From: an uncultured bacterium
GTDB lineage: Bacteria; Cyanobacteriota; Vampirovibrionia; Gastranaerophilales; Gastranaerophilaceae
Direction of reading: 5' to 3'
Assembly (NCBI GenBank): GCA_948433295.1
Contig: CAOJDT010000001.1
Coordinates: 1,869 to 65,868, forward strand
Length of the DNA stretch: 64,000 bases
How positions within the stretch are numbered: position 1 is the stretch's first letter; every line of letters begins with the position of its first letter. Below are positions 1 through 64,000 of this stretch, piece after piece. The notes below the pieces were generated by a model that saw nothing but the letters and a program-made list of their open reading frames with translations, had not been told where the DNA came from and did no database searches. The translations under genes and the position numbers were made by a program.

Positions 1-2
1 AA

Positions 3-1337
3 TTAAAATTTCATTTTCGCAATCTTCAATAATGCGGTATAAGAAGGAAGAATAGTTAAATTTTCTTCCGAGTTCTTAGACGCAGCGGCAAGTTGAATCG
101 CTTTTTTTATTGAAGGTTCTACATATATATTTTCCTGTGGAACTCCGGCATATTTAAGCCGTGTAGCCATATCATTTGCACGTTTACCCGAAGTAATTAT
201 AAGTTTTTGGGCATTCTTCAACTGTTCAAAATCACTGTCCCATAACCAGGATATATCACGACCGTCAGCGTAATCATCGTTAATCGCAATAACGATATTG
301 GAATTTAAATCAACTGTTTTAAGCACTTCGCTTGCCCCCGTAGGGTTTTTGATTAATTGAATCAAAGTTTTATGCCCGTTAATAATACGGGTTTCGGTTC
401 TTCCGAATATTGATTTGTAAGAATTCAAAGCTTCTTGAATAATCTCCGGTGAAAAACCGCACTCCAACGCCAGAGAAATTGCCGCAAGCGCATTATAAGC
501 ATTATAAAGTCCTGCAAGATTCACCTTAAACCAAAATTTTTCATTACTGTGTTTAACCGTCATCTCCGAAAAATCGCTATAAACCTTCACATCAGCCGCA
601 TAATCGCATTCGTGACGTTTGTATCCGCATTTCGGACAGTAATAATGTCCCTGCTGTGCAAAAAATCGTTTTGAATACTGCAAAGGAGTTCCGCACATAC
701 AATTGAAAACTTCTGACGGAGCATTCGATTCGTGTTGATAATTATAGTCATATTCAACATTTTCAAAACCGTAATACACCGCATATTTTGTTCTGTCAAA
801 AGTTGCGACAATCGGATCATCCGCATTCAACACCAATTTAAGTTCAGGATTTTTATCAATAGCATTTTTAATAAATCCTGCGGTCGTAGCGAGTTCGCCG
901 TATCTGTCTAACTGGTCGCGAAAAAGATTCGTCACCACAAGATAATCCGAATTAATGTAATCGTAAAGTTTTTGCAAATACGCCTCGTCAGACTCAATTA
1001 CAGCATAATCAAAACGTCTGAAAGGTGCGAGATTAAGCGCAAACACATTCGCAACACCCGTTAACATATTTGCCCCTTTAAGGTTATGAATAACCGAATT
1101 CGATTGGGTTTCAATAATATGCGAAATAAGTCCAGAAGTCGTTGTTTTTCCGTTTGTACCTGTTACTGTAATTATATTTTTTTTCACATAAGACTGACAG
1201 TTTTTCAAAAATTCGGGATAGAATTTCAAAACCAACTTGCCCGCAAATGAGGTTCCCGAAGACTTCGAAAAAAGTTTTATCCCTGTATAAGCCGCTCTTG
1301 CCAGAATTAATGAAAGATAAAATTTTGGAGATTTCAT
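3..1337 (-). CDS. murT: Mur-ligase family protein, MurT-like (lipid II isoglutaminyl synthase subunit)
   Basis: Complete 444-aa ORF. It has the Mur ligase P-loop VTGTNGKTTT, a Cys4 ribbon CMCG...CPKCG and a C-terminal DUF1727-like tail. Confidence 0.75.
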   Translation of the reverse strand: MKSPKFYLSLILARAAYTGIKLFSKSSGTSFAGKLVLKFYPEFLKNCQSYVKKNIITVTGTNGKTTTSGLISHIIETQSNSVIHNLKGANMLTGVANVFALNLAPFRRFDYAVIESDEAYLQKLYDYINSDYLVVTNLFRDQLDRYGELATTAGFIKNAIDKNPELKLVLNADDPIVATFDRTKYAVYYGFENVEYDYNYQHESNAPSEVFNCMCGTPLQYSKRFFAQQGHYYCPKCGYKRHECDYAADVKVYSDFSEMTVKHSNEKFWFKVNLAGLYNAYNALAAISLALECGFSPEIIQEALNSYKSIFGRTETRIINGHKTLIQLIKNPTGASEVLKTVDLNSNIVIAINDDYADGRDISWLWDSDFEQLKNAQKLIITSGKRANDMATRLKYAGVPQENIYVEPSIKKAIQLAAASKNSEENLTILPSYTALLKIAKMKF

Positions 1338-1419
1338 TATAAATAGTCCTTTAAGCGTATTCCATTTCTCTCTCGAATACTTTATACTTCAAATATAATA
1401 CAAAAGTGTAAAAAATAAA

Positions 1420-1779
1420 ATGTATTTATTTATCGCAATAATTTTCATAGCAGAACTTATAATCGCTTCCTCACTGATTTCCAACATAGTGAAGGCAGAC
1501 AAATATGTTTGCGCAATAGACAAAAAAGTTACGCAAAGTCATCCAAAAACAGAAAAGGCGCTATTCTGCTTTCGAGAAAGCGTAAGGTGTCTGAAAAGCT
1601 GTTTTGAAGCTTCTACGGAATTTTTAAAATGTAAACAGCGCGAATTAAAAATGCGTATTATAAAAACTCTTATTATCTACGCATTGCTGCTGGTTATAAA
1701 AAGTAAATACAAAAAACTTGCAAAAGCCGCAAAATTCATAGTCTTTGCAAAAGACTACTGGGACGCGCTTTTAGCCTGA
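1420..1779 (+). CDS. Hypothetical small membrane protein
   Basis: 119-aa ORF with an N-terminal hydrophobic helix. It lies in an otherwise empty intergenic gap. No recognisable family. Confidence 0.35.
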   Translation: MYLFIAIIFIAELIIASSLISNIVKADKYVCAIDKKVTQSHPKTEKALFCFRESVRCLKSCFEASTEFLKCKQRELKMRIIKTLIIYALLLVIKSKYKKLAKAAKFIVFAKDYWDALLA

Positions 1780-1824
1780 TTTGCTTGTAATTTTCAAAAA
1801 ATATGCTATAATTAAACTCACAAA

Positions 1825-2154
1825 ATGAAAGAAGAGGTTGTTATGAGTAAAAATAAAACATTTGCGTTCGGAATGGGACTTCTTGCAGGGGTTGTCGGCG
1901 GTATCATCGCAGGCGTTCTATATGCTCCGAAACCGGGCGAAGAATCAAGAAGACAATTGAAAGACGCAGCGTGCGAATTGTACGAAAAACATTCACCTGA
2001 AATTAAAGAAGCTAAAAAACAAGCATTGGAAAATATTGATTTAATGAAATATAAGCTTGAAAGACAATTTAGAAAATTTAATAACATGGTAAAATCTAAT
2101 AAGCTTCAAAAAGCAAAAGAACTTGAAGAAGCAGATGACAGCTTTGATTACTAA
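1825..2154 (+). CDS. YtxH domain-containing protein
   Basis: N-terminal glycine-rich helix followed by APKPGEESRRQL, then a charged coiled tail, typical of YtxH. The likely true start is ATG 1843, preceded by GAAGAGG. Confidence 0.7.
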   Translation: MKEEVVMSKNKTFAFGMGLLAGVVGGIIAGVLYAPKPGEESRRQLKDAACELYEKHSPEIKEAKKQALENIDLMKYKLERQFRKFNNMVKSNKLQKAKELEEADDSFDY

Positions 2155-2175
2155 TTAACATAAGGAATTTTTACC

Positions 2176-2538
2176 ATGGATTTAACTTCACAAATAGCTT
2201 TAAATAACGGTTTAACCTTCCTGGCGTGGGCTACGGGAATCGTAGTTCTTGTTGTAGGCGGATTTTTAATTAAACTGCTTTATGATTTAAGCAAATTGTC
2301 AAAAAACGTAAACGAGACAGCAATACTTTTGAATACGGAATTAAAACCGACGCTTGACGAGTTAAAAGACACTTTGAGTTCAATCAATGCAATAGTCAAA
2401 AATACCGATCAGGGTGTTGACAGTTTTAAAAATGCCGTAGAAAAAACTTTCGGAAAGACCAAAGCTTTTTCGGAATCACTAATCGGTGGCATTATTAAAG
2501 GTTTTTCAACCGTATACAAAATGTTTGCAAAAAAATAG
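2176..2538 (+). CDS. DUF948-like membrane-anchored coiled-coil protein
   Basis: Single N-terminal TM helix, then a helical region (LSKLSKNVNETAILLNTELKPTLDELKDTL). It sits between two YtxH genes, as in Firmicute ytx-type clusters. Confidence 0.6.
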   Translation: MDLTSQIALNNGLTFLAWATGIVVLVVGGFLIKLLYDLSKLSKNVNETAILLNTELKPTLDELKDTLSSINAIVKNTDQGVDSFKNAVEKTFGKTKAFSESLIGGIIKGFSTVYKMFAKK

Positions 2539-2608
2539 TAGTTTTCGGTAATTAAAAATTTCGAGACTGCTGATACAATAAAAACGAAAGAAAAGGAGTG
2601 TAATAACT

Positions 2609-2890
2609 ATGTCAGTAACAAAATTCTTAGGCGGCTTTTTAGTAGGCGGCGCAATCGGGGCAATCGCAGGTATTTTGCTCGCACCTAAATCAGGCGAAGA
2701 AACAAGAGCTTTAATCGCTAATACTACTAAAGATGTTGCAAGACGTGCTGATGAAACAGTAAAAGAAATTCAGTCAAAAGCTGATGACGTTGTTTCTGAA
2801 ATGCAAAAAAAAGGTGACGAATTAAAAGAAAAATTACAAAACGTAATTAATCAGCAAAAAGAAGGCAAAGAAGCGCACGCTGCTGAATAA
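2609..2890 (+). CDS. YtxH domain-containing protein
   Basis: GGFLVGGAIGAIAGILLAPKSGEETRALI motif plus a charged helical tail. AAGGAG RBS upstream. Confidence 0.7.
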   Translation: MSVTKFLGGFLVGGAIGAIAGILLAPKSGEETRALIANTTKDVARRADETVKEIQSKADDVVSEMQKKGDELKEKLQNVINQQKEGKEAHAAE

Positions 2891-2909
2891 AATCTTTTTT
2901 CCGAAGACA

Positions 2910-2937
2910 AAAAGCCCGAGAACATCGGGCTTTTTTA
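2910..2937. terminator. Bidirectional rho-independent terminator between convergent genes
   Basis: aaaAGCCCGAgaacaTCGGGCTttttt: a GC-rich 7-bp stem flanked by an A-run and a T-run. Confidence 0.75.
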
Positions 2938-2947
2938 ATATATTTAA

Positions 2948-3790
2948 TTATAACTTATACGGATAGTCATCCTTAAACTCCCACCCGTCTAATTTCAAAA
3001 GTTGTCCGCAAAAAGATTTACTACCGTATTTACAGAACCTCAAGACATTATCCCGATTTTTAAAATTTCTTGTTACAGGAGTTTCACCCTCTGGCAACCT
3101 GTCATTAATATTAGTGATTGTATCCCATTCAAGCCACGTAAAAGGTTCAAAAGTACCGCGTCCCATTAGAAAATGATATTTATCAATTGCTTCTTTGTTA
3201 GGACCTTTATCTCCGTTAATATCCAAAAACACATCTATAACAACCCCACCTTTATACATTTGTAAACGGGTACCTTCAGAAAAATATACATTATAATAGA
3301 TTCCACTCTTTTTTGTCTTTACAATATTTTTAAAATAAGGTGCATAATATGTATTCCAAAAGACTTCAACATTATCTGCACCTCCGCTCGGAAGTACCCA
3401 ATCAGCGTTAGTAGTATTATTTTCTGCATTATACATCAATGCTGCTTGTGCCATTAAACTGTTAAACTTTTTAAGCCTGGTTGAGTATTCTTGTTTTTTA
3501 TATTTTTGAATCAGCGTCGGCATAGTCATTGCCGCGACAATTCCGATTATGCCAAGGGTTATCAAGACTTCCGCAAGCGTAAACCCGATTTTTCGACTCT
3601 GCCGAACAAACGATTGAGTATCGTTTGTGAGAGGTAGTGGAGCGCAAGCGAAACTCGTATGGTGCCGGTCGGACGTTACTCCGCTGGCACCCCGAATAAA
3701 TCGGGTAAACAGAGTATATCCTGCCACAAACCCTTGCCCTGAGAGGAATCTAGTTTGCCCCCCCCCCCGTTTTTTCAAGTATAGCAACAT
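2948..3790 (-). CDS. Prepilin-type N-terminal cleavage/methylation domain protein (pseudopilin paralog 1)
   Basis: KIG|FTLAEVLITLGIIGIVAAMTMPTLIQKY class III signal. The C-terminal LDINGDKGPN...DGWEFKDDYPY is shared with paralogs at 6586 and 17921. The start is uncertain. ATG 3790 is in frame. The SD-proximal ATG 3797 is in a different frame across the G11 tract. Confidence 0.8.
   Translation of the reverse strand: MLLYLKKRGGGQTRFLSGQGFVAGYTLFTRFIRGASGVTSDRHHTSFACAPLPLTNDTQSFVRQSRKIGFTLAEVLITLGIIGIVAAMTMPTLIQKYKKQEYSTRLKKFNSLMAQAALMYNAENNTTNADWVLPSGGADNVEVFWNTYYAPYFKNIVKTKKSGIYYNVYFSEGTRLQMYKGGVVIDVFLDINGDKGPNKEAIDKYHFLMGRGTFEPFTWLEWDTITNINDRLPEGETPVTRNFKNRDNVLRFCKYGSKSFCGQLLKLDGWEFKDDYPYKL
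3758..3768 (-). repeat. Homopolymeric G11 tract (C11 on + strand) at the 5' end of pseudopilin 1
   Basis: Counted directly as 11 consecutive C on the + strand. It begins 29 nt after the A of the SD-proximal ATG (3797). Confidence 0.95.
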
Positions 3791-3882
3791 TTTTCATAGT
3801 TTCCTCCAATTCGTCCAATTAAACTTTACTGCGGTTCATCCGCTTATGCAATAATTATATACTATTTTTTAATGGTTTTCAA

Positions 3883-4257
3883 CTATCTTCCAAGAGCGTC
3901 ACGCAACGCTTTTTCCAAAACTTCAACTTTCGCTTCCAAAACTTTAACTTTTGATGAACTTGTATCGGATTTCACATCGCGGCGTTCAAGTTCACGTTTA
4001 TATGCACCGATTTTTTCCATTTCCGCAAAATAAAACGGAAGCGTCAGTGCAACACCGGTAAATAATCCTGCAAGCATTATACAAACAGTATAAAAAGAGA
4101 TATTAAGGGTTTTTGTTGCATGAATTACCATATCCGCAGCCACATCATATCTTGGACCCCAAACCTGAAGCGTCATTGAATCCCGAACATTCAATATCAC
4201 GATGAACATTACGCCAAGTATTGCCAGATATGCCATTATTTGCATTAATTTTCTCAT
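3883..4257 (-). CDS. LapA-like (DUF1049) inner-membrane protein
   Basis: 124 aa with two TM helices followed by a charged coiled-coil tail. The topology resembles the LPS assembly protein LapA domain. Confidence 0.45.
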   Translation of the reverse strand: MRKLMQIMAYLAILGVMFIVILNVRDSMTLQVWGPRYDVAADMVIHATKTLNISFYTVCIMLAGLFTGVALTLPFYFAEMEKIGAYKRELERRDVKSDTSSSKVKVLEAKVEVLEKALRDALGR

Positions 4258-5165
4258 TTTTGCCTGCTTTCAAAATAATTCAGAACCTTTGTAACCTTTT
4301 CATCGGGTTCTATTTGCAACTCTATTATCTCATCAGAAAACGGTTTTGTAAACCTCAAAAAGTAGGACTGCAAAACCTGCTCTTGTGTCGTAACCTTACC
4401 CTTGCCGGCACCGTAAAGAGTATCATTATAGACAGGATGTTTCAGATGACTTGTATGAACTCTGATTTGATGGGTTCTTCCCGTAATAAGAGTAAGTTCC
4501 ACATAGGTAGCTTCATTATAACGTTTGAGAACTTTCAATAGGGTTGCACTTTCTTTTCCGTCTTCTCTTACGGTCATTTTGTGAGGCTGATTCGGATTTC
4601 TGCCGATGGGAAGCTCAATTCTATCTTCGTCTTTCGGATAATTACCTTTCAAAACAGCCCTGTATTTTTTTGTAACCAGGTGATTTTTAATTTGTTGTGC
4701 AAGAAACTCATGCGCGGCGTTGTTTTTTGCAATCATCAACAAACCCGAAGTATTCCTGTCTAATCTATGAAGTATCCCCCTTCGAAACTCGCCGTTTATA
4801 TCAGAAAGATTTTCGCCAAACTTATACAAAAGAGCGTTCACAAGCGTATTTTCAAGTTCTAGAGATGTAGGGTGGGTAAGCATTCCCGAAGGTTTATTCA
4901 CGACAAGCATATTCTCGTCTTCATAAACAATTTCAAGCGGAATATTTTGAGGCTCAATTTTTAATTCCCTGATATCCGGAAGATTAATCTCAATTTTATC
5001 ACCCTCCCTGATTTGATACGAAGACTTTTTTACAGAAGAATTGACAAACACACATCCGTCTTTTATAAACGATTGGATTTTCGAGCGTGAATAATCCGAC
5101 AAAATTCCGTTCAGAAAATTGTCAAGACGCTGAGATTCATCATTTTCATCCGCAAATAATATCAT
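4254..5165 (-). CDS. rluD: RluA-family 23S rRNA pseudouridine synthase (RluD-like)
   Basis: N-terminal S4-like domain, catalytic HRLDRNTSGLLMIAK motif and TGRTHQIRVH motif. Overlaps the neighbouring stop by 4 nt. Confidence 0.85.
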   Translation of the reverse strand: MILFADENDESQRLDNFLNGILSDYSRSKIQSFIKDGCVFVNSSVKKSSYQIREGDKIEINLPDIRELKIEPQNIPLEIVYEDENMLVVNKPSGMLTHPTSLELENTLVNALLYKFGENLSDINGEFRRGILHRLDRNTSGLLMIAKNNAAHEFLAQQIKNHLVTKKYRAVLKGNYPKDEDRIELPIGRNPNQPHKMTVREDGKESATLLKVLKRYNEATYVELTLITGRTHQIRVHTSHLKHPVYNDTLYGAGKGKVTTQEQVLQSYFLRFTKPFSDEIIELQIEPDEKVTKVLNYFESRQK

Positions 5166-5167
5166 TT

Positions 5168-5632
5168 TTACCTGGTCTTGTTGATTAAAATCAGAATTAT
5201 AAGGGCGATTACGCCGATAGTGATGTAAATATCAGAAATATTGAACACAGGAAAGCTAACGAATTTCAGCTCAAAGAAATCTCTCACAAATCCGAAAACA
5301 ATTCTTTCATGAAGGTTTCCGGCAATTCCTGCCGCCAGCAGTGATGTAAAAAATACGCCTTTCATAGAAACTGATTTTGCGTGTCTGAAAATATAATTAA
5401 ATAATAATACAAGCACCACAACGGAAAGAATAATAAGGAATTCTCTGGAATCATGCATTATACTAAAAGCAGCACCGGTATTTTTTACGTAATTCAACGC
5501 CAATATATTGTTTGAAAATCCGTAACCGCGCGTAATATCTCTTACTATCATATCTGAAAAGTACAAATCACAAATCAGAAAGAATACAAAACATACAATT
5601 AAATATAAAATTTTACTCAGCTTTTTTGACAT
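5168..5632 (-). CDS. lspA: Lipoprotein signal peptidase II
   Basis: 154 aa, 4 TM helices, motifs NTGAAFS and FGFVRDFF...FNISDIYITIG. Confidence 0.85.
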   Translation of the reverse strand: MSKKLSKILYLIVCFVFFLICDLYFSDMIVRDITRGYGFSNNILALNYVKNTGAAFSIMHDSREFLIILSVVVLVLLFNYIFRHAKSVSMKGVFFTSLLAAGIAGNLHERIVFGFVRDFFELKFVSFPVFNISDIYITIGVIALIILILINKTR

Positions 5633-6527
5633 CCAATGCCTCTATATCTACAAAATTATTCTTCGGAACGACATTTACTCTGGTAATAATAAACGCCAAT
5701 CCGTTCATGTACACTTTTACATAATCATCGTCAATCTTTTCGGATTTTGTAAGCCCAACCGAAGCAACTGCATATTCGTTAATATTGTCGGAATTAGCTT
5801 TAAAAACCCTTTCCAAAATCTGTTCGGACGGAAGGCGTTTGAAAACTTCCGTATCTTTTTTCACCGGCTGAACGATTCGTTCTTTATTAATAGATGCGAT
5901 AACAATATGATTTTCGGGCAAATCAATCTTTAATTCCGCGGTATATTCTTCACCCGCACCGATTAAGGATGGCGCATTGAGTTCCATCTTAACGAATCTC
6001 GCATCACCAAATTTCAAAGTTGATTGCTCTTCCAGAACATGTTCCGATGAAATTAGCCATTTTTTATTGACTTTTTTCAAATAATAAACGCAGGTTGATG
6101 TTGCATATAATTCACCGGAAGCCGAAATCGTATCGGATTCTTCGGTATCAGTGGCATAAGCGGTTTCGAAAGTTTCGACAACCGCATAGTCTCCGTTTAT
6201 TTTAATACTTTTGATATCGGTTTTGTAAGTAATATCGGGATATGTTTCCCAGGTATCTTTTACAAGCTTCAAATAAACATCCCTTGTATAACCGTCATTA
6301 TCCACATAATTATCGGTATAAAGTTCAGCCAATTTTTCGATATCATATTTATTTACATATTGAGTCTGCAAATCAAATAAATCTTTAATTGCTTTTACAG
6401 AATCTTTTTCATCTCTATTTTGTTCAATTCTGAGTTTGAAATTTTTGACAGTCCCGGCATAAGCAGGTTCTACATAATTGGCGCAAAATGCAGCACATAA
6501 GATTAAAGATAAAAAAACTTTTTTCAT
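5613..6527 (-). CDS. Secreted hypothetical protein
   Basis: Signal peptide MKKVFLSLILCAAFCANYVEPAYA. The 304-aa ORF is co-oriented with lspA. Function not recognisable. Confidence 0.5.
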   Translation of the reverse strand: MKKVFLSLILCAAFCANYVEPAYAGTVKNFKLRIEQNRDEKDSVKAIKDLFDLQTQYVNKYDIEKLAELYTDNYVDNDGYTRDVYLKLVKDTWETYPDITYKTDIKSIKINGDYAVVETFETAYATDTEESDTISASGELYATSTCVYYLKKVNKKWLISSEHVLEEQSTLKFGDARFVKMELNAPSLIGAGEEYTAELKIDLPENHIVIASINKERIVQPVKKDTEVFKRLPSEQILERVFKANSDNINEYAVASVGLTKSEKIDDDYVKVYMNGLAFIITRVNVVPKNNFVDIEALDVKKAE

Positions 6528-6585
6528 AATAAAATTATACAGTAAAATTCATAAAAGGCTAATAGTTTAAATAAAGTATCTTTTA

Positions 6586-7536
6586 TTACTTACAAGTTTT
6601 CTTTCCGTCCCAAGCAAGGTCATTACAGTGAAGATATTCCATATTCTCATTATAAATAACCCACGCGGCACATCCATAACCGTCACCCCCGTTAATACAA
6701 TCCTTATCAAAGGTACGTTCATTAGCGTTCACATTTTGGCTACCTAGTGGACGAATTTTATCTCTATAAATGTTAAAATAAAAAACATCTTTTCCTACCG
6801 TGTTAGGTAAAGCCTGAGGTCCGTTAATATCAATCGAAAAATCACCACAAGCAGATTGTATACAATTAATATTAGATATCCATCCTCCCATCAAAACGCT
6901 TCCATCTTTCAATTTTATAAAAGAGGAGCTCCTTTTATTTCTATTTGTACCGTTTAAAAAATATTGCCCCGAAATACTGCACTTTCCAGCGGTGTCGTCA
7001 ATACATACAGAAGTAGTGCTCATAAAAGGAGTTAATTTTGACCAAAATATTTCAAAATTCTTGTACGCATCAGCAGAAAGCCCTTGCTCATCCGTATCGT
7101 CGAATGAGGAATTCTTATCAAATCCCCAGTAATTAATATCGCCGTATTCGTTACGTGCCATCAAGTATGCTTGACTTACTGTGCTATAAGCTTTTTTTAG
7201 TTTTGTTACCGTAACTTTTTCCTGATGTTTTTGAATCAGCGTCGGCATAGTCATTGCCGCTACTATTCCGATTATACCGAGAGTGATTAAGACTTCGGCT
7301 AAAGTAAAGGCGGCTTTTGCATTGTCATTCTGAAACGTAGACTGTTCTGTCCTACATGAATTGTTACCGTTCAGAATCTCCGTTTCATTCTCGTTTGCGT
7401 TTTTCAATTTCCAAAAGACATTAGTCGACAAAAACGCTTTCAAATTTTTCGTGTAGTTTGTAATTATTCGTGCAAAGTGCTTTCTACTTTTTTGTTCCAG
7501 AGTAGTGCTGCGACTCAGTCGCCCCCCCCCCCGCAA
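6586..7536 (-). CDS. Prepilin-type N-terminal cleavage/methylation domain protein (pseudopilin paralog 2)
   Basis: KAA|FTLAEVLITLGIIGIVAAMTMPTLIQKH motif and IDINGPQALPNTVGKDVFYF core. The ORF as tracked begins at TTG 7536. The SD-proximal ATG at 7561 is out of frame across the G11 tract. Confidence 0.8.
   Translation of the reverse strand: MRGGGRLSRSTTLEQKSRKHFARIITNYTKNLKAFLSTNVFWKLKNANENETEILNGNNSCRTEQSTFQNDNAKAAFTLAEVLITLGIIGIVAAMTMPTLIQKHQEKVTVTKLKKAYSTVSQAYLMARNEYGDINYWGFDKNSSFDDTDEQGLSADAYKNFEIFWSKLTPFMSTTSVCIDDTAGKCSISGQYFLNGTNRNKRSSSFIKLKDGSVLMGGWISNINCIQSACGDFSIDINGPQALPNTVGKDVFYFNIYRDKIRPLGSQNVNANERTFDKDCINGGDGYGCAAWVIYNENMEYLHCNDLAWDGKKTCK
7522..7532 (-). repeat. Homopolymeric G11 tract at the 5' end of pseudopilin 2
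   Basis: 11 consecutive C on the + strand. It begins 29 nt after the A of ATG 7561. Confidence 0.95.
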
Positions 7537-7703
7537 ATGCAGTCATATCAAGCTTTTTCATACTCTTTCCTTTCTATTAATATAATAGTATGGCTAAGCC
7601 ACCTCTCAATGATTATAAACTATTTTTCAAATATTTTCAAGACCTCACACAACAAGACCGTTAAAATAACGGTCTTGTGTCGGTTTATTTAATGTATGCC
7701 AAA

Positions 7704-9470
7704 TTAGTGTTGTTTATATACGTTTCTTGTATAATTTTCTATCTTAGGGGTGTCTATTTCAAAGACGTGAATTCTCGCAGGTCCAAGGTCGACCCGTAAT
7801 TCGTCATTCACTGCCTGAAAAATACTTTCTTTTCCGTATGAAGGGAGAAGATTTTTTAGTTTTTGTGATTCTTTAAGAGTAGGAATTTTCACTCTGCAAG
7901 CAACACCACGGTTAACGTTTTTGTTTGCCAGTACAAGAAGGGTTCTGCCTTGATAGTGTCTTGCGTACGCGATAATCTGGTCGTTTTTATCATCAACTTT
8001 GTCAAGTTCAATAAACGTACCGTCAGGTCCGACGATATCAGCATAATCTTCTCTCAATTGATTTGCAGACTGAAGGAATGAGCGAATTGATTCATCATTA
8101 CCTCCGGGTTTTCTTGACGCGTTAAAGATATCAAGTCTTCCGCGGTGAACGGTCATTTCGTGGTTATCGGTTTCTGTTTCGGGATTATAGGAATCCTCAT
8201 AAGGATAGAGATAGTAATCTCCGTTTTGGAATCCGTCTACCTGATACATATTAAGCATAGGTAATGTAGCCTGAAGCCCTGCTGTCATTTTGCAATAGTC
8301 TGCGCCTCCGTGAAACATCGGCGAGATATCATCGTGGGTAGCAAACGAACCTATAAGCGATTTACCCGGATCTAATCTGTACGACATATCAAGTTGTTCT
8401 TTTACGTAATTCATAAAGGTTTTGGCATTAGCCCATTCATGGAAAATGTGGTATTGCCCGTAAATTGCATCAAATCCCGCACGTAAAGAATCTTCAGGTC
8501 TGTCATAAGGCATATTTGCCTGAGGAGATGCGTCTTCATAGGTATAAGTTTCGGCAAGCCATGCAAATTCTCTGTCACGCATTCTTGAATAAGGTATGAT
8601 AATATCCCAGAATTCTACAGGTTTCGCTCTGGCTACATCGGCACGGATACCGTCAATACCTAAATCTATACACATATCAACAAATTGTTTGTGTAATTCC
8701 AAAAGTTTAGGATTCAAAGTACGTTTACCTTCATCCTGCCAAGGTTGAAACATTCTGATATCGTTCCATCCTTGCGGAGTTTTAGCAAGTCCGTCGCGTT
8801 CCATTGCCATCCATTCAGGGTGTTCAAGAAACATTTCATACGAAGCACAGCTTGGCAAGTCAATCATAACTCTGATTCCACGTTTGTGGCATTCGTCAAT
8901 AAAGACTTTAAACTGGTCTTTTGCACTACCCGGAGCGGAAGGGTCTCTTAAATTCGGGTCAATTTCAAGCAAATCTTTCGGAGAATACACCGACCCTGCC
9001 GTACCCATTGCTTTAACCTTACCCGGAGTATTTACGGGGAGAACGTGAAGGGTATTAAATCCATCAGCTTTTACTTCATCAAGCCTTTCGATTGCATTGA
9101 TAAAAGTTCCGCGCTGTTCGTTTCCGTCAATATAGCAGTTGCCGTTAGTATCTTTTGCATTGAATGTTCTGGGAATCATAGCAAGGATATTTGCCTGATT
9201 ATTTCTGAACATACTTCTCAAATTATTTCTGTAAACAATCTTTTTAGGAGCCTGAGTTTCCTGAACAGGTGCGGATTGTGTTATGGAATTTGTTTGCGCA
9301 GACTTAACCGCAGGTTTATTCATTGCCGCAAGATTTTCCAAATACGCAGCAAGCATGCCTGAACGATGCTGTTTTGTTGCAGCCAAATCGTCAGATTGAT
9401 TTGAAGAATTTACAGGAACCTTAGGCAATTTATTTATATGTTGTGATAATAAGTTAGTCGGTTGTATCAT
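7704..9470 (-). CDS. GH13 alpha-amylase-family glycoside hydrolase
   Basis: GIDGIRADVA (nucleophile region II), WLAETYT (region III) and SFATHDD (region IV). Long low-complexity N-terminus with no obvious signal peptide. Confidence 0.75.
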   Translation of the reverse strand: MIQPTNLLSQHINKLPKVPVNSSNQSDDLAATKQHRSGMLAAYLENLAAMNKPAVKSAQTNSITQSAPVQETQAPKKIVYRNNLRSMFRNNQANILAMIPRTFNAKDTNGNCYIDGNEQRGTFINAIERLDEVKADGFNTLHVLPVNTPGKVKAMGTAGSVYSPKDLLEIDPNLRDPSAPGSAKDQFKVFIDECHKRGIRVMIDLPSCASYEMFLEHPEWMAMERDGLAKTPQGWNDIRMFQPWQDEGKRTLNPKLLELHKQFVDMCIDLGIDGIRADVARAKPVEFWDIIIPYSRMRDREFAWLAETYTYEDASPQANMPYDRPEDSLRAGFDAIYGQYHIFHEWANAKTFMNYVKEQLDMSYRLDPGKSLIGSFATHDDISPMFHGGADYCKMTAGLQATLPMLNMYQVDGFQNGDYYLYPYEDSYNPETETDNHEMTVHRGRLDIFNASRKPGGNDESIRSFLQSANQLREDYADIVGPDGTFIELDKVDDKNDQIIAYARHYQGRTLLVLANKNVNRGVACRVKIPTLKESQKLKNLLPSYGKESIFQAVNDELRVDLGPARIHVFEIDTPKIENYTRNVYKQH

Positions 9471-9475
9471 ATTTT

Positions 9476-12067
9476 TTAACCCTTTTGGCTCCTTTCAGGC
9501 GGCTTGAGATGTCCGAAGAAGAATTGAGAAATAACCGTAACACCAAGCAATGCTCCTCCGATTGTACCGAAAATTTTCAGCCATTTTTGAGTATTATATT
9601 TTCTCATACCTATTTTTGAGAAAAGTTCGTCAGGCGCCATACCTAGAAGAAGGAATTTTCGTTCGGATGTTGCCTGAGAACCTGCATTAAATACAAAATG
9701 CTGTAATTTAGCAAAATAACTGGTATCGCCGATTTCTCCAAAAACAGCTTTTCTGTGAGTATTTAAACCTCTCATATTAGTGCTTGTGATAACACTTGCA
9801 GTATCAGGGTGAACAGGTTCTTCATAGAGTAATCTCATTGCCCGTCTGAAGAAATCTGAATCATAAGGAACATCAACTTTTTCAATATTCGGATTTTTTC
9901 CGTAATAGAGGTTATCGACTACGCCATCTTTTACTACGATACTTGAATAATCGTTCATATTCGGCCAAGGATTTCTCGGCATATAGAATTTGGTTTCAAA
10001 ATCAGAAATATGACCGTCTACTGCAATCTGTTTACACATCTCGGCAAGTTCTTCTCTAATTTCACGAGGCAATCCGTCATTCAGACTGTTTATGTTTGTT
10101 AAAGTTGCGATTCTACGATAGAAATCCATTGTATTAATTAATCGTTCGAAAGTACTTCTTACGCCGAGCAATCGGTTATTTGCGAAAGATTCCTGAAGAT
10201 TTTTAAGCGAACAATTACCTGTATATTTGCCATCATTGGATTTTGGTCCGACAAAATGTCTGACTGTATTTTCGAAATTTACTTTTTCTCCCGAAGGTGC
10301 TTCAATGCTTTCAAGAGCATGAGCTGCAGGGTCAAAAGTTTTTCTGATTCCGTCAATATAATCTTTAGGCAACGAACTTGTTTTGACCGTATCGTTAATT
10401 GAGTTAATCTTTTCACAAACAGCATTGAGGACTGTTGTGTATTCTTTGTCGTCAGACGCAATTTTTTCTATTTTGGTACGGAGAAGTTTTGTCATAACTT
10501 CTCTGTCCATTCTGGTATTTTTAATTTCTTCAGGAGTGAATTTGAAGATATCAATAAGGCTTTCTGCGACATCATTCCAGTAATTTGCAAGCCCTGTTTC
10601 CGGAGCGGAAGCAAATTTCATAAACGCATATTTGTCAAGAACATTAGAACGAGCCTTAAAATCAGTCATAACATTTGCAACATTCTTAAGAATAGATTGC
10701 GCTCTTGCATCGAGAGTTGCCGCAGGAGTTGACATCAAAACTTTAGAAATCGGAGCTTTTGACAATTTATCCGAAGTCAATGTATCAAGAATAATACTGC
10801 GTTCGATTCCGTTTCTGACAGGTTTTACAGGATTTGTTGAGTTGTAAGCATTTATGTTACCTCTCACAAGCATACTGAATTCATCAAGAATATCCTGCAT
10901 TGCAAGTTTATCGAAAGATTTTCCTTCAAATCCTTTTTCTTTAAGCATTTTTTGGATTTGTTGTTTATCAGGGATAACAGCATCAATAATCTCTTTATCA
11001 ATTTCAGCAATTTTCAATGCCTTTTTGGAATTCTCAATAATAGAATCGAGAGCGGTTGTTGAGATAACATAAGAATCTTTGCCATTCGATTTAAGAACTT
11101 TCATCAAATCTGCCTCAACGGCGTCGGTAGTCAAACCGTCAAGACCTTCGGTCAAGTCTTTTGCAAGAGTTTTAATCATCTTGTCATCAAGAGTTTTATC
11201 TTTGTGAAGTTCAATAAATGTATTTATATTATTAATAATTTTATTTGAAGAAAGTTTTTTTGCAGACTCTCCAAAGTGGTTCAGAATCTTATCGGCTTTT
11301 TTCATCTGCAAATCATTCAAGAATCTGCTTACATAAGGTTCAGCCTGGTTACAGATTAAAGCACTCATAACAGGAGTTGCGAACCCTGCCGTTAACATCC
11401 AGAGAGTATTGTTTTGAACTGCTATTTTGCGCATTTTTTCCTGAACAAAATCGCGTCGGTTTTCGATATCTCGAGGAACTCTTAATCTGTCACCTATTTT
11501 ATTGATTTCTTCATCAGAATATAAATCCCAAGGAATAAATTGAGGGTCTTGATAGAAATTTTTCTTTCTTCCTGCACTGTCTTCATACTGTTGGAAGATA
11601 TTCACGCCGTGAATAAGCTGTGCAGGCCATTGTATAGCGACTTTAGGCCAAATTGACATTGATGCTAGAAAAGAACCCAAACCGATAAATTCCATAGCTT
11701 TTGTCATAGGAGTTTGTTTTCTTGATGCAAGATAAGCCGCAAGTGACAGACCGCCAATCATAAGCCCTTTATCATTAAGTTTGCCGAGCTGGTGGTCATT
11801 TGCTTTTCCGTTATACCCATCTTTCAATGCTTTTATATCATAGGCAAAATCTCTTACGAACACGGCAGGAATATCGGTAATACCGGTTTTTACGAGTTTA
11901 CCTTCACCTGCTAACGGTTTGATAAAAGTTCTGTTTGCAAGTTCTCTGTGGATGTCAAAATTAGGTTTTGCTTTTTTAACATTAACAATTTCGACATCCT
12001 GAATTTTATTTGTTTGAGGCTGAGGTTTATTATAATTTTGCATGTAGGATTGAATCATATTTACCAT
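9476..12067 (-). CDS. Large hypothetical membrane protein (863 aa)
   Basis: Long uninterrupted ORF with internal and C-terminal TM helices. It is tightly packed between the 348-aa ORF (1-nt gap) and the GH13 gene (5-nt gap). Confidence 0.55.
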   Translation of the reverse strand: MVNMIQSYMQNYNKPQPQTNKIQDVEIVNVKKAKPNFDIHRELANRTFIKPLAGEGKLVKTGITDIPAVFVRDFAYDIKALKDGYNGKANDHQLGKLNDKGLMIGGLSLAAYLASRKQTPMTKAMEFIGLGSFLASMSIWPKVAIQWPAQLIHGVNIFQQYEDSAGRKKNFYQDPQFIPWDLYSDEEINKIGDRLRVPRDIENRRDFVQEKMRKIAVQNNTLWMLTAGFATPVMSALICNQAEPYVSRFLNDLQMKKADKILNHFGESAKKLSSNKIINNINTFIELHKDKTLDDKMIKTLAKDLTEGLDGLTTDAVEADLMKVLKSNGKDSYVISTTALDSIIENSKKALKIAEIDKEIIDAVIPDKQQIQKMLKEKGFEGKSFDKLAMQDILDEFSMLVRGNINAYNSTNPVKPVRNGIERSIILDTLTSDKLSKAPISKVLMSTPAATLDARAQSILKNVANVMTDFKARSNVLDKYAFMKFASAPETGLANYWNDVAESLIDIFKFTPEEIKNTRMDREVMTKLLRTKIEKIASDDKEYTTVLNAVCEKINSINDTVKTSSLPKDYIDGIRKTFDPAAHALESIEAPSGEKVNFENTVRHFVGPKSNDGKYTGNCSLKNLQESFANNRLLGVRSTFERLINTMDFYRRIATLTNINSLNDGLPREIREELAEMCKQIAVDGHISDFETKFYMPRNPWPNMNDYSSIVVKDGVVDNLYYGKNPNIEKVDVPYDSDFFRRAMRLLYEEPVHPDTASVITSTNMRGLNTHRKAVFGEIGDTSYFAKLQHFVFNAGSQATSERKFLLLGMAPDELFSKIGMRKYNTQKWLKIFGTIGGALLGVTVISQFFFGHLKPPERSQKG

Positions 12068-12068
12068 A

Positions 12069-13115
12069 CTAGTTCACCACATACTTTCTTGACTTTTCGA
12101 TAATATCAGCCGAATCCAGTTTTGACGGTTTTATATCGCTTGTCATTACGTTAACTACCCCTGCAACCGTACTCAATACAGCGGCACCCAGAAGCGCCTT
12201 TCCTGCATATTTACTCATACCGGTGCCTTCTCCTTTGTAAAAATCAGCGGCACTTTTGCCGAGAGTTTTGACAAATGTCAGGGCTGATTTTGCAAATTTT
12301 TCACCTTGCCAGAACTTCAATGTAGCTACATTAAAGAACTTGTCCCAACATTGTTGAACTGCAAGCCCTACACCTGTTGCTGCCCATAGATATGAAATTA
12401 TATTTTTTGCGGTTGCGGATTTAATTACAATTTCTCTGATTCTTGGTTTTGCTTCCTGATCGGAATCGTTAAGATTTTGTCCGAGTCCGAGTTTTTTTGC
12501 TATTTTGTCATAAGGTTCGTTGCGTGTTTTAGCGTTATCCTCTTTTCCGTACATCAAATCATATCGGATAAAATCAGCACTTTCTGAAACTTTATGATAT
12601 TCAATACTCGTAATATCCGTATCATTAATACTTTCAGGAAGTTCATACTGTACTTTTGCGTAAGGTTGTTCTGTATCAACACCTGTCATCCATTTTACAG
12701 GCTGAGTAATGAAATTTTTTGAGATATTTTTTGCGAGTCCGTAGAAAACAACGCCTAGCGCAAGACGTTTCCCGAGAGAAGAAGCGGCTTTTTTGTCAAA
12801 AGGCATGTAATATTTGTTTGCAGTATTAAATACTGCCATAAGCATTGCGCTTCCAACCAAATACGGAACGTTCCCCATTGTTAAAAATTCATAAAAATTC
12901 GCGTTTTTGCTCCCTTTTAAACCTTTTGCGGGATAAACGGTCATAGCGTTTGTCAGCTTGTCTATTCCTATACGCATACGGTTTGAAAAATTATTTTTCA
13001 AAACTGTGTCGTGGGTATAAGGAAGCTTGTTCTCTTCGCCGTTGTCAGAATTTTCCTCACGTTTGTTTGACGAAAATTTCAGGACGCTATTTCGATTTGT
13101 AATCGGTAATATCAT
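12069..13115 (-). CDS. Hypothetical membrane protein (348 aa), first gene of the GH13 operon
   Basis: Several TM helices. Abuts the 863-aa ORF. No recognisable family. Confidence 0.5.
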   Translation of the reverse strand: MILPITNRNSVLKFSSNKREENSDNGEENKLPYTHDTVLKNNFSNRMRIGIDKLTNAMTVYPAKGLKGSKNANFYEFLTMGNVPYLVGSAMLMAVFNTANKYYMPFDKKAASSLGKRLALGVVFYGLAKNISKNFITQPVKWMTGVDTEQPYAKVQYELPESINDTDITSIEYHKVSESADFIRYDLMYGKEDNAKTRNEPYDKIAKKLGLGQNLNDSDQEAKPRIREIVIKSATAKNIISYLWAATGVGLAVQQCWDKFFNVATLKFWQGEKFAKSALTFVKTLGKSAADFYKGEGTGMSKYAGKALLGAAVLSTVAGVVNVMTSDIKPSKLDSADIIEKSRKYVVN

Positions 13116-13312
13116 TTTTTCTCCACACGCAATTAGTCTGGTATTTTAAGGCTTGTCAAAAAAATTTTTTGCCACTTCGTACAGTTTAGTTTACATTTTT
13201 TTACATTAAAAGTAAATTAAATATTCCCCAAAGAAAATTATGAAAAAGCAGAATTTTGACACCTTAAGTTTAACAAAAACACTTTTTGATTTCAAGATGA
13301 TTATTTAGAAAC

Positions 13313-13442
13313 TTCAGTATAAGTTTACATTTGATATTGTAATATCGTCATGCCGAACTTGTTTCAGCATCTCCTTATTATGAGACCCTGAAACAAATTC
13401 AGGGTGACATATAGTTCTTATTAGATGTAAACTTATACTGAA
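13313..13442. repeat. 130-bp MITE-like palindromic element containing an inverted pair of REP-like 27-mers
   Basis: The outer 18-bp perfect inverted repeat is ttcagtataagtttacat (13313-13330) / atgtaaacttatactgaa (13425-13442). The inner units are gtcatgccgaacttgtttcagcatctc (13347-13373) and gagaccctgaaacaaattcagggtgac (13382-13408), in inverted orientation. Confidence 0.85.
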
Positions 13443-13448
13443 ATACCA

Positions 13449-14294
13449 TTATTTATAAATATAAAAGAAAATTGAAGTAAAAATTCCTGCCAGAATACAA
13501 TAATATCCGAAAAATGCAAGTGAAAATTTTGAAATAAATTTCATAAAATATTTTATACACAAATATCCCACAACACCGGAAACAAGTGTACCAACTAGAA
13601 TTGCCGTCCAATTAAAAGTCGCAACTTCGTGAAAATCAAGTTTTACAAAAGGATAAACCATTGAAGCCCCGAGAATTATGGGAATACTCAACAGGAAAGA
13701 ATATCTTGCGGCACTTGTTCTGTCCAACCCTGCAAACAATCCCGTTGCTATTGTCCAGCCCGAACGCGAAAACCCCGGAAGTGCGGCAAGCCCCTGCGCA
13801 AGTCCCATTAAAATCGAAGTTTTCAAGTCGATATTATCTTTTTTAGCCGCAACATGCTTTGATACATATTCACTGTATAAAAGAACAAAACCTGTTATAA
13901 ATAGCAAAACTCCAACAATTGAAGGCGAAAAAACAAGTCGTTCGGCAAAATCATGGAATGGGAGTGCAACCGCAAGAGTTAATACTGTACCAAGAATTAT
14001 ATAAAGTCCCAGTTTTGCCTCATTATCCGACCAATCTTTTGTCTTCAGAGCATGAACAAAGGCGCTCAAAATATTCATTATATCTTTACGAAAGAAAATC
14101 AATACTGCAATCAAAGTTCCCAAATGCACCATTATATCAAAGAACACTTCCTGTGAAGATTGTTCTTGTATCGGAACATTCGCAAACACTTTATAAAAAT
14201 TTGAAGTAAAAACAAGATGCGCAGAACTTGAAATCGGTAAAAACTCACTCAAGCCCTGAACTATTCCCATTAATATCGCCTGTATTAAATTCAT
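13449..14294 (-). CDS. uppP: Undecaprenyl-diphosphate phosphatase
   Basis: 281 aa, polytopic, with the QGLSEFLPISSSAHL and GFSRSG motifs of BacA/UppP. Confidence 0.9.
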   Translation of the reverse strand: MNLIQAILMGIVQGLSEFLPISSSAHLVFTSNFYKVFANVPIQEQSSQEVFFDIMVHLGTLIAVLIFFRKDIMNILSAFVHALKTKDWSDNEAKLGLYIILGTVLTLAVALPFHDFAERLVFSPSIVGVLLFITGFVLLYSEYVSKHVAAKKDNIDLKTSILMGLAQGLAALPGFSRSGWTIATGLFAGLDRTSAARYSFLLSIPIILGASMVYPFVKLDFHEVATFNWTAILVGTLVSGVVGYLCIKYFMKFISKFSLAFFGYYCILAGIFTSIFFYIYK

Positions 14295-14316
14295 TTTCTT
14301 TCTCGATTATTTCAAA

Positions 14317-14679
14317 CTAGTCTTCTTCAAAATAACTGCAGCATGAAGTTTGAGTTTCCCAAACAGTAATTTTGCTGAGCTGAACGATTTTTTCTTTTAA
14401 TTTGCTATAAATAAAAGCAGCAATCATTTCACTTGACGGACTTTCGTCTTTAAAATCCGGAAGTTCGTTGATATCTTTATGATCAAGCAAATCCAAAACC
14501 GCATTAAGTTCACGTTTAAGGACTTTATAATCAATCAAAATATTACTTTTATCAAGTGTTTCACCTTTAACAAAAGCTTCAACCATCCAGTTATGCCCGT
14601 GCTGATTTTCGCATTCGCCCTCATAATTCAACAAATGGTGGGCTGCTGAGAAAAAAGCTTGAGTTTTAATTTCGTACAT
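14317..14679 (-). CDS. queD: 6-carboxy-5,6,7,8-tetrahydropterin synthase
   Basis: 120 aa, FSAAHHL...CENQHGHNW motif of the PTPS/QueD family. Confidence 0.85.
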   Translation of the reverse strand: MYEIKTQAFFSAAHHLLNYEGECENQHGHNWMVEAFVKGETLDKSNILIDYKVLKRELNAVLDLLDHKDINELPDFKDESPSSEMIAAFIYSKLKEKIVQLSKITVWETQTSCCSYFEED

Positions 14680-14688
14680 AATCTCTCC

Positions 14689-15159
14689 TTAGTTACGGTT
14701 AAGTCTCAAAATACAATCACAGAATTCACGAACTGCACCGCAGCCGCCGTTTTTTTCGGATTCAAAATTAACGATGTCTTTGACTTCTTGAACCGCGTCT
14801 TTCGGACAACCTGCAAGTCCGGCTTTTTCAAGAATACAGATATCGGGAATATCGTCACCCATATAAGCAATCTGGTCATGGGTCAGATTATATTTTTGTA
14901 AAAGTTCTTCCATAACCTGAGCCTTGTCAGTTACTCCCTGATGAACTTCCATAATGTTTAAATCTTTTGCGCGTCTGTCTACTGCATGACAATTTCTTCC
15001 CGTAATAATAGCGGTAATTACACCCTCTTTGCTTAATTGTGAAAGTCCGTGACCGTCTTTAGCGTTAAAAGTTTTGTATTCCACGCCGTTTTCGTCATAA
15101 GTAATGCTTCCGTCTGTCATTACACCATCAACATCAAATGCTGCTAATTTTATACTCAT
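14689..15159 (-). CDS. kdsC: KDO 8-phosphate phosphatase (HAD-IIIA, YrbI family)
   Basis: FDVDGVMTDG, GDDIPD motifs, 156 aa. Adjacent to kdsD. Confidence 0.85.
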   Translation of the reverse strand: MSIKLAAFDVDGVMTDGSITYDENGVEYKTFNAKDGHGLSQLSKEGVITAIITGRNCHAVDRRAKDLNIMEVHQGVTDKAQVMEELLQKYNLTHDQIAYMGDDIPDICILEKAGLAGCPKDAVQEVKDIVNFESEKNGGCGAVREFCDCILRLNRN

Positions 15160-16130
15160 TATGCTACTCCTGCTTTTAATAAATCGTGAATATGTATAAC
15201 TCCGACAGGTTTGTTGTTTTCGTCAACAACCGCAAGAGCTGTAATGGAATATTTTTCCATAAGGTTAAGCGCGCTTGCACCGTATGAATTTGCGGTAATC
15301 CTTTTCGGTTCAACCGTCATAACGTCTTTTATAACGAGGTTTGAAGGATTTCCGTATTTCATAAGAGTTCTTCTGATATCACCATCGGTGAGAACCCCCG
15401 AAAGTTTTCCATTTAAATCAAGAATCATTGCCATACCGAGCTTGTGACTTGAAATAATTTCAACAACTTTACCGAAGCTGTCGCTTTCGTGAGCAACAGG
15501 CAAATCTTCTGTCTTCATTAAGTCTGAAACTCTGTACAAGAAACCTTTGCCGAGCGCACCTGACGGGTGGAAAACAAGAAAATCTTCTTCCGTAAATCCG
15601 CGTTTTTCTAACAAACAAACCGCGAGCGCATCACCCATTGCCAGAGTTGCGGTAGTTGAGGCAGTAGGAGCTTTATTCAAAGGACAAGCTTCTCTTTCAA
15701 CGGAAATATCCAGAACAACATCAGACGCCTGAGCGAGCGTTGATTCCATTTTTCCTGTCATACCAATCATAGAAACGCCAAAACGCTTAATCAGAGGAAG
15801 AAGGTTCAAAAGTTCCTGAGTTTCGCCGCTATTGGAAATAGCGATAATAACATCGTCTTTTGTAATAATACCGCTGTCACCGTGAGTACTTTCCGCAGGG
15901 TGAAGGAAGTATGAAGGAGTTCCTGTAGAAGAAAGCGTTGCCGCAATCTTTTTCCCGATTAAACCTGATTTCCCCATGCCTGTAACGATTACTCTGCCGC
16001 GGCAATTGAAAAGTATATCTATGGCTTTGTCAAAATTATCACCGATATTATCTTTCAGTCTCATAATAGACTTAGCTTCAATATCAAAAACTTCTTTAGC
16101 CAATTCATTAATTCTTGTTGTAGTCATCAT
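15159..16130 (-). CDS. kdsD: Arabinose-5-phosphate isomerase (SIS + tandem CBS)
   Basis: SIS motif VTGMGKSGLIGKK, a C-terminal CBS pair, and 1-nt overlap with kdsC. Confidence 0.85.
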   Translation of the reverse strand: MMTTTRINELAKEVFDIEAKSIMRLKDNIGDNFDKAIDILFNCRGRVIVTGMGKSGLIGKKIAATLSSTGTPSYFLHPAESTHGDSGIITKDDVIIAISNSGETQELLNLLPLIKRFGVSMIGMTGKMESTLAQASDVVLDISVEREACPLNKAPTASTTATLAMGDALAVCLLEKRGFTEEDFLVFHPSGALGKGFLYRVSDLMKTEDLPVAHESDSFGKVVEIISSHKLGMAMILDLNGKLSGVLTDGDIRRTLMKYGNPSNLVIKDVMTVEPKRITANSYGASALNLMEKYSITALAVVDENNKPVGVIHIHDLLKAGVA

Positions 16131-16223
16131 ATTTCCACCTCGTTTTAAAAATTATTATACACTAAAAGAATGAAATAAGGTCAATACATTAAATTTTATT
16201 ATCATTTTGACGTCGAAAAAACT

Positions 16224-16484
16224 ATGAAATTTATGAGTTTTAAAAAACACAATTCGGCGGAAATTCTTGAACGAATAGAGACATACATAAACGAATCCGA
16301 TTGCAAAGAAATGGGGATTGACATATCCTGCCTGAACATTTTTGACGCATCAAAAATATTACTGGTAACTTCGGCTCTTCATTACAGCAAATACCCTGAG
16401 GGAAAATTAAAATGTAAAGTTCAATCAGAGGGGATTAAAAATTTAATCGCGGGATTTTCTACGAGAAACCTTGAAATTGTGTAA
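16224..16484 (+). CDS. Hypothetical protein (86 aa)
   Basis: Isolated ORF followed by a hairpin (cttttatcc...ggataaaag). No recognisable family. Confidence 0.3.
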   Translation: MKFMSFKKHNSAEILERIETYINESDCKEMGIDISCLNIFDASKILLVTSALHYSKYPEGKLKCKVQSEGIKNLIAGFSTRNLEIV

Positions 16485-16528
16485 TATCTTGTACAAATCC
16501 TTTTATCCTAAATTTATCTGGGATAAAA

Positions 16529-16555
16529 GAGATTCTGAAACAAGTTCAGAATGAC
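16529..16555. repeat. REP-like palindromic 27-mer
   Basis: gagattctgaaacaagttcagaatgac. The self-complementary core is attctgaac/gttcagaat. It belongs to the same family as the copies at 13347, 13382 and 48551. Confidence 0.85.
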
Positions 16556-16580
16556 GTACCGGTTAGGATTTGACATACAC

Positions 16581-17897
16581 CTAGAACAAATACGCCGCAA
16601 GTATCGCAAAAATAATCAAAGGGATATTAAAATGCAAAAAAGTCGGGATACAGGTATCTGTAATATGATTATGCTGACCGTCCGCGTTTAAACCAGCAGT
16701 AGGACCCAGTGTCGTATCAGACGCAGGAGAACCCGCATCACCAAGCGCCGCCGCTGCCGCAAGAATTACAACCGTTGCAGCGGGTGAAAATCCTAAATGC
16801 GCGCAAACAGGAATAAACAACACAGCAAGTATAGGAATTGTGCCGAACGAAGTTCCGATTCCCATTGTTATAAACAACCCGAGAAAAAGCATTAAACTTA
16901 CGGCAATGAATCTGCTGTTCTGCATGAATGGAATTATGGATTGAACAAGAACCTCAATTCCTCCGGTTGATTTCAATACAAGAGCAAACCCTGCCGCCAC
17001 AAGCATTACAAAGGCAACATAGCCCATTAAACCTATGCCTTCGTTAATAAGTTTATCCATTTTTCTGTGGCTCACGGCACCGCCGCCAAAAACAATTCCC
17101 AATCCCACAAGCGCACCGAGCGGAAGTGATTTTGTCCATAATTGTACGATTAATGTTGCAAACGCACCGATTAAAGTTATGTAATGGTTTTTATTGAGTT
17201 TTAAGGATTCCGCATCTTCTTTTTCAAGTTCATTTTCAACAGGCTGAATATCATTATACTCTCGAGGTTTTCTATAAGAAATCAACACTGCAACCATAAG
17301 CCCGACAAACATTCCAAGCCCGAGAATCCAGGTAGACTTCCAAACATCACTTTTTAAAACATCCATGCCGTTAAGCGTCATATTCTCAGCAATTAAGCCC
17401 TGAAATATTAACCCGAAACCCGCAGGAATCATAATGTACGGAGCCTTTAAGCCAAACGCCAGCGCGCATGCAGCCGCACGCCTGTCTAGTTTAAGTTTAT
17501 TCATCACATGCAGCAAGGGCGGAATCAGTATCGGTATAAATGCAATATGCACCGGAATTAAGTTTTGCGAAAGCATAGCTATACCTGTCAAAATCGCAAG
17601 AAGCATAAACTTTTTATCTTTTATAATATTCGCGATTTTTCTTGCAAGAATTGTAGCCAGCCCCGTGTGCGTCATTGCCGCAGCAAAGGTTCCCAGAAGA
17701 ATATAACTGAGTGCGGTTTCGGAATTTCCGCCCATACCGGAAATAAAAGTCTCCATAATTTTATCAATCGGTAACCCGCTGACAATACCTGCCGTTATAG
17801 CAGAAATTATTATTGCCAAAAGCACGTTAATACGACATACGCAAAGTATACATAGTAAAATTACCGATACGACTACAGGATTGAATATTACTTCCAT
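16581..17897 (-). CDS. NhaC/YuiF-like Na+/H+ antiporter-family transporter
   Basis: 438 aa, about 11-12 TM helices. The N-terminal VNVLLAIIISAITAGIVSGL...GGNSETALSYILLGTFAAAM resembles the YuiF-type family. Confidence 0.55.
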   Translation of the reverse strand: MEVIFNPVVVSVILLCILCVCRINVLLAIIISAITAGIVSGLPIDKIMETFISGMGGNSETALSYILLGTFAAAMTHTGLATILARKIANIIKDKKFMLLAILTGIAMLSQNLIPVHIAFIPILIPPLLHVMNKLKLDRRAAACALAFGLKAPYIMIPAGFGLIFQGLIAENMTLNGMDVLKSDVWKSTWILGLGMFVGLMVAVLISYRKPREYNDIQPVENELEKEDAESLKLNKNHYITLIGAFATLIVQLWTKSLPLGALVGLGIVFGGGAVSHRKMDKLINEGIGLMGYVAFVMLVAAGFALVLKSTGGIEVLVQSIIPFMQNSRFIAVSLMLFLGLFITMGIGTSFGTIPILAVLFIPVCAHLGFSPAATVVILAAAAALGDAGSPASDTTLGPTAGLNADGQHNHITDTCIPTFLHFNIPLIIFAILAAYLF

Positions 17898-17920
17898 AAG
17901 CCGATTTTATCATAAACAAA

Positions 17921-18766
17921 TTACCAAGGGTAATCTTTTTTTAACGTCCAACCGTCAATCATTATTACAGCACCGCAGTATCCGCCTGTACCGGTCTCAC
18001 AGGCAAATGAAGGCACATCAATGTTGCTTCCAATACCGGACATTAAAGCTTCACGTGACGGAGCAGGATGACAATCTAAACCTTTCGGGAAAAAACCGAG
18101 TTTTTTAATACATTCCGTAGCAGTTGGTCGTCCTGCATCTCCCCAACTCATAAGAAACGGAAAGATATCTTTACCTATAGTGTTAGGCTTTTTAGGTCCG
18201 TTAATATCTATATAAAACCATCCGCCATTTCCAGTTCTATGAAGCCAATAATAAACAGAATACCCAGAAGATGTTAGAAAAGACATACCTTTAACATTAA
18301 TTGAAGTTTCAGTACCTTTTATTGTATAAATCTTATCTGTCCAACATTCTGAAGAAGATGGAAGGCATTTTTTTACAGTTTTAATATTCGGAAACATATA
18401 ATTTTCACCAAAGTATATGTCTCTTTCATCAGCATCATCAATATTTCTAAAATCCCAAGAATCCAGAGTTCCGTAGGAACTTTCGGAAATCCTGATTGCT
18501 TGATTTATTTCAGAATAAGCTTTTTTTAATTGCGTAAGTGTTTGTTGTTTTTGATATTTAGCAATTAACGACGGCATTGTCATTGCAGCCACTATTCCGA
18601 TTATGCCCAAGGTAATCAATACCTCTGCCAGAGTAAAGGCTTTTTTACGAAATAGGTTACAATGAGTTACGCCCGTAACATCTGATGTTATATTAAATGC
18701 ATTTATATTATGATGTAAAAATTTAAACGGAGAGCTTAAAAGACCTGCCCCCCCCCCCGAAAACAA
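17921..18766 (-). CDS. Prepilin-type N-terminal cleavage/methylation domain protein (pseudopilin paralog 3)
   Basis: KKA|FTLAEVLITLGIIGIVAAMTMPSLIAKY, YIDINGPKKPNTIGKDIFPF and the C-terminal DGWTLKKDYPW. The tracked start is TTG 18766. The SD-proximal ATG 18788 is out of frame across the G11 tract. Confidence 0.8.
   Translation of the reverse strand: MFSGGGAGLLSSPFKFLHHNINAFNITSDVTGVTHCNLFRKKAFTLAEVLITLGIIGIVAAMTMPSLIAKYQKQQTLTQLKKAYSEINQAIRISESSYGTLDSWDFRNIDDADERDIYFGENYMFPNIKTVKKCLPSSSECWTDKIYTIKGTETSINVKGMSFLTSSGYSVYYWLHRTGNGGWFYIDINGPKKPNTIGKDIFPFLMSWGDAGRPTATECIKKLGFFPKGLDCHPAPSREALMSGIGSNIDVPSFACETGTGGYCGAVIMIDGWTLKKDYPW
18748..18758 (-). repeat. Homopolymeric G11 tract at the 5' end of pseudopilin 3
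   Basis: 11 consecutive C on the + strand. It begins 30 nt after the A of ATG 18788. Confidence 0.95.
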
Positions 18767-18874
18767 CTGTGGTTAGTGATTTTGACATGTAACTCTCCTT
18801 TTCATAAATTACAGTATTTATTATAAACTATTTTTCAATAAATTTCAACAATTTTTTCATAGTATAATATATTT

Positions 18875-19315
18875 ATGAATAAACATTCCGAAAAAGCTAT
18901 GAACTTATTTAGAGAGGGTTACAACTGTGCACAATCAGTATTTTGCACTTTTGCAGAAGAACTGGGCATGGATTTTGATACAGCGTTAAAACTTTCATCT
19001 TCTTTCGGTGGAGGAATGGGAAGAATGCGAGAGGTATGCGGTGCTGTAAGTGCAATATTTATGATTGCAGGATTAAAATACGGCTATACCGAACCTGATA
19101 ATATGGATGTCAAAGCCGAACATTATGCAAGAATTCAAGAACTTGCAAAAAGATTCAAAGATAAGAACGAAACAATTATCTGCCGCGAATTACTCGGTGT
19201 TGACGCCGATGATAATCCTATCCCGTCGGCAAGAACACCCGAATATTACGCCTCCCGTCCTTGCGAACGGTTAATCGGCGAGGCGGCAGAAATCATTTCG
19301 GAATATATGGATTAA
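18875..19315 (+). CDS. C_GCAxxG_C_C family redox protein
   Basis: YNCAQSVF...GGGMGRMREVCGAVSA...CRELL motif pattern. Confidence 0.8.
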   Translation: MNKHSEKAMNLFREGYNCAQSVFCTFAEELGMDFDTALKLSSSFGGGMGRMREVCGAVSAIFMIAGLKYGYTEPDNMDVKAEHYARIQELAKRFKDKNETIICRELLGVDADDNPIPSARTPEYYASRPCERLIGEAAEIISEYMD

Positions 19316-20271
19316 TTGTGCATTTTATGTGTTAAAATTTTACATAACAACGCAAAAGCACCTTTTGTTGCATTTGAATCCTGTAAAGCATTTAACATCA
19401 TAAAATCGTGATGTGCAAGATTAACACGAACACTAATTACATCAACGCCTGCTTCGTCAAGTTTGGCAGCATAAGCTTCGCCTTCATCACGCAAAACATC
19501 GTTTTCATCTGTAATAATAAGAGTGTCAGGCAATCCCGCCAAATCTTCAACACAAGCACATGCCGGAGATACATACAAATCATTTTTATAACTTTTATCA
19601 GGAAGATAAGCATTCCAGAACCATTCCATGGCTTTTTTCGTAAGCCAAGGTCCGTCTTTGTATAGTTTATAAGATTCCGAATCCATATTAGCATCGGTTA
19701 CGGGATACAAGAGTGCCTGAAATAAAATTTTAGGTCCCTTTTCACGCAATGCTCTCAATGCAGTCGCAGTTGCCAAATTGCCGCCTGCACTGTCTCCTGC
19801 AACGACTATTCTGTCAGAATCAATATTAAACTCTTCAGGATTTTCATAAAGATATTCAAGAACCGCATAAGACTGATTTAATGCTGTAGGATAAACAGCT
19901 TCGGGCGAACGGGAATAATCCACGAATACAACAACAGAATTGGTGCATACTGAAAGCTTACGGATAAGCATATCATGAGTTTCTTTGTCTCCGAGAATCC
20001 ATCCGCCCCCATGCAGATAAAGTATTACGGGCAGAGTTACATTATAGTTTTCCGGTCTTACAAGTCTTATACTGACAGTCCCCGCTGTTTGTGTATGAAG
20101 TTCTAAATCCGCAATTGCTGCAGAAATCTCTCTATGAGTTTCTCTTTGTAATTCAACGAGAAACTTTCTTGCCTCATCAGGAGTCATTTCATAAAGTGGT
20201 TTTCCGCCTTTAGCAGAAAGTTTTTCAATAAAAGATTCCGAAATATTTTCTAATTCTGGTTTTTGTGTCAT
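19312..20271 (-). CDS. Alpha/beta hydrolase fold-3 esterase/lipase
   Basis: HGGGW oxyanion motif, GDSAGG nucleophile elbow, C-terminal DxL...HHDF. Confidence 0.8.
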   Translation of the reverse strand: MTQKPELENISESFIEKLSAKGGKPLYEMTPDEARKFLVELQRETHREISAAIADLELHTQTAGTVSIRLVRPENYNVTLPVILYLHGGGWILGDKETHDMLIRKLSVCTNSVVVFVDYSRSPEAVYPTALNQSYAVLEYLYENPEEFNIDSDRIVVAGDSAGGNLATATALRALREKGPKILFQALLYPVTDANMDSESYKLYKDGPWLTKKAMEWFWNAYLPDKSYKNDLYVSPACACVEDLAGLPDTLIITDENDVLRDEGEAYAAKLDEAGVDVISVRVNLAHHDFMMLNALQDSNATKGAFALLCKILTHKMHN

Positions 20272-21377
20272 ATATTCTCCTTTATTTCGATTTTAGCTTT
20301 CTTTTCAATAACATTTTCAAACAAATCAAGCGCTTCAAAAATCGCCTCATCCATTTTTAGATTTTTATACCTTCCAAGTCTTCCGAGAAAATACAAATTT
20401 TTATAGGCTGTGGCATAAGCCGAATATTCTCTGTAAAGCTTCAAATTTTCATCCTTACACACAGGATAGATTCTGTCATTTTCGCCATAAACATATTCCC
20501 TTCGGTATTCCTTTGCAATTACTGTTCCATTAATACGTGACTTTGAGTAATGCTTAAATTCATGTATACGTTCAAAATCCTGTGTGCACGGATAATTGAC
20601 CACTCCGGCAGACTGATAATTTTCACAATCATATTCCTCAATCTGAAATTCTATACTGTCATAAGGAAGCATTCCGAATTTATAATTAAAAAATTCGTCA
20701 ATTGAACCCGTAAAAAAAATTCGCTTAAAATCTTTATGAATCATATATTTGTAATCCGTGTTAAGACAGACTTCTATATTATGATTTTTAAGCATATTTT
20801 CAACAAGAACGGAATAACCTTGCGACGGAATCCCCTGAAATTTATCATTAAACATTCTTGAATCTCTGTTTATTCGAATTTCGGCAACTTCGCCAAAATT
20901 TTCATAAATATACTCCGCAAGAAACTCAAAATCATCATCGTTAAATGCAGTTAAAGTACAAATCCCGACAACAGAGTTATATTTAAAATTCTCAAGAAGC
21001 TTATGTTCAAGCCTTACGGCAAAACTCTGCGGAAACAAGTCATAAAGCGCGTCAATATTTAACGGAAAACTTACCTCTTTACCCTCAACAGCTACACTGC
21101 TCTTATGAATATATGAATTAAATTCCGAAAATTGTTTTACGTAATCCCATACTTTTCTGTTGTCTGTATGAAAAATATGAGAACCGTATTTATGAATTAA
21201 AATACCGTTTTTATCAACATAATCATAACAAATTCCCGCAAAATGCTTTTTCTTGTCTACAACAATAACCTTTTCGCCCAGGGCATTTGCAAGTCTTTCA
21301 GCAATTACGGCTCCGGAAATACCTGCCCCTACAACAAGATTGAGACCATCGTGTTTTTCACTAATCCATTTTTTCAT
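20268..21377 (-). CDS. glf: UDP-galactopyranose mutase-like flavoenzyme
   Basis: N-terminal FAD fold VVGAGISGAVIAERLA, the KYGSHIFHT motif, and a size of 369 aa. Confidence 0.7.
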   Translation of the reverse strand: MKKWISEKHDGLNLVVGAGISGAVIAERLANALGEKVIVVDKKKHFAGICYDYVDKNGILIHKYGSHIFHTDNRKVWDYVKQFSEFNSYIHKSSVAVEGKEVSFPLNIDALYDLFPQSFAVRLEHKLLENFKYNSVVGICTLTAFNDDDFEFLAEYIYENFGEVAEIRINRDSRMFNDKFQGIPSQGYSVLVENMLKNHNIEVCLNTDYKYMIHKDFKRIFFTGSIDEFFNYKFGMLPYDSIEFQIEEYDCENYQSAGVVNYPCTQDFERIHEFKHYSKSRINGTVIAKEYRREYVYGENDRIYPVCKDENLKLYREYSAYATAYKNLYFLGRLGRYKNLKMDEAIFEALDLFENVIEKKAKIEIKENI

Positions 21378-21502
21378 ATAAAAATGTTAATTCCAACATT
21401 CGTTAAAAAAAATAAGCCTGTTGTACAATTATTTTTGACAAAAGTTTTATAAACCTTAATATTAACTTTTGCCTTAAAATTTATTTGATTTCCTGGAAAT
21501 AA

Positions 21503-22405
21503 TCAAGCATTAACCAAATTTTTAATATCGGTTTTCGGAGGATTACCGAACATTTTTTTATACTCTCTACTAAATTGCGTCGGACTTTCATAACCGACAA
21601 GATAACTTGCGGATTCGGCGTTGTGCTCGCCTGAAATCATGAGCCTTTGGGCTTCATATAATCTTAATTGTTTTTGATACTGTAAAGGTGAAATTGTTGT
21701 AACTTTTTTAAAATGTCGATAAAAAGAAGATGTCGCAAGATTTAAACTTTTAGCCAGTTCATCCATATTGATTTTTTCTTTGTAGTTTTCTTTTAATAAA
21801 TTTATTGCACCTGCTATCTGATTATACTGATTTCCTTTTGTATTTGCAGCTTTGATTAAATTTCCAAGTGGTCCTGAGAGCAATAAATAATGGATTTCTT
21901 TCAAAATCATCGGTGCTAATATTTTCTGTTTCCCTTCGGGTTGTTCTAATAATTCTGCAAGTCTGATAAAAGCATTTATTAAATCTTCATCGGCATCAGC
22001 TCCCGCAAAACAAGTTTGATTTTTATTACATTCAGGCTCAATTAACTCCATTTCAGTCATTAATTGAGAAATCAGATAAGAATCCAGCTCAACAACAAGC
22101 CCTATGCATGGATTTTCTTTGGTTGCATCTTTAATCCTGCTCATCAAAGGGATATCAACCGAACACACAATATATTGTCCGGCTCCGAAAGTAAATTCTC
22201 TGTCCCCGAAAATTGTTTGTTTACTTCCCTGCAAAAGCAAAATCGCAAGCGGAGTATAAAAACATTTTTTCAGTTCTGACGGCTCTTCTCTTTTTGAAAT
22301 TTTAAACCCTTTAATCGAAGTATTGTAATATCCTGGTTCATTATAAAGTTTAATAATTTTTTCTTTAATTTGTTCCAATCTGTTCATAAAAAAATTATAG
22401 TACAA
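21503..22405 (-). CDS. AraC-family transcriptional regulator
   Basis: AraC_N-like sensor domain plus a C-terminal dual HTH (SPLQYQKQLRLYEAQRLM...VGYESPTQFSREYKKMFG). Divergent from the 22504 operon. Confidence 0.85.
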   Translation of the reverse strand: MYYNFFMNRLEQIKEKIIKLYNEPGYYNTSIKGFKISKREEPSELKKCFYTPLAILLLQGSKQTIFGDREFTFGAGQYIVCSVDIPLMSRIKDATKENPCIGLVVELDSYLISQLMTEMELIEPECNKNQTCFAGADADEDLINAFIRLAELLEQPEGKQKILAPMILKEIHYLLLSGPLGNLIKAANTKGNQYNQIAGAINLLKENYKEKINMDELAKSLNLATSSFYRHFKKVTTISPLQYQKQLRLYEAQRLMISGEHNAESASYLVGYESPTQFSREYKKMFGNPPKTDIKNLVNA

Positions 22406-22503
22406 ATATGAGAGAATCAGATAAGAAAAAGATAGAATTAGGTCTTACAAAATTTTAAAAATATGTAAATAATATAAAGTGAGTTATTAGGAGAATTTGA
22501 AAT

Positions 22504-23520
22504 ATGAAAAATTTTTTATTAGTTATTGTATTGGCAATTTTTATTTTAAATATTGGAGGTAAAACAATGGCACAGGATGTTTTAAATATAAAACAGCAAG
22601 ATATAATAATGATTTCATCTTATACTGCACGCGGAGATATGGAAAATCTTGAAAAAGCACTTAATAAGGCTCTTGATGACAAAATGACAGCAAACGAAAT
22701 CAAAGAAATTCTTGTTCAAATGTATGCTTATTGTGGATTTCCGAGAAGCCTTAATGCCTTGACAACATTCAAAAAAGTCGCTGAATCAAGAAAAGATATT
22801 AAAAACGGAAAAGCAGGAAAAGTTCTGCCCAAAAATACAGATAAATTTGCCTATGGAGATAAAGTCCAGGTCGAACTGACAGGAAACCATATTCAAGGCG
22901 GAGTTTTTGAATTTGCACCTGCAATTGACCAATATTTAAAAGAACATCTCTTTGCGGATATTTTTGCGCTCGGCGTATTAACATATCAGGAACGCGAAAT
23001 TGCAACAATTTCGGCTCTTTCGTCAATGCAAGGGGTTGAATCTCAATTAAAATCACATATCAAATGCGGAAAAAATACAGGTTTAACAGATGAACAAATC
23101 GCCAAAATCCTTGATTTAACGAAAGAAGCAAGAAGCGGTGCTTTTAATATCGGAGTAAAAAATGATGCTTACGCTCAATATTTCAAAGGTCAAAGTTACT
23201 TACATCCATTAACAACAGATGGTGTAAACACTGCAAATGTTACTTTCGAACCGGGTTGTCGTAACAATTGGCATATTCATCACAAAGGCGGTCAAATTCT
23301 TCTTGTAACATCAGGAAGAGGATACTATCAGGAATGGGGCAAACCTGCTCAAGAATTAAAAACCGGGGATGTTGTGAATATTCCTGCCGAAGTAAAACAT
23401 TGGCATGGAGCGGCTCCTGACAGTTGGTTTGCTCATGTTGCCATAGCTGTTCCTGCAGAAAACGCAGCTACCGAGTGGCTGGAAGAAGTTAGTGACGAAG
23501 AATACAATAAATTAAAATAA
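22504..23520 (+). CDS. Carboxymuconolactone decarboxylase-family + cupin fusion protein
   Basis: CMD-like repeats (EILVQMYAYCGFPRSLNA; REIATISALSS) followed by a cupin (NWHIHHKGGQILLV...HWHGA). Confidence 0.75.
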   Translation: MKNFLLVIVLAIFILNIGGKTMAQDVLNIKQQDIIMISSYTARGDMENLEKALNKALDDKMTANEIKEILVQMYAYCGFPRSLNALTTFKKVAESRKDIKNGKAGKVLPKNTDKFAYGDKVQVELTGNHIQGGVFEFAPAIDQYLKEHLFADIFALGVLTYQEREIATISALSSMQGVESQLKSHIKCGKNTGLTDEQIAKILDLTKEARSGAFNIGVKNDAYAQYFKGQSYLHPLTTDGVNTANVTFEPGCRNNWHIHHKGGQILLVTSGRGYYQEWGKPAQELKTGDVVNIPAEVKHWHGAAPDSWFAHVAIAVPAENAATEWLEEVSDEEYNKLK

Positions 23521-23532
23521 AAGAGGTTATAT

Positions 23533-24087
23533 ATGCAAGAAGTCAGAATTGATTTAAGATTACCGAATGAGGAACGGAATAAAGAAATAAAAAGGAGTTC
23601 CGAACTTTGTTTTAAAATTAATAATACAATGCCGACAACGCCTGAATGCAAAAAACTTATTGATGAACTGTTTAACAACACACTGGGCGAAAATACAGTT
23701 ATAAACCCACCAATTTATACAATTTTGGCAAACAAAATAAAAATTGGCAAAAATGTTGTTATAATGAATGGCTTTCAATGTATGTCAGCAGGCGGTTTAA
23801 CAATAGAAGATAATACCATGATTTCTTTAAACTGTGTAATTGCAACCAACAATCATGACATGTATGATAGAGCCGTAATTACCTGTAAACCTGTTCATAT
23901 AAAGAAGAATGTCTGGATAGGAGTTAATGTAACAATTTTACCGGGTGTAACAATAGGAGAAAATGCTGTTGTTGGTGCTGGAGCCGTCGTAACAAAAGAT
24001 GTTCCCGATAATGCAGCTGTTGTTGGAAATCCCGCTAAAGTGATTAAATATTTGGATGCAGAAAAATTTAAAAATAAGGAGTTATAA
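23533..24087 (+). CDS. Maltose/galactoside O-acetyltransferase-like (LbH) enzyme
   Basis: Mac-type N-terminus and hexapeptide repeats (IGKNVVIM...WIGVNVTILPGVTIGENAVVGAGAVV). Confidence 0.8.
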   Translation: MQEVRIDLRLPNEERNKEIKRSSELCFKINNTMPTTPECKKLIDELFNNTLGENTVINPPIYTILANKIKIGKNVVIMNGFQCMSAGGLTIEDNTMISLNCVIATNNHDMYDRAVITCKPVHIKKNVWIGVNVTILPGVTIGENAVVGAGAVVTKDVPDNAAVVGNPAKVIKYLDAEKFKNKEL

Positions 24088-24723
24088 ATGAAAGTATTAC
24101 TGTTTAATGGTTCACCACATAAAGATGGTTGTACATATACGGCACTTAACGAAATCGAAAAAACACTGAAAGAAGAAGGTGTTGATGCTGAAATATATCA
24201 TATTGGAACAAAACCAATTGCGCCATGTCGTGCCTGCAGGGCTTGTGCTAAAATTGGCAAATGCGTTATTGACGACGGTGTTAATGAATTCCTTGAATAT
24301 GCAAAAGATTTTGACGCATTTGTTTTAGGTTCTCCTGTATATTATGCTGCGGCTGCAGGTGGTGCTGTTTCATTTTTAAACAGAGCTTTCTTTACTGCTT
24401 TTATGTCAGGCAGAGGAAATATCTTTTTGCATAAACCCGGTGCTGCAATAGTAAGCGCAAGACGTGCCGGTACAACTGCAACCCTCGACCAATTAAACAG
24501 ATATTTTACTATTACTCAAATGCCGATAATTTCCGGAAGATATTGGAATATGGTTCACGGGCAATGTCCTGATGATGTCAAACAAGATATTGAAGGATTA
24601 CAAAATATGCGATTCCTTGCCCGTAATATGGCGTATTACCTAAAATGTATTGAAGCCGGCAAAAAATTAGGAATAGAACCTCCAAAACAAGAAGATGTTA
24701 CTTTTACTAATTTTATACACTAA
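24088..24723 (+). CDS. NADPH-dependent FMN reductase / iron-sulfur flavoprotein-like
   Basis: MKVLLFNGSPHKDGCT N-terminus, CRACRAC cysteine cluster, flavodoxin-like fold. Confidence 0.7.
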   Translation: MKVLLFNGSPHKDGCTYTALNEIEKTLKEEGVDAEIYHIGTKPIAPCRACRACAKIGKCVIDDGVNEFLEYAKDFDAFVLGSPVYYAAAAGGAVSFLNRAFFTAFMSGRGNIFLHKPGAAIVSARRAGTTATLDQLNRYFTITQMPIISGRYWNMVHGQCPDDVKQDIEGLQNMRFLARNMAYYLKCIEAGKKLGIEPPKQEDVTFTNFIH

Positions 24724-24735
24724 AAAGGATTTTTA

Positions 24736-25323
24736 ATGAAGAATTTACTATTAATTATTGTTTTAATTATTTTCATTTGCACAGGAATCACATACGCAGT
24801 TACACAAAACAAACGAGGAGATATTATGAGTAATAAAAAAATATTAATAACATATTTTTCTTGGGGCGGTAATACAAAATTTATTGCCGAAAAAATTAAT
24901 GCTCAAGTTGGCGGAGACATGTTCAGAATAGAAACGGCTGTTCCTTATCCCGAGGATTATAATGAAGCAGCTTACGGAGTTGCTAAAAAACAACATGAAG
25001 AAGGCACAAAACCCGAACTTAAAGACAACGGGGATGTTTCAGGATATGATGTTATTTTTGTCGGCACACCTGCCTGGTGGTACGAAATGGCACCTGCCGT
25101 TAAAACATTCTTATCTGAAAACAATTTTGAAGGTAAAACTATAATTCCATTTATAACACACGGCGGTGGCGGTAAATACACTATTGCGGAAAATATGGGC
25201 AAATTTGCAACAGGTGCAAAGGTTCTTGAACCGCTCGTTGTTTATGAAAACGGAGATTCAAACACAGATTCTCAAATAACAAAATGGCTGAATAAATTGG
25301 GATTTGAGAAAGGAAAGAAATGA
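24736..25323 (+). CDS. Flavodoxin-like protein with N-terminal signal/anchor
   Basis: ILITYFSWGGNT...FVGTPAWWY motif pattern of the flavodoxin_4 family. Confidence 0.7.
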   Translation: MKNLLLIIVLIIFICTGITYAVTQNKRGDIMSNKKILITYFSWGGNTKFIAEKINAQVGGDMFRIETAVPYPEDYNEAAYGVAKKQHEEGTKPELKDNGDVSGYDVIFVGTPAWWYEMAPAVKTFLSENNFEGKTIIPFITHGGGGKYTIAENMGKFATGAKVLEPLVVYENGDSNTDSQITKWLNKLGFEKGKK

Positions 25324-26339
25324 AAAGTTTTGTAATATTAGGAATTTCATTGTTAACTTGTATAATGTTTGGCGTTGTAAAAACGTTTGCTTATGCGCCA
25401 CCTAAATCAAGTGAAAATGTTACTGTAAAAAAAGTAAAATTCAAAAACAGAATTGAAATAACAGTTGTCGGAAATTTATACACACCAAAAAATTTGGACA
25501 AAACAAAAAAATATCCTGCAATAATTGTTGGGCATCCGTTTGGCGGAGTAAAAGAACAAACCGCAGGATTGTATGCACAAAAACTTGCTGAAAAAGGTTA
25601 TATTACGCTGGCTTTTGATGCCTCTTTTTATGGTGAAAGCGGAGGTACACCGCGCAAAATAGAAGTTCCTGAAATAAGAGTTGAGGATTACAGTGCAGCA
25701 GTAGATTTTATGAGTAATTATCCTCTTGTTGATGAAGATAAAATCGGGGTTGTCGGAATTTGCGGTGGCGGCGGTTATGCAGTCAGCGCCGCTCAAATTG
25801 ACCATCGTATAAAAGCACTTGCAACTGTCAGTATGTACGATATGGGCAGAGCAAGAAGACAAGGTGTCGGCGATACTTTATCTTATGAAGCCAGAATGAA
25901 AACGCTTGATGAAATCGGAAAGCAAAGAACACGTGAATTCAGAGGCGAAAAACGAAAAGATATTAGAGCATTACCGATAAAAGTGGATGAAACTACTCCT
26001 AAATATGCGCGTGAATTTATAGAATATTATGAAAATCCCGAACGAGGATTACACCCGAATTCAAACGGCTGGTATTCTTATACAAGTTTAGCGCCTATGA
26101 TGAATTTCTTTCCGTTCGCTCAAATTGAAACGATTTCACCAAGACCTGTTTTGTTTATCGTTGGAGAAAACGCTGTTTCAAAATACTTTAGCGATGATGC
26201 TTATTCAAAAGCCACAGAACCTAAAGAACTTTTTGTAATAAAAAATGCAACCCATGTTGATTTATACGATGTTCCTGAGTATATGGGGCAGGCGCTTGAA
26301 AAACTTGATAATTATTTTAAACAATATCTTAAATATTAG
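25320..26339 (+). CDS. Alpha/beta hydrolase (dienelactone hydrolase-like)
   Basis: HPFGGVKEQ and the GICGGGGYA nucleophile region. Last gene of the AraC-adjacent operon. Confidence 0.7.
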   Translation: MKSFVILGISLLTCIMFGVVKTFAYAPPKSSENVTVKKVKFKNRIEITVVGNLYTPKNLDKTKKYPAIIVGHPFGGVKEQTAGLYAQKLAEKGYITLAFDASFYGESGGTPRKIEVPEIRVEDYSAAVDFMSNYPLVDEDKIGVVGICGGGGYAVSAAQIDHRIKALATVSMYDMGRARRQGVGDTLSYEARMKTLDEIGKQRTREFRGEKRKDIRALPIKVDETTPKYAREFIEYYENPERGLHPNSNGWYSYTSLAPMMNFFPFAQIETISPRPVLFIVGENAVSKYFSDDAYSKATEPKELFVIKNATHVDLYDVPEYMGQALEKLDNYFKQYLKY

Positions 26340-26499
26340 CATTAGCAAAAAAAATATAAATAACGATTCTTCCAAACTTAAAGAAGGCAGTCTCCTTACC
26401 TTTGGTTTAGCCGACGATGCAGATATTCCGCTTGAAATATTTTTAAATAATTTCGGTTTAAAAAAAGTTATGGAATATGTTTATCGAAAACAATAGTTT

Positions 26500-26522
26500 G
26501 TAGGAGCAGTTTGTCAATTGCT
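26500..26522 (+). repeat. Left copy of the 23-bp perfect direct repeat bracketing the island
   Basis: GTAGGAGCAGTTTGTCAATTGCT, identical to 43451-43473. Weaker similarity continues for about 16 bp (cttgtaaa-gtaaca vs cttgcaaaaataaca). Confidence 0.9.
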
Positions 26523-26599
26523 TGTAAAGTAACACTCTAGATGATTATTTGTAACAGTAAAAACGAGTATTTGAAATTTATAAATATAAACTAAATTTT

Positions 26600-28078
26600 C
26601 TATTCAAAAATTTGCACTATTTTATTATACAATTCTATATTCCCAACTACAACAATTTCTAATTTGTTTATTGCGCGAGTAATTTGCTGAAAAAACATTT
26701 TTAAAGGAGAGTATGGATTATGAGTAATTTTTCTTGCTTTTAATATATCATCTTCATCGTAATAAAAATGGGAATCCAAAACTGTTATTACATTTTCAAA
26801 TTCTTGTCCTATAACTTGATGAGAAGTCCCTATGGTAGAAAAATCATATTTGTGTGCATCGCACAAAGGCGAATAAAAGCCGGTATTTGGAGTATATGAT
26901 ATATAAGAATAATCCTTTTTTGATTGTATATATTGTTTAGCCTCTTGTATGTTATTAAAAAATGTTATGTTAATATTTTGATCTGAAACTTTTATATGGT
27001 GCTTTCTTTTTAAATCTAATAAGACTATGATAAAATTTGCTAGATCCTTATTCGTTCTTATTTTTCCAGTTAATTGAAATTTGGTTACATTAGAAACATC
27101 AATAGCCCACCCCTCGTTATTATTTAGTGTTTGTTTTTTATCCCCACTCATTATAAGTATAGAATTATTTTTTGAAATATTTGATATAATTTCATCAAAT
27201 TGCTTTTTATTATTCATTCGTTGCACTTCATCAATAACAACAATATCTGGAGGAGTATTTTCAAAAATCGCTTTCCAATTCTTTATTGGACAAATATTCC
27301 ATTTAAAATCTTCACATAGGGTAATATGTCCGTTATTTAAGTTCCCTACATGAATAAGAGAAACCTTATGCCCAGTTTTCATATATTTTTTTACTATACT
27401 ATAAGTTAATAATGTTTTACCACTCCCAGCTTCACCCGTAATCAAAAAGTATTTATGACCATTATTAATGCTTTTTTCTATTTTTTTCTCAATCTCTTCC
27501 TGTTCATTAGTTAAAAAATATTCTCCACTGATAAATTCTTGTGTTTTGTTAAATGGTGATATTAAATAATTACTAGGAATAAATATTTTATCGGGGTTAT
27601 CTGTTATTATATTATTTTTTGTTTGTTCTTTTAAAACAGTGATAACTTTTTGAAAATCACATTGTTTAAGTTCATTATTATCATCTAGTTTCCATATAGT
27701 GTTATCTTGTGCAACATATGTATATAAATACATTTGCTTATTTAAAAAATTTAAATAATATTTATTTTTAATAAGTTGGTTTTGAATTTTTTCTGTATGT
27801 TCACTTTTTAACTCTATATTCAGAACACTACTATCACTAAATCGTAATAAATCAAATTCTTTTCCTATTTGAGGAATAGAATAGCCGAAATAAAAGTTAT
27901 TAAAGTTTTCAATTGAAATTTTATATGATTGTGCTTGTAATATAAATTTCTCCAAAGATTCAATATCAACAATTTTAATTTCGTTACCACAAAAATTAAA
28001 ACTCTTATCTTTTATACAATGAGTTAATTTATTGTGTTCGTATATTTCGACGAGACTTTTTAAATTTATTGCTTTCAT
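26600..28078 (-). CDS. PD-(D/E)xK nuclease-like N-domain + DUF2075 P-loop ATPase/helicase-like protein
   Basis: N-terminal EFDLLRF...VLNIELK (D...ExK pattern), Walker A ITGEAGSGKTLLTY, Walker B VVIDEVQRM. Confidence 0.7.
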   Translation of the reverse strand: MKAINLKSLVEIYEHNKLTHCIKDKSFNFCGNEIKIVDIESLEKFILQAQSYKISIENFNNFYFGYSIPQIGKEFDLLRFSDSSVLNIELKSEHTEKIQNQLIKNKYYLNFLNKQMYLYTYVAQDNTIWKLDDNNELKQCDFQKVITVLKEQTKNNIITDNPDKIFIPSNYLISPFNKTQEFISGEYFLTNEQEEIEKKIEKSINNGHKYFLITGEAGSGKTLLTYSIVKKYMKTGHKVSLIHVGNLNNGHITLCEDFKWNICPIKNWKAIFENTPPDIVVIDEVQRMNNKKQFDEIISNISKNNSILIMSGDKKQTLNNNEGWAIDVSNVTKFQLTGKIRTNKDLANFIIVLLDLKRKHHIKVSDQNINITFFNNIQEAKQYIQSKKDYSYISYTPNTGFYSPLCDAHKYDFSTIGTSHQVIGQEFENVITVLDSHFYYDEDDILKARKITHNPYSPLKMFFQQITRAINKLEIVVVGNIELYNKIVQIFE

Positions 28079-28167
28079 ATAGTTATTGTAGCATAAGAAA
28101 TTCCGTTAAATACTGTATTTACATGCTTAATGTTTCTTAATATATTTATTGTAAAATGAGGTGAATT

Positions 28168-29760
28168 ATGACTTTTAATATAAAAGATTTTCAGAATAAA
28201 CTTTGGAAGACCGCTGATGATTTACGTGCAAATTCAAGTTTAAAATATAATGAATTTTCTACTCCGGTATTGGGATTGATATTTTTACGCTTTGCAGATT
28301 ATAGATTTCAAAAAGCTAAACCTGAAATAGAAAAATTAAAAACTTCATCTCGACGAGCTTTTGATGAGAAAAATGCTTATCAAGCACGAGGGATTCTGTT
28401 TGTACCGGAAAAAGCATCTTTTAACTATTTATTAAACTTGCCGGAAAGTGAGAGTATTGCAAAAGCGTTAAATGAGGCAATGTCATTAATTGAAGATGAA
28501 AATCCTATCTTAAAAGGTGTTTTGCCAAAAGGTTATGCGAGGATTCCTGATGATTTGTTAGTTGCTACAATGAAAGTATTTGCTGATGTAGATTTTGATA
28601 GAGAAAATGGGGATGTATTTGGTAAAGTTTACGAATTTTTCTTGGGCAAATTTGCTAGTTCAGAAGGTCAAAAAGGCGGAGAATTCTATACTCCGACTTG
28701 TTTAGTAAAATTGCTTGTTGAAATTATGAAACCATTCCATGGTAATGTATATGACCCAGCCTGCGGTTCAGGTGGTATGTTTGTCCAAACTGCCGAATTT
28801 GCCAAAAGAGAGAATAAAGATGAAGATAAGTCTGTCAACGATTTAATTACGGTAGAAGGACAAGAAAAAACAGAAGAAACAGTCAGATGGTGCAAGATGA
28901 ACCTTGCTGTGCATGGACTTGAAGGTGATGTAAAGCAAGCAAATAGTTTTTATGACGATGTTTTTGATTCGGTTGGGAAATATAATTTCGTACTTGCTAA
29001 TCCTCCATTCAATGTTGATGGTGTAGATAAAGAAAGACTAAAAGGAGATAAAAGATTTCCGTTTGGTTTACCAAAAGCTGATAATGCGAATTATTTATGG
29101 ATACAGATGTTTTACTCAGCATTAAAGACTCCGAAAGATGGCGAAAACGCACGTGCTGGTTTTGTAATGCCAAACTCTGCAAGCGATGCAAGACAAACTG
29201 AACAAGCTATAAGAGAAAAAATTATTAAAGATAACGCAGTTGATGTTATGATATCCGTGGGAAGTAATATGTTTCACAACGTAACCTTACCTTGTACTCT
29301 TTGGTTTTTAGATAAAGGAAAGAAAAATACAGACAGAAAAGATAAGGTTCTTTTTCTTGACGTAAGAGGAATTTATAATCAAATTGATAGAGCACACAGA
29401 GAATTTACTGATGAACAGATAGAATTTATTACAAATATTGTAAAACTTTATCGTGGTGAAAAACCTGATTATAAGTGGGGTAGTAAAAAATTAATATTAG
29501 AAAACTTCCCTAATGAAAAGTATCAAGATGTTAAAGGCTTGTGCAAAGTCGCAACCATTGAAGAAATAGAAAAACAAGGTTGGAGTTTGAATGCCGGTCG
29601 ATATGTCGGGGTGGCAGAAACCGAAGAAGAAAACTATGTTTTTGAAGAAAAACTCCAAGAATTAAATTCTGAACTTGAAAAGTTAAATAAAGAAGCAAAA
29701 GACCTCGAAAACAATATTGCACATAATATTAAAGAATTGTTAAGTCTGGGGGTAAAATGA
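28168..29760 (+). CDS. hsdM: Type I restriction-modification system methyltransferase subunit
   Basis: HsdM N-terminal helical domain, AdoMet motif DPACGSGGM, catalytic NPPF (LANPPFNV). Confidence 0.9.
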   Translation: MTFNIKDFQNKLWKTADDLRANSSLKYNEFSTPVLGLIFLRFADYRFQKAKPEIEKLKTSSRRAFDEKNAYQARGILFVPEKASFNYLLNLPESESIAKALNEAMSLIEDENPILKGVLPKGYARIPDDLLVATMKVFADVDFDRENGDVFGKVYEFFLGKFASSEGQKGGEFYTPTCLVKLLVEIMKPFHGNVYDPACGSGGMFVQTAEFAKRENKDEDKSVNDLITVEGQEKTEETVRWCKMNLAVHGLEGDVKQANSFYDDVFDSVGKYNFVLANPPFNVDGVDKERLKGDKRFPFGLPKADNANYLWIQMFYSALKTPKDGENARAGFVMPNSASDARQTEQAIREKIIKDNAVDVMISVGSNMFHNVTLPCTLWFLDKGKKNTDRKDKVLFLDVRGIYNQIDRAHREFTDEQIEFITNIVKLYRGEKPDYKWGSKKLILENFPNEKYQDVKGLCKVATIEEIEKQGWSLNAGRYVGVAETEEENYVFEEKLQELNSELEKLNKEAKDLENNIAHNIKELLSLGVK

Positions 29761-31016
29761 AATTAAATGATTTTTGTTATATCAATCCAGCAGAACAGTT
29801 GAATCGCAATGAAGAATATGAATTTATAGAAATGGCTGATTTAACTCCAGGAGATAGATACGTTTTTTCAAAACAAAAAAAAATATTTAATGGTAGTTTT
29901 TCTAAATTTTCCAATAAAGACACTTTGATGGCAAAAATTACTCCTTGTCTAGAGAATGGAAAAATATCACAATATATTGGAGAAAATAAAGCTTTTGGTT
30001 CTACGGAATTTAATATTTTTAGAGAAAAAGAAAATGTTTCGAATGCTGATTACTTATATTATTTAGTTAGCTCTACCATTGTAAAGGAACCTGCAATTAA
30101 AAGTATGTCAGGAGCAACTGGTAGACAAAGATCAAATTTAGATGAAATAAAACAAATAAATGTACCTGACTTCAATATAGCAATTCAAGAAAAAATAGCA
30201 AAAATTCTTTCAAATTACGATGATTTGATCGAAAACAACAATAAACGCATTAAGATTTTAGAAGAAATGGCACAAAAAATCTATAAAGAATGGTTTGTTG
30301 ATTTCAAATTCCCAGGACATGATGTTGCGACTTTCAAACAAACTAACCTTGGTATAATTCCAACCGATTGGGATTGTAAACCAATAGGAGAATTACTAAA
30401 ACACAAAATTGGTGGAGGTTGGGGTAATGAAGAAAAAGATCAAAAATATACAGAAAGGGCCTATGTTATTCGTGGAACCGATATTCCATACGGAAGAGAA
30501 GGTAATATTCAGAATTGCCCTTTACGATATCATACGAGTTCTAATATTAAAACTCGTTTATTACAAACTAATGATATTGTATTTGAAGTATCTGGGGGCA
30601 GTAAAGGACAACCTGTCGGAAGAGCATTGTTATTAAATAAAAATTTATTTAATCAATTTAAAGATAATGTTATTTGTGCAAGTTTTTGTAAGTTATTAAG
30701 AACTGATGTCGAACAAATCGTGCCAGAGTTATTATATTTACACCTGTTAAATATTTACAATAATGGAGAAATAGAAAAATATCAAACACAATCAACCGGT
30801 ATAATTAACTTTAAATTTACATTCTTTTTAGAAAGCGAGCAAATACTTGTGCCAAGTACCGATATTCAGGAATTATTCAAAAAAATAGCTGTACTTATTT
30901 TTGATGAAATATCATTGTTGGGTTATAAAAATCAAACTCTAAAGCAAACCCGTGATCTTCTTTTGCCACGCTTGATCTCCGATGAAATTAATGTTGAAAA
31001 TATGGAGATTTCGTAA
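29757..31016 (+). CDS. hsdS: Type I R-M specificity subunit
   Basis: Two target-recognition domains are separated by the conserved helical spacer (LIENNNKRIKILEEMAQKIYKEWF), with a C-terminal LLPRLISDE. It has a 4-nt ATGA overlap with hsdM. Confidence 0.85.
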   Translation: MKLNDFCYINPAEQLNRNEEYEFIEMADLTPGDRYVFSKQKKIFNGSFSKFSNKDTLMAKITPCLENGKISQYIGENKAFGSTEFNIFREKENVSNADYLYYLVSSTIVKEPAIKSMSGATGRQRSNLDEIKQINVPDFNIAIQEKIAKILSNYDDLIENNNKRIKILEEMAQKIYKEWFVDFKFPGHDVATFKQTNLGIIPTDWDCKPIGELLKHKIGGGWGNEEKDQKYTERAYVIRGTDIPYGREGNIQNCPLRYHTSSNIKTRLLQTNDIVFEVSGGSKGQPVGRALLLNKNLFNQFKDNVICASFCKLLRTDVEQIVPELLYLHLLNIYNNGEIEKYQTQSTGIINFKFTFFLESEQILVPSTDIQELFKKIAVLIFDEISLLGYKNQTLKQTRDLLLPRLISDEINVENMEIS

Positions 31017-31053
31017 TTTATAAATATTTTATGTTTTGTTTATAATATAAAAC

Positions 31054-31869
31054 ATGGCAAGAAAAAATATTTTTGAAATTATAGAAGAAAAATATGATCT
31101 AAAAGAAGAAATTGGCAAAATTGATTTCTTGTTTAATAATGCTCTTCTAATCATTCATAATAATTTAACTTTCCAACAGGAGCAAGGAAATGTTGAAGCT
31201 GTTGTACAGAACATGTTGTTTTTTAATTGGAAACAGCGTGGTTCGTCTTTAAATTGTGAAGAAGTTCGCAGAAAATTAGATATTGATTTAAATAAGTTCG
31301 AAAATGAAGATATTATAGTTCGCTTAGAATATTATTTAAACATTATTAGTCTGGTAAATACTAAATTAATGTATCCAAATTGTCAAAAGACTCAACAATT
31401 CGTTATGCTGGAAAAGAATATTGAAATTTTACTAGATCATTTAAATTACGAATATCTAGATATTAAAGAAGAGGAAAAAATTCTTTTAGTTCCTAAAAAT
31501 CCAGCTGCAACTTCAGTTGCAGAAATATCAACGAAAGATACTGCTATAGCAATATTAATGTACAATCATTCCTCATTAAAAGGTAATTTAAGTCAAAAAC
31601 AGAGTTTGTTGTTAAAAATATACATAGAGTATGAAAAATTGCTTAAAAAACCAATTGATGGATTTTCAGAATTTTTTGATAAAACTAAAGGTTTAATAAA
31701 TAAATTAAATATCAAGCACGACAATAAAAAAGAAATTTCAGATATAGATAATATTCAATTGGAAGAATGGTATGATGAATTATATCAACTACTATTATTT
31801 TGCGTTTTAATAAAAGATAATATTGAACGAAAAAATAAAGCAGGAAATTTTTTAAAAAGTTTAAAGTGA
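31054..31869 (+). CDS. Hypothetical protein embedded in the type I R-M operon (271 aa)
   Basis: Clean ORF 38 nt after hsdS, helical and Lys/Glu-rich. No recognisable motif. Confidence 0.5.
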   Translation: MARKNIFEIIEEKYDLKEEIGKIDFLFNNALLIIHNNLTFQQEQGNVEAVVQNMLFFNWKQRGSSLNCEEVRRKLDIDLNKFENEDIIVRLEYYLNIISLVNTKLMYPNCQKTQQFVMLEKNIEILLDHLNYEYLDIKEEEKILLVPKNPAATSVAEISTKDTAIAILMYNHSSLKGNLSQKQSLLLKIYIEYEKLLKKPIDGFSEFFDKTKGLINKLNIKHDNKKEISDIDNIQLEEWYDELYQLLLFCVLIKDNIERKNKAGNFLKSLK

Positions 31870-31910
31870 TTCACCTAATTTAACAAAACAGATGAAAACA
31901 TAAGCTTGCC

Positions 31911-32016
31911 TTGTATGTAAAAATAATGATAAAATTACACGCAAAGCAATTTGTGTTACTTTAGTTACTTACAAATTTGATTGTATGTAAAAATATTCAT
32001 AAAATTGCATGCAAAT
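31911..32016 (+). repeat. Two ~36-bp imperfect direct repeats with 70-bp spacing upstream of fic
   Basis: ttgtatgtaaaaataatgataaaattacacgcaaag (31911) versus ttgtatgtaaaaatattcataaaattgcatgcaaat (31981), about 31/36 identical. Confidence 0.8.
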
Positions 32017-32033
32017 TATATTCATGGTATAAT
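32005..32033 (+). promoter_or_regulatory. Putative sigma70-type promoter for fic-hsdR
   Basis: TTGCAT (32005-32010), 17 nt, then TGgTATAAT (extended -10, TATAAT at 32028-32033). An AGGAGA RBS and ATG 32053 follow. Confidence 0.55.
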
Positions 32034-32052
32034 TGTTTTAATAGGAGACAGT

Positions 32053-33162
32053 ATGACATATACACCTTCAAAACCTAATAAAATAGCTGATATTGAGATC
32101 GATTTTAGGCAATTTATATCTCTTATAGGTAAATCCCATTCGGCATTGTCTAATTATAATGGAGCATTGAGTCATTTAGTCAATCCTCAAATTCTTTTGG
32201 CACCAATGACGACAAAAGAATCAGCAATGTCATCTAAAATAGAGGGAACGCAGGCTACATTTACAGAAGTTTTGCAACATGATGCAGGAGAAAATTTTAA
32301 TACATATAAAAGCCAAGAGATTCAAGAAGTGCTTAATTATCGTTCAGCAATGACTTATGCTACAGAGTTATTGCAAGAAAGGCCTTTTATTCACTTGAAT
32401 ATGATTAGAGATATACACAAGGTTTTATTAAGTGGAGTAAGGGGTGAAAATAAAGCCAGAGGAGAATTTAGAAAAATTCAAAATTGGATAGGTCCTAAAA
32501 ATTCAACAATAGAAACCGCTTCTTTTGTTCCTCCTGCACCTAATGAAATTATTGATTATCTTGATGAATGGGAAAAATTTATTAATTCTGATTTTGAAGA
32601 TTTACTTGTGCAATTAGCGATTGTACATGCTCAATTTGAAATTATTCACCCCTTTCTAGATGGTAATGGAAGATTAGGCAGACTTTTAATTCCTATATTT
32701 TTGTATTCAAAAGAGTATCTTGCCCAGCCAATATTCTATTTAAGTGAATATTTTGAAACTCACAGAGAAGAATATTATACCCATTTAAGAAATATAACAG
32801 TAGAAAATAATTGGCAAGATTGGATTAAATTCTTTTTAAATGCAATTGTGGAACAATCAAAAATTAACACAGCTAAAATTAATCAAATATTAGAGCTTTC
32901 ACATAATATGAAAATTATTATACAAGAAACAACGAAATCTCAATATACAGCTAATATACTTGATACTATTTTTTCAAAACCAATTTTTTCAACAACAACA
33001 TTTTCAAAATTTGCAAATATTCCTAACAGGAAAACCGCAATTTCTATTTTGCAAAAACTTACAGAAAAAAATGTTATTCAATTAACAAGAGAAGCAAGTG
33101 GAAATAGAAGTAATTTGTATACATTCCAAAATTTGCTTGATATTATTGACGGAGACAACTAA
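32053..33162 (+). CDS. fic: Fic-family protein (AMPylase-type) with C-terminal wHTH
   Basis: Canonical Fic motif HPFLDGNGRLGRLL. The start is taken at ATG 32053 after AGGAGA, not the tracked TTG 31981. The stop overlaps the hsdR start (TAATG). Confidence 0.85.
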   Translation: MTYTPSKPNKIADIEIDFRQFISLIGKSHSALSNYNGALSHLVNPQILLAPMTTKESAMSSKIEGTQATFTEVLQHDAGENFNTYKSQEIQEVLNYRSAMTYATELLQERPFIHLNMIRDIHKVLLSGVRGENKARGEFRKIQNWIGPKNSTIETASFVPPAPNEIIDYLDEWEKFINSDFEDLLVQLAIVHAQFEIIHPFLDGNGRLGRLLIPIFLYSKEYLAQPIFYLSEYFETHREEYYTHLRNITVENNWQDWIKFFLNAIVEQSKINTAKINQILELSHNMKIIIQETTKSQYTANILDTIFSKPIFSTTTFSKFANIPNRKTAISILQKLTEKNVIQLTREASGNRSNLYTFQNLLDIIDGDN

Positions 33163-36100
33163 TGCATAAACTATCAGAAGAAGCATTTGAATTTGATTTG
33201 ATGACTGAGTGTGAACAAAAACTCGGATATAATCTTTTTGATGCCTCGTCTGAAATTATTGGAGGCGAAAATTCTACATTTGGTCGACAAACAACAGATG
33301 AAGTAATTCTTTCCAAAAATCTTCGCACTGCTCTTAAACGATTAAACCCAGAATTACCACAAGAAGCTTTAGATAATGCTTATTATGAATTAACGCAAGA
33401 TTTATCAACAAAGACTGCAATTGGTGCAAATAAGTACGTTTATTCTTTGTTAAAAGATGGTGTAAAAGTTCAATTTAAAGATAATAATGGAATAGATACA
33501 ACAGACATTGTTAAAGTCATTGATTTCCAAGAACCTCGCAATAATGAATATTTGCTTATTAGACAGTTTAAAATATCAGGTGAAAGGTATAACTGTAGAG
33601 CTGATTTAATATTATTCGTTAATGGTTTACCTTTAGTATTTATCGAATTAAAAGCAACTCATAAACATATTGAAAATGCCTTTAATGATAATATTACACA
33701 CTATAAAAAAGAAATTCCTCAAGTGTTTTGGTACAATGCATTTATTATAGTATCAAACGGAACGGATGCAAAATTCGGTACAATAACATCTAAATGGGAG
33801 CATTTTTCTGATTGGAAAAAGATTGACAACAATGACTCTAAGGGGATTATTTCAGCAGATACTTTAATGAAAGGTATGTGCAAGCCTGAAAATTTGTTAG
33901 ATATTATAGAAAATTACACCCTTTATCAAGAAGTTAAAGGTGGAATGATTAAAATCTGTGGAAAAAATCATCAGTTTTTAGGTGTTAATGCTGCTATAGA
34001 AAATTTTAAAATAAATACAGATGGAAAACTTGGTGTTTTTTGGCATACACAAGGCAGTGGAAAAAGTTTTTCAATGATATTTTTTGTTCAAAAAATACTT
34101 AGAAAGATTAAAGGCAATTGGACTTTTGTTGTTGTTACAGATAGATGCGATTTAGACGAACAAATTTATAAAAACTTTGTTTCAACAGGAGCAATTACAG
34201 AACAAAATGTTCAAGCTACAAGTAGAGAACATTTAAAACAGTTATTAAAAGAAGATCATAGAACAATTTTTACAATGATTCAAAAATTTGGCACAGAAAA
34301 AAAAGGACAAAATTTTGAACAGATTTCTGATAGAAATAACATTATTGTAATAACTGATGAGGCACACCGTACACAATATGGCACCTTAGCAATGAATATG
34401 AGAGAAGCTCTCCCAAATGCTAAATTTATTGCTTTTACCGGCACACCTTTAATGAAAGATGATGAAAAAACAAAGCTTGTGTTTGGTGATTATGTAAGTA
34501 AGTACACATTTAAACAGTCAATAGAAGATACTGCAACTGTTCCTTTGTATTACGAAGCCAGAATACCTGAAATGCAGATAATAAATGAAGATTTAGAAAA
34601 ACAGCTTCAAGATATTATTGATTCTGCTGATTTTTCAGAAGAACAAGAAGAAGAATTTGAAAAAGAATATGTAAATATGTATCAAGTAATTACAAGAGAA
34701 GACAGGCTTGATGCAATAGCAAAAGATGTAGTTGAACATTTTATAAATCGTGGTTTTATGGGTAAAGCAATGTATGTTGCAATAGATAAAGCTACTACAA
34801 TAAAAATGTATAATAAAGTTAAAGTTGAATGGGATAAATATATTAAAGTTCTTGAAAACAAACTAACAACAGCCAACGAAGATAATAAAGAAGTTTTGCA
34901 AAATCAAATTGATTACATGAAAGAAACTGATATGGCGGTCGTTGTTTCTTCTTCTCAAAATGAAGATGAACAAATGAAACAAAAAGGGGTTGATATTACA
35001 CCACACAGAACAAGAATGAAAAAAGAAGATTTAGCCACTAAATTTAAGGATAAAGAAGATAAATTAAGATTGGTTTTTGTTTGTGCAATGTGGGTTACCG
35101 GTTTTGACTGCCCAACTATTTCAACCCTTTATCTTGATAAAATTTTAAAAGAACATACACTAATGCAAACGATTTTAAGAGCAAATAGAGTTGCATTAGG
35201 TAATTACAATGGTTTAATTGTTGATTATATTGGCATATTTAAGGCATTACAAAAAGCATTAGCAATATATGGTGAACCTGCTGATGGAAGTGATTCAGAA
35301 GAAGAACCAGCGGAAACAAAAGCTGAATTGATTAAGCTTTTAGATTCAGAAGCTACAAAAATGAAAGATTTTCTTAATTCAAAAAATATTGATGTTGATA
35401 CAATATTTGATACAAGAGCTTTAGAATGTATAAAAAGAACAGAGGAAGCTGTTAATACAATATTAGAAACAGAAAAGGGCAAAACGGAGTTTCTAAAAGG
35501 AACGCAAAATCTAAAAGCATTATTTAAAGCAATTTTGCCTGATAGTGAAGCAAGAAGATTTGCAAAACTGGTTTTTGTTTGTTCAATTCTTTGTGCAAAA
35601 ATAAGAGAGGTTACAATTAAATCTATTGATAATACGGAAATCAAACAACTTGCTCAAAAAGTAGAAGAGCTGCTCAATGAATCAATAAATCTTAGATCTT
35701 ATGAAATAAAAGCCGGGGAAAAACTTGATTTAAGTAAAATAGATTTTGAAGAATTGCAACGAAGAATTTTAAAAGAAAAACAACGAGCATTGTTAGAAAA
35801 GCTTAAATCAACAATTAGTTCTAAACTTTCAATGATGTTAAAAATTAACGATATGAGAAAACATTTTCAAGAAAAATTTGAGCAGATTATTGATGAATAT
35901 AATGCAGGAAAGCTAACAATGGAGCAAATGTATGTTCAGTTAGTAGCCTTAACAAATGATTTAACTGCAGAAGAAAAACGCCATCTCGGTGAAAATTTAA
36001 CAGAAGAAGAACTCGCAATTCTTGATATTTTAACTAAACCTGAACCAAAACTTTCAAAAAAAGAATTTGAAACAGTAAAAGCTGCTGCGCAAAGGCTGGT

Positions 36101-36311
36101 AAAAGTTATAAAAAAAGAAAAATTAGTTTTGAATTGGCGTAAGAAACAATCTACAAGAGCAAAAGTTAAAGAAGCAATTGAAACAATTTGTGATGAAACG
36201 TTGCCTGAAATATATAATAAAGATTTATTTCAAGAAAAATGTAACCACATATATGACCATTTTTATGATTGTTATAATAATAGCAATGATAACATATACA
36301 ATGTAGCATAG
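33162..36311 (+). CDS. hsdR: Type I restriction endonuclease subunit R
   Basis: 1049 aa. N-terminal HsdR_N nuclease region (DLILFVNGLPLVFIELK), helicase motif I (HTQGSGKS), DEAH-like VITDEAHRTQ, C-terminal helical domain. Confidence 0.9.
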   Translation: MHKLSEEAFEFDLMTECEQKLGYNLFDASSEIIGGENSTFGRQTTDEVILSKNLRTALKRLNPELPQEALDNAYYELTQDLSTKTAIGANKYVYSLLKDGVKVQFKDNNGIDTTDIVKVIDFQEPRNNEYLLIRQFKISGERYNCRADLILFVNGLPLVFIELKATHKHIENAFNDNITHYKKEIPQVFWYNAFIIVSNGTDAKFGTITSKWEHFSDWKKIDNNDSKGIISADTLMKGMCKPENLLDIIENYTLYQEVKGGMIKICGKNHQFLGVNAAIENFKINTDGKLGVFWHTQGSGKSFSMIFFVQKILRKIKGNWTFVVVTDRCDLDEQIYKNFVSTGAITEQNVQATSREHLKQLLKEDHRTIFTMIQKFGTEKKGQNFEQISDRNNIIVITDEAHRTQYGTLAMNMREALPNAKFIAFTGTPLMKDDEKTKLVFGDYVSKYTFKQSIEDTATVPLYYEARIPEMQIINEDLEKQLQDIIDSADFSEEQEEEFEKEYVNMYQVITREDRLDAIAKDVVEHFINRGFMGKAMYVAIDKATTIKMYNKVKVEWDKYIKVLENKLTTANEDNKEVLQNQIDYMKETDMAVVVSSSQNEDEQMKQKGVDITPHRTRMKKEDLATKFKDKEDKLRLVFVCAMWVTGFDCPTISTLYLDKILKEHTLMQTILRANRVALGNYNGLIVDYIGIFKALQKALAIYGEPADGSDSEEEPAETKAELIKLLDSEATKMKDFLNSKNIDVDTIFDTRALECIKRTEEAVNTILETEKGKTEFLKGTQNLKALFKAILPDSEARRFAKLVFVCSILCAKIREVTIKSIDNTEIKQLAQKVEELLNESINLRSYEIKAGEKLDLSKIDFEELQRRILKEKQRALLEKLKSTISSKLSMMLKINDMRKHFQEKFEQIIDEYNAGKLTMEQMYVQLVALTNDLTAEEKRHLGENLTEEELAILDILTKPEPKLSKKEFETVKAAAQRLVKVIKKEKLVLNWRKKQSTRAKVKEAIETICDETLPEIYNKDLFQEKCNHIYDHFYDCYNNSNDNIYNVA

Positions 36312-36374
36312 CCGACTTGACTTCTTCTCTCTTAAGAGTGATGAATACGACACCTAAAGAAAAGGAGGTCGTAG

Positions 36375-36602
36375 ATGGAAAAAGTAGGTTTTAATATTAC
36401 GGACAAAGAATTTAAGTTATTAAGCAGAAAAACTGAGGCGGTTTATAATATAGCTGTTGTTGCTGATTATTTCTGTACCACACAGCAGGAAATAGAAGAG
36501 TTATACAATTTGACACCGATTATTAAAAATTTAAGAGCGGAAGCTGACTTTTTGAATGCATTTTTCATTCAAGCAGAAGGAAATAAAGATTCTTTAGTTT
36601 AA
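36375..36602 (+). CDS. Hypothetical protein (75 aa)
   Basis: AAGGAGG RBS 6 nt upstream of the ATG. No recognisable family. Confidence 0.35.
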   Translation: MEKVGFNITDKEFKLLSRKTEAVYNIAVVADYFCTTQQEIEELYNLTPIIKNLRAEADFLNAFFIQAEGNKDSLV

Positions 36603-36714
36603 ACAACGATTAAACCCCGTTCAAAAAGTGTTCAAAAGGCGTTCTATTGAATTTAATTTGTGCGAGTGTATATTTTTATTCAAATGACGATTTGGGAGCA
36701 ATAAACGGCTAAAA

Positions 36715-37125
36715 TTAAAAATCAAAATCCCATTTTTCGTCATCATTGAAGAAATCTTCTTCGGTATCTTGTTTTTTGATGGCAATATTGAGTAATTCTT
36801 CTAAAGTCAGTTTTTTAGTTTTTGGCTTAACCATTTCTTCAGTTATGTTTAGAAATTTATTCAGTCTTGAAACATCAATTTGCTGATTATTTGCCAAATC
36901 CTCGTTAAAATCATCAAGCATTTGGCGAACTAATTGATACATATCGTAATTAGTCAATGTTTGTTTCTTTAAAAATTCTTTTCGTTTTTCACCCCAATTA
37001 CCTTCTGCTTTCCATCGACGAACAGTCCTATCACTTACCCCAAGTCGTTTTGCGACTCCGACTTCGGTTATAAACTGCTCAACGTACATTTTTTCTGCTT
37101 TATCAAAATATTTATTTTTCTTCAT
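36715..37125 (-). CDS. YjcR/terminase-small-like HTH protein (136 aa)
   Basis: N-terminal HTH VGVAKRLGVSDRTVRRWKAEGNWGEKR, resembling phage terminase small-subunit/YjcR-type HTH. 4-nt overlap with the upstream transposase gene. Confidence 0.5.
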   Translation of the reverse strand: MKKNKYFDKAEKMYVEQFITEVGVAKRLGVSDRTVRRWKAEGNWGEKRKEFLKKQTLTNYDMYQLVRQMLDDFNEDLANNQQIDVSRLNKFLNITEEMVKPKTKKLTLEELLNIAIKKQDTEEDFFNDDEKWDFDF

Positions 37126-39077
37126 AAAGCCTTCGCACTCATTGCTTCCATTTCAATTCGCTCTTTTTCCAAAATTTTATCAGTTTCAAACAAATACAAT
37201 TTTTCTTCCTGTTTATTATCTTCTAAAAATACAGATAAATCCTGTCTGCCAAATGCTTCCATCTCTTTGTTTTTCTGAATAGCTTTATCCATATTAGTAT
37301 TGGCAATTTTTGAAACTTTAATACTCTTTTTATAATCTTTATTGCTGGAATTGTAAGCTGCTTTATAGTTTTCATATTGTTCTTCAAGTGGAATTTCACG
37401 AGTTTGTTTGATGTAAGACTTTGTAATTTTCAGATTTCGTTTCTTTATTGATAATGCTTCTTTAAACTCCTCTTTTGAAACTTTATCTGCGTGTAATGCC
37501 ACAACCGCTTTAACTGCTTTAACTGTTCCGACAAACTCATCATTATCTGCCTTAAAAGCCCACGCTTCTTTGTAATCCTGAACATCCCGACGAAGATATA
37601 CTTTCAAACCTGTTCTTGTAATCATCCAGTCTGCCCAGTAAGTAATATTGAGTTGCCTGTCTTGAATACCGTTTCGCCCAATTGTAAAATTACGAGAAGT
37701 CCTCATACAAAATAGTTTCAACGCATCACGTGACGGTGTGATTTTTTCGGTGTATTCATTGTAAAACAATTCGTCAGGACAAATTCCGTTTAGATTTTTA
37801 CCGTTTGAAGGCTTTTTATTTAAAACATTCAGGATAAAATTATCAAATATTTTCTTAAAATCTTCAAATTGCATAATTTTACCGGCTTTAATTTCGTTTG
37901 CCAGTTTTTCAGGACGTTCGACGACATTTCCACCACGATAACCCACGCAATGTTTTGAGAGCAATTCTTTAATCTTTAGAAAATCCCTTTCTACCGGTTT
38001 TGTTTGAGCATTATATGGAAGTGCAAAATGTACATTAACATTCAATTCCTTTAACATTGCAGAAGTTTGACCTTTGCTGATATCAACCTTAAAATTTGAC
38101 CTGCCGCCCGCAAAATCCTTTGAGCGGTAATCTTTCCCGTTGTCAATAATCACATCTTTTGGCAAACCAAATTTTTGTGCTGCATAATAAAAAGACTGAA
38201 ATATAAAATCCGAATTAGGATTTTTTGTTTGCAAAACCCAACCGAGCCATTTACCGGATTTGTAATCTCGCCAAACCGTAACCCAAGGGAAAACGACTTT
38301 TCCATCTGAGTCAAAACAAGCAACATCAATCTGTGCATGATCTGATACCCAAACTTCATTGCAAGTTATATTTGAGTAATCTCTATCTATATACCCGCCA
38401 TATCTTCTATTCCAAGCAGATTGACCATATCGTGCCAAATAAATACCCTGTTTAGGAATCTCTTTATCAAGTCTGCGTTTGAAAGCCATAAAGCTCGGAA
38501 AAGTTTCTCTATCTGCATTAAATTCTCTTATTGCATAACCTAAAGTCAAATCCCAACAAGTTCTTAGAGAGGGTGCACTCTCAATCAGATATAAATTTTT
38601 AAAATATTCAAAATAATCATCTTGGACGGAACTTCCTCTTAAATGCTGCCCGTGACGTGATAACAACCCGTTTAAACCATACCTGAAATATCTTCTTCGC
38701 ATTTTTATAACTGACGAATAAGAGGTTGGTTCATTTGATTCGTTCCATTCTTCAATAAATTGCTTTAAATCGTTACCTTTTAACCCGTCAGAGTTTTCCA
38801 GTATTTCTAAATACTTTTCAGCCTGTTGTTTCGCCCAATTTGGGGCTTCCGAGTATTTAATATCCGAAAAACTTACTCCGAAATATTTATCTTGAACAAA
38901 ATCAGGAAGAGATTTTAACAGAATAAAATAATTTGCACACTTTCCTTTTTTTACAATTTTAAAGACAAATTTACCAACTCGACATTGTTTTTTAAGGGTT
39001 TGTTCACTCAAACCAATAATGCCTGCCGCGGTTTTAATATCTATCCATATATTTGTTTTGTCTTTTTTCTGTTTCAT
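37122..39077 (-). CDS. Mu-type (rve-fold) DDE transposase, 651 aa
   Basis: N-terminal Mu-like wHTH (IKTAAGIIGLSEQTLKKQCR). DDE triad context: VWVSDHAQIDV, VIIDNGKDYRS, YNAQTKPVERDF. Confidence 0.8.
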   Translation of the reverse strand: MKQKKDKTNIWIDIKTAAGIIGLSEQTLKKQCRVGKFVFKIVKKGKCANYFILLKSLPDFVQDKYFGVSFSDIKYSEAPNWAKQQAEKYLEILENSDGLKGNDLKQFIEEWNESNEPTSYSSVIKMRRRYFRYGLNGLLSRHGQHLRGSSVQDDYFEYFKNLYLIESAPSLRTCWDLTLGYAIREFNADRETFPSFMAFKRRLDKEIPKQGIYLARYGQSAWNRRYGGYIDRDYSNITCNEVWVSDHAQIDVACFDSDGKVVFPWVTVWRDYKSGKWLGWVLQTKNPNSDFIFQSFYYAAQKFGLPKDVIIDNGKDYRSKDFAGGRSNFKVDISKGQTSAMLKELNVNVHFALPYNAQTKPVERDFLKIKELLSKHCVGYRGGNVVERPEKLANEIKAGKIMQFEDFKKIFDNFILNVLNKKPSNGKNLNGICPDELFYNEYTEKITPSRDALKLFCMRTSRNFTIGRNGIQDRQLNITYWADWMITRTGLKVYLRRDVQDYKEAWAFKADNDEFVGTVKAVKAVVALHADKVSKEEFKEALSIKKRNLKITKSYIKQTREIPLEEQYENYKAAYNSSNKDYKKSIKVSKIANTNMDKAIQKNKEMEAFGRQDLSVFLEDNKQEEKLYLFETDKILEKERIEMEAMSAKAL

Positions 39078-39087
39078 AAATACTTTA

Positions 39088-39105
39088 AGTTTAAATTGCT
39101 TGTAA
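39088..39105 (+). repeat. Partial third copy of the island junction sequence
   Basis: agtttaAATTGCTTGTAA versus the left junction agtttgtcAATTGCTTGTAA (26508-26527). There is a 12-nt exact match at 39094-39105 = 26516-27. Confidence 0.7.
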
Positions 39106-39337
39106 TTCTTTTTAAAGGGTGTGAAATTTTACTTTGTCAACTTTAGGACAAAAGATTCTTCTGAAAATTCAGTTATAATCAGATTTTTTATTTTTAGGAA
39201 TTTTTTGCATTTTATATTAAAAGCCTTATTGTTATTGCGTTATATCCATATTCAAAAATTGTCCCATTTTTAATGTAGAAATGTTACATAATTATATTTT
39301 GATATTGGGATAAATTAAATAAGGCACAAATTCTTGA

Positions 39338-39353
39338 TTGGGAAATTTCCCAA
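39338..39353. promoter_or_regulatory. Perfect 16-bp palindrome (operator-like) in the intergenic gap between transposition modules
   Basis: TTGGGAAATTTCCCAA, seen directly. It lies about 100 bp downstream of the stop (39452) of the 224-aa ORF, in the 374-bp gap upstream of the 651-aa transposase gene (start 39077). Confidence 0.5.
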
Positions 39354-39451
39354 AAGCTGAATTAAAATGATATTATTGAATTTCAGCATAAATTTTCTAA
39401 GATAATATATGCCGAAAAATACCGTTTTTTCGTTAAAAATTAGGGAAAAGT

Positions 39452-40126
39452 TTATTGCGAAAAATTAAGCAAATTGTTTTTTAGGTCAAAATAAAGTTCA
39501 TTGAAATTCTTATTTCTGCGCCAAAGAGTTTCAGCAATTTTGCAATTTAGATTATGAGCATTTTGATTATGAGTCAAATTTCTTGTGAGGTAACAATAAA
39601 TTTTAGAAAATTCGGTTTTATCATTTGGATTTAAAGGTCTATCTTCAGGACTTTGCAATAAAATATCCGATACAAAAACTTGTTTGTTATAAATATATAA
39701 ATAAACTTCTTGGTCAAAAAACATTCTGCGTCTTGCATTTTGAGGTTCTTGAACATAAAAATCTCTAAGCCGTTTTTCTTGTCGCTCATAAATAAGCGTT
39801 CTAAAAATTGTGTAAAATTTTTGCACTTGATCCTCACCCACTGATAAAATATGTGAGGCTTTGGTTGTGCTAATTGATTCGCAAAAACACCTTAAAACTA
39901 AATCAATTGTCACTTTGGGGTAATATTTAAAAATCGAATATTTCGCAGAAATACTTTGTTTTTTAGAGTAAAAATATATTCCATTTTCTTGTAATAATTT
40001 ACCTTCAGAAATTAATTCGTTAATTATCGGAAGTAATTTGTCTGGCTCAAGCTCTGATATTGTAGATATTTCATCAAGCGTAAATTTGTTTAGACGTTTG
40101 CAAAGAAGTAAGATTTTGTCTTTCAT
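39452..40126 (-). CDS. Hypothetical wHTH-like protein (224 aa), candidate target-selection/accessory factor
   Basis: The N-terminal ~55 aa look like a winged helix (LNKFTLDEISTISELEPDKLLPIINELISEGKL). It overlaps the ATPase gene end by 53 nt. No TniQ zinc ribbon is recognisable. Confidence 0.45.
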   Translation of the reverse strand: MKDKILLLCKRLNKFTLDEISTISELEPDKLLPIINELISEGKLLQENGIYFYSKKQSISAKYSIFKYYPKVTIDLVLRCFCESISTTKASHILSVGEDQVQKFYTIFRTLIYERQEKRLRDFYVQEPQNARRRMFFDQEVYLYIYNKQVFVSDILLQSPEDRPLNPNDKTEFSKIYCYLTRNLTHNQNAHNLNCKIAETLWRRNKNFNELYFDLKNNLLNFSQ

Positions 40127-40802
40127 CTAATATATTCCTTAAATTTTCTTCGTTTAATTCTGTAATATCATTTGTTTTTGCTAATTTTTCAACCTTGTTT
40201 ATCAATTTAACTATCTGTCTAAATTGATTATGTCGTGTCGCTAAATACTCAAGTCCATCAGGACTTATAGGAATTTCCGTAAGTTCCGATACTATTTGTT
40301 TAATATCCTGACTTTCATAACTTTTAAATTTAAAAGCCTTATAAATTCTATCTTTTAAATGAGGATAACGAGATAATTTTTTATCAATGTTTGCCATTCC
40401 AACTAAAACTAACGGACAATTTGTTCTATCATGCAAATCTCTCAAAATTTCAATGACATTATTATTTATAAGATAATCAACTTCATCAATAATTATAGTT
40501 TTAGGAGTTTGCCTTAATTTATTTTCAATCATATTAAAAGTTTCTTGGGAGTGCCAATATGCTTCTTCCCCAAGTTCATCTGATATTTCTGAAAGTAACC
40601 ATCTAACTGACATCCCTTTTGTTGCTCTAACATACACGCAATCATTTTTGAAAGTCCACCATTTTATCGTTTCAGATTTTCCAAGTCCATACTCACCATA
40701 AACTAGTGCAATTTTAGGAATGTTCGGCGGAAGTGATTTTAATTCCTCCATGAATCCTATAAATTCTTTGACGTTTTTTGTTTTTACAAAAGTTTTTCTC
40801 AT
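40074..40802 (-). CDS. MuB/TniB/TnsC-like AAA+ transposition ATPase (242 aa)
   Basis: Walker A VYGEYGLGKSE, Walker B IIIDEVDYL. It lies immediately downstream of the 737-aa transposase gene, with an AAGGAG RBS. Confidence 0.75.
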   Translation of the reverse strand: MRKTFVKTKNVKEFIGFMEELKSLPPNIPKIALVYGEYGLGKSETIKWWTFKNDCVYVRATKGMSVRWLLSEISDELGEEAYWHSQETFNMIENKLRQTPKTIIIDEVDYLINNNVIEILRDLHDRTNCPLVLVGMANIDKKLSRYPHLKDRIYKAFKFKSYESQDIKQIVSELTEIPISPDGLEYLATRHNQFRQIVKLINKVEKLAKTNDITELNEENLRNILDERQNLTSLQTSKQIYA

Positions 40803-40805
40803 GAG

Positions 40806-42974
40806 CTAATCTCCTTCTTGGTTGCTCGCATTAAACGGGGCTACAAACGAAAACTCACTGTTTCCGTTTTCCGCCCTCTGCTCGCAATCCGCATATAAAT
40901 TAATGTATTCATCACTTTTCATATAATTAACAAGCCATTTTCTATCTTCTTGATTTGTTGTTCCGTTGCTCATTAGCCATTCAAATTTTTCATAATCAGA
41001 ATTAAAAAATGGTCTGTTCATTTGCTGTTCACGAGGTGTTTGTTTGCGTTCACGTTTTAATTTCACAACAGAAAGTTTTTGAACATTTTTCATTTTCTCT
41101 TCATTTACCCCTTCAATTTCTAAAACTTCTGCATCTTCTGTCGGATAATATTTGAGAAAGTCCTTTTTGACCTTATTAAACTGACGTTTTTGTTTTTGAA
41201 TTCGTTGTTTAAATTCTTCCATATCTTTGACAGTTCCGAGATGATTTACCATCGGGTGAATTTTTTCTTCCTGACGAGCCACGCATAAAAACTCACCTTT
41301 CATTGAATAAACATAGATTTTGGATAAATCAAAAAGTGAATACCTGATAAATACTGTTTCCCTTAAATCAAGTAAAACCTCGCTTCTGTAATGCAAACCA
41401 AAGAATGTTATTCCATGTCTATTAATCGTTCTCGTTTCGGTTTTCATCATCAAATCGTTTAAAATATTTTTATCAATTTCTTGCTGCTTGGGGGCTCGCG
41501 TTAAACGGGTATCGCTACCGCTTTCACCCTCTGCTCGCCTCCGCTTTTGAACATCATTTAACATCTCTTGAATAGTTTTTGAACTATCATTAGGACAAGG
41601 TTTTGAGTTATGGTAATCAATCCAACAATCAATATATTTAATTACTTCTTGAACGGTTGGAATATAATTATTAGTTAACTTTTTATGCATTTCTCGGTGG
41701 AGTTTTTCACCTCGTTTCAACCACGCCGGCTTATCTTCAATTGAAGTCCCAATGTATGAAATCATCATCTTTTCAAACTCTTCTTGAAATTCTAAGAAAA
41801 ATCTCTCGATTACTTTCGCTCTCGCATTGTATGGTTTAGCGAATACCGATTTAATTCCTAAGTTTGAATAAACACCGTTAAATCCTGCCTCATCAAAATC
41901 TGTATGTTGGAAGTATTTTGCTTTAAACGCTTTTCCGTTATCTTGGTACACAACTTTTGGAATTAAACCGAGATTTAAAATCGCATTACGCAATGCACTT
42001 GCAATGCATTGAGTATTTTCGGTCATCATAATTTCATACCCAACAAGTGCTGTTGATTTCCAATCTAAAAAGCCAACGAGTGTCGCTCTCGTTGGCTTGC
42101 CTGTAAATGGATTAATAACTTGAAAATTAAGAACGTGTCCGTCTGCGATTAAGACATCACCGACTTCCAGTTTTGAAATATCCCTCTCAATATATGCTTC
42201 CACTTTATCGTGGTATGCTTTTTCACCCTCTCTCATTAATACCCATTTTGAATAATTTGTCTTTTTAAAGTGTTCGGCAAATCTTCTGAAAGTAAGATTG
42301 CAAGGTATGTTTTCATATCCTCGTTTTTCTAAAACGTGCTTTGTTAGATTAATTGCCTTCCCGATGCTGAACTGATTAGGATGCAGAAGGTATTTTAAGA
42401 ATATTTGTTTCATTTCATTATTTAATATTGTGTTGTACTCATTCTGTTGGGATGTCTTTCTTTGCGGCAAAAGTCCGTTTGTACCATAATTTTCATAGGC
42501 TTTAACCCAACGATGCAATGTTCCAATTGAAATTGAACCGACAAATTTGTATATTTGAGGTAAATACATTCCGCTGTTATACAAATTTAAAAAGATTTCA
42601 TCTGCTTCTTTCTTGGTTTGATATTTTGTTCGCAAGTTAAATAATGCCGTTACGATATCGACTCTTGCTAATGCGTTTAACCTTGAGTTCTCTGAAATAA
42701 AATTCACTTTATTTTCTACAGGAATTAAAGATGTTGATTTAATTTCTTCATCTTCAAGTTTTTCCTGAATTTCAGACTCTAAACTTGAATACAAAATCTC
42801 ATAAGAAGTTCCTCCATTAACTTTAACTTCCCGAGCGATGTATTTTCCTTTTTGAATAGCAATCCTAATAGAGCGGGTACTTTTTAACCCTTTTACTTCT
42901 GCTATTCGCTTTATGTCTATATAGTGTTCTGTTTTGTCTTGGATTATTGACGGTTCAAAATCTTTGCACTCCAT
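40806..42974 (-). CDS. Mu/TnsB-type DDE transposase (about 722 aa from ATG 42974)
   Basis: Mu-like N-terminal DNA-binding domains. DDE context: VLIADGHVLNF, VVYQDNGKAFKA, YNARAKVIERFF. The tracked GTG 43019 start is replaced by ATG 42974, which is preceded by AAAGGAAAAA. Confidence 0.8.
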   Translation of the reverse strand: MECKDFEPSIIQDKTEHYIDIKRIAEVKGLKSTRSIRIAIQKGKYIAREVKVNGGTSYEILYSSLESEIQEKLEDEEIKSTSLIPVENKVNFISENSRLNALARVDIVTALFNLRTKYQTKKEADEIFLNLYNSGMYLPQIYKFVGSISIGTLHRWVKAYENYGTNGLLPQRKTSQQNEYNTILNNEMKQIFLKYLLHPNQFSIGKAINLTKHVLEKRGYENIPCNLTFRRFAEHFKKTNYSKWVLMREGEKAYHDKVEAYIERDISKLEVGDVLIADGHVLNFQVINPFTGKPTRATLVGFLDWKSTALVGYEIMMTENTQCIASALRNAILNLGLIPKVVYQDNGKAFKAKYFQHTDFDEAGFNGVYSNLGIKSVFAKPYNARAKVIERFFLEFQEEFEKMMISYIGTSIEDKPAWLKRGEKLHREMHKKLTNNYIPTVQEVIKYIDCWIDYHNSKPCPNDSSKTIQEMLNDVQKRRRAEGESGSDTRLTRAPKQQEIDKNILNDLMMKTETRTINRHGITFFGLHYRSEVLLDLRETVFIRYSLFDLSKIYVYSMKGEFLCVARQEEKIHPMVNHLGTVKDMEEFKQRIQKQKRQFNKVKKDFLKYYPTEDAEVLEIEGVNEEKMKNVQKLSVVKLKRERKQTPREQQMNRPFFNSDYEKFEWLMSNGTTNQEDRKWLVNYMKSDEYINLYADCEQRAENGNSEFSFVAPFNASNQEGD
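40817..40892 (-). repeat. GC-rich hairpin repeat, copy B (inside the 3' end of the transposase ORF)
   Basis: Coding-strand sequence GCGAGCAGAGGGCGGAAAACGG...CGTTTGTAGCCCCGTTTAATGCGAGCAACCAAG. It shares GCGAGCAGAGGG...CCCGTTTAAYGCGAGC..CCAAG with copy A. Confidence 0.8.
41487..41544 (-). repeat. GC-rich hairpin repeat, copy A (inside the transposase ORF)
   Basis: Coding-strand sequence GCGAGCAGAGGGTGAAAGCGGTAGCGATACCCGTTTAACGCGAGCCCCCAAG. It is read in a different frame from copy B. Confidence 0.8.
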
Positions 42975-43450
42975 TTCGTTTTTCCTTTCGTAAAAACTAC
43001 ATTCCGTCAGATTTTTCACAGGGACGGCGTTCGCTAACGCTCAGCCTTGTCAAAATCCGCCATCGTACACACACATTAACTCATTTTAAACCCAATTGGA
43101 ACACCATTTCCGAGCTTTGTGTCGTTTTGTGTTGATAAAATTCATATCCGACCTTTGAGCAAAAATTACCGACCTCCAAAATGAATTTGAAATTACTCAC
43201 ATAGTCCTCAAAAGTCAAATAATCGTTTTACCCGTACAATTTAGTAAAACTGGGAGAATGCAGGACTGTAATTAGGTTTTAAAAATAAAATATTGGAATT
43301 TTGAGCAACTTTCTGATACCCAAAAGAGACTTTTGAGTAATTTGCGTAACGCATAAAATGATTATTCCCGACCGCTCAAACTCAAACACCAAGCCAACTC
43401 TGCCGAATAATACTTCTATGCGTTCAGATAAAATGTCCTGTTAAAGTACA
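42975..43450. other. ~476-nt noncoding, repeat-rich region between the transposase start and the island tip (candidate transposon end and/or ncRNA locus)
   Basis: No credible ORF. It has three CCGACC motifs (43148, 43169, 43368) and TTTGAG(C/T)AA motifs in both orientations (43154, 43299, 43331; inverted near 43207 and 43372). Confidence 0.5.
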
Positions 43451-43473
43451 GTAGGAGCAGTTTGTCAATTGCT
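43451..43473 (+). repeat. Right copy of the 23-bp perfect direct repeat
   Basis: GTAGGAGCAGTTTGTCAATTGCT, identical to 26500-26522. Confidence 0.9.
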
Positions 43474-43493
43474 ATACTTGCAAAAATAACATT

Positions 43494-43525
43494 AAAAAGG
43501 AGCAAGCACTTGCTTGCTCCTTTTT
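43494..43525. terminator. Bidirectional rho-independent terminator downstream of tRNA-Ser
   Basis: aaaaaGGAGCAAGCacttGCTTGCTCCttttt: a 9-bp perfect stem. Confidence 0.85.
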
Positions 43526-43529
43526 AATG

Positions 43530-43616
43530 CGGAGAGGGTGGGATTCGAACCCACGGAGGGTGTTACCCCTCACAGACTTTCGAGATCCGCACCTTAAACC
43601 ACTCGGACACCTCTCC
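43530..43616 (-). tRNA. tRNA-Ser (anticodon CGA), class II with long variable arm
   Basis: Reverse complement reads GGAGAGGTGTCCGAGTGGTTTAAGG...CTCGAAA anticodon loop...GGGTTCGAATCCCACCCTCTCCG. No encoded CCA. Confidence 0.9.
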
Positions 43617-43676
43617 ATCTGTTCTATTTATATCACAAAAATTTTAACAAAACAAAAACTTTTGTCTACTTTAAAT

Positions 43677-44660
43677 TTAATATCCGTTCGGATGATTTTT
43701 TTGCCACTTCCACGCAGTTTTAATAATCTCTTCCAGTGACGTATATTGAGGTTTCCAGCCCAAAATTGTCTTTGCTTTTTCGCTTGATGCAATCAATACG
43801 GCAGGGTCTCCGGCTCTTCGTTCACAAATCTTTGACGGAATCACTTGGCCCGTAACCTTAGCTGCAGTCTCAACGACTTCTTTTACAGTAAAACCTACTC
43901 CGTTTCCGAGGTTAAAGATATTACTTTCGTTACCGTTTTCAAGATATTTCATCGCAAGAATATGAGCCTGCGCCAAATCTGTTACATGAATATAATCTCT
44001 TATACAGGTTCCGTCTTTTGTTTCATAATCGTCTCCGAATATACTTATAAATTCTCGTTGCCCGTTAGGAACCTGCAGGATTAAAGAAATTAAATGTGTT
44101 TCCGGATTATGCGATTCGCCTATTTTACCCGAAATATGAGCTCCGCAAGCATTAAAATACCTCAGTGCTACAAACCTTATATTGTGAGCTTTTGAGACCC
44201 ATTTAAACATTTTTTCCATTGAAAGTTTTGTTTCTCCATAGGTATTTGTCGGTTCGGTTTTATCGGTTTCCAGAATCGGAATACTCTCAGGTTCTCCGTA
44301 AGTCGCAGCGGTAGATGAAAAAACTATTTTATCAATTCCGTTTTTTACCATTGATTTTAAAAGAATCATTGTTCCGTATAGATTGTTATCATAATATTTC
44401 AAAGGATCTGTCATACTTTCGCCGACTAGAGAACTTGCCGCAAAGTGAATAACAGAATCTATTTTTTCTTTTTGAAAAAGTTCATCAAGGAATTTTTCAT
44501 CTCTAATATCACCTTTATAAAAACGGGCTTTCGGGTGTACAGCCTCAACATGTCCGGTCAAAAGATTATCCGCAATAACAACATCTTGACCTGCATCAAT
44601 AAGTTCATAAACCGTATGGGATCCGATATATCCTGCTCCACCCAAAACCAATACTGTCAT
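43677..44660 (-). CDS. galE: UDP-glucose 4-epimerase
   Basis: GGAGYIGSH Rossmann motif, the YGETK catalytic motif, 327 aa. Confidence 0.9.
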   Translation of the reverse strand: MTVLVLGGAGYIGSHTVYELIDAGQDVVIADNLLTGHVEAVHPKARFYKGDIRDEKFLDELFQKEKIDSVIHFAASSLVGESMTDPLKYYDNNLYGTMILLKSMVKNGIDKIVFSSTAATYGEPESIPILETDKTEPTNTYGETKLSMEKMFKWVSKAHNIRFVALRYFNACGAHISGKIGESHNPETHLISLILQVPNGQREFISIFGDDYETKDGTCIRDYIHVTDLAQAHILAMKYLENGNESNIFNLGNGVGFTVKEVVETAAKVTGQVIPSKICERRAGDPAVLIASSEKAKTILGWKPQYTSLEEIIKTAWKWQKNHPNGY

Positions 44661-44717
44661 ATATTTCTCTCCTGTTTTTCTATATTCTGACAGAAAACAC
44701 TAAATAATTCAAGTAGA

Positions 44718-44750
44718 AAAAAAGACCCGCCAAAATCGACAGGTCTTTAA
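44718..44750 (-). terminator. Hairpin terminator after the GH77-like gene
   Basis: aaAAGACCcgccaaaatcgacaGGTCTTt. The stem is flanked by A/T runs. Confidence 0.5.
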
Positions 44751-44754
44751 TACA

Positions 44755-46698
44755 TTAATTCTGAGCGGTTTTAGGATGTCGATTTCTGAAAAAGGCATAC
44801 CCGCCGCCGACTAAAGCAGCAGCACCGGCAGCAAGAAGAAACGGTTTAAAAGATTTTCCTTTTTTAACAGCCTCTTTTACAACCTGTTCGGCTTGTTTTT
44901 CATTTACGGATACTGATGTTTTTTCCGCGGCATCGACAACTGCGGCAACAGGAGGTTTAGTCGAAGTTTCTTTTATCGTTTCTTTTACAACAGGCTTAAA
45001 TTCTTCTTTTTCTGTCAGAATATCTCTAAACTTGACAATTTTCGCATACAAATCAGCATGTGATTCATCAAGCCCTTTTGCCTTAAAGACTTTTTCAAGC
45101 GAATCCGCGATATTAAATCCGAACCCTTCCTGAAGTGCCTGATGGAATTGTTTTATATAATCAGCCGGAACTTTTCGCCTAAAGTTCGACGGAACGTTAA
45201 GCCCCGTATCACATCCGTGTTCATTAAACCGTTCAACTCTGCCGAATACATCCATAAAGAAAAAGTGATTATTCTTAGCCATCATAGGTTCTGCAAATCT
45301 TGCTTTGCAATAATCTTTTGGCTCTCTCAGACTTGCAGCATCAAGTTTCAGAATTCTGGCAAGAGGTGCTAAAGTAGAATCCAAATGCACCTTCCATCCC
45401 AACGGAATATCAGGAACTCCGCGAGCAATCTGTTTCAGAGGTTGAGGATCATGATTTCCTACACCTATAGAAAATTCATCCGGAGACCAACCGCGTTTGA
45501 GAAATGCATCATTTGAACCCCAATCATCACTCATAAAAGTGCTTCCGTAAATCTTAACCCTGTTTTTAACAGGTTCAATAAGTTGACCATCCCAGAACGG
45601 GCTGAATTCATGAACACCTGCTTCAAATTCATACATAAGATTTTTCAAATCAAAATCTTCGCCTTTAACCTCTTTCACCCATTTTTCAATAAGATTAAGT
45701 ACATTGCTTCCCTGATATTTTCTGTTGTGATCAAGAATATTGTTTTCACCCTTAGGGGTTACAACAGGAGTAACATAATTCCATGCGGCGTCGAATCTGA
45801 GTAAATCATAACGTTTTGCGGCAAGTTGAACTTTTGATTTCAAAAGTTTATGCGCATCGCTTGATTCGTCAAGAATCGTATCATAATCAAGAGACGGAAT
45901 TTTCCAACTTGGTACTCCAACATAATGGTCTTTTTTAAAGGCGTTCGGAAATGCTTTTACTTCATCGTCGGTAAAATTAATCGGGACATCACCGCATAAT
46001 TTCATTCCGTTTGCATTAAGTTCTTTTCTGCCATGCTCAAGATGTTCTTCTGCAAGAAACTGTTTAAATTTAAAATAATCCGTATCTGTTTCGTTTTCAC
46101 GCACAAAATTCAGCCAAGAGTCATTTTCTGTAACAAATTTATTATATCTTTGCTTTAATTCAGAATTTTCATCAAGTACCTTAAAGCGTTCATACGCAGT
46201 CTTTAAAGCTTTATCCTGTGCGCTTCCGTTATCAACGACATTCTCAAAATTTGCGAGAGAGTCTTTTGTTTTTTTAGAATTTGCATTTACAATTTCATCA
46301 AACTCTTCCGGTTTCAATATTGAGCCAAATTCGGACTTTGTCAAAAGTTCGGGATTAATATTTTGTTCGCCCAATGCAAGTGCAGAACTCTCATAATTAC
46401 AGTAAAAATCACCGTTCTTTTTAATTTGTCCCTGCGGCAAATCTTCAACGACATTAAAATCCAGATAGGTTTTCATATAATTTAAAAAATCAACAGATTC
46501 TTTTGATGCAAAATTACCCACCCCTGTATTTTTGGCAGATGATTGCGGCAAAGATTGAGACGGCATGATAAAAACAGATTTTCCTGTCTGCCCCGCAAGT
46601 TGTTTTGCCTCTTTAACCGTATTTGTAAATTCTTCTGTCTCCTCAGGACGCAATGCCCGTCCGAAGCTTACGCCTGCATTAACCCCTAATACTCGCAT
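44755..46698 (-). CDS. GH77-like (4-alpha-glucanotransferase-like) protein with C-terminal TM anchor
   Basis: The pattern resembles MalQ: SQSLP...GVGNF...VDFL, CGDVPINF, LRFDAAWNY, GNHDPQP. The C-terminal tail has the hydrophobic helix FKPFLLAAGAAALVGGGYAFF. The match is distant and called by eye. Confidence 0.5.
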   Translation of the reverse strand: MRVLGVNAGVSFGRALRPEETEEFTNTVKEAKQLAGQTGKSVFIMPSQSLPQSSAKNTGVGNFASKESVDFLNYMKTYLDFNVVEDLPQGQIKKNGDFYCNYESSALALGEQNINPELLTKSEFGSILKPEEFDEIVNANSKKTKDSLANFENVVDNGSAQDKALKTAYERFKVLDENSELKQRYNKFVTENDSWLNFVRENETDTDYFKFKQFLAEEHLEHGRKELNANGMKLCGDVPINFTDDEVKAFPNAFKKDHYVGVPSWKIPSLDYDTILDESSDAHKLLKSKVQLAAKRYDLLRFDAAWNYVTPVVTPKGENNILDHNRKYQGSNVLNLIEKWVKEVKGEDFDLKNLMYEFEAGVHEFSPFWDGQLIEPVKNRVKIYGSTFMSDDWGSNDAFLKRGWSPDEFSIGVGNHDPQPLKQIARGVPDIPLGWKVHLDSTLAPLARILKLDAASLREPKDYCKARFAEPMMAKNNHFFFMDVFGRVERFNEHGCDTGLNVPSNFRRKVPADYIKQFHQALQEGFGFNIADSLEKVFKAKGLDESHADLYAKIVKFRDILTEKEEFKPVVKETIKETSTKPPVAAVVDAAEKTSVSVNEKQAEQVVKEAVKKGKSFKPFLLAAGAAALVGGGYAFFRNRHPKTAQN

Positions 46699-46787
46699 GT
46701 ATTACTCCTTTAACTTTTCCTTACACATACAAAAAACGTAAATATAAAATTTTTTGATTACAATTTTCTTTATTTTACCACAAAAAA

Positions 46788-47486
46788 TTATAAATCGTTA
46801 TTATTTTTTGCTTTAAAATTATTATGAGCGTGGGCACAGTTACAAAATGGTTTGTTTGAAGACATCCCGCAACGACAAAGTGTCTGGCGGTTGCGGACTT
46901 CATACCTTCTGCCATCAACGCTCTCTACCCTTATACCTCCTTTGAGCCACAACGGACCGCTGACTTTCAAGCCTTCGTCTTCGAGTATGGTTACGGATTT
47001 TTCCAGTTCATATTCAATCTCATTGCCGTCTTTATCAAAAATCACAAGTCTTCCCGAAGGACAAAGATTGGCTTCTTCAATTGCAATTTTATCCGACGAC
47101 TCATCGCCTTTTGTAATAAGCGTCCAAATTGTTCCTTTAACATCACAAAATCGGGCAAGAGCGCAATATTTTTCATTATCGGATAAAACAAGATTTTTCC
47201 CGTGAAACTTTACTGCGCCATCAAGTAACGGCTCAAACGATGCAGTTTCGGTTCCGTCAAAACCTATTTTCTGATGGGACAAATCACAGAACGGAGCGTT
47301 TTTTGATTTTCCGCAGCGACAAAGTGCAACGGGATTTGAACGGATTTCAAAATTCTTTCCTTTTCCGTATCCGATACATTCTCCGCTTTCATCCGTGAGA
47401 ATTATTTCTTCGCTGACTTCAGGCATACCAAAAAGCAAGTATGGACCGTCTTTTGTTACCTTGATGTAAACCTCTTTATCTGACAT
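46788..47486 (-). CDS. CDGSH iron-sulfur domain-containing protein (two CDGSH-type motifs)
   Basis: CRCGKSKNAPFCDLSH and CRCGMSSNKPFCNCAH. Confidence 0.75.
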   Translation of the reverse strand: MSDKEVYIKVTKDGPYLLFGMPEVSEEIILTDESGECIGYGKGKNFEIRSNPVALCRCGKSKNAPFCDLSHQKIGFDGTETASFEPLLDGAVKFHGKNLVLSDNEKYCALARFCDVKGTIWTLITKGDESSDKIAIEEANLCPSGRLVIFDKDGNEIEYELEKSVTILEDEGLKVSGPLWLKGGIRVESVDGRRYEVRNRQTLCRCGMSSNKPFCNCAHAHNNFKAKNNNDL

Positions 47487-47604
47487 ACTGATAAATTATT
47501 TTAAATAAACAAATCTGACATCCGACGGCAGGCTATCAGGATAATTTAAAATATACCGTTTTCGCGGGATTTTTTTATAGCGATTTCAGATTAATATTAA
47601 CTCT

Positions 47605-48558
47605 ATGGACAAAAATTTTAAAATGCAGCACATATATTCAAACATTGCATTACTCACTACAGCCTTAATACTCGGACTTTCTTTCGTTGCACAAAAGTGG
47701 GGGATGGATTACGTTGAACCTTTCACATTCAACACCCTCAGAAACTTTCTCGGCGCATTAAGTCTTTTGCCGATAATTTTTGTCGCAAAACTTTATAATT
47801 CAAAAAAAGACAAAAGAACACCGCAAGAAAAAGACATTCAACACAAAACAATGGCTAAAGGCGGAATAATTTGCGGTATATTTCTTTTTTTGGCACTTTC
47901 GGTCAACCAGTATTGCATGAAGTTTGCCCCTGCAGGAAAAGCCGGTTTTATAACATCATTATACATAATTTTTGTACCGATAATTTCCGTATTCTTTTTA
48001 AAATACAAATTACGTTTTAACGTAAAAATAAGTATTGTCATGGCTGTTATCGGACTTTATTTTCTGTGCTTTAAACAGGGTACCAGACTTGCATTAAGTG
48101 ATATTTTTCTCGCGGTAAGTGCCTTTATATTTGCGCTTCATCTTCTGGCGATAAACCATTTCACACACAAAGTTAATTTTATGAAACTTTCGTGTATTCA
48201 GTTTTTGACGGCAGGGGTGTTGTCTTTAATCCTGATGTTAATTTTCGAACATGCTTCGGGAACAGCAATCCTTGCAGGTCTAAAACCCATACTGTTTTCA
48301 GGGGTTGTAGTAACGGGGGTTGCATATACACTTCAAATATTCGGACAAAAACACACTCAACCGGTTATCGCATCATTAATTTTAAGTATGGAATCGGTTT
48401 TTGCGGTTCTGGGCGGTATGCTTATACTGGGAGAAACATTATCTTACAGAGAAACTCTCGGCTGCGTAATTATGATTAGCGCTATAATCTTCTCTCAGAT
48501 ACGTTTTTCACCTACAGCGATGAAAAGATTAAAAAGAATGAAACAAAAAAGATTCTGA
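47605..48558 (+). CDS. EamA/DMT-family transporter
   Basis: 10-TM protein with two EamA-like halves. The stop overlaps a REP-like repeat. Confidence 0.8.
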   Translation: MDKNFKMQHIYSNIALLTTALILGLSFVAQKWGMDYVEPFTFNTLRNFLGALSLLPIIFVAKLYNSKKDKRTPQEKDIQHKTMAKGGIICGIFLFLALSVNQYCMKFAPAGKAGFITSLYIIFVPIISVFFLKYKLRFNVKISIVMAVIGLYFLCFKQGTRLALSDIFLAVSAFIFALHLLAINHFTHKVNFMKLSCIQFLTAGVLSLILMLIFEHASGTAILAGLKPILFSGVVVTGVAYTLQIFGQKHTQPVIASLILSMESVFAVLGGMLILGETLSYRETLGCVIMISAIIFSQIRFSPTAMKRLKRMKQKRF

Positions 48559-48575
48559 AACGAGTTCGGAATGAC
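48551..48575. repeat. REP-like palindromic unit
   Basis: gattctgaaacgagttcggaatgac, the same family as the copies at 13347, 13382 and 16529. Confidence 0.8.
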
Positions 48576-48612
48576 ACAAAATATATAACTTAAAAAATTT
48601 TTAAAATACCTC

Positions 48613-48648
48613 TTGACTGATAGTTACTATCAGGTTTTAAAATATAAT
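48613..48648 (+). promoter_or_regulatory. Putative promoter with embedded 17-bp palindromic operator upstream of dxs
   Basis: TTGACTGATAGTTACTATCAGGTTTTAAAATATAAT. The palindrome is CTGATAG-TTA-CTATCAG (48616-48632). A near-identical copy is at 52235. Confidence 0.6.
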
Positions 48649-48676
48649 TATCACATGAAAGGAGATATTTTAAAAC

Positions 48677-50428
48677 ATGATTTTGGACAAAGTTAATTAT
48701 CCGTCAGATTTGAAAAATTTATCCCTTGATGAATTAAACACACTTGCTGACGAAATGAGAGATTTGATTATTAAAAAAGTAAATACAACAGGCGGACACA
48801 TGGGTCCGAACCTTGGTATTCTGGAAGCAACAATAGCGCTTCATTACGTATTTAACTGCCCTGTTGATAAGATTGTATTTGACGTATCACACCAGTGCTA
48901 TCCGCACAAAATACTTACAGGAAGAAAAGAAGGATTCACAAATCCGGAAAAATACACTTTCTACACGGGATACACTGCCCCGGAAGAAAGTGAATACGAT
49001 TTATTCAAAGTCGGTCACACTTCAACATCCGTAAGCCTTGCAACAGGTGTTGCAAAAGCCAGAGACCTTAAAGGTGAAAAACACAACGTTATAGCACTTA
49101 TCGGAGACGGTTCATTAAGCGGAGGCGAGGCTTTTGAAGGATTGGATAATGCTGCTGATTTAGATAGTAATATTATTATTCTCGTAAACGATAACGATAT
49201 GTCCATTGCCGAAAATCAAGGCGGAATCTATAAAAACCTCAAAGAACTTCGCGAGACAAACGGCAATGCACAAACAAACTTATTTAAATCAATCGGCTTT
49301 GAATACTTCTACATAGGTGAAGGCAATAATATCGAGAAATTAATCGAAACTTTTAAAAAAGTAAAAGACATAAATCACCCTGTAGTAGTACACATGCACA
49401 CTACAAAAGGTCACGGTTTAAAACCTGCGGAAGAAAACAAAGAGTTCTTCCACTACATCATGCCGGGCGCATTGGATGAAAAACCCGCAGCGTCGACGAC
49501 ACAAAAAGAAACTTATGACTCAATTACAACAGACTATATCTTAAAGAAAGCCGCTCAAGACCCGACTATTCTTGCAATAACTCCTGCAACACCAGGTGCG
49601 TACGGGTTTACTAAAGAGTTCCGTGAAAAACTCGGCAAACAATATACCGATGTCGGAATCGCTGAAGAACACGCAGTGGCTTACGCTTCGGCACTTGCCA
49701 AATGCGGTGCAAAACCAATTCTTGCGATAATGAGTTCATTTGTCCAAAGAACTTATGACCAACTTTCGCAGGACTTGGCTCTGAATAATTCACCGATAAC
49801 AATGCTCGTTTACTGGGGAGGTATATCAGGTGCCGACGCAACACACCTCGGTTCGTTTGATATGTCTTTAATAGGAAATATTCCAAACATTGTTTATCTG
49901 GCTCCGACCAACAAAGAAGAATATCTGAAAATGTTAGACTGGTCAGTTGAACAAACTGATTATCCCGTTGCTGTCAGAGTTCCGTTCAGACCTCTGGAAT
50001 CAACAGGAATCGCAGACGATACGGATTATTCAAAATTGAATAAATTCAAAATTGAAGAAAATGGCAAAGATGTTGCAATTCTTGGACTCGGAAATTTCTT
50101 CCGACTCGGAAAAGAAGTTAAAGCCGAACTAAAAAACAAACTCGGAATCGACGCAACTCTTATCAATCCAAAATTTATTTCGGGAATAGATGAAGAATTA
50201 TTGGAATCATTAAAATCAAATCATAAAGTCGTAATAACTCTTGAAGACGGAATACTTAACGGCGGATTCGGCGAAAAAGTCACAAGATTTTACGGAAATT
50301 CCGATATGAAAGTTCTAAACTTCGGCAGCAAAAAAGAATTCACCGACAGAGTTCCTCTATCCGAACTTTATGAAAGATACCATCTGACAAAAGAATTAAT
50401 CGTAAGCGATATAGAAAAATGTTTATGA
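48677..50428 (+). CDS. dxs: 1-deoxy-D-xylulose-5-phosphate synthase-like transketolase-family enzyme
   Basis: N-terminal YPSDLKNLSLDELNTLADEMRDLII...GGHMGPNLGILEATIALHYVF...DVSHQCYPHKILTGR, the TPP-binding GDGSLSGGEAFEGLN, and a C-terminal transketolase domain. Confidence 0.8.
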   Translation: MILDKVNYPSDLKNLSLDELNTLADEMRDLIIKKVNTTGGHMGPNLGILEATIALHYVFNCPVDKIVFDVSHQCYPHKILTGRKEGFTNPEKYTFYTGYTAPEESEYDLFKVGHTSTSVSLATGVAKARDLKGEKHNVIALIGDGSLSGGEAFEGLDNAADLDSNIIILVNDNDMSIAENQGGIYKNLKELRETNGNAQTNLFKSIGFEYFYIGEGNNIEKLIETFKKVKDINHPVVVHMHTTKGHGLKPAEENKEFFHYIMPGALDEKPAASTTQKETYDSITTDYILKKAAQDPTILAITPATPGAYGFTKEFREKLGKQYTDVGIAEEHAVAYASALAKCGAKPILAIMSSFVQRTYDQLSQDLALNNSPITMLVYWGGISGADATHLGSFDMSLIGNIPNIVYLAPTNKEEYLKMLDWSVEQTDYPVAVRVPFRPLESTGIADDTDYSKLNKFKIEENGKDVAILGLGNFFRLGKEVKAELKNKLGIDATLINPKFISGIDEELLESLKSNHKVVITLEDGILNGGFGEKVTRFYGNSDMKVLNFGSKKEFTDRVPLSELYERYHLTKELIVSDIEKCL

Positions 50429-51439
50429 TTTTTTCTCTATAAACTTGTCGATTTTTTCGGCTATGTAAGTCGAGAACATCGGTAAAATACCATAGTATAT
50501 GCCCGCAAAAATAATTGCGGGCCTTACTATATTTATACCCTCAATATATTTACTAAGTTTAGGGTCTGCGACATTAATTTTTGAGAACTTTTTAATAAAT
50601 TTATCAGTAACACCGCTAACTGCTTTATCTATTCCGTATCCGCCAAAGATAGTTATTGCCGTCGAAATAGCATTGTTATAAATCAAAGCTTTTTTACGAT
50701 TTTCTTTAATTTCATCACTCGTATTCGTTTGACAGGCAAAAGATGTAGTCAAAAGAATGTCTGTTGCGGCGGTAATATGTTTAGGAATATCTTTCTCTCT
50801 ATATTGATTTTTTTTCAAAAAGTCTTGAAAATAAGAGTTATCGAAAATTTTTCCGATACCTTTTGAAAGATTTCCCGTAAACGCAGGCTCACCCTCTACA
50901 CGTTTGACTGTTTTCTTTTGAACCGAATCGATGACTGTCCGCTCAGGTTTCTTTACTCGAAAAAGTTTATCCATAACTATCGGAATTAAGGCTATAGTCA
51001 GCATGGATTTCGGTACGGCAGTCAAAAAACCTGTTGAAAGCTTTATAATTTGTGAACCGAGTCGATAAGCCGTTGAACCTGCAAGATTTTTCGCATTCGA
51101 CTGAAAAGCTTTAATGGTTTCGGGTTTTAAATATTTTTCGGGATTTTTGTCAATCTTTTTAACGGCAGATTCTACAGGAAGAGCAACAGCCTCTACAAGT
51201 GCAAATTTTATCAAACCCGAACAAATAGAATTTGCACTTGCGTACTGTTTATTTTCTTTTTCCACATTCGGTGTCGCCATTATCGCAAGCGGACGCACGC
51301 CAAGTGACATAACCAAAGATGTTCCCGCAGCAAAAGAGGTTCCGTGATCGGATATTTTTTCCAAACTTCTTAGTAGAACTTTGTTATTTAAGAATCCCTT
51401 AAAATTCGTATTATTTCGGCTTATGTTATTAACTTGCAT
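50423..51439 (-). CDS. Hypothetical membrane protein (338 aa)
   Basis: Several TM helices. N-terminal MQVNNISRNNTNFKG. No recognisable family. Confidence 0.45.
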   Translation of the reverse strand: MQVNNISRNNTNFKGFLNNKVLLRSLEKISDHGTSFAAGTSLVMSLGVRPLAIMATPNVEKENKQYASANSICSGLIKFALVEAVALPVESAVKKIDKNPEKYLKPETIKAFQSNAKNLAGSTAYRLGSQIIKLSTGFLTAVPKSMLTIALIPIVMDKLFRVKKPERTVIDSVQKKTVKRVEGEPAFTGNLSKGIGKIFDNSYFQDFLKKNQYREKDIPKHITAATDILLTTSFACQTNTSDEIKENRKKALIYNNAISTAITIFGGYGIDKAVSGVTDKFIKKFSKINVADPKLSKYIEGINIVRPAIIFAGIYYGILPMFSTYIAEKIDKFIEKKS

Positions 51440-51527
51440 TTTAATCTACCTTACTACAGTAGACTACACACATAACAAAAAGTAAATTGTTATTCATTTC
51501 CTAACTTTTATTCTATAATAAAAATTA

Positions 51528-52238
51528 ATGAAAATAATTAATTTTATTAAAGGTGAATTACGCGGCTGGGGAAAATACGAACGTATTATTTTTCCTCTGG
51601 AAATTCTTTTGATTATATTAATTTCAATTTACATTGGTGACAACAAAATCGCGCTTGTCTCAGCTATTTGCGGAATAAGTTATACTATTCTTGCTGGCAA
51701 GGGAAAGATTTCCTGTTACATTTTCGGACTTACGGGAACGCTCTGTTATGCATTTTTGGCATTTCAAAACGCACTTTTCGGCAATTTGATTTTATATATG
51801 CTTTATTATTTTCCAATGCAGATTGTAGGCATTTTCAAGTGGAAAAAGCATCTTAATAAAGATTCATCCGAAATAATCAAAACAACACTTTCTTCGAGTG
51901 AACGTATTATTTATATTTCTTCCGCACTGATTCTTTCTTTCTTAACTGCAATTATTCTCAAAAAATTTGGCGACGCAACACCTTATATAGACGCGGTTAC
52001 GACAGTATTTTCGATTGCAGGCTTAATCCTAACTATAAAACGTTGCATTGAACAGTGGTACATTTGGATTATAGTAAACGGACTTTCGGTAATGATGTGG
52101 ATTGAAGCTTACAAAAACGGCTCAAACTGCTTTGCCACCGTACTTATGTGGGCAACATATTTCGTTCTCGCGATTTACTTTCTGTACACCTGGAAAAATG
52201 ATTTACAAAACTCAAAAAATTTTTCAAAAAAGGGTTGA
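51528..52238 (+). CDS. pnuC: Nicotinamide riboside transporter PnuC
   Basis: 236 aa, 7-8 TM helices, with IEQWYIWIIVNGLSVMMW typical of PnuC. Confidence 0.8.
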   Translation: MKIINFIKGELRGWGKYERIIFPLEILLIILISIYIGDNKIALVSAICGISYTILAGKGKISCYIFGLTGTLCYAFLAFQNALFGNLILYMLYYFPMQIVGIFKWKKHLNKDSSEIIKTTLSSSERIIYISSALILSFLTAIILKKFGDATPYIDAVTTVFSIAGLILTIKRCIEQWYIWIIVNGLSVMMWIEAYKNGSNCFATVLMWATYFVLAIYFLYTWKNDLQNSKNFSKKG

Positions 52239-52270
52239 CTGATAGCAGCTCTCAGGTTTTAAAATGTAAA
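52235..52270 (+). promoter_or_regulatory. Second copy of the TTGACTGATAG...CTCTCAGGTTTTAAAAT promoter/operator
   Basis: TTGACTGATAGCAGCTCTCAGGTTTTAAAATGTAAA. It overlaps the pnuC stop, about 20 nt upstream of the DUF3737 gene RBS. Confidence 0.6.
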
Positions 52271-52288
52271 TATACAGGAGATATTTAC

Positions 52289-53152
52289 ATGAACGAAAAA
52301 ATTTTTAATAAAACATTTGATGAAGAACGCGCCCTTTATAACTTAAAAGATACAGAGGTTATAAATTGCAGATTTGAGGGCCCTGCCGATGGCGAATCAG
52401 TGCTTAAAGAATGCAGAAATTTTACAGTAAAAGACTGCGCATTTTCTCTAAGATACCCGATATGGCATGCAAACGCATTTACACTTGAAAATTCATCGAT
52501 GGATGAGAAAACCCGTGCTCCGCTCTGGTATTGCACAGATGGAATTATGAAAGATTGTAAGGTTACAGGTGTAAAGTGCCTTCGCGAATGCGATAAAATT
52601 ACTGTGACAAATTGCGAAATTGAATCTCCCGAATTCGGTTGGAGATATAGAGATTTAGAAATAAACAACTCTGTAATCGATTCTGTTTATTTCCTTTTCG
52701 AATGCAAAAACGTCAATATTTCCAATCTTAATATGAAAGGGAAATACTCTTTCCAATATACAGAAAACATAAAAATCTCAAATTCCAACCTGGACACTAA
52801 AGACGCATTCTGGCACGGCAAAAATATTACTGTAGAAAATTCAATTGTCAAAGGTGAATATTTGGGATGGTTCTCTGAAAATCTGACCTTTATTAACTGC
52901 AAAATTATTGGTACACAGCCGCTATGCTATTGCAAAAACTTAACACTGATTAATTGTACGATGGAAGAGACCGATTTGTCCTTCGAATATTCTGATGTAA
53001 ATGCTGAAATAAAAGGGCATATTATCTCGGTTAAAAATCCTAAATCAGGCATCATTATAGCTGACAGTATCGGAGAAATTATTACCGAAGACCCTGTTAT
53101 GGAATGTTCGGGCAAAGTTATACTAAGCAATTCAACGGACTCTGTTCTATGA
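52289..53152 (+). CDS. DUF3737-family (beta-helix-like) protein
   Basis: FDEERALY...ESVLKECRNF...RYPIWHA...ALWYC...SPEFGWRY...GKYSFQY...KDAFWHGKN...GEYLGWFSEN...GTQPLCYCK matches the DUF3737 signature. The start is taken at ATG 52289 after AGGAG. Confidence 0.65.
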   Translation: MNEKIFNKTFDEERALYNLKDTEVINCRFEGPADGESVLKECRNFTVKDCAFSLRYPIWHANAFTLENSSMDEKTRAPLWYCTDGIMKDCKVTGVKCLRECDKITVTNCEIESPEFGWRYRDLEINNSVIDSVYFLFECKNVNISNLNMKGKYSFQYTENIKISNSNLDTKDAFWHGKNITVENSIVKGEYLGWFSENLTFINCKIIGTQPLCYCKNLTLINCTMEETDLSFEYSDVNAEIKGHIISVKNPKSGIIIADSIGEIITEDPVMECSGKVILSNSTDSVL

Positions 53153-54296
53153 ATTTCCTTTTAAGTCTTCGATAAGTACTTTCACTTATACCCAGTTCAT
53201 TACAAATTTCTTTAACAGCCTTACCTGATTTTGACAGAGTCAAAAACTGTTCAGCTGTAATCCCTGCGTTTCTGGCGATTGCGTCCCGCTGAGGGGTTGA
53301 AATATTATATTTTTCAATAAGAGCTTTATAATTAGTACGCTTAATTTTAAACTTTTCGCATATCTGTTTTATTGTTAAGCCTGAATTTACAGCTTGTTGA
53401 AGTTCATCTCTTGACACTAAAGCTATATTATCTATAGAATTTCGTAATAAAGTCGGCACATGAGCCGCTTTAGTTTTTTGATGATAAGTAGTCACTGCAA
53501 TGTTTAAATCTTCGGCAGTTTCACGTGTTGTTTTGTTCAAACCTGCAGCAGTTCTTAGCACTCTTTCCGGTATTAAAATTTCATTATAATGATGTTGATA
53601 GTCATATTTGATATCAAGTTGTTTCAACAATTTATAAAAAGCTTCTTTATTGATTTTTAAATTTTCACATATCTCGGATACAGACAATTTATTATCAACG
53701 AGTTTTTGAAGTTTTTCAGCGGTTATTGAAGCGAGATGAATTTTAGATTTTTTACGTTCAGTGATTATACCGAATTTATTAATTAAACGGGTATAAGTTT
53801 TTTCTGGAATATTAAGAATGGCACAAATTTCTTTTACTTTTTTCCCGCTTTGAAGCAGTTCTTCAATTTGTTCTTTTGTTATATTTGAAATTTTTTCTTT
53901 TGAACGCATTAACTCTGTTTTTATATTATATTTTAAAAGCAAACCGTTATACGTATCTGCAGTAATATTCAATTCTTTTAAGATTTCATTATATTTTTTA
54001 CCTGCGTTTAACAAATCCTGAATTTGTTCTTTTGTTATTGTTAAATTACGCTCAATTGTTTTCATTCGCTGCGTTTTTATATCAAAACCCTTTAACAATT
54101 TGTAGTATTTTGTTTCGGACACATTCAATTTCGAACAATTTTGCGAGACAGAAAGTCCGCTGTTAAGAACCTCTAAAAAATCGTCTTTGGTAATTTTCCG
54201 AATATTCGCGTTGGAAATTGCAGGTATTTTCCCCTGGAAAGATGGGGGTATATAATTTCTTTTTTGATTTATGGGGCATGTAAATAATATATCCAT
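53118..54296 (-). CDS. Protein composed of about 7 tandem ~52-aa HTH-like modules
   Basis: Repeating pattern (I/V)T(K/A)E(Q)(I/L)xxLLxxGKxxxEIxxxLNIxxxTYxxLxxK(Y/F)xI across 392 aa. Confidence 0.6.
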   Translation of the reverse strand: MDILFTCPINQKRNYIPPSFQGKIPAISNANIRKITKDDFLEVLNSGLSVSQNCSKLNVSETKYYKLLKGFDIKTQRMKTIERNLTITKEQIQDLLNAGKKYNEILKELNITADTYNGLLLKYNIKTELMRSKEKISNITKEQIEELLQSGKKVKEICAILNIPEKTYTRLINKFGIITERKKSKIHLASITAEKLQKLVDNKLSVSEICENLKINKEAFYKLLKQLDIKYDYQHHYNEILIPERVLRTAAGLNKTTRETAEDLNIAVTTYHQKTKAAHVPTLLRNSIDNIALVSRDELQQAVNSGLTIKQICEKFKIKRTNYKALIEKYNISTPQRDAIARNAGITAEQFLTLSKSGKAVKEICNELGISESTYRRLKRKFIEQSPLNCLV

Positions 54297-54360
54297 TTTT
54301 AACTCTATGTAATCTCTTATCTGTTATATTAAAATACAAACAAAATAAATTTTGCTAACA

Positions 54361-54394
54361 AAAAATGCCTTAATTAAAATTAAGGCATTTTTTG
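54361..54394. terminator. Bidirectional hairpin terminator
   Basis: aaaaATGCCTTAATTaaAATTAAGGCATtttttt: an 11-bp perfect stem. Confidence 0.8.
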
Positions 54395-54411
54395 TTAAAA
54401 AAAAGTTTATG

Positions 54412-54630
54412 CTACATACTTCTTACATTAAGCATATATTCAGGGATATTATGAAGAGAACTTAATTTAGAACGCATTGTATCAAGTGAGTTCATATAAA
54501 CTCTTTGCACATCATCAAGGGGAATTTTAAAGTTAGCTTTTGAACTTACGATTTCGCCAAATTTATTTTTTATTACTTTTAAAACATCATCGTTAAATCT
54601 AAACATTTCAAATGTATTACCATTATTCAT
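54412..54630 (-). CDS. Hypothetical protein (72 aa)
   Basis: ORF followed by a strong terminator. No family recognisable. Confidence 0.3.
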   Translation of the reverse strand: MNNGNTFEMFRFNDDVLKVIKNKFGEIVSSKANFKIPLDDVQRVYMNSLDTMRSKLSSLHNIPEYMLNVRSM

Positions 54631-54648
54631 TTTACGTTTAGCATAAAT

Positions 54649-54798
54649 TTAATTCGTATTTCCGTTGATTGTGAAAGCTTGAGTTTCAATATGAGGAGTT
54701 TTTGAGCCTGCGTAATACTTGGAAATTTTCATAGAATAATTTGTATACGGAGAGGCTGCCTGATATGCTTGTTGAACTAGTTTTGAGTTTAGTGACAT
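54649..54798 (-). CDS. Possible small ORF (49 aa) upstream of the 72-aa ORF
   Basis: Hand-translated as MSLNSKLVQQAYQAASPYTNYSMKISKYYAGSKTPHIETQAFTINGNTN, with AAGG about 8 nt upstream. It is below the ORF-track cutoff. Confidence 0.2.
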   Translation of the reverse strand: MSLNSKLVQQAYQAASPYTNYSMKISKYYAGSKTPHIETQAFTINGNTN

Positions 54799-54955
54799 TA
54801 GTTACCTTAACCTTTCTTTTATAAATTACACAATTTTAATAAATTAAAACCCCAAAAATTATTGCTCCATGAATATGTATCTTTTTACAAAATTTAACAT
54901 TCACGTATGTGATACCTGATACTATGTTAACGCATTGAGGTTGTCATCATTCCAT

Positions 54956-54984
54956 AAAAAAAGACTTCCGAAGAAGTCTTTTTT
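54956..54984. terminator. Hairpin terminator downstream of tRNA-Arg
   Basis: aaaaaAAGACTTCcgaaGAAGTCTTtttt. Confidence 0.8.
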
Positions 54985-54986
54985 AT

Positions 54987-55060
54987 TACGCGCGGAGGGA
55001 TTCGAACCCCCGACCTTTTGGTTCGTAGCCAAACACTCTATCCAACTGAGCTACGCACGC
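54987..55060 (-). tRNA. tRNA-Arg (anticodon ACG)
   Basis: Reverse complement reads GCGTGCGTAGCTCAGTTGGATAGAGTGTTTGGCTACGAACCAAAAGGTCGGGGGTTCGAATCCCTCCGCGCGTA. The cloverleaf is analogous to E. coli tRNA-Arg(ACG). No encoded CCA. Confidence 0.85.
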
Positions 55061-55149
55061 TTATTATTCAATTTAAAAAAAGTTGTGAAAGGATTTAATC
55101 CCCACAACTTTTATATTATCAAAAACATATTTATTTTCAAGTACTTTTT

Positions 55150-55818
55150 TTAAACAAGACCCTCTTTCAACGCTTTTACTGCAGCCTGAGTTCTGTCATC
55201 GACTACGAGTTTTTGAATAATATTACACACGTGAGCCTTGGCTGTATGTTCCGAAATCGTTAATTCCTGTGCGATTTCGTTATTTGATTTTCCGTCAACA
55301 ACAAGCTTCAATACTTCATACTCACGCTGCGTAAGATTTGCATGTTGTTCTTTAAACATTGCTCTTGACATTTGACGCGGAGGTACTACACCGCAATTCT
55401 TTTCACGCAATATCGGAACCGCCTGCGGATCAAGCCACATTGCGCCCTCTTTTACCGTGCGGATAATCATTTTCAAAATTTCGATATTAATATCTTTCAT
55501 TACATAAGCACATGCCCCCGCATGCAGAGCATCAATAACTTCCTGTTCCGAAAGATGTGATGTCAGAATTATAATTTTTGCATTACTGCTGTTTTCGAGA
55601 ATCCTTTTGGTAGCCTCAATTCCGCTCATATCAGGCAATCCCAAATCCATAAGAACAACATCGGGATGAGAAATTTTATAATTTTCAATTGACTCTTTCC
55701 CACTTTGAGCTTCAGAGATAACCTCCAATTCTTTATGTTCTTCAAATAGTGATTTCAAACCCACTCGCATAAGCTTATGGTCTTCTACGAGAAGTATTCT
55801 TATCGGTGTAACTGTCAT
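55150..55818 (-). CDS. NarL/LuxR-family response regulator (REC + GerE HTH), orphan
   Basis: REC domain with ILLVEDH...VVLMDLGLPDMSG. C-terminal LTQREYEVLKLVVDGKSNNEIAQELTISEHTAKAHV. No adjacent histidine kinase. Confidence 0.85.
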   Translation of the reverse strand: MTVTPIRILLVEDHKLMRVGLKSLFEEHKELEVISEAQSGKESIENYKISHPDVVLMDLGLPDMSGIEATKRILENSSNAKIIILTSHLSEQEVIDALHAGACAYVMKDINIEILKMIIRTVKEGAMWLDPQAVPILREKNCGVVPPRQMSRAMFKEQHANLTQREYEVLKLVVDGKSNNEIAQELTISEHTAKAHVCNIIQKLVVDDRTQAAVKALKEGLV

Positions 55819-56049
55819 AACGTCTCCTCTTCAAGGTTAGATTTCTTCTATTATATTTATAAGTCGGGAACATTACATTTTAATCAACCGGAAAAATTTT
55901 CACAATACTAATATTAACATCTTATATTTCAGAAATATAATTTGTATTAAAATAAAAAACTTAATAAAAACTTTATCTTAATGGTGGCAATTTTTATTAT
56001 TTTGGATTATTATGTCATTGATAGGGAATCGTAAGATAAGGCATACATT

Positions 56050-57666
56050 ATGAAATACTCCAGATATTCAACGATAATTGTCGGCAGCGGAATTGCGGGA
56101 CTTTATGCAGCTTTAAAAATCGAGCAGCAGGCAAAATTGCCTGACGGAATCCTTCTCCTTACAAAATCAAAATTGGGAGAAAGCAACTCTCGTTATGCCC
56201 AGGGCGGCATGGTTGCAGTATTGAAAGAAAACAAAAACGATTCCACCGAATCGCATATTACAGATACAATTAAAGCCGGAGCAGGCTTAAGCGAATTTAA
56301 TACCGTAAAATTTATATCCGAAAACTCTGATAAAGTAGTTAAAGACCTTTTGCAATTCGGAGTTGAATTTGACAGAGATGAAAACGACAATCTTTGCTTT
56401 ACCAAAGAAGCCGCACACAGCGTACGAAGAATCCTTCACTCGGGCGGAGACGCGACGGGAAAAATGATGGAACAGGCTTTATGTAAAAAAGTTTTTGAAA
56501 ATAAAAATATTGATATTTACGAAGACGGAATGGCTGTAGAACTTCTGGTTAATGCGAATTCGGAATGCAAAGGCATTCTGGTATATAACTCATTCACAGA
56601 TGAATACGAAACAATATATTCGCCTGCCGTAATCCTTGCAACTGGCGGCATCGGGCAGCTTTACAAATATACGACAAATCCTGCCGGGGCAACAGGTGAC
56701 GGTTTGGCTCTTGCTTACAACGCAGGTGCGATTATGCAGGATATGGAATTCGTACAGTTTCACCCAACAGCTTTAGCGTTTGATGATGATGTAAACAGAT
56801 TTCTTATTTCAGAAGCAGTAAGAGGAGAAGGCGCAAAACTCGTCGACGCCGACGGAATTGAATTTATGCAAAAATATGACGAACGCAAAGAACTTGCGCC
56901 GCGAGATATTGTTACACGTGCAAACTTTAACGAAATGAAGGAAAAACATCTTGACAATGTTTACCTCAATGCAAGCTGTATTGATAAAGAAAAACTCGCA
57001 AAACGCTTCCCTAATATTTCTAAAAAATGTCTTGAACACGGAATTGATATTTCAAAAGATTTTATTCCGGTCGCACCTGCCGCACACTATTATATGGGCG
57101 GAATCAAGACAGGTATTGAAGGCGAAACTTCAATAAAAGGACTTTTTGCAATTGGTGAAGTTTCATCAACAGGGCTGCACGGCGGAAACAGACTAGCAAG
57201 CAATTCGCTTCTGGAATGTGTGGTTTGCGCGTATGAAGTCGCAAATTTCTTAAAATCAGAAAACCTTGATTCTCCGAAACAAATCGACGGAGAAATCATG
57301 TCACTTATTGAAAAATATTCCGACGATATTGAACTTGAACCGTTTGACGTAGAAACATTAAAAAATGAATTAAAAGAAATTATGTGGAATTACGTAGGTA
57401 TACTGAGAAGCGAAAGCACCCTGATTACCGCAATTGAAGGTTTGAACGACCTTCAGACAAAATTTCCGAGAAAAAATAAATGTATGAATAAATCGGAATA
57501 TGAATTTAAAAATATGCTTACGGTTGCAAAACTTGTTGCAAATTCTGCGCTCAGACGCAAAGAATCACGCGGCGCGCATTACAGATTAGATTATTTGAAC
57601 ACGAATGAAGACTGTGTTCACAGTTGTTTGACAAAAAAAGAAGGAGAATTAGATTTTGTTAAGTAG
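56050..57666 (+). CDS. nadB: L-aspartate oxidase
   Basis: FAD fold IVGSGIAGL, SRYAQGG, and the HPTAL and RGEG motifs. 538 aa. Precedes nadC. Confidence 0.9.
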   Translation: MKYSRYSTIIVGSGIAGLYAALKIEQQAKLPDGILLLTKSKLGESNSRYAQGGMVAVLKENKNDSTESHITDTIKAGAGLSEFNTVKFISENSDKVVKDLLQFGVEFDRDENDNLCFTKEAAHSVRRILHSGGDATGKMMEQALCKKVFENKNIDIYEDGMAVELLVNANSECKGILVYNSFTDEYETIYSPAVILATGGIGQLYKYTTNPAGATGDGLALAYNAGAIMQDMEFVQFHPTALAFDDDVNRFLISEAVRGEGAKLVDADGIEFMQKYDERKELAPRDIVTRANFNEMKEKHLDNVYLNASCIDKEKLAKRFPNISKKCLEHGIDISKDFIPVAPAAHYYMGGIKTGIEGETSIKGLFAIGEVSSTGLHGGNRLASNSLLECVVCAYEVANFLKSENLDSPKQIDGEIMSLIEKYSDDIELEPFDVETLKNELKEIMWNYVGILRSESTLITAIEGLNDLQTKFPRKNKCMNKSEYEFKNMLTVAKLVANSALRRKESRGAHYRLDYLNTNEDCVHSCLTKKEGELDFVK

Positions 57667-58486
57667 TTTTTATATAGAAGACCATGTTAGAAGAGCATTG
57701 GAAGAAGATATCGGATTTGGAGACATCACAACAGAGAATTTAGCAGAAGAAACAGATATGCTTTCAGGTGCACTGAACACCAGAAACGACGGTATTCTTT
57801 GCGGAGTGGAAGTTTTCAAAACCGTATTTAAAATACTTTCACCGGAAGTAAAAGTTAACTTCCACTTCAAAGACGGCGATGAGATTAAAAAAGGCGATAA
57901 AATTGCAGACATTTCAGGACCGGCAAAATATGTTCTTATGGGAGAAAGAGTTTCGTTAAACTATATTCAGAGAATGAGCGGTATTGCAACCGAAACCCGT
58001 AAATATCAGGACGCAATCGGGGATTACAAAGCCAATATTGTTGACACACGTAAAACAACACCGAATTTCAGACCGTTTGAAAAATACTCAGTCTTTGTCG
58101 GCGGCGGTCACATGCACAGATTTAACCTTTCAGACTGTGCAATGATTAAAGATAACCACATTCGTCTTGCGGGAACGATTACAAAAGCAGTTACAAAACT
58201 CAGAGACAAAATTTCATTTACACACAAAATCGAAGTCGAATGCGACACTTTCGAACAGGTAAAAGAAGCAGTAGAAGTCGGTGCGGATATCATTATGCTT
58301 GATAATATGGACACAGACACCATGAAAAAGGCTTGTGAATACATTAACCATCGCGCAATCGTTGAAGCAAGCGGAAACGTAAACCTTTCGACAGTAAATG
58401 CCATTGCAGCCTGCGGAGTGGATATTATTTCATCAAGCGCAATCGTTGCAAAAGCACCGACATTAGATTTGGCACTTGATATATAA
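57656..58486 (+). CDS. nadC: Nicotinate-nucleotide pyrophosphorylase (carboxylating)
   Basis: ALEEDIGFGDITT N-terminus, DTRKTTP and IMLDNM motifs. 11-nt overlap with nadB. Confidence 0.9.
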   Translation: MLSSFYIEDHVRRALEEDIGFGDITTENLAEETDMLSGALNTRNDGILCGVEVFKTVFKILSPEVKVNFHFKDGDEIKKGDKIADISGPAKYVLMGERVSLNYIQRMSGIATETRKYQDAIGDYKANIVDTRKTTPNFRPFEKYSVFVGGGHMHRFNLSDCAMIKDNHIRLAGTITKAVTKLRDKISFTHKIEVECDTFEQVKEAVEVGADIIMLDNMDTDTMKKACEYINHRAIVEASGNVNLSTVNAIAACGVDIISSSAIVAKAPTLDLALDI

Positions 58487-58583
58487 TATTAACAAATGTA
58501 ACAGATTTTAGCTTTGATGAAATCCGCCTCTTTTTTATTTTTTTATATATACAAGAGAACTAAAAATAAGAGAGGCGAGAGTT

Positions 58584-58976
58584 ATGGCTATTTCAAACAT
58601 TCAAGAAACTTTATTAATGTATACCAAACAAAAATCAATGCTTAACGAAAAACTTGGTAACGTAATGTTTCAGATAATGAACGCTACACGCGAAAACGCT
58701 GAATTACAAGCTAAATTTAACGACAAACAACAATATTATTACTATGAATATTATTATGCTGATGATATGACTGTTTATCAAGAGGTAATGGAACAGTTAC
58801 AGAAAGATCACGAATACGAGCTTGCTAACTTGAACTCCTGGGAATCTCAATTAGAATTGGATAAAAACAATTATGAGACCAGACTGAACGAAGTCACTAC
58901 TTTTGAGAGTTCTTGGACCAAGTTATTGCAAAACAACATCAAGAACGACTTTACATACGGAGGTGCAGGTCAGTAA
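58584..58976 (+). CDS. Hypothetical coiled-coil protein (130 aa)
   Basis: GAGAGGCGAGAG purine-rich RBS region upstream. Contains a Tyr-rich QQYYYYEYYY segment. No family recognisable. Confidence 0.35.
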   Translation: MAISNIQETLLMYTKQKSMLNEKLGNVMFQIMNATRENAELQAKFNDKQQYYYYEYYYADDMTVYQEVMEQLQKDHEYELANLNSWESQLELDKNNYETRLNEVTTFESSWTKLLQNNIKNDFTYGGAGQ

Positions 58977-59002
58977 TTCAAAATTTAATATTCGAGATTC
59001 AC

Positions 59003-59030
59003 AAAAAAGCGGTAATCATCCCGCTTTTTT
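59003..59030 (+). terminator. Weak rho-independent terminator
   Basis: aaaaAAGCGGtaatcatcCCGCTTtttt. Confidence 0.45.
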
Positions 59031-59046
59031 GTTGTATTATTTATAT

Positions 59047-60012
59047 ATGATTAACGAAAAAGAAAAACTCGGAGTGTTTATAGTTCCAACAGGAATCGGC
59101 GCCTCTGTAGGAGGCTACGCGGGAGATGCCAGCGTTTGGGCAAGAAACTTCAGCAAAAAAGCTAATCTGATTGTTAATCCGAATGTCGTTAACGCAGGGG
59201 GATTTTCGGGAATTAACGACAGGATGCTTTACGTTGAAGGGTTTTCTCTTGATGAATTTTTCAAGGGTAATATAAACCTTTTACCGTCAAACAACAACAA
59301 AATCGGAATTCTATTCGATAAAGCCATTCCTCAGGATGTTTTGAATGTTCATATTAATACGATGAATGCAGTCAAAACCGTTTACGGAATTGATATTATA
59401 GGATATGAAATTACGGAAGAGACCGTTGGAGTGGAATTTACACTCGGCGAGGACGGAATATCCGCGGGAAATGTCTTAAATGAAACGACAATGCTTAAAG
59501 CTGCAAAAAAACTTCTTGAAAGAGGAGCAGAGGCTATTGCAATTGTATGCTTGTTCGAAGACCCCGAGGATATGAATGAAGATTACGCCTCGGGCGAAGG
59601 GACTGACCCTGTGGGCGGAGTTGAGGCTGTTTTATCGCATTATATTTCAAAAGAATTAATGGTGCCTTGCGCGCATTCGCCTGCATTTGAGGACTATTCA
59701 ATATCATCGGAAATTGTCAATCCGAAATCGGCATCGGAATATATTACTCCGACATTTTTACCGTGTATTTTACTGGGACTTTCTCAAGCGCCAAAACTTG
59801 TAAAACACGGCGGAATAAGCGTTAACGATGTGGATTTTGTTGTAATGCCTTGTGACTCATTGGGTTCCACACCTGTATTTGAATCCGTAAAAAGAGGTAT
59901 TCCCGTTTATGCCGTAAAAGAAAACACTACAGCCCTCAATATTACAAAAGAAAAAGTTTCAAATAAAATTATTGAAGTTGAAGACTATGCGTCGTGTCTG
60001 GAATTAATATAA
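59047..60012 (+). CDS. DUF3326-family protein
   Basis: VFIVPTGIGASVGGYAGDAS N-terminal signature. The start is taken at ATG 59047, because the tracked 58903 start would run through the upstream terminator. Confidence 0.65.
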   Translation: MINEKEKLGVFIVPTGIGASVGGYAGDASVWARNFSKKANLIVNPNVVNAGGFSGINDRMLYVEGFSLDEFFKGNINLLPSNNNKIGILFDKAIPQDVLNVHINTMNAVKTVYGIDIIGYEITEETVGVEFTLGEDGISAGNVLNETTMLKAAKKLLERGAEAIAIVCLFEDPEDMNEDYASGEGTDPVGGVEAVLSHYISKELMVPCAHSPAFEDYSISSEIVNPKSASEYITPTFLPCILLGLSQAPKLVKHGGISVNDVDFVVMPCDSLGSTPVFESVKRGIPVYAVKENTTALNITKEKVSNKIIEVEDYASCLELI

Positions 60013-60799
60013 CTTTTTGCGGTAAATCTTTTACATTATAGAAAATGGAAGCTGCAGATTTGAAGTTTTCAGGACTTCCACTGACATAGAATTTTTCTTT
60101 ACCGCTACCGTTTTTATTAATCAAACCTGATTTTTCAAGATCTGATTTTATATATTTTGCAAAAGCCTCTGCCGGATTAATAAACATATCTTCAGGCGCA
60201 AAAGCCTTTAACTGTTCAAGCAAATAAGGATAATGCGTACAACCGAGAACTATTTTTTCGGGATTAAATTTCAAAACCGCCTGCAAATCCGCTTTAATAA
60301 TTTCAATACTTTCTTTTTTGGCTTCAAGCTTACCTTCCACGATTTTTACCCACTCCGGACATGCATGTTCTATGACTTCCATATTCGGATTAATCTTTGA
60401 AATTCCGTTTTTATATGCGTGAGAGTTTATTGTAGCATTCGTCGCCAACACTGCAATACGTTGTATTGGAAGGTTCGCAAGGATTTCGGTAACGGACTGG
60501 ATTATCGGATAAATTTTAAAGTTATAATTATTTTTCAATGTGTCATAAGTAGTTGCAGAAGTAGTATTACAAGCCATTACAACAGCTTTGACACCTTGTT
60601 TTTCCAAAAATCTGAAAATATTATCCGAAAAATTGATAAGCTGTTCCTTTGATTTTTCACCGTAAGGCATATTGGCAGTGTCTCCGAAATAAAGACAATC
60701 CTCCAACGGCAGCAGTTCTCTGAACTGTTTTAGTACAGTCAAACCTCCGACACCGGAGTCAAAGAATCCTATGGGGTTATTTTGATTGCTTGAAATAAT
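59969..60799 (-). CDS. murI: Glutamate racemase
   Basis: ACNTTS and GCTHYP catalytic cysteine motifs. The conserved PIGFFDSGVGGLTV segment lies upstream of the tracked TTG start (60742), so the start is probably a non-ATG codon (ATT at 60799 or 60796) after GGAGGG. Confidence 0.75.
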   Translation of the reverse strand: MISSNQNNPIGFFDSGVGGLTVLKQFRELLPLEDCLYFGDTANMPYGEKSKEQLINFSDNIFRFLEKQGVKAVVMACNTTSATTYDTLKNNYNFKIYPIIQSVTEILANLPIQRIAVLATNATINSHAYKNGISKINPNMEVIEHACPEWVKIVEGKLEAKKESIEIIKADLQAVLKFNPEKIVLGCTHYPYLLEQLKAFAPEDMFINPAEAFAKYIKSDLEKSGLINKNGSGKEKFYVSGSPENFKSAASIFYNVKDLPQKVILIPDTTHSLQLQ

Positions 60800-62630
60800 T
60801 GTTAATTCCCTCCACTATAGCTTTTGCGGTATCTTCTTTACGCTTATCACTCACAAGCTGCGCTCTTTCATTATCGTTTGAAATAAATCCGATTTCAATC
60901 AATATTGCAGGAGAAGTTGTGTGATTAATTACATAGAATTTAGATTTAAACAAACCTCTGTTATTTGATTTAATAAAACTTGCAATTGAAGCATGGACTG
61001 TCTGCGCAAGACTCATACTTTCCTGATGGTAGTAATGAGTTTCAACACCTGTGATTTCAGGTTTTGTACTTGAATTTACGTGAATACTTACGAAAATATC
61101 AGGCGCAACGGATTCGCTGATATTAACTCTGTCTTCCAGTGATACAAAAATATCATTCGTACGAGTCATTGTAACGTGATAGCCTTGTTTTTTCAACATT
61201 GATTCGACTCTTTTTGAAACATCAAGGGTAATATCTTTTTCATTAATTCCGTTTCTTATCGCACCGCAATCAGTTCCGCCATGACCGGCATCAATCACAA
61301 CACTTTTTACACCTGCAGGAGTTTTAATAACAGGAATTTTCGGAGCGACCTGTTTTTTAGGTGCTTTAACTGTTATTTTCAAAGCTTTACCGTCTGCCCC
61401 CAGGTATGTATTTACCATACTCGAAGCGTCAACAGGAATGGTCAGTTTCAAACCGTTTCCACTCATAAGAGACACGGCAGCCTTTGAAAATAAAGAATTT
61501 TCAAAGGTACTTTTAAATGTTTCCTGGTTATACCGGGAAACATTATAAAGATAAACATCTATAGCATTGTTATTTTTATCAAATCCATGAACAACAGGCT
61601 GGTTAAAAGTTAAAGTCATTGCATCTGTTTGATTATCAATTTGTTCAAGATTATAAGTAACCATATTAGCCGACGCAGAGTATAAACTCTTAGGTTCAAG
61701 GCGGCTCATATCCGCAATAAGAAGCGATTGATTATCATTTGAATATACAGGAATATATTTTTCTACATTAGGAGTCGTAACAACAATACGAGCTTTATTT
61801 ACAGAGAACTGACCGATTTTAACGCTTTCGGTTTCATTGATTTTAAATTCTTTATTCCTGAGATTCTGAGCCACAAGCGTATTCGACATATCAAAAACGA
61901 TTCTTGACGGATTTGAAAGAATCATCGGTTTTTCGACGGTAAGTGAACCAAACCCGTTGATTAATATTGCATTCGACTTTGTAGTAACCTTATCAATATA
62001 ATATTTTGTATTGAGTTTCAACTCCATTTTTTCGACTTCAGGCTCGGTAACCTGCTGCAAAGTCGTATTAAATGCTTGTTGAAGCTGTTCTACAATACTT
62101 CCCGACTCTGTAATTGTCTTTCTTACGGGCGTATAAATCGTCATGTATTCATAAAAATCACCCGAAGATTCGTGTTCGTCCCGGTATGTATTTTGAAAAT
62201 ACGGATTTTGACAGACACAATTTTTAAACTTTAATATTATATTATTTTTAATCTTTAAAAACTTAATATTAGCTGTATTGTAATCATCATCAAGATACAT
62301 TACGACACGAACGACATTCGGATTTGTAGAAAACTGTGAAATCTTAACCTCTTTAATTCCGGGAGAATTGAATTTCCAATCCTGTTTAGGAATAGTGAGA
62401 ACCGATGAATCAATATCAAAATAAACTCTTTTCGGATTTTCAAGAGTTACAGGCTTTACCTCTTGCATAATCTGTGTTTCGGTATTATCCTGCGCAGAGA
62501 TAACTATAATGGAATTTGATGTATCAAAATTTGCCGATGTAATTTTAAAGATATCTTCCGCGAAGACTTCGGAGCAAAATGTTGATAAAGCTGTAATTAT
62601 AAATAAAAATAGAATAAATAATCTTTTCAT
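60777..62630 (-). CDS. N-acetylmuramoyl-L-alanine amidase (AmiC-like) with N-terminal AMIN-type domains
   Basis: Signal peptide and repeated AMIN-like beta domains. The C-terminal Amidase_3 domain has VVIDAGHGGTDCGA...SIHVNS...EIGFISN. Confidence 0.85.
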   Translation of the reverse strand: MKRLFILFLFIITALSTFCSEVFAEDIFKITSANFDTSNSIIVISAQDNTETQIMQEVKPVTLENPKRVYFDIDSSVLTIPKQDWKFNSPGIKEVKISQFSTNPNVVRVVMYLDDDYNTANIKFLKIKNNIILKFKNCVCQNPYFQNTYRDEHESSGDFYEYMTIYTPVRKTITESGSIVEQLQQAFNTTLQQVTEPEVEKMELKLNTKYYIDKVTTKSNAILINGFGSLTVEKPMILSNPSRIVFDMSNTLVAQNLRNKEFKINETESVKIGQFSVNKARIVVTTPNVEKYIPVYSNDNQSLLIADMSRLEPKSLYSASANMVTYNLEQIDNQTDAMTLTFNQPVVHGFDKNNNAIDVYLYNVSRYNQETFKSTFENSLFSKAAVSLMSGNGLKLTIPVDASSMVNTYLGADGKALKITVKAPKKQVAPKIPVIKTPAGVKSVVIDAGHGGTDCGAIRNGINEKDITLDVSKRVESMLKKQGYHVTMTRTNDIFVSLEDRVNISESVAPDIFVSIHVNSSTKPEITGVETHYYHQESMSLAQTVHASIASFIKSNNRGLFKSKFYVINHTTSPAILIEIGFISNDNERAQLVSDKRKEDTAKAIVEGINNYFKQSK

Positions 62631-62699
62631 ATCTTAAACTCTCAACATTATTATATAATATTCTATTTATAATTACCAAATTGTAACAAAACGATGAAA

Positions 62700-62930
62700 T
62701 TATTTAATAATACCAAGTCTCATAGCTATACATACAGCCTGAGTCCTGTTTTTCGCTTTTAACTTTTTCAATATTGCGCTGATATATGCTTTTATTGTAT
62801 GAGTACTGACAAAAAGTATCTCTGCTATTTGCCTGTTTTCATAGCCGTCTGATAGTAGTTCAAGAATTTCAACATCTCTTTCATACAAATCAAAATTATT
62901 ATACACTTTAAATATTTTTAAATGCCTCAT
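62700..62930 (-). CDS. Small LuxR/GerE-type HTH protein (76 aa)
   Basis: ERDVEILELLSDGYENRQIAEILFVSTHTIKAYISAILKKL. Confidence 0.7.
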   Translation of the reverse strand: MRHLKIFKVYNNFDLYERDVEILELLSDGYENRQIAEILFVSTHTIKAYISAILKKLKAKNRTQAVCIAMRLGIIK

Positions 62931-63095
62931 AAGTGCCTCCTGTTATTATTATGATACAGAAAGCACAAATACAAAATCAATTTATTAATAATATCACCGC
63001 TGTAAAAATTAATTCATATAACTTTAGAAAAAACATTTAAAACAAAAAAGGCTATAAAATCAAGTATTTAGTTTATATTGAATCATTTAGACATA

Positions 63096-63479
63096 TTACA
63101 AATTTTCAATTTTTTGCAATTTTTCTAATCCTGAAACAAAATATAAAACTTGAGTAATATTTTCAGAATTCAGAGTAGTTTTTGTCGCAAGTAATTCCCT
63201 TAATTCATTCTCAAACGTGTTTTCAGTTTTTTTGATTTGTTTAGGTTCAAACAAAATATCCGCAAGGACAAATAATTCATCATTGAATTTTAAAGCATCA
63301 CTTAACTGCTTTATCGTAATAGCTTTAGGAAAATTAGCCATTTTGCCGTTTTCAAGTTTAGTTATAAGGGCAGCACTAACATTAGATAGTTTTTCAACTT
63401 CTCGCAAACTAAGCTTTAAGGCTTGTCGTCTGGATTTCAGTATAATACCGAATTTTATTAATTGTTCTTGTTTATCCAT
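63096..63479 (-). CDS. XRE-family HTH transcriptional regulator
   Basis: N-terminal IILKSRRQALKLSLREVEKLSNVSAALITKLENG. Divergent from the MuF-like gene. Confidence 0.75.
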   Translation of the reverse strand: MDKQEQLIKFGIILKSRRQALKLSLREVEKLSNVSAALITKLENGKMANFPKAITIKQLSDALKFNDELFVLADILFEPKQIKKTENTFENELRELLATKTTLNSENITQVLYFVSGLEKLQKIENL

Positions 63480-63521
63480 ATTTCCTCTCCATAAGAATTA
63501 TATCATAGCAAAAATAAAAAT

Positions 63522-63559
63522 CAACAATGTTGACAAATATTCAATAGTAATGGTATAAT
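63522..63559 (+). promoter_or_regulatory. Near-consensus promoter with overlapping palindromic operator for the MuF-like gene
   Basis: TCAACAATGTTGA palindrome overlapping the -35 TTGACA (63530-63535), 18 nt, then TGgTATAAT (TATAAT at 63554-63559). Confidence 0.6.
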
Positions 63560-63606
63560 AATATTAATCAACACTATTTTATAAATATAACTAAGAAGAA
63601 ATATAA

Positions 63607-64000
63607 ATGGCAAATTTAAAAAAAGAAATTTTACAGACATTGAAGAACGGGAAAAATATAGAAAACATTTTTGATAATTTATCAATATGTCAAGAAAATT
63701 TATTGAAAAATCATTCAAATCCAGTTTTTAGTAACAAAGATAAAAATAAAATTCTGAAACAATACACAATATTACAAAATATTGGAAAATCTTTGTATCA
63801 CTATAATGCATTAAATGAGAATAATTTGGCTTCTGATACTGAAAGAACAGCTATAGAGAATACAGTTTTAAAAGGTGGAATTAGTTATAACAAATACGTT
63901 TGGCATTCCGAAAACAGCGAACATACCTGTGATGAATGCAGAGAATTGGATGGTCAAGTTTTTGATTTTTATGACGAAGTTCCTGAACGTCCTCATCCGA
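63607..64000 (+). CDS. Partial CDS, MuF / SPP1 gp7-like (phage head morphogenesis-type) domain protein; runs off the window
   Basis: Hand-translated open frame from ATG 63607 with no stop before the window end. It ends ...YVWHSENSEHTCDECRELDGQVFDFYDEVPERPHP, matching the C..C..LDG....P.HP motif of the Mu F/gp7 family. It is not in the ORF track because it has no stop. Confidence 0.6.
   Translation, partial: MANLKKEILQTLKNGKNIENIFDNLSICQENLLKNHSNPVFSNKDKNKILKQYTILQNIGKSLYHYNALNENNLASDTERTAIENTVLKGGISYNKYVWHSENSEHTCDECRELDGQVFDFYDEVPERPHP

Follow-up and report, generated by a model that had tools for sequence, protein, structure and literature searches.

Length-variable G/C homopolymers point to phase variation in a mostly OFF pilin-like gene family of Gastranaerophilales

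Three pilin-like genes of an uncultured gut bacterium of the Gastranaerophilales (Melainabacteria) carry a run of eleven G shortly after a start codon preceded by a Shine-Dalgarno (SD) sequence. It is likely that they are translational phase-variation (contingency) switches working by slipped-strand DNA mispairing, within a pilin-like family that is mostly OFF. The genes lie in the 64-kb stretch of DNA analysed here (the window). Their anatomy, the crossover of reading frames at the tract, the distribution of this arrangement throughout the family and the length polymorphism of the DNA, ON alleles included, are demonstrated. A preliminary description of this DNA had suggested that a pilin-like family varies in phase by slipped-strand mispairing, and this proposal is now supported by the prepilin motif found in all three proteins, by the family-wide occurrence of the tract and by its length variants.

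Results

Two reading frames cross at three G11 tracts

The window has a GC content of 34.5%, and three minus-strand G11 tracts are its only G or C homopolymers of at least 6 nt. Runs of nine G occur at nine overlapping positions, against 0.03 expected from shuffled sequences. The parts of the three loci are the following.

Locus 1
3854..3882, minus strand: promoter-like site TTGAAA-17-TATAAT, matching the consensus at 11 of 12 positions
3803..3807, minus strand: Shine-Dalgarno sequence GGAGG, 5 nt before ATG 3797
3750..3797, minus strand: short 0-frame ORF at G11 (OFF product), MKNVAILEKTGGGAN*, with the ATG-frame stop 5 nt past the tract
3758..3768, minus strand: G11 homopolymer, the putative switch; 11 or 12 nt in other samples
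2948..3790, minus strand: pilin-like ORF (open leader and mature protein), cleavage motif G↓FTLAEV, G at 3586-3584
3581..3733, minus strand: in-frame structured insert of 147 nt in the leader, with GGGTTT direct repeats at both ends

Locus 2
7612..7640, minus strand: promoter-like site TTGAAA-17-TATAAT, matching the consensus at 11 of 12 positions
7484..7561, minus strand: SD-proximal ATG (7561) and short 0-frame ORF at G11, with the stop 35 nt past the tract
7522..7532, minus strand: G11 homopolymer; 11 nt in three samples
6586..7536, minus strand: pilin-like ORF, cleavage motif A↓FTLAEV, A at 7311-7309

Locus 3
18820..18848, minus strand: promoter-like site TTGAAA-17-TATAAT, read by eye from the sequence
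18723..18788, minus strand: SD-proximal ATG (18788) and short 0-frame ORF at G11, with the stop 22 nt past the tract
18748..18758, minus strand: G11 homopolymer; 11, 12 or 13 nt in other samples
17921..18766, minus strand: pilin-like ORF, cleavage motif A↓FTLAEV, A at 18640-18638

Upstream of all three loci stands the block TTGAAAAATAGT(A/T)TATAAT or a close variant of it. The ATGs at 3797, 7561 and 18788 follow an SD sequence located 5-6 nt upstream, and are separated from their tracts by 29-30 nt, or 9-10 codons. The frame of each ATG meets a stop codon shortly 3' of the tract (TAG 3752-3750 at locus 1, TAG 7486-7484 at locus 2 and TAA 18725-18723 at locus 3), and the +1 frame past each tract holds an open leader followed by the type IV pilin-like ORF. 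Since the pilin ORFs are all in the +1 frame, a tract of G10 or G13 would fuse each SD-preceded ATG to its own pilin ORF; G11 or G12 leads to an early stop. Thus, as in a contingency locus, a mutable homopolymer (at least about 8 G or C) lies in the 5' coding region at all three loci, and its length sets whether the product is full-length or truncated, the frames crossing exactly at the tract.

These coordinates and frames bear out the claim of the preliminary description that the window holds three G11 tracts which all require a length of 1 mod 3. The pilin ORF had also been described as out of frame with the SD-preceded ATG, which holds at the three loci, with the reservation that locus 1 is not strictly start-less at G11, because a second ATG (3790), 12 nt from GGAGG, shares the pilin frame at this length. 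At loci 2 and 3, the only in-frame start other than the SD-preceded ATG is one TTG without an SD sequence.

The tract-bearing genes encode pilin-like proteins

The prepilin motif PF07963 (N_methyl) scored above its cutoff in all three window proteins, at residues 66-89 in the translation of the locus 1 ORF. TIGR02532 matched the proteins of loci 1 and 3, the former above and the latter below its curated cutoff, and sub-threshold matches to pseudopilin or pilin N-termini were found in the three proteins. The prepilin cleavage/methylation motif of type IV pilins (G/A↓F-T-L-x-E), with Glu5 and a hydrophobic N-terminal helix, is present. Homologs of the locus 1 protein combine PF07963 with PF20318 (DUF6613), and no exact database record was found for the 280-aa protein of the locus 1 ORF itself. 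Its mature part was modelled by AF2 with a pLDDT of 93; the model has a 53-residue helix at the N-terminus, then a beta-sheet, and helices again at the C-terminus. A Foldseek comparison of this model with the PDB gave no match at E<0.9, and PDB pilin matches are limited to the N-terminal helix.

With the tract ON, the predicted leader would measure about 49 aa at locus 3, 71 aa at locus 1 and 83 aa at locus 2, so that the tract-bearing window loci depart from the short basic leader of type IV pilins (about 5-30 aa). The ortholog-like gene L002 has a predicted leader of about 22 aa; it lacks the 147-nt insert of the locus 1 leader, its 5' region being otherwise identical. This insert folds at -50 kcal/mol (z -3.39) and has no match in Rfam, and its hairpin module is seen again in L023 and L079. 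Neither a prepilin peptidase nor pilus machinery was found in a Pfam scan of 20 ORFs of the window, which has 45 ORFs of at least 180 aa, about 20 of them outside the scan, or in the precomputed Pfam annotations of the pilin neighbours.

The arrangement is family-wide and mostly out of frame

The family was surveyed in 79 loci from related genomes together with the window, retaining 142 pilin-like genes with at least 120 open codons past the cleavage motif. Relatives of the window genes do carry the tract: across Gastranaerophilales, a G or C run of 8-12 nt occupies the equivalent position in 63 of these 142 paralogs (about 45%). An ATG with an SD sequence precedes it in 61 of the 63, and only three of the 61 are in frame with that ATG (binomial p=9e-8 against 1/3). 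Among the 58 others, 45 require one additional nucleotide and 13, including all three window loci, one fewer. The commonest form, a run of ten requiring eleven, was found in 38 of the 63 genes, in many species and on both strands. By comparison, each of the 78 paralogs that lack a tract and have a callable start is in frame, mostly from an SD-preceded ATG, and the median leader of these paralogs is 7 aa long (e.g. MKKG↓FTLAEV).

The crossing of frames at the homopolymer is general. Where a tract is part of the gene, the start of the open pilin frame lies 2-129 nt 5' of it, and the ATG frame closes 0-79 nt 3' of it, within 20 nt at most loci. Between the tract and the FTLAEV motif, over up to 460 nt, the pilin frame has no stop; the other two frames are usually open for less than 70 nt. 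Of the 87 long G/C tracts in the sampled loci, 63 lie at one gene position in this one family, and about 95% of those are OFF. The run on the coding strand is G (Gly) in some genes and C (Pro) in others, and this use of both points to selection on the homopolymer rather than on the peptide. In several genomes the same tract length and offset recur at all sampled loci, for example in contigs of BRZ_ER bin64, BRZ_LG bin75 and BRZ_AG bin75, and in a paralog pair of L033 the leaders are 100% identical, with tracts of C10 and C9. Inversion of the tract region was considered for G-strand tracts located 5' of plus-strand genes, which proved to be ordinary genes with a coding-strand poly-C and their own SD-preceded ATG.

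Tract length varies between samples

Contigs of other samples covering the same loci were located through protein look-ups of the neighbouring genes. With identical flanks in different samples, the tract of locus 3 measures G11, 11, 12, 12, 13 and 13, that of locus 1 G11, 11, 11 and 12, and that of locus 2 G11 in three samples out of three. The length polymorphism between otherwise identical sequences that characterises contingency loci is therefore present at loci 1 and 3, at locus 3 with both ON and OFF alleles, locus 2 being invariant in its three samples. The G13 allele of locus 3 is in frame, and in L087 gene calling gives a 289-aa product that begins at the SD-preceded ATG. In a second species, again with identical flanks, four contigs have G10 (OFF) and one has G11 (ON); moreover, in clusters built at 90% identity, ON forms were found on 5, 3 and 5 contigs versus OFF forms on 32, 17 and 27. 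It speaks against the switch that in-frame alleles are much scarcer than a neutral three-state model would have them: the expectation is 33%, but the share is about 5% in representative genomes and roughly 10-15% among the contigs in clusters.

The preliminary description had regarded an identical length at three loci as odd for a stochastic switch. This objection falls away, as the three equal lengths of the window are the modal length (11) of the species, carried at all three loci, and other samples of the same strain group are mixed (11 and 13 in ERZ15043455, 11 and 12 in ERZ14864661). All lengths come from short-read assemblies, many at 3-7x coverage, and one contig ends at the tract with an artefactual poly-C of 47 nt, so individual values carry some error. 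Several contigs stop just short of the tract. Look-ups of the neighbours on the 3' side gave one extra tract observation, most contigs breaking inside the pilin gene; the breaks probably sit at the N-terminal coding stretch that paralogs have in common.

Possible recoding at the RNA level

Bacterial RNA polymerase is known to slip at homopolymers of at least 9 nt (review: Atkins et al. 2016, as cited in PMC9187656). The genes might be built one base off, with RNA polymerase slippage or ribosomal frameshifting as their normal mode of expression, constitutive and at a low level, and with DNA variation as a side effect. The tracts are 9-12 nt long, about the length of the RNA:DNA hybrid. The out-of-frame arrangement is conserved among relatives (58 of 61 loci in the assembled consensus, 45 of them requiring +1), G10 or C10 dominates on both strands, length and offset are uniform over all sampled loci in several genomes, and the 0-frame stop lies a few codons past the tract, mostly within 20 nt. 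We nevertheless consider this reading, which the preliminary description had also raised and which the data do not require, unlikely, since a programmed event calls for a fixed direction, a fixed slippery sequence and no in-frame alleles. Here, the shift goes in both directions (+1 at 45 loci, -1 at 13), tract length varies within species, and in-frame DNA alleles exist that differ from OFF alleles solely in tract length. No clearly conserved stimulatory RNA structure was found: a CTCCT-type sequence follows the tract in a subset of G-type loci, pairing over all loci gives p=0.07 against shuffles, and only the fold of locus 1 is significant.

Programmed transcriptional slippage, as in Shigella mxiE, Thermus dnaX and IS elements, likewise combines a homopolymer of RNA:DNA hybrid length with a conserved out-of-frame genomic sequence. 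The known cases use mostly A/T runs of fixed direction and fixed length, whereas both vary in the present family, which also has in-frame alleles. A variant in which slippage on the G/C run would give low, tunable expression of dozens of pilin-like genes per genome, its efficiency being reset by DNA length, seems improbable to us as well; if true, a family-wide use of programmed slippage on G/C runs would be new.

Sequencing or assembly error as a rival explanation

The preliminary description had also raised a systematic homopolymer miscall, that is, genes that are truly in frame and misread by short reads. Poly-G is hard for Illumina sequencing, the poly-C artefact lies at one tract, several contigs end just before one, and one added base would repair 45 of the 61 loci; a "G's end" artefact, and database lengths at odds with deep sequencing, are described in PMC9187656. 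We judge such an explanation very unlikely. The correction would not be uniform, being +1 at 45 loci and -1 at 13. Alleles differ by up to 2 nt, since 11 and 13 were obtained at one locus in independent assemblies from two pipelines, and in-frame and out-of-frame forms occur side by side within species clusters. Truly in-frame genes would also appear so in most assemblies, while only 5% do. Finally, of the read families obtained from synthetic G11/C11 templates, about 94-97% showed the true length (PMC9187656), so a consensus should be right.

Further rival readings: leader peptide, RNA structure and gene decay

In another arrangement, the short ORF of the SD-preceded ATG would be an independent leader peptide regulating a separately translated pilin, through reinitiation or SD sequestration, and no fusion would take place. 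This ORF indeed ends a few codons from the tract, and part of the G-type loci have a CTCCT-type sequence, complementary to the SD, 3' of the tract. The preliminary description had proposed a hairpin of this kind at locus 1. The complementarity of GAGGAA (3806-3801) to TTCCTC (3748-3743) is real, and the two are paired in the minimum free energy fold of locus 1 (z -2.45). The pairing does not generalise, and we rejected it as a shared regulatory element: shuffled sequences fold as well as loci 2 and 3 do (z -0.55 and -0.03), the natural variant L082 (TTACTC) disrupts the locus 1 stem without compensation, C-type loci have no CTCCT-type complement, and over 61 loci the pairing of the SD with the post-tract sequence gives p=0.07 against shuffles and is no better than with the post-tract sequence of other genes. 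In addition, the pilin frame has no SD-bearing start past the tract, yet remains open over up to 460 nt, which is expected only if it is translated, and the two ORFs are precisely fused in ON alleles. An independent leader peptide is thus highly improbable.

Two further candidates were discarded. A riboswitch or other known RNA between the tract and the cleavage site found no counterpart in Rfam at E<=1 in 3540-3860, the whole window yielding only two tRNAs at the gathering threshold. Poly-G as an SD mimic is contradicted by the lack of a pilin-frame start 5-10 nt past the tract, and C-type loci could not work in this way. Decay of the tract-bearing copies into pseudogenes is hardly credible in spite of nearly all being frameshifted relative to the start codon, as the 63 genes, for which the survey demanded a minimum of 120 open codons, have open frames of roughly 204-350 codons, which is normal for the family, the frameshift always falls exactly at the homopolymer, in-frame alleles exist and the arrangement is conserved across an order.

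Discussion

Phase variation by slipped-strand mispairing, the reading that we favour, would proceed as follows. From a sigma-70-type promoter and a strong SD and ATG, a short N-terminal peptide would be translated first, and the ribosome would meet the G homopolymer 9-10 codons after the start. At a length of 10 or 13 (1 mod 3), translation would continue into the long open leader, the prepilin cleavage site (G/A↓FTLAEV) and the mature pilin-like protein. At 11 or 12, it would stop 2-12 codons past the tract, and the pilin ORF, which has no ribosome-binding site of its own, would not be made; locus 1 may be an exception, as G11 puts its second, poorly spaced ATG into frame. Mispairing during DNA replication would frequently lengthen or shorten the tract by one or two bases, so that a population would always contain a minority of cells with a given paralog ON, OFF being the default genomic state. 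A high and reversible switching rate, cleavage by a prepilin peptidase, surface display and a selective reason in immune, phage or niche bet-hedging are inferred.

The switch itself is of a classical type, and what is new is its occurrence in an undescribed, very large pilin-like family of Gastranaerophilales. The closest parallels are PilC and Opa of Neisseria and the pilus G-tract of Bifidobacterium. PilC has a poly-G in the region coding for its signal peptide, and the Opa family has CTCTT repeats in the leader coding region. There as here, the repeat lies in the part of the gene encoding the cleaved leader, and a change of length therefore leaves the mature protein unaltered. The Opa genes, too, form a family whose members are mostly out of frame at a given time. 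Neisseria, however, belongs to another phylum; Opa has pentamer repeats instead of homopolymers, PilC acts as a tip adhesin and is no pilin-like subunit, and the major pilin is varied by gene conversion rather than by a tract.

The phasome of poly-G contingency genes in Campylobacter and Helicobacter is the subject of PMC6321876 and PMC2823697. These genes are ON in a large fraction of genomes, whereas about 95% are OFF in the present family. Many unrelated families have such a tract there (glycosyltransferases, restriction-modification systems, flagellar genes), in contrast to one family and one position here. The resemblance resides in AT-rich genomes, in G/C runs of about 8-12 nt essentially restricted to phase-variable genes, and in modal lengths.

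In Bifidobacterium breve UCC2003, bbr_0113 and bbr_1889 of a sortase-dependent pilus are controlled by an intragenic G-tract that switches by replication slippage; the tract stands between a signal-peptide ORF and a body ORF, with the OFF state in the reference genome and an enrichment of ON forms in vivo (PMC9187656). The similarity with our loci is extensive: a gut commensal, G10-12 in the first pilin gene, a second ORF without its own start, a reference genome out of frame with minority ON alleles, and equivalent tracts across the genus Bifidobacterium (PMC9187656). The B. breve proteins are nevertheless sortase/LPXTG pilins with a Sec signal, while those described here are type IV pilin-like with a class III prepilin leader. 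B. breve has one or two loci per genome against apparently dozens, and the present family has coding-strand runs of either G or C as well as long repeat-mosaic leaders.

Our results have practical consequences for the reading of such genomes. Gene callers systematically mis-annotate tract genes, as truncated proteins, false internal starts or repeat-built "long-leader" proteins, and tract lengths in metagenome-assembled genomes are best read as population modes rather than as fixed sequence. A search for literature on phase variation in Melainabacteria/Gastranaerophilales, or on DUF6613, returned nothing relevant, and no case of phase variation in this phylum was found in the searchable literature.

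The Gastranaerophilales inhabit the human and animal gut; they are related to cyanobacteria but do not photosynthesise, none is in culture, and hardly anything has been described of their interactions with the host, phages and other microbes. A mostly-OFF switch in a large pilin-like family points to lottery-type surface variation in these bacteria, like that of Neisseria Opa or of the Bifidobacterium pilus G-tracts.

Results

Three G11 tracts with a common layout

The window is AT-rich (GC 34.5%) and contains exactly three G/C homopolymers of at least 6 nt, all of them C11 on the plus strand, i.e. G11 on the minus strand; overlapping nine-G matches number nine, vs 0.03 in shuffled sequence. 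Each tract belongs to one of three minus-strand pilin-like genes (loci 1, 2 and 3) built alike: a promoter-like site (TTGAAA-17-TATAAT), an SD (GGAGG, GGAAAGAG or GGAGAG across the three loci), an ATG at a spacing of 5-6 nt, 29-30 nt of coding sequence, the G11, and a stop closing the ATG frame 5, 35 and 22 nt past the tract at loci 1, 2 and 3, respectively.

3758-3768, minus strand: G11 tract of locus 1
2948-3790, minus strand: pilin-like ORF of locus 1, +1 frame relative to ATG 3797
7522-7532, minus strand: G11 tract of locus 2
6586-7536, minus strand: pilin-like ORF of locus 2, +1 frame relative to ATG 7561
18748-18758, minus strand: G11 tract of locus 3
17921-18766, minus strand: pilin-like ORF of locus 3, +1 frame relative to ATG 18788

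Since all three ORFs are in the +1 frame relative to the ATGs, a tract of G10 or G13 would join each ATG to its ORF, in agreement with the preliminary description. The out-of-frame (OFF) arrangement it reported is present at all three SD-ATGs, with a correction at locus 1: there G11 puts a second ATG (3790), 12 nt from GGAGG, into the frame of the ORF. The sole start in the pilin frame of loci 2 and 3 at G11 is a TTG without SD.

Identity and surroundings of the genes

The prepilin N-terminal methylation motif (PF07963) is found in all three ORFs, well inside, as ...G/A↓FTLAEVLITLGIIGIVAAMTMP (arrow, predicted cleavage site). With NCBIfam, TIGR02532 is over its cutoff at locus 1, and all three proteins give sub-threshold pilin and pseudopilin N-terminal matches; PDB profile matches span the type IV pilin N-terminal helix only. 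For the mature protein of locus 1 (window 2951-3586), AlphaFold2 gives a confident model (pLDDT 93) with a 53-residue N-terminal helix, then a β-sheet, then C-terminal helices. Foldseek returned no significant PDB match for its DUF6613 head, nor was any found by sequence outside the N-terminal helix. Several C-terminal head types occur among tract-bearing genes; locus 2 ends in ...DYLHCNDLAWDGKKTCK and not in ...DGWEFKDDYPYKL. Public data contain over 7,500 relatives, most of them with PF20318 (DUF6613) and an uninformative name; among GTDB representative genomes, a scan found the family in Gastranaerophilales/Melainabacteria of human and animal guts.

The window genes are scattered singletons amid housekeeping genes, their neighbours including murT-like, ytxH, lspA, rluD-like, GHL6 protein, permease and glf genes; the ORFs examined included no pilus machinery. 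Elsewhere, the window carries a defence-type island (26600-36311) with a Schlafen-like helicase, Type I restriction-modification hsdM, hsdS and hsdR, and a Fic-domain protein between hsdS and hsdR. Mu/Tn7-like transposition genes at 37122-43019 (two Mu-transposase-domain proteins and a TniB-like AAA protein) adjoin a tRNA gene (43530-43616) and probably form a Tn7-like element inserted at the tRNA.

Tracts across the family

We surveyed the window and 79 loci of representative genomes (L003-L081; about 1.30 Mb including L001-L002). A pilin-like gene was counted if its pilin frame could be followed back to an upstream stop, and 142 were. In 63 of them the open leader contains a homopolymer of 8-12 G or C, and these make up most of the 87 G/C runs of at least 8 nt in the surveyed loci. 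The coding strand carries G in 42 and C in 21; as G runs encode Gly and C runs Pro, it is the homopolymer that is conserved, not the peptide. A strong SD and ATG precede the tract in 61/63, at about 20-30 nt (in a few, 69-84 nt). For loci whose tract is part of the gene, the pilin frame opens 2-129 nt before it and stays open through to the cleavage motif, up to 460 nt, while the ATG frame closes 0-79 nt past the tract, mostly within 20 nt; the remaining two frames are typically open for less than 70 nt. Because the frames cross over there, the arrangement shows that productive translation would begin at the SD-ATG and shift frame at the tract.

On the G strand, most loci read C-G(n)-C, with T after the run in a minority. 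The poly-C form (L008 9961-9970, L023 9911-9920, L044 9871-9880 and 18 others) has its Pro codons about 22 nt past the SD-ATG and is mostly C10 needing 11. Some G10-G12 tracts have no FTLAEV nearby: L022 5992-6002 and 19109-19119 (recurring context ...CATGAATACTGAGTTTTGC-G11), L047 2212-2221 and L059 8043-8052 (both without SD or ATG just upstream), and L056 9768-9779 and 13502-13513 (SD-ATG at both, a long open frame behind one). In L010, a G10 run (5696-5705) lies in frame within a repetitive Gly/Asn/Thr-rich ORF of more than 500 aa. Its product resembles repeat proteins of the surface or autotransporter type, and it may be a further phase-variable gene class in these bacteria.

Out of frame as the default state

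Among the 61 tract-bearing genes with SD and ATG, only 3 are in frame, 45 need one nucleotide more and 13, including all three of the window, one fewer; in-frame genes are significantly depleted (binomial vs 1/3, p=9e-8). The most frequent class is a 10-nt run needing 11 (G10 in 22 genes, C10 in 16). All 78 tract-less paralogs with a callable start have it in frame, mostly as an SD-preceded ATG, with a median leader of 7 aa (e.g. MKKG↓FTLAEV), so faulty start-finding is ruled out as the cause of the out-of-frame counts.

Length variation at the same locus

The same loci, with identical flanks, were retrieved from other assemblies by exact-protein look-ups of neighbouring genes.

Tract lengths at the three loci
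Locus 1: G11 (window, ERZ14864034, ERZ15043444), G12 (ERZ14864640)
Locus 2: G11 (3/3 samples)
Locus 3: G11 (window, SRR14253255), G12 (ERZ14864661, SRR15604537), G13 (ERZ15043455, SRR29466476)

G13 is an in-frame (ON) length, and in contig L087 the gene caller gave a 289-aa protein from the SD-ATG. In a second species, four contigs with G10 encode a truncated form and one with G11, whose flanks are identical, the full fusion (MKELLRNINRGGGHSQ...). Three clusters at 90% identity comprise 5 ON and 32 OFF contigs (P0038), 3 and 17 (P0099), and 5 and 27 (P0007), i.e. about 10-15% of contigs are ON. Taken together, the compared sequences indicate that tract length really varies in the DNA. The three identical 11s that had seemed puzzling are indeed present in the window, but are not odd, 11 being the modal length of the species; other samples of the strain group lack a uniform length (11 and 13 in ERZ15043455, 11 and 12 in ERZ14864661).

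Within L033, two paralogs on one contig with 100% identical 76-nt leaders carry C9 (9919-9927) and C10 (12074-12083), a one-base tract change within a genome. Contig L096 (ERZ14864661 NODE_1149) terminates at the tract in a 47-nt poly-C run at its 3' end, an Illumina artefact of the dark-cycle type or of the "G's end" type described in PMC9187656. Several contigs (among L083-L086, L090 and L094) end in the promoter region shortly before the tract, and many Logan contigs break in the N-terminal coding stretch common to paralogs.

Long leaders and recurrent modules

From tract to cleavage site there are 36 codons at locus 3, 57 at locus 1 and 70 at locus 2, and this stretch shows no conservation among the three. 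In locus 1 it contains a 147-nt in-frame segment (3581-3733, minus strand) between GGGTTT repeats, right at an older cleavage motif, GQG↓F. The segment is absent from L002 (site 5040-5070), which is otherwise identical from SD to CTCTCAGGG and would have a normal leader of about 22 aa. It folds at -50 kcal/mol (z -3.4), and its hairpin CACAAACGATACTCAATCGTTTGT recurs in leaders of other genomes (L023 12306-12349; L079 1035-1076). It resembles a small mobile or recombining element of palindromic type, seemingly tolerated through removal of the leader.

Leaders of the family are mosaics of palindromic repeat modules common to paralogs and species, all stop-free (e.g. L017, L037, L048, L052, L078, L081; proteins P0025, P0038, P0063, P0081). 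Recurrent modules are VIPNLFRDL..RCEEAKRHRC, PSLIREG..HV, repeated degenerate AFTLAEGATHV copies, HCEERSDEAI and SLRANAKQSR. Such peptides are what palindromic intergenic repeats typically give when translated, yet the leaders run without a stop for as many as about 170 codons. Since the leader would be removed, in-frame insertions of almost any kind seem tolerated as long as they bring in no stop. The 5' cassette (SD, ATG, first codons, tract and next 20 nt or so) is identical between locus 1 (3750-3812) and L002 (4985-5055), while identity between the mature proteins is just 56% and the two genes lie in different genomic surroundings (murG/ftsW vs ytxH), which suggests that 5' modules are exchanged or converted between paralogs.

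SD hairpin

The preliminary description had placed the tract in a hairpin loop closed by the SD. At locus 1 the MFE fold (z -2.45) does pair GAGGAA (3806-3801) with TTCCTC (3748-3743), but folding at loci 2 and 3 does not exceed that of shuffles, and the natural variant TTACTC in contig L082 breaks the locus 1 stem without compensating change. A GCTCCT-like sequence with potential SD pairing follows the tract in a subset of G-type loci elsewhere; C-type loci have no SD-complementary post-tract sequence. Over 61 loci, SD/post-tract pairing energy is -6.3 vs -5.3 kcal/mol in shuffles (p=0.07), and the SD pairs with its own post-tract sequence no differently than with those of other genes. The hairpin is unproven and stands outside the core mechanism.

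Discussion

Classical slipped-strand phase variation at the translation level, the main reading of the preliminary description for this pilin-like family, holds as the best-supported explanation, on the evidence of frame crossover, family-wide tracts and length alleles.

ON alleles are far rarer than the one-third expected of a neutral switch, the prevailing configuration in all the species and on either strand is a 10-nt run that needs 11, and some genomes have one length and one offset at all sampled loci. These regularities could reflect a mutational attractor length together with selection for low ON probability in a many-member family. They would fit equally if RNA-level recoding (slippage of RNA polymerase, or ribosomal frameshifting, at the run) were the main route to in-frame product, which we consider unlikely. 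Against a purely programmed RNA mechanism, the required shift has no fixed direction (+1 at 45 loci, -1 at 13), tract length differs within species, in-frame DNA alleles occur, and a conserved stimulatory structure was looked for and not found. That out-of-frame tracts arise from assembly artefacts is very improbable, as about 94-97% of read families from synthetic G11/C11 templates had the correct length (PMC9187656), which argues that consensus lengths, 2-nt differences above all, are real. That the short SD-ATG ORF is an independent regulatory uORF is likewise very improbable, and that the tract-bearing copies are pseudogenes is less likely still.

Slipped-strand switching has textbook analogues in the Neisseria Opa family and in Neisseria PilC, with poly-G in the signal-peptide region. 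The closest documented case that we found is Bifidobacterium breve, where sortase-dependent pilin genes carry a G10-12 tract between a signal-peptide ORF and a body ORF, the tract is out of frame in the reference genome, and ON lengths become enriched in mouse gut (PMC9187656).

The mechanism is of a well-known kind and the setting is new: an uncultured phylum, a type IV pilin-like family, the scale, an OFF state that is nearly universal, and homopolymers of G as well as of C. No description of this switch system was found in the searchable literature. [quoted passage not shown]

Follow-up and report, generated by a model that had tools for sequence, protein, structure and literature searches.

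In Neisseria gonorrhoeae and N. meningitidis, the genes pilC1 and pilC2 reportedly carry a poly-G tract in the region coding for the signal peptide, as Jonsson, Nyberg & Normark are said to have described in 1991. The locus studied here resembles pilC in that a G-run lies a few codons past the start of a pilus-related gene, in the part whose product is (or, here, would be) cleaved off; in pilC, the length of the run sets the ON or OFF state by replication slippage. The two systems differ in copy number, with one or two loci per genome in Neisseria versus about 100 in one gene family here, and in the protein concerned, PilC being a tip adhesin or an assembly factor with a Sec signal and not a prepilin. 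Moreover, unlike in Neisseria pilC, the leader described below reaches up to 150 aa and consists of shuffled modules and, to our knowledge, no strong preference for one OFF register has been described for pilC.

A second related case is that of Bifidobacterium breve UCC2003, where the sortase-dependent pilus genes bbr_0113 and bbr_1889 harbor G10-G12 between a signal-peptide ORF and the pilin body; the heterogeneity of the tracts was measured by maximum-depth sequencing, the population being mostly OFF in culture and enriched for the in-frame length in the gut of mice (PMC9187656). Also in B. breve the organism is a gut commensal and an intragenic G-tract splits a short signal-peptide ORF from the body of a pilin; however, its pili are sortase (LPXTG) pili encoded by one or two loci per genome and are not type IV pilin-like, and tract heterogeneity was measured there, whereas here it is deduced from assemblies alone. 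A third case is Campylobacter jejuni NCTC11168, with 29 poly-G/C tracts in contingency loci (PMC4965091). The points in common are the many G/C tracts of 8-13 nt, the small AT-rich genome of a gut bacterium and a (here proposed) combinatorial variation of the cell surface. The Campylobacter tracts, however, are located in unrelated genes (capsule, LOS, flagellar glycosylation, restriction enzymes), whereas here a single portable 5' cassette recurs on paralogous pilin genes, in numbers roughly three times higher, with 87% of the loci in one register.

In the literature, nothing was found on poly-G tracts or phase variation in Melainabacteria/Gastranaerophilales, nor on the domain DUF6613. The locus described in this work belongs to a Candidatus Gastranaerophilales MAG (1.96 Mb, 36% GC, 131 contigs, 99.4% complete) and is embedded in a stretch of DNA of 64,000 nucleotides, referred to as the window. 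Its 5' coding region contains a homopolymer of hypermutable length (at least about 8 nt), and a one-unit change in this run separates a full-length from a truncated product. The locus is probably a slipped-strand (replication-slippage) phase-variation switch that was assembled in the OFF state. The cassette is ordinary in principle and extraordinary in copy number.

Organization of the locus and of its predicted product

The features of the locus, and the tracts of the two sister loci of the window, are the following:

7612..7640, minus strand: putative sigma-70-type promoter of the cassette, TTGAAA-17-TATAAT (consensus scan, 11/12 matches)
7563..7573, minus strand: purine-rich Shine-Dalgarno (SD) region, AGGAAAGAG, 5' of the ATG (sequence reading)
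7559..7561, minus strand: start codon ATG of the prepilin and of the 25-codon ORF (in the in-frame paralogs, ORFs of 246-328 codons start from the equivalent ATG)
7484..7561, minus strand: leader ORF, with 25 codons and a TAG in the assembled sequence, encoding the product of the OFF state (sequence reading)
7522..7532, minus strand: G11 tract, 29 nt after the ATG, equal to the in-frame length plus one G
7510..7522, minus strand: hairpin GCGAC-TGA-GTCGC adjoining the G11 tract (conserved with covariation in one leader type)
7499..7504, minus strand: TACTCT, the proposed 'anti-SD', complement of AGAGTA at 7561-7566 (complementarity at chance level)
7312..7542, minus strand: long leader, of about 84 aa when ON, encoded in the pilin frame, which is open from 7542; it would be removed at the prepilin site
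7294..7311, minus strand: prepilin cleavage/methylation motif A/FTLAE (Pfam N_methyl match)
6586..7308, minus strand: coding sequence of the mature pilin-like protein, with an N-terminal helix and a globular DUF6613 part, including the stop codon (PF07963 and PF20318)
6586-7536, minus strand: pilin-like ORF of 316 codons (ORF listing)
3758..3768, minus strand: sister G11 tract, pseudopilin 1, identical register
18748..18758, minus strand: sister G11 tract, pseudopilin 3, polymorphic among assemblies (11, 12, 13)

When the minus strand is read, the succession of SD, ATG, 29 nt and G11 that had been proposed in the initial annotation is correct in every letter and coordinate. The same TTGAAA-N17-TATAAT arrangement precedes both of the other loci of the window and, in the paralogs, the SD is GGAGG, at an unchanged spacing from the ATG. 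ATG 7561 is the sole SD-preceded start upstream of the pilin motif. From this codon the assembled sequence encodes the peptide MKKLDMTAFAGGGATESQHYSGTKK, followed by TAG (7561-7484), i.e., the 25-codon product that had been foreseen for 11 G. The consequences predicted for the other lengths were reproduced as well: in simulation, ATG 7561 is fused to the pilin ORF by 10 or 13 G, the resulting proteins having 324 or 325 aa, while with 12 G the frame directly past the tract is GGC GAC TGA. The removal of one G, or the addition of two, yields full-length ORFs at all three loci of the window. On the minus strand, no in-frame start codon was found near the cleavage motif of the pilin ORF and, therefore, the pilin would be made only from ATG 7561. 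The initial annotation had also considered a tract-independent start at the downstream TTG 7536. This codon is not preceded by an SD, and such a start is rejected as a general feature, given that, at 36 of the 53 loci, the stretch separating the upstream stop from the tract contains none of the codons ATG, GTG and TTG in frame with the pilin.

The pilin ORF contains the motif A/FTLAEVLITLGIIGIVAAM (Pfam N_methyl, 24.3 bits versus a cut-off of 21.2), whose residues F77, L79, A80 and E81 are invariant across 70 homologues; more than 7,700 homologues of the ORF have both N_methyl and DUF6613. The AlphaFold model (70 homologues; pLDDT 82.9) predicts an N-terminal helix of 53 residues (79-131) followed by a beta-rich alpha/beta domain, with low confidence over the leader of about 75 residues. 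A Foldseek search of the model against the PDB gave no match at E<=0.001, the gonococcal pilin 1ay2 being reached only at E=1.1; thus, the DUF6613 head domain, as modelled, is without a close solved relative. The genome also encodes a prepilin peptidase (Peptidase_A24, C35:14530-14922, 36.8 bits) and PilB/PilT-type T2SSE ATPases, one of them at E=1e-127, and the product of the locus would be processed as a pilin and displayed on the cell surface. The ON-form leader (about 84 aa at this locus, 5-150 aa over the family) exceeds the short pilin leader (about 5-30 aa); the relatives devoid of a tract have MKKAFTLAE-type leaders. That an 84-aa prepilin leader is far longer than those of the type IV pilins studied so far was counted against slippage.

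On the phase-variation reading, a strong promoter and SD would drive translation from ATG 7561, and the G-run would be decoded as Gly codons within the prepilin leader, which is long. A tract of 10 or 13 G would let the ribosome proceed into the type IV pilin-like protein, which the prepilin peptidase of the genome would cut at A/FTLAE; with the assembled 11 G, translation would stop after 25 codons, leaving the gene OFF. Given about 100 cassettes per genome, the pilins exposed by each cell might thus be a variable selection from a very large repertoire. The slippage at this locus, the processing and display of the pilin and the biological pay-off of switching are inferred; the anatomy and frames of the locus, the design common to the family, the in-frame paralogs and the length differences at sister loci among near-identical assemblies were observed directly.

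Distribution and length variation of the poly-G cassettes

The window contains 12 overlapping runs of at least 8 G (the three G11 tracts) versus 0.11 expected. The whole genome has about 106 tracts of G or C measuring 8-16 nt (mode, 11), against an expectation, derived from the behaviour of A/T runs, of two runs of at least 7 nt. Most of the tracts are located 3' of an SD-preceded start codon, at a commonest distance of 29 nt, and 5' of [GA]FTLAE ORFs. About 100 poly-G cassettes head pilin-like genes (N_methyl plus DUF6613) out of the roughly 132 that the genome harbors, which make up approximately 5% of its length; about 35-40 pilin-like genes are tract-free and have ordinary short leaders. 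At about 100 loci the pilin ORFs are open for 200-370 codons, and they should therefore be expressed often enough to be under selection. The richness in tracts is shared by all of the 12 congeners searched, while hardly any tracts were found in those other families of the order to which the search was extended.

The coding strand is the G side wherever the downstream sequence is present, and the poly-C tracts apparently lying on the coding strand turned out to be contig-end artefacts only. Many contigs terminate at tracts, and 38 tracts are located at contig edges, an indirect sign of mixed lengths within the population. The contig-end runs of 49-53 G adjoin pilin 5' ends, reading C on the coding strand, a pattern characteristic of two-colour sequencing in which the signal is lost at the tract. 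The split form described below shows that the cassette is portable, and the leaders are built from shuffled (palindromic) modules.

The studied locus has G11 in all three assemblies holding it (including ERZ14864661 and ERZ15043455). The in-frame proteins that G10 and G13 would encode were not on record in exact look-ups, and a metagenome pattern search with the exact flanks of the locus gave no match. The third locus of the window (18748-18758), whose flanks are identical, has instead G11 in the window, G12 in ERZ14864661 and G13, the in-frame length, in ERZ15043455, two comparison assemblies of only 5-6x coverage, so that some length differences could correspond to consensus noise. The G13 product, of 289 aa, is on record as a called protein. 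As for ten further loci, a 'minus one G' protein was found in another assembly for one of them; an in-frame allele of C4:4742 is on record. Loci assembled in frame exist both in the studied genome (5 of the 54 scorable) and in its relatives (4/55), and in each of them the sequence runs from the ATG through GGG codons (a run of three or four Gly) into the pilin. The tract-length frame switch suggested in the initial annotation is borne out to this extent: the in-frame paralogs are read through Gly3-4 into the pilin, and sister tracts vary among near-identical assemblies. By extension from the sister loci, the tract of the studied locus may itself vary in length.

The density of the tracts, their frames, the in-frame paralogs, the length differences at the sister locus, the genus-wide distribution, the supporting genes, the long open pilin ORFs and the precedent of B. 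breve were all counted in favor of slippage; the constancy of G11 at the locus (3/3 assemblies) and the low coverage of the comparison assemblies were counted against it.

Register bias and alternative explanations

The register of each tract was scored by simulating the lengths L-1, L and L+1 and by recording which of them gives a long ORF from an SD-preceded start codon. The outcome over 10 genomes was the following:

One G too many: 95 loci of 109
In frame: 9 loci of 109
One G too few: 5 loci of 109

The two OFF registers are unequal (binomial p ~1e-22, a value that is overstated because the paralogs are related), and the imbalance persists when the loci are grouped into 61 crude sequence families, which are split into 51 with one G too many, 7 in frame and 3 with one too few. 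The bias is present at tract lengths of 9, 10, 11 and 12 G. Moreover, the length of the upstream segment (d) compensates that of the tract (L), their sum being 40 or 45: the main type is represented by 29 nt plus G11 in the genome G000 and by 30 nt plus G10 in G006, while the f=1 types (36+9, 35+10, 34+11 and 33+12) total 45 in each case. Since d+L is constant over G9-G12, it is the frame that is conserved and not the length. In the one-too-many register, a leader ORF of 15 codons is found at 38 loci and one of 17 codons at 32, with the general form M-x9-11-GGG-xx-stop; a zero-frame stop lies 5-6 nt past the run in 63/109 loci, and C is the first base past the run in 99/109. Loci that depart from the modal length do so in both directions at roughly similar frequencies (9 shorter, 5 longer).

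A plain slippage model predicts mixed OFF registers versus the 95/9/5 observed, and this was also counted against slippage. Two simple origins of the bias were considered and set aside: a mutational attractor at 11 G is ruled out by the G9, G10 and G12 subfamilies, which share the register with d+L of 40 or 45, and a preference for the register with the earliest stop holds for only 70 of the 95 loci with one G too many. More generally, the bias is not predicted by a mutation-only length attractor, by simple selection for OFF or by standard slippage models. As a guess, we favor the idea that, on a G-run that is slippery throughout, one OFF register leaks more than the other, and that the tighter of the two is maintained by selection; for instance, slipping by -1 would restore the pilin frame at a tract lacking one G, while a tract with one in excess would stay closed.

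The hairpin GCGAC-TGA-GTCGC reported in the initial annotation is present, and in one leader type such stems are found above chance and with compensatory changes. In the leader type defined by its downstream motif (...CTGGAR/CTGACAC), 22 of the 26 loci have a stem adjoining the run, with 14 distinct stems, compared to 4 of the 83 loci outside it. In an alignment of 21 paralogs, 90.5% of the cells pair versus 65.5% in shuffles (0/500 shuffles as high), and 28 cells are changed on both sides versus 8 expected, slid controls giving 20-37%; the rows of this alignment were partly selected by the hairpin itself, which makes the count in the motif-defined group the more reliable of the two. Since the module occurs in two reading frames (f=0 and f=1), its conservation is at the level of the nucleic acid. 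It may act as a ribosome pause or a replication pause, or may simply be part of the palindromic leader modules.

Among the alternatives to phase variation, the one that survives best, although we consider it unlikely, is a programmed recoding in which 'one G too many' is the selected working state: a low level of pilin would be obtained through +1 (or -2) ribosomal slippage on (GGG)3, or through an RNA polymerase that drops one G by slippage, and the length changes at the DNA level would be noise or a secondary dial. The uniform register of the 95/109 loci in 10 genomes, whatever the tract length (51, 7 and 3 in the families), and the symmetry of the deviations from the modal length are in agreement with this possibility; on the other hand, in-frame alleles exist at 9 loci, also in other samples of the strain, and a shift is not obligatory. 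The tracts of non-pilin ORFs, furthermore, are in frame about as often as they have one G too many (approximately 5 and 5, plus 2 with one too few), which argues against a genome-wide +1 decoding rule and indicates that G-runs are not generally shift-decoded. Among the Gly codons, GGG is the least used (7.6%), and the tRNA-Gly genes found in this 99.4% complete genome have the anticodons GCC and UCC but not CCC, a setting that would favor slippage of the ribosome; however, ARAGORN detected no tRNA with an unusual anticodon. A quadruplet-reading or otherwise odd tRNA was rejected, the only tRNA-Gly given by ARAGORN being GCC and UCC; a translation in which GGGG was decoded as Gly was uninformative, the run being misread twice. 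The conserved hairpin adjoins the run in the leader type of the studied locus but is missing from 79 of the 83 other loci, and a hypermutable run of 11 nt would be a costly frameshift site.

The position of the zero-frame stop, 5-6 nt past an SD-like run in 63/109 loci, loosely recalls the prfB (RF2) site, where an SD-like G-rich stretch precedes a zero-frame stop, the downstream ORF is reached via one skipped base, and the out-of-frame layout is conserved. In prfB, however, the CUU shift codon re-pairs in +1 directly before the stop, whereas in the poly-G cassettes +1 re-pairing is possible only inside the G-run and is precluded at the codon that adjoins the stop. In addition, unlike in prfB, the only slippery element here is the hypermutable run, and in-frame alleles exist. 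The similarity would seem to be a resemblance only. Were recoding true, about 100 pilin genes would be weakly expressed at once from strong promoters, with in-frame slippage of the DNA acting as a boost, and this would represent a case of genome-wide programmed frameshifting in one bacterial gene family.

A leader-peptide regulatory cassette has a smaller chance of being the correct explanation. In this case, the short ORF would be the functional unit, and the point at which the ribosome stops, or stalls because GGG codons are rare, would govern the transcription or translation of what follows, as in an attenuator, the tract picking one of three stops. This possibility is raised by a split form of the cassette, detected in the genomes G003 (6 loci), G006 (L067 and L079), G010 (L036) and G000 (C21:3511), whose layout is as follows:

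Split form: promoter-SD-ATG-29/30 nt-Gn, short ORF, intrinsic terminator, pilin gene with its own SD-ATG and a normal MKKxN/AFTLAE leader

At the split loci, a stop is met no more than 15 nt from the tract in two of the frames and the third reaches or crosses the terminator stem, which suggests that the split form may be a frame-dependent attenuator, and the leader ORF is stereotyped (15 or 17 codons). The split form could, however, be a by-product of recombination. At the studied locus, conversely, no terminator was found in the leader, which has no match in Rfam either; the pilin lacks a separate start codon, and no stop interrupts the frame that leads to it from the tract. Thus, the direct effect of tract length at this locus is on the reading frame. 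The register bias and the split form are new here.

The chance that the sequence itself is misleading, either because the tracts are over-called by one G and most of the genes are in frame or because this copy is a frameshifted pseudogene, is about as slim. A uniform +1 excess is the expected outcome of a systematic over-call, sequencing is upset by G-tracts (as witnessed by the 49-53 G runs at contig ends and by the 38 tracts at contig edges), and caution on annotated G-tract lengths was advised in the B. breve study (PMC9187656). Nevertheless, the excess is also observed at G9 and G10 tracts, which are well called by short reads, and in ten independent assemblies from different projects, one of them with contigs over 160 kb; in the same assemblies, it coexists with pilin loci that are in frame at G9-G11 and with other genes whose G10-G13 tracts are in frame, so that a systematic over-call is unlikely. 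As for decay, the pilin ORF is intact over its 316 codons and is identical or near-identical in two other assemblies.

Finally, the SD-sequestering riboregulator put forward in the initial annotation, in which TACTCT would pair with AGAGTA and hide the SD-ATG junction within a conserved SD-ATG-G11-anti-SD module, is scarcely credible: the two hexamers are present (7504-7499 and 7566-7561) and are exact complements, and a high SD pairing with a CU-rich stretch past the tract is predicted for some other leader types, such as those of locus 1 and C61:6295, but the match is not above chance (a complement of at least 6 nt occurs in 9.5% of the shuffles of the 60 nt past the tract), the probability of SD pairing with the downstream region equals the shuffled mean at the locus (0.14 vs 0.14) and does not exceed it over 54 loci (0.31 vs 0.35, Wilcoxon p=0.2), and the pairing is absent from the predicted centroid structure (fold z-score -1.38), leaving the 'anti-SD' unsupported at the locus and across the family.

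Implications for the biology of Gastranaerophilales

Members of the Gastranaerophilales are common uncultured inhabitants of the human and animal gut. The poly-G switches account for the fragmentation of MAGs at pilin genes, and the register bias poses the question of whether the OFF registers are functionally different or whether the family is decoded by frameshifting. About 100 individually switched pilin genes would rank among the largest single-family contingency repertoires known, and they would do so in a commensal and not in a pathogen. The prediction that follows is an extreme cell-to-cell variety of the surface, which would be relevant to the interaction with phage and IgA and to attachment.

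Variation at a sister tract and in the leader

At a sister locus, the poly-G tract (window 18748-18758) has 11 G in the window, 12 in ERZ14864661 and 13 in ERZ15043455, two near-identical comparison assemblies, while the flanks are identical; the G13 form is in frame and its 289-aa product is on record. The leader of the locus under study (window 7320-7420) is shared by the paralog P0063 (from position 177 of contig C105 onward, in the source genome) and reads ...KNANENE...TEILN..SC.TEQSTFQNDNAKA|AFTLAE. In P0063 it carries an extra in-frame insert, QLCHPELDSGSLK, the peptide usually read from a small palindromic repeat element; such inserts are tolerated by leaders, provided that the frame remains open.

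The hairpin module lying 3' of the tract is found at window 7510-7522 and at 25 paralogous sites in the source genome, and it is read in two frames that differ by paralog (RLSRS... vs TAEPQ...); its TGA loop is the leader-ORF stop in one subfamily and the third-frame stop in the other. The terminator scan returned a further small hairpin in the 5' UTR of the locus under study, between promoter and SD:

7590-7602, minus strand, GC hairpin GTGGC-TTA-GCCAT, then a T-rich stretch

Pilin-like genes and tracts across the genome

The source genome (99.4% complete) contains about 132 type IV pilin-like genes in its 1.96 Mb. The tRNA genes found there do not include tRNA-Gly(CCC), and GGG accounts for only 7.6% of its glycine codons. 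At contig ends, runs of 49-53 G (poly-C on the coding strand) directly adjoin pilin 5' ends, for example:

C8:39983-40034, contig-end G run
C40:15848-15900, contig-end G run
C66:10415-10466, contig-end G run
C71:9522-9574, contig-end G run
C86:1-53, contig-end G run

These runs look like signal loss on reads entering the tract, with dark cycles called as G, and they flag about ten further switch loci that were not crossed by the assembler.

A tract also lies in a gene that does not encode a pilin:

C53:11393-11402, minus strand, G10 tract, mid-gene

The protein is about 580 aa long and contains AEDARK repeats, with the tract at its middle. The frame is open for 268 codons on one side of the tract and 312 on the other, and the offset between the two is that of one surplus G; the gene is a candidate for phase variation outside the pilin family.

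Split loci

At other loci, the poly-G cassette and a short ORF are followed by an intrinsic terminator and then by a pilin gene that has a separate SD-ATG and a short leader:

C21:3421-3752, source genome
L044:1270-1600 and L044:2378-2708, two sites
L036:1412-1743, related genome G010
L067:1485-1814, related genome G006
L079:1494-1823, related genome G006

In these loci, the terminator is reached or crossed in only one of the three frames; therefore, the split form may be a phase-variable attenuator.

Follow-up and report, generated by a model that had tools for sequence, protein, structure and literature searches.

In an uncultured member of the Gastranaerophilaceae, represented by a metagenome-assembled genome (MAG) of 1.96 Mb with 36% G+C, a gene for a pilin-like protein begins with a run of eleven guanines, and the flanks of this run carry two exactly complementary hexamers, GGAGAG at the Shine-Dalgarno (SD) position and CTCTCC behind the run. 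Do these hexamers form a conserved translational control element coupled to the length of the run, as a sequence-only reading of the locus had proposed? We analysed a 64,000-nt stretch of contig CAOJDT010000001.1 (hereafter the window), the remainder of the genome, other genomes of the genus and human-gut metagenome assemblies. The explanation that we prefer, and to which we assign a probability of roughly 0.6, is that a phase-variable type IV pilin-like gene has its 5' switch cassette here, and that the SD helix is neither family-wide nor coupled to the tract.

The switch cassette and its product

The cassette lies on the minus strand. Its parts, the gene that it precedes and two sister modules of the window are the following:

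18820-18848, minus strand: sigma-70-type promoter, TTGAAA-17 nt-TATAAT, near-consensus (11 of 12 matches)
18793-18798, minus strand: SD sequence GGAGAG in the context AAAGGAGAGTTAC, 4 nt upstream of the ATG
18723-18788, minus strand: leader ORF in the 11-G state, from ATG 18788 through 21 sense codons (MSKSLTTVVFGGGGRSFKLSV) to the stop TAA at 18723-18725, by translation
18748-18758, minus strand: G11 tract, the slipped-strand switch, from sequence and allele comparison
18729-18736, minus strand: SD-complementary segment AGCTCTCC, with CTCTCC at 18729-18734
17921-18766, minus strand: pilin-frame ORF, 281 aa as listed from TTG 18766, from the ORF listing and Pfam
18578-18649, minus strand: prepilin N-terminal motif RKKA↓FTLAEVLITLGIIGIVAAMT, residues 40-63 of the listed ORF
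3758-3768, minus strand: G11 tract of the sister module paralog 1, with SD GGAGGAA and TTCCTCTC after the tract
7510-7532, minus strand: sister module paralog 2, with the local hairpin GCGACTGAGTCGC (7510-7522) immediately after its G11 tract (7522-7532)

Read along the minus strand, the order is AAAGGAGAGttacATG (18788)...TTTTC-G11 (18748-18758)-CAGGTCTTTTAAG-CTCTCC (18729-18734)-G. The tract begins 30 nt after ATG 18788, which leaves a 10-codon leader in front of it, and CTCTCC follows after a spacing of 13 nt, within a conserved block, TTTAAGCTCYYY, that also bears an off-frame TAA. The letters and coordinates from which the control element had been proposed (SD, ATG, tract, complement and spacing) are all correct; the TAA that closes the 11-G frame is also in place and follows 21 sense codons, 20 of them after the ATG. 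Comparison of the sequences reveals an identical promoter layout upstream of paralogs 1 and 2. Three G11 tracts are present in the window (3758-3768, 7522-7532 and 18748-18758, each on the minus strand), while only 0.11 runs of 8 G would be expected in it by chance.

The pilin frame lies at +1 relative to the frame of ATG 18788, and 10 or 13 G, the only lengths that yield a product, fuse the two, as had been predicted: an allele with G13, recovered from another sample, carries an intact 289-aa ORF that starts at the SD-proximal ATG 18788. Other starts for the pilin frame were ruled out. The TTG at 18766 has no SD and stands two codons after a TAA, and there is no ATG, GTG or TTG from the tract to FTLAEV; in type 3a modules (see below) a pilin-frame TAA precedes the tract and no start follows it. 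A known RNA family at the leader was likewise ruled out, the only Rfam match being a chance-level one to caiA (21.5 bits for a cut-off of 55.5; E = 0.21). The assembly does not include the 3' end of the 16S rRNA, the site of the ribosome's own anti-SD.

The product has the N-terminal hallmarks of type IV pilins, namely the cleavage motif KKA↓FTLAEVLITLGIIGIVAAMT, in which the -1 residue is A instead of G, followed by a hydrophobic α-helix with E at +5. The Pfam N_methyl model matches the ORF above its cut-off (24.3 bits vs 21.2), TIGR02532 falls slightly below its own (15.7 vs 16.3), and the match to DUF6613 is weak (18.4 vs 24.3 bits, under the Pfam cut-off); likeness to solved pilins is confined to the N-terminal helix. 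A prepilin peptidase would presumably cut before F44 (18635-18637), and a Peptidase_A24 gene (PF01478, above cut-off) is encoded in the genome (G000:C35:14530-14922). The leader of the G13 allele, at 51 residues, does not have the short basic form (~6-30 residues) of prepilin leaders, and the pilin-frame leaders as listed for paralogs 1 and 2 measure ~68 and ~85 residues, respectively.

The length of the tract varies between samples. Five other assemblies, in which the locus was retrieved through a neighbouring gene, have G11, G12, G12, G13 and G13 between identical flanks. With 11 G the gene encodes a 21-aa peptide and with 13 G a 289-aa prepilin, i.e. a toggle between a truncated and a full-length product. 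Two other loci are also polymorphic in length (G8/G9 and G11/G12), and among the alleles from different samples of this species the +1 state accounts for 8, +2 for 4 and the in-frame state for 3. As a homopolymer of at least 8 nt within a 5' coding region, G11 has the form by which contingency loci are recognized, and the locus is a slipped-strand phase-variation module of the poly-G type; the changes in length most likely arise through replication slippage.

Could the lengths simply have been miscalled during sequencing or assembly, leaving the frames meaningless? Runs of ~50 G at contig ends, typical of two-colour Illumina chemistry, and the many contigs that break at tracts would be in keeping with such an artefact. 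Nevertheless, G8 tracts within ordinary long ORFs are in frame, independent assemblies (ENA metaSPAdes and Logan) agree on the flanks and give discrete lengths, in-frame ones included, and ~20 unrelated assemblies return the same mode, so that we regard miscalling as very improbable.

The locus is one of many. The genome contains 106 G/C tracts of 8-16 nt, with a mode at length 11 (55 tracts) and only 3 of length 7, and the distribution of its G-run lengths has two modes, with 9-13 forming a hump of its own. About 80 of the 106 tracts occur in one cassette, composed of an SD, a start, 8-12 codons, Gn, a variable linker and [GA]FTLAEVLITLGIIG..., and an FTLAEV pilin ORF is readable downstream of ~50 tracts. 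With a pilin query, this genome yields 141 matches, and most species of the genus yield 85-145. The largest subfamily of the genome reads MKTIDMTAF-G11-CAACTGAGTTGCAGC; another cassette, module type 3, is defined by the post-tract block CARRGTARTTTAAGCTCC and is dominant in several species. The leader pattern of type 1 had no match in the metagenome assemblies, in which a second pattern did match. No paper on poly-G switches or pilin expansion in Melainabacteria was found in the literature searched.

In the explanation that we prefer, the cassette combines a strong promoter, a strong SD with its ATG, a 10-codon leader and a G tract that would change length by replication slippage. A ribosome meeting 11 G makes the 21-residue peptide and stops, and one meeting 10 or 13 G passes through a leader of ~50 residues to the presumed prepilin cleavage site KKA↓FTLAEV. 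The GGAGAG/CTCTCC pair would form at most a weak long-range helix, damping initiation equally at every tract length.

Complementarity to the SD after the tract

The proposal of a control element had started from the three modules of the window. A Watson-Crick search of the ribosome-binding-site (RBS) window against the 40 nt after the tract does return a 6-nt complement in all three (GAGGAA/TTCCTC, AGAGTA/TACTCT and GGAGAG/CTCTCC for paralogs 1, 2 and 3), but AGAGTA/TACTCT of paralog 2 does not involve the SD, nor do the other members of its subfamily keep it. When the post-tract segment is dinucleotide-shuffled, 6 nt are still reached in 11.5%, 2.5% and 17% of cases for paralogs 1, 2 and 3, and individually the complements do not convincingly exceed chance. 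Moreover, in a natural allele of paralog 1, TTACTCTC replaces TTCCTCTC and the SD is unchanged.

Across 73 modules, in which positions -15 to +3 were compared with the 40 nt following the tract, the longest complement averages 4.53 nt, vs 4.35 nt after dinucleotide shuffling. It reaches at least 6 nt in 14 modules (19%) and falls short of this in the other 59, and the largest subfamily offers pairs of 2-4 nt only. The base rate for at least 6 nt at equal distance is 9.8%, as determined from 528 ordinary genes that are preceded by GGAG or GAGG in this genome. Mean duplex energy is lower in the family (-7.86 kcal/mol vs -5.75 for ordinary genes), and energies of -13 kcal/mol or below are reached by 7 of the 73 modules vs 0.6% of ordinary genes. 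Among modules of other types in other genomes, 39 of 45 have no complement of 6 nt or more, and several of the six that do are type-3 variants. Absence of the complement from other members is what the original proposal had named as its refutation, and for the family as a whole this outcome is observed.

In ensemble folding, pairing between the SD core and the sequence behind the tract has a mean probability of 0.21 in the family vs 0.29 when that sequence is shuffled, and it attains 0.5 or more in only 11 of 72 modules. At the present locus, the minimum free energy (MFE) and centroid structures both include the helix, extended to GGAGAGUU:AGCUCUCC, with a pairing probability of 0.95, which runs counter to our preferred explanation; 13% of shuffles equal this value. 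The 111-nt leader RNA as a whole (18705-18815, minus strand) does not fold more stably than its shuffles (z = -0.21; 74 of 200 fold equally well). In paralog 1 the MFE structure pairs CCUCUC with the G tract, and in the fold of paralog 2 the SD is free and the local hairpin is present.

No coupling of the pairing to tract length, the second half of the original proposal, is visible. The 11-G stop lies 3 nt past CTCTCC, and ribosomes therefore cover this segment in the 11-G frame as well as in the fused one, so that tract length leaves its exposure unaltered. A selected helix that masks the SD until leader translation or the state of the tract frees it appears improbable. The helix predicted here, the excess of very stable duplexes and the features of type 3 described below speak for such a device. 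Against it stand its absence from most modules and from the largest subfamily, an ensemble no better than shuffles, the location of the anti-SD within the translated leader in both frames, and uncompensated variants, found in the paralog 1 allele and in a quarter of type-3 copies. The regulatory role of the helix, we infer, is minor or absent.

Within type 3, to which the module of this locus belongs, the complement is nevertheless kept across the genus, and this part of the proposed conservation stands, although it does not extend to the family. A CUCC(UU/UCC) motif complementary to the SD is found 13-15 nt after the tract; a complement of at least 6 nt occurs in 43 of 52 copies and, in a set of 71 unique copies drawn from 12 genomes, in 75%, which is far above the base rate of 10% and is itself counter to our preferred explanation. 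Two sub-clades have distinct perfect registers of 6-7 bp, AAGGAG:CTCCTT and (A)GGAGAG:CTCTCC(T). Among 125 copies, metagenomes included, AAGGAG/CTCCTT accounts for 79-80, AAGGAG/CTCCAT for 21-22, CTCTAT for 6, GGAGAG/CTCTCC for 4 and ATGGAG/CTCCAT, one compensated event, for 3. At the level of sub-clades this amounts to two putatively compensatory events (GGAGAG:CTCTCC and ATGGAG:CTCCAT) vs 27-28 copies in which CTCCAT or CTCTAT faces an unchanged SD; the sub-clade-specific registers and the ATGGAG:CTCCAT double change likewise run counter to the preferred explanation. Cognate SD/anti-SD pairs are better than swapped ones over the whole type-3 set (0 of 5000 permutations), but this advantage is absent among 25 close paralogs of genome G006 (-12.74 cognate vs -12.84 swapped; 3762 of 5000).

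The block can also be viewed as coding sequence. In genomes G006 and G008 it has an invariant core, TTTAAGCTC, which includes a TAA, and more divergent type-3 copies retain TAAGCT alone (e.g. TAAGCTTTTTCC); in type 3a, each of the two off frames meets a TAA within 13 nt. The block encodes a conserved Leu-Ser-Ser of the leader, and its common variants in the pilin frame are TCC>TCT, which is synonymous, and TTA>ATA (Leu>Ile), a pattern that fits a constraint on the peptide as well as one on a helix. AGC and TCC are unusual serine codons for a genome of 36% G+C and the block displays no codon periodicity, both of which argue for constraint at the nucleotide level, again counter to our preferred explanation. 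The C/U block of type 3 is best described as a type-specific conserved complement, any function of which is putative.

Pyrimidine-rich sequence after the tract is not restricted to type 3. Of the modules, 37% have CTCC or CCTC in the 40 nt that follow the tract, vs 5.9% of ordinary genes, a six-fold enrichment that spans several module types of this genome and that also sits uneasily with the preferred explanation; in a window further down the same leaders the frequency is 4.7%. The segment might pair with the G tract rather than with the SD and, together with a small hairpin found in other module types, affect slippage, in DNA or RNA, or the passage of ribosomes, as a structure at or directly behind the slippery run. 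Predicted pairing between the tract and the 45 nt behind it is 0.58 per tract base, compared with 0.26 in a transplanted control (Wilcoxon p = 2e-9), whereas the gain in SD pairing is marginal (0.23 vs 0.15 in the transplanted control, p = 0.06), and the MFE structures pair the tract with CCUCUC in paralog 1, as mentioned above, and with CACUACUCUG in paralog 2. The hairpin, of 4-5 bp with the loop UGA, lies 5-7 nt after the tract in ~32 of 82 modules, with stems that vary among copies. When 12 distinct versions are compared, 96.7% of cells are paired, and at 4 of 5 pairs both sides have changed, although these rows were selected for having a stem and a control window indicates that the leaders are rich in palindromes anyway. 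A run of G will, however, pair with any C/U-rich stretch, and the signal is thus one predicted from composition (C 24.6% vs 18.7%); furthermore, G-U pairs have no counterpart in DNA. A role of the segment in pairing with the tract seems unlikely.

The frame of the resting tracts

A different regularity emerges when tract lengths are expressed relative to the frame: in nearly all modules the resting tract exceeds the in-frame length by exactly one G. The counts, with +1 and +2 denoting one and two G in excess, are as follows:

This genome, FTLAEV-motif method, 51 loci: +1, 45; +2, 1; in frame, 5
This genome, long-ORF method, 59 loci: +1, 47; +2, 6; in frame, 6
Type-3 copies of genome G006, all but one of them G10: +1, 23 of 23
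Type-3 copies of genome G008: +1, 10 of 13
Type-3a copies of ~20 human-gut metagenome assemblies: +1, 60 of 64 (72 of 83 tracts are G10)
Those loci of the ~20 gut assemblies, tracts not selected by the pattern: +1, 9 of 12
Genomes G012 and G005, unbiased draws, lengths 9-16: +1, 8; +2, 6; in frame, 6

The last two genomes represent two species in which the three frame states are about equally frequent, +1 accounting for only 8 of 20 tracts. Elsewhere, the offset holds across classes with different lengths of leader and tract (36+9, 35+10, 34+11, 33+12, 25+11, 29+11 and 30+11). Cassettes of the G006 type have G10 and one extra post-tract base where this genome has G11, and the offset thus survives a change of mode. 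A mutational mode at 11 was considered as the sole explanation and found insufficient: the G9, G10 and G12 classes of this genome are also +1, and so are the G10 tracts of G006, G008 and the metagenomes.

The modal length of a tract can be regarded as a mutational attractor (Bayliss et al., PMC3401435), and the simplest reading of the offset would be that the flanks have been selected such that the attractor is OFF and ON lies one deletion away. More broadly, and only tentatively, we suggest that in gut Gastranaerophilaceae selection may keep the ~100 poly-G pilin modules in one out-of-frame state, one G in excess, a proposition that we consider unlikely. Two routes could lead there. The +1 length could be the attractor of a self-resetting switch, which is turned ON by the commonest, -1 deletion and decays back; alternatively, slippage by -1 nt during transcription, or by +1 when the ribosome reads GGG codons, could add a low constitutive output to the DNA switch. 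The C/U block, read at first as an anti-SD, and the UGA hairpin would then represent the context of slippage rather than masks of the SD. If selection does maintain the +1 state, the modules would be not random on/off coins but a biased, self-resetting or leaky system, one that would serve a repertoire of surface proteins.

Recoding taken by itself is an unlikely alternative. It would make +1 the working state, in which RNA polymerase slippage removes one G from a share of the transcripts, or ribosomes slip +1 on GGG, so that every pilin-like gene is expressed at a low level, with changes in the DNA merely adding a high-level state. The offset is shared by relatives and by module types that differ in leader and tract lengths, every module has a strong promoter and SD, and GGG can be read by tRNA-Gly(UCC) only, no tRNA-Gly(CCC) being present in the genome. 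Decoding of four bases, GGGG, was ruled out in turn, as ARAGORN finds only tRNA-Gly GCC and UCC and no expanded anticodon. Conversely, in-frame alleles (G13, G8, G9 and G10) occur naturally at this and other loci, the two species mentioned above have all three states in about equal numbers, and there is neither a conserved shifty stop nor a fixed stimulator, the distance to the zero-frame stop differing among types. Pilus loci of Bifidobacterium breve, furthermore, rest at G11/G12 and are ON at G10 through replication slippage (PMC9187656).

Comparison with known systems

Leader-peptide attenuation of the ermC type and the ROSE and fourU thermometers are built on conserved, covarying helices, and their alternative structures are governed by a stalled ribosome or by temperature. 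The cassettes resemble them in having, downstream, a pyrimidine-rich segment able to pair with the mRNA's own SD and, at this locus, a short ORF that separates the two arms. Unlike in those systems, the helix is missing from most members, covariation is almost absent from it, and the tract is not linked to any alternative pairing. The literature searched contained no description of an SD/anti-SD device that is coupled to poly-G tracts. For annotation, the useful outcome of the analysis is a negative one: the SD/anti-SD pair should not be entered as a regulatory element of the switches.

The closest parallels are found among phase-variable surface structures. Neisseria pilC1 and pilC2 reportedly carry a poly-G tract in the region coding for the signal peptide. 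There, as presumably here, the tract lies in the stretch of the gene that codes for an N-terminal leader removed by cleavage, and changes in its length leave the mature protein unaltered; the leader of pilC, however, is a Sec signal peptide, whereas the cassettes precede a class III (prepilin) leader of 40-85 residues, usual class III leaders having 6-30.

As in Campylobacter jejuni (PMC3401435), G tracts occur in the 5' coding region of genes for surface structures, with a sharp genomic modal length and with length polymorphism between populations. In the poly-G/C loci of C. jejuni, insertions prevail at G8 and deletions at G11, and this length-dependent pattern explains the mode (Bayliss et al. 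2012, PMC3401435). The present genome differs in having ~100 loci in 2 Mb, vs ~30 in C. jejuni, and a mode of 10-11 rather than 9; its loci are all members of a single gene family and share a promoter-SD-leader cassette, and at almost all of them the mode corresponds to the same out-of-frame state (+1).

B. breve, another gut commensal, likewise has an intragenic G tract in pilus genes. In strain UCC2003, bbr_0113 and bbr_1889 are mostly OFF at G11/G12, with a rarer ON state at G10 (Penno et al. 2022, PMC9187656); a -1(+3n) indel leads to this state, which becomes enriched in vivo (PMC9187656). These are two loci, compared with ~100 here; they specify Gram-positive sortase pili and not type IV pilin-like proteins, and their tracts lie inside the gene instead of 10 codons after the start.

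A phase-variable pilin-like gene is, in sum, an ordinary kind of switch in an extraordinary family. Homopolymer phase variation is textbook biology for pathogens; what is unusual here is its scale, with ~100 cassettes in a 2-Mb genome, all of one pilin-like family, in an uncultured lineage of commensals that is common in the human gut.

Resting length of the G tract

Almost all poly-G pilin modules examined, those of two species (genomes G012 and G005) excepted, rest with a tract one G longer than the length that would place the pilin-like ORF in frame with its ATG. This state was found in 47 of the 59 modules of G000, the genome to which the window belongs and which was considered in its entirety, as well as in two other species, where it accounts for 23 of 23 (G006) and 10 of 13 (G008) modules. 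The same holds for type-3a modules from ~20 gut metagenome assemblies (among loci L206-L285), with 60 of 64 copies lying one G above the in-frame length. In G012 and G005, the three frame states are about equally frequent.

Two type-3a copies of G008 (L139 and L141) are in frame owing to the loss of one A from the leader (GTAAAGACA to GTAAGACA), the frame being restored by this deletion and not by the G tract; such a change would be a stable ON state.

In the G000 assembly, real tracts are the break points of many contigs. Runs of ~50 G or C are also present at contig ends (e.g. C8:39983-40034 and C40:15848-15900), most likely as an artefact of two-colour Illumina sequencing.

Leaders and post-tract segments

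The window features considered here are:
3550-3790, minus strand, paralog 1, leader region
3743-3807, minus strand, paralog 1, stretch compared with a natural allele
7320-7536, minus strand, paralog 2, leader region
7510-7522, minus strand, paralog 2, small hairpin abutting the 3' side of the G tract

Leaders running from the tract to the prepilin cleavage site comprise 44-85 residues and are unrelated between paralogs; that of paralog 1 contains a perfect 9-bp hairpin, ACAAACGAT-ACTCA-ATCGTTTGT. A natural allele of paralog 1 (L079, sample ERZ14864034) retains the same SD and G11, and carries TTACTCTC after the tract in place of TTCCTCTC.

The hairpin abutting the tract recurs in ~32 other G000 modules, with a stem of 4-5 bp that varies from copy to copy and an invariant UGA loop, which is the stop codon of one off frame. 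Across G000 modules, the 45 nt following each tract are enriched in C, and their predicted pairing with the G tract reaches 0.58 per base, versus 0.26 for a control stretch. The tract, much more than the SD, is the predicted partner of this segment.

A poly-G tract outside the pilin modules

A G10 tract elsewhere in the genome (G000:C53:11393-11402) cuts a non-pilin repeat protein into two ORFs: one, 275 aa long, carries AEDARK repeats, and the other has 329 aa. The protein split in this way is possibly a further case of phase variation in a surface or secreted product; the frame offset across its tract is +1, as in the pilin modules.

Follow-up and report, generated by a model that had tools for sequence, protein, structure and literature searches.

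The described systems closest to the locus studied here are phage Mu, with its proteins MuA and MuB, and the Tn7-like elements, for which our comparison set comprised the TnsA-less Tn5053/type V-K CAST clade and the tRNA-targeting cyanobacterial elements that carry TnsD (PMC9881144, PMC10293859, PMC8649781). Literature searches returned tRNA-targeting Tn7-like elements with TnsD as well as V-K CASTs, and no description of the family to which the present locus belongs; this Mu-type family of human and animal gut Melainabacteria is apparently undescribed so far. The locus is a 16.9-kb island in the 64-kb stretch of DNA that was analysed (the window), and on sequence grounds it is a Mu/Tn7-type (Mu-superfamily) DDE transposon of a prophage-derived family with defence cargo. 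Our overall account, which we hold to be somewhat likelier right than wrong, is that of a Mu-type element with a 5-bp stagger and tRNA homing, whose long flanking repeat would have arisen from two insertions joined by recombination. The boundaries of the island and its insertion site are marked by the following features.

26500-26522, no strand: left copy of the 23-bp repeat, an exact match; host (target) DNA outside the element, absent from the flanks of all relatives.
26523-26599, plus strand: distal (cargo-side) transposon end, read from the sequence, with tip TGTAAAGTAAC.
42975-43450, minus strand: proximal (tRNA-side) transposon end, from a motif scan, with minus-strand tip TGTACTTTAACAGG.
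43451-43473, no strand: right copy of the 23-bp repeat, an exact match; host DNA, 55 bp from the tRNA gene.
43529-43616, minus strand: tRNA-Ser(cga), from ARAGORN and Rfam tRNA; landmark of the insertion site.

As the first-pass annotation had noted, the 23-mer GTAGGAGCAGTTTGTCAATTGCT occurs exactly at both positions, and the tips adjoining it, TGTAAAGTAACA at 26523 and, as reverse complement, TGTACTTTAACA ending at 43450, agree at 9 of 12 positions. The island between the repeats (26523-43450, 16,928 bp) has TGT…ACA tips (TGTA…TACA) directly inside both 23-mers and a G+C content of 0.30, compared with 0.37 in the surroundings. There is no third copy of the 23-mer in the 64-kb window with up to 3 mismatches allowed, and none of 100 shuffles contained two matches. 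The possibility that it is a dispersed repeat found no support: among 188 fetched loci (2.28 Mb in total), those from related genomes did not contain it with up to 4 mismatches allowed; it is confined to same-species contigs, about 20 in number, all with the identical two junctions. The weaker similarity said to extend rightward from each copy for about 16 bp amounts to 6 of 20 ungapped matches, which is the chance level. The transposase end does face tRNA-Ser(CGA), with a tip-to-tRNA gap of 78 bp by ARAGORN (about 80 had been estimated), and the terminator hairpin of this tRNA lies at about 43495-43527. Logan contigs break 29-30 bp inside both tips; we considered these breaks as evidence of a circle and rejected them, as they are better explained by co-sampled elements that share these ends.

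The tRNA-side part of the island encodes the transposition module and backbone genes.

36375-36602, plus strand: p75, a conserved small ORF of 75 aa, found by tblastn at the same position in many relatives; no family match.
36715-37125, minus strand: HTH protein of 136 aa, like small-terminase, DUF1804 and MerR DNA binders (Pfam Phage_terminase 1.1e-8, DUF1804; PHROG DNA-binding and TerS families).
37122-39077, minus strand: A2, the second MuA-like DDE transposase, 651 aa (Pfam DDE_2, HTH_Tnp_Mu_2, Mu-transpos_C; phrog_310 6e-82).
39078-39451, minus strand: non-coding spacer upstream of A2, its position kept in relatives with a length of 355-606 bp.
39452-40126, minus strand: p224, a protein of 224 aa with no family match, found in 102 loci, where B1 always precedes it.
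40074-40802, minus strand: B1, a MuB/TnsC-like AAA+ ATPase, 242 aa (Pfam AAA_22, TniB; phrog_296 'DNA transposition protein' 6.7e-45).
40806-42974, minus strand: A1, a MuA/TnsB-like DDE transposase, 722 aa from the ATG at 42974 (Pfam Mu-transpos_C, HTH_Tnp_Mu_2, rve; phrog_310 1.5e-111).

The earlier view of a DDE transposon with TGT/ACA tips is borne out, its identity by what A1, B1 and A2 match in Pfam, PHROG and PDB. The D-D-E triad is intact in both transposases: the D, D and E of A2 are conserved in an alignment with MuA (4fcy) and ShCAST TnsB, the latter matched at 1.9e-8, and A1, which is 26% identical to A2, has its catalytic residues aligned with those of A2. The best PDB matches of B1 are MuB (8xvb, 2.3e-6) and VchTnsC (8e-4), and it matches Pfam TniB at 4.2e-9; A2 and B1 have the TnsB and TnsC-family character of Tn7-like elements, yet both are closer to phage Mu families. 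As a candidate for the target selector we infer p224. Against Pfam and PDB, a profile built from 23 homologues yielded no significant match and no TniQ, an identification as TniQ was not supported by sequence or profile comparisons, and the single-sequence AlphaFold2 model of p224 has a pLDDT of 36. p75 is a backbone component in the sub-family of the window element, and the spacer upstream of A2, in which no Rfam match was found, presumably holds the A2 promoter and 5'UTR. The far junction shares a 12-nt match, TTACAAGCAATT, with the 5'UTR of A2; it was considered as an internal end upstream of A2 and is treated as chance, because relatives at other sites have the UTR copy as part of their own sequence, and its TTACA is not conserved. 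The first-pass annotation had seen no tyrosine or serine recombinase, and we agree: the island ORFs match neither family, and genes fill the island almost completely. Searches of the island also gave no TnsA ORF or domain, no match to a TniQ/TnsD domain among its proteins, no Cas domain, CRISPR array or Rfam RNA, and no phage morphogenesis or lysis genes, GemA, Mor or second MuB.

The ends are of the Mu type, with TG…CA termini and multiple putative subterminal transposase-binding repeats (three proximal, two distal). The proximal repeats, each of about 19 bp and of the type AACGCATAnAAnGATTATT, lie at about 43406-43424, 43348-43366 (inverted) and 43218-43236; the proximal tip is conserved across dozens of loci, and homology on this side with two relatives (L178 and L015) ends at the tip. 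The two distal repeats, of about 20 bp, end in ..GATTATT and ..GAGTATT, and a terminal motif of about 37 bp, CTGTTACAAATAATC..CTTTACA, is kept in five relatives (L026, L056, L104, L112 and L114), beyond which the flanks diverge.

The remainder of the island, from the distal end, is occupied by cargo, which comprises three anti-phage defence systems as predicted from gene content: AbiO/Nhi, type I R-M and SoFic.

26600-28078, minus strand: AbiO/Nhi-type defence helicase-nuclease, 492 aa (PADLOC AbiO 1.5e-146, Nhi 9.9e-141; Pfam SLFN-g3_helicase).
28168-31016, plus strand: type I restriction-modification genes hsdM (28168-29760) and hsdS (29757-31016) (Pfam N6_Mtase, HsdM_N, Methylase_S; PADLOC MTase_I, Specificity_I).
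31054-31869, plus strand: an ORF of 271 aa with a counterpart in the same place in L178; no match in Pfam, NCBIfam, PHROGs or PADLOC.
31981-33162, plus strand: SoFic-type Fic protein (Pfam Fic_N, Fic; PADLOC SoFic 3.5e-111).
33162-36311, plus strand: type I restriction subunit hsdR (Pfam HSDR_N, SWI2_SNF2; PADLOC REase_I 1e-177).

The island is a member of a large element family in gut Gastranaerophilales, the core of which is A1, B1 and p224, usually followed by A2. Target choice in this family is not near-random: at 57 of 89 loci a same-strand tRNA gene ends within 1.2 kb upstream of A1, and the element is oriented with its A1 end toward the 3' end of that gene. The Tn7-like geometry proposed at first pass, with the transposase end toward the tRNA in a fixed orientation, holds family-wide, and insertion beside the attachment gene is orientation-specific. 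Fifteen tRNA species serve as insertion sites, and tip-to-tRNA offsets range from 34 to 100 bp, most commonly 50-60 bp. Offsets also vary at a single site: in one sister species that carries the same element at tRNA-Ser(cga), two tip positions are 10 bp apart (L163 and L165 versus L164), and at a tRNA-Met site shared by L112 and L136 the offsets differ by 20 bp. About 20 of 33 relatives carry MuB-like ATPase, GemA, Mor, amidase/lysis and tail-like genes. One sub-family contains a recurrent 4-kb TGT…ACA unit with GCTTG on either side, which is indistinguishable from inherited chance similarity.

Clean measurements of target duplication come from two relatives, L104 and L114, which represent a single 14.5-kb element inserted at tRNA-Arg and at tRNA-Met, respectively. 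Homology between them ends exactly at both tips, and the duplications are 5 bp long (TAAAT in L104 and GTGAT in L114); the window copy, with which they share the A1, B1, p224 and A2 gene set, has the 23-bp repeat instead. A generic scan of distal ends by 5-mer duplications was too noisy, and only these two were retained. No matching duplication is seen at two further complete relatives, L026 and L112, as would be expected for a reciprocal product or stacking, and an exact search of flank against downstream sequence for long flanking repeats in relatives gave only chance matches of 8-9 bp. The exact 5-bp duplications of complete relatives speak against the atypical integration chemistry suggested earlier; because they are ordinary, the 23-bp repeat of the window is a one-off and, as a finding, gives no sign of new integration chemistry. 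In L178, the element of the window lies with the same cargo beside tRNA-Arg, 98.8% identical over 9.9 kb, and the homology stops exactly at window position 43450, with no 23-mer there. The L178 contig begins within hsdS and so does not include the far junction, and exact look-ups of A1, AbiO, p75 and hsdM for other far-junction contexts returned only L178, without the far end. Given the 5-bp duplications of L104 and L114 and the end of L178 at the tip, the 23-mer is duplicated host DNA, neither an att core nor part of the element.

The relatives also reveal that these elements are mosaic. Between the window and L178, the segment comprising A1 and the proximal end is 88-94% identical, whereas the remainder is 98.8% identical, and the same split pattern is seen between L104 and L114; the tRNA-side and far parts therefore have separate histories. 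The earlier suggestion of a mosaic whose recombinase was lost stands insofar as the history of the A1 segment differs from that of the rest, and fails in its second half, as nothing suggests a lost recombinase. Exact look-ups of the flanking epimerase and hydrolase proteins for an empty site gave only filled or broken contigs; among close homologues, the sister species were also occupied and the others were not syntenic.

The likeliest origin of the repeat, we infer, is two independent insertions 18 bp apart, the junctions of which were joined within the element. Transposition in this family would proceed by Mu/Tn7-type 3'-OH strand transfer of the TGT…ACA ends with a 5-bp stagger. The tRNA-side junction would stem from an insertion with a 5-bp duplication at 74-78 bp from the tRNA and the far junction from a related copy that inserted independently at 56-60 bp; homologous recombination within the element would then have joined both junctions, either in an allelic exchange between strains or when transduced DNA was repaired through its flank homology, and the resulting repeat would be 18 + 5 = 23 bp long. 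Variable tip offsets at one site and the mosaicism of the elements are consistent with this origin. The predicted parental right junction is GTTAAAGTACA joined to TTGCTATACTTGC (k-mer GTTAAAGTACATTGCTATACTTGC), the predicted parental left junction is AACAATAGTTTGTAGG joined to TGTAAAGTAAC (k-mer AACAATAGTTTGTAGGTGTAAAGTAAC) and the predicted empty-site k-mer is AACAATAGTTTGTAGGAGCAGTTTGTCAATTGCTATACTTGCAAAAATAAC. Neither parental junction was found, and about 20 same-species contigs share one two-junction allele. On this model a crossover is required in addition to two insertions, and the window itself offers no proof of that.

A single aberrant insertion has in its favour that the perfect repeat abuts both tips exactly, like a true target duplication, and that one allele is common to all sampled strains. 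Strand attack 23 bp apart, non-concerted or with a wide stagger, would be followed by gap repair that duplicates 23 bp, and two different intact MuA paralogues with asymmetric ends might permit an unusual transpososome geometry. However, relatives with the same A1, B1, p224 and A2 set make exact 5-bp duplications, and the edge of the repeat closest to the tRNA, at a distance of 55 bp, lies at the commonest offset of the family, which fits two normal events; no 23-bp stagger is known for Mu, Tn7, Tn5053 or Tn552 enzymes, and we consider such an insertion rather unlikely. Less probable still is a duplication unrelated to the insertion position, for example a pre-existing ancestral repeat, or slippage or repair once the element had inserted: a transposon tip marks the exact end of each copy, which is unexpected for an unrelated event, although our look-ups yielded no empty site to set against such a duplication.

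The two remaining explanations, both raised at first pass, fare worse against the relatives. The 23-bp length and tRNA-adjacent position resemble integrase-type islands, in which case the 23-mers would be attL/attR cores whose site-specific recombinase was lost or acts in trans. Yet the island has neither a recombinase gene nor room for one, and the repeat lies 55 bp beyond the tRNA without overlapping it; moreover, the same element at tRNA-Arg in L178 ends at the same tip beside an unrelated flank, relatives at 15 kinds of tRNA site have unrelated flanks, the duplications in L104 and L114 are 5 bp long, and the 23-mer is absent from the related-genome loci within the 2.28 Mb fetched, all of which makes att cores very improbable. 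That a copy of the target belongs to the element itself, for example as a homing sequence comparable to the delocalised crRNA in type V-K CASTs, is suggested by the position of the repeat next to a tRNA attachment site, as V-K CAST homing spacers match tRNA sites. We find this scarcely credible, as both 23-mers are external to the conserved tips, L178 and L015 are homologous only up to the tip, with L178 lacking the 23-mer and so contradicting the idea directly, and a CRISPR array, Cas gene and Rfam RNA are all absent.

We tentatively propose a broader reading, less likely right than wrong, in which a Mu-type family has evolved Tn7-like safe-site targeting by A1, B1 and p224, with a separate role for A2. 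A1, B1 and p224 would steer insertions, in one orientation, to a point about 50 bp downstream of practically any tRNA gene, which they might recognize by its conserved T-arm; A2, with its own MuB in the prophage forms, might serve replicative transposition or a heteromeric transpososome; and the 23-bp repeat would be a side effect of elements homing to one site more than once. Of greater interest than the repeat is the family itself, which homes to the 3' flank of many tRNA genes without TniQ, TnsD or CRISPR, has two intact transposase paralogues and exists both as defence-island transposons and in Mu-like prophage forms. If p224 is a generic tRNA-gene selector, it would represent a new way of targeting safe sites and would connect transposable phages with Tn7-like elements. 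The locus also cautions that a long flanking repeat should not readily be taken for an att site where elements home repeatedly to one locus.

Compared with known systems, the island resembles tyrosine-integrase tRNA islands in its tRNA-adjacent position, direct repeat of about 20 bp and G+C content lower than that of the surroundings, but it has no integrase, its repeat excludes the tRNA 3' end, its ends are transposon tips and the duplications of its relatives are 5 bp. Type V-K CASTs differ from it in having Cas12k or Cascade, a CRISPR array and a homing spacer. With the TnsA-less and the tRNA-targeting cyanobacterial Tn7-like elements it shares a core of a TnsB-type transposase, an AAA+ regulator and a third protein, oriented insertion on a fixed side at a short distance downstream of tRNA genes, a 5-bp duplication (in the relatives), defence cargo and stacking at the attachment site. 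In contrast to these elements, no TniQ/TnsD domain is detectable in p224 or other island proteins, TnsA, CRISPR-Cas and a resolvase are absent from the island, close copies are not tied to one tRNA gene but use many, insertion occurs at a loosely set distance (34-100 bp) and B1 is nearer to MuB than to TnsC. The window copy also departs from phage Mu, as it carries defence cargo in place of structural, GemA, Mor and second MuB genes and has two transposase paralogues and the additional conserved p224 after B1, and insertion in its family is non-random and in a single orientation beside tRNA genes. Nevertheless, A1 and A2 belong to the MuA family (phrog_310; Pfam DDE_2, Mu-transpos_C, HTH_Tnp_Mu_2) and B1 to the MuB family (phrog_296; best PDB match MuB 8xvb), the TG…CA ends with several putative subterminal binding sites and the 5-bp duplications of relatives are those of Mu, and many relatives carry, as Mu-like phages do, a MuB-like ATPase, GemA, Mor and lysis and tail-like genes.

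The window holds exactly two copies of the 23-mer GTAGGAGCAGTTTGTCAATTGCT, one at 26500-26522 and the other at 43451-43473, directly outside positions 26523 and 43450, in agreement with the first-pass annotation; no further copy was found in the window with up to 3 mismatches allowed, and no shuffled sequence held two copies. The island tips lie directly inside the 23-mers (TGTAAAGTAACA at 26523 and …TGTTAAAGTACA ending at 43450), have the form TGT…ACA and match each other at 9 of 12 positions. The tRNA-Ser(cga) gene (43529-43616, minus strand) is 78 bp from the right tip, and 55 bp with a terminator hairpin separate it from the right-hand 23-mer. The G+C content is ~0.30 in the island and ~0.37 outside. 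The weaker similarity previously reported beyond the repeat (6 of 20 positions) is at chance level. The far, cargo-side junction (26516-26527; 23-mer end and tip) shares 12 identical nucleotides, AATTGCTTGTAA, with the 5'UTR of the transposase gene A2 (39094-39105); because relatives inserted elsewhere also conserve the UTR copy, this match is probably due to chance. Logan k=31 contigs of the window locus (L009, L012, L002, L006, L096 and L099) break 29-33 bp inside both tips, coming from either direction, which indicates that the terminal ~30-60 bp are common to other elements with different flanks and cargo in the same samples.

The island is almost wholly filled by genes, listed here from the tRNA side:

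40806-42974, minus: A1, MuA/TnsB-like DDE transposase, the first gene on the tRNA side
40074-40802, minus: B1, MuB/TnsC-like AAA+ ATPase
39452-40126, minus: p224, conserved protein with no detectable family
374-bp spacer between p224 and A2
37122-39077, minus: A2, second MuA-like transposase
36715-37125, minus: HTH protein of 136 aa
plus strand, after the HTH protein: p75, small conserved ORF
cargo: type I restriction-modification genes hsdR, hsdM and hsdS
cargo: SoFic-type Fic protein
cargo: 271-aa ORF, function not assigned
cargo: AbiO/Nhi-type defence protein

A1 and A2 share 26% identity across their first ~440 residues, and in both the D-D-E residues are preserved in alignment with MuA and ShCAST TnsB. 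Domain and family searches found no tyrosine or serine recombinase in the island, as had been noted from the sequence; nor did it contain a TnsA, TniQ or Cas gene or a CRISPR array, and no Rfam RNAs other than tRNAs were found. A 127-bp segment (window 42934-43060) right after the ancestral A1 ATG creates a new N-terminus, MECKDFEP…; because it is present in L020 and L100 and missing from L178 and L163 (all fetched loci), it is a lineage variant and not a disruption.

The ends of the element were defined by comparison with relatives. L178 (L178:1-15910; ENA ERZ27297498, k141_177222; compared with window 30924-43450) carries the window element and its cargo in another genome, 83 bp downstream of tRNA-Arg(acg), with 98.8% identity across window 30924-40814 (9.9 kb). 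The similarity ends exactly at 43450, and the L178 flank, CAAACCATCTG…, lacks the 23-mer. One 14.5-kb element is present at tRNA-Arg in L104 and at tRNA-Met in L114, with similarity from tip to tip and none beyond, and with perfect 5-bp duplications (TAAAT and GTGAT, respectively). In addition, L026, L056, L104, L112 and L114 share the window's distal terminal motif as far as …TTTACA, after which the flanks differ. These comparisons bear out the tip positions first assigned, and they show that the normal duplication in the family, as measured in L104 and L114, is 5 bp and that the 23-mer is host DNA. The 23-mer is not a dispersed repeat, a possibility raised earlier, as it has only its two window copies and is absent from the loci of related genomes within the 2.28 Mb fetched.

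Homologues of A1 number in the thousands; its close relatives are encoded in gut metagenome-assembled genomes with a Gastranaerophilales or Melainabacteria label, which makes such an organism the probable source of the window. A1 was used to retrieve 80 genome loci and A2 to retrieve 63 metagenome loci. The order A1-B1-p224 is kept in 102 loci, of which 75 have A2 no more than 1 kb farther on; 13 genome loci have this core without A2 over at least 3 kb of downstream sequence. Of the 89 loci with enough upstream sequence, 57 have the end of a same-strand tRNA gene no more than 1.2 kb upstream of A1, and another 18 have one farther off, with extra or stacked elements between. The tRNA genes used belong to fifteen species (Met, four Ser, Arg, Asp, His, Ala, two Gln, Phe, Asn, Glu and Val). 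Different tRNAs carry near-identical element ends, the DNA at the insertion points shows no relatedness between sites, and the distance from tip to tRNA end is 34-100 bp, most commonly 50-60 bp. Stacked truncated proximal (tRNA-side) ends are frequent and show repeated homing to the same site. Examples lie head to tail just past the tRNA in L042:7320-7450 (three consecutive TGTAATTTAACGGG starts), L105:4229-4290, L027:5390-5480, L139:4990-5080 and L150:5003-5090; in L056:4560-4610, the distal tip of one element is followed by only TA and then the proximal tip of another sub-family. Such arrays are built by repeated homing. The window's own tRNA-Arg(acg) (54987-55060, minus strand) is a site type used by L021, L024, L029, L038 and L178; no transposon tip was found downstream of it (54600-54986), and the site appears unoccupied.

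Both transposases match the phage MuA family phrog_310 (A1, 1.5e-111; A2, 6e-82), and B1 matches the MuB family phrog_296, with MuB as its best solved relative. Of the 33 loci with sufficient sequence beyond A2, about 20 continue after it with a MuB-like ATPase that has an N-terminal HTH, together with GemA, Mor, a nuclease, an amidase and tail-like genes; this cluster is a Mu-like prophage. In L066:13854-21670, for example, Mu-like prophage genes, including a MuB-like ATPase with an HTH_3 domain, lie behind the A1-B1-p224 module. A few family copies are present in IMG/VR. The window sub-family instead carries A2, the HTH protein, p75 and defence cargo and, to judge from L104/L114 and L178, is evidently still mobile.

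How, then, did a 23-bp repeat arise? The proposal that it represents attL/attR is refuted, and the 23-mer is ruled out as an att core, by the lack of a recombinase, by the position of the repeat clear of the tRNA and by its absence from relatives. L178 and a further locus, L015, likewise rule out a target copy carried within the element. Atypical integration chemistry, also suggested earlier, is not supported for the family, given the 5-bp duplications in L104 and L114. On its tRNA side the repeat ends 55 bp from the tRNA, at the commonest offset of the family, and the observed tip, at 78 bp, is inside the family's usual range; these positions agree with two separate insertions. One that duplicated bases 56-60 from the tRNA would give the far junction as observed, one that duplicated bases 74-78 the near junction, and a crossover within the element between two such alleles would leave a repeat of exactly 18 + 5 = 23 bp. 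With modest confidence, we consider it probable that the repeat arose from two insertions and a crossover. Because no empty site was found in contigs of the window species or the relatives fetched, neither parental 5-bp junction was found and all contigs of the window species carry the same allele, a single aberrant insertion with a 23-bp stagger keeps some probability, and we rate it as unlikely.

Each ingredient of the two-insertion explanation (varying offsets, mosaicism and missing duplications) has been observed. Samples of a sister species (epimerase 94% identical) differ by 10 bp in the tip position of the same element at the same tRNA-Ser(cga) site, and at the tRNA-Met site shared by L112 and L136 the offsets differ by 20 bp. 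The elements are mosaic, and the breakpoint lies close to the A1/B1 boundary: A1 and the proximal end are 88-94% identical in the window and L178, against 98.8% for the remainder, a confinement of divergence that implies modular exchange of the transposase segment, and L104 and L114 show a similar mosaic (88.8% versus 98%). The complete relatives L026 and L112 have no duplication, as would be expected of reciprocal or stacked products. Mu virions package host flanks together with the phage genome; since prophage forms exist, exchange between strains through them is plausible, although this is speculation. The repeat is most readily understood as a by-product, local to this site, of repeated homing and recombination.

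To the left of the island, an operon (window 23533-26339) has genes for a hexapeptide transferase, an FMN reductase, a flavodoxin and an alpha/beta hydrolase. A search with the hydrolase alone found ~73% identical homologues in Bacteroides, Odoribacter and Butyricimonas; the context downstream of the hydrolase lacks synteny in close relatives, and this region may itself have been horizontally acquired.

TnsD-carrying Tn7-like elements that target tRNA genes have been described, together with V-K CASTs that use homing spacers (PMC9881144, PMC10293859, 10.1101/2021.02.06.429022), as have Tn7-like cargo and TnsA-less clades (PMC8649781). Our literature search turned up no account of a Mu-type family that has two transposase paralogues and targets many tRNA genes, an absence that is not proof of novelty. 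Even a 23-sequence p224 profile gave no significant match in Pfam or PDB, and its position and conservation make p224 a candidate target selector. The family is a new form of known kinds of element and is worth follow-up: it resembles TnsA-less Tn7-like elements in its oriented safe-site insertion by tRNA genes, its defence cargo and its stacking, but no TniQ was detected in it, and its proteins are nearer to those of phage Mu.
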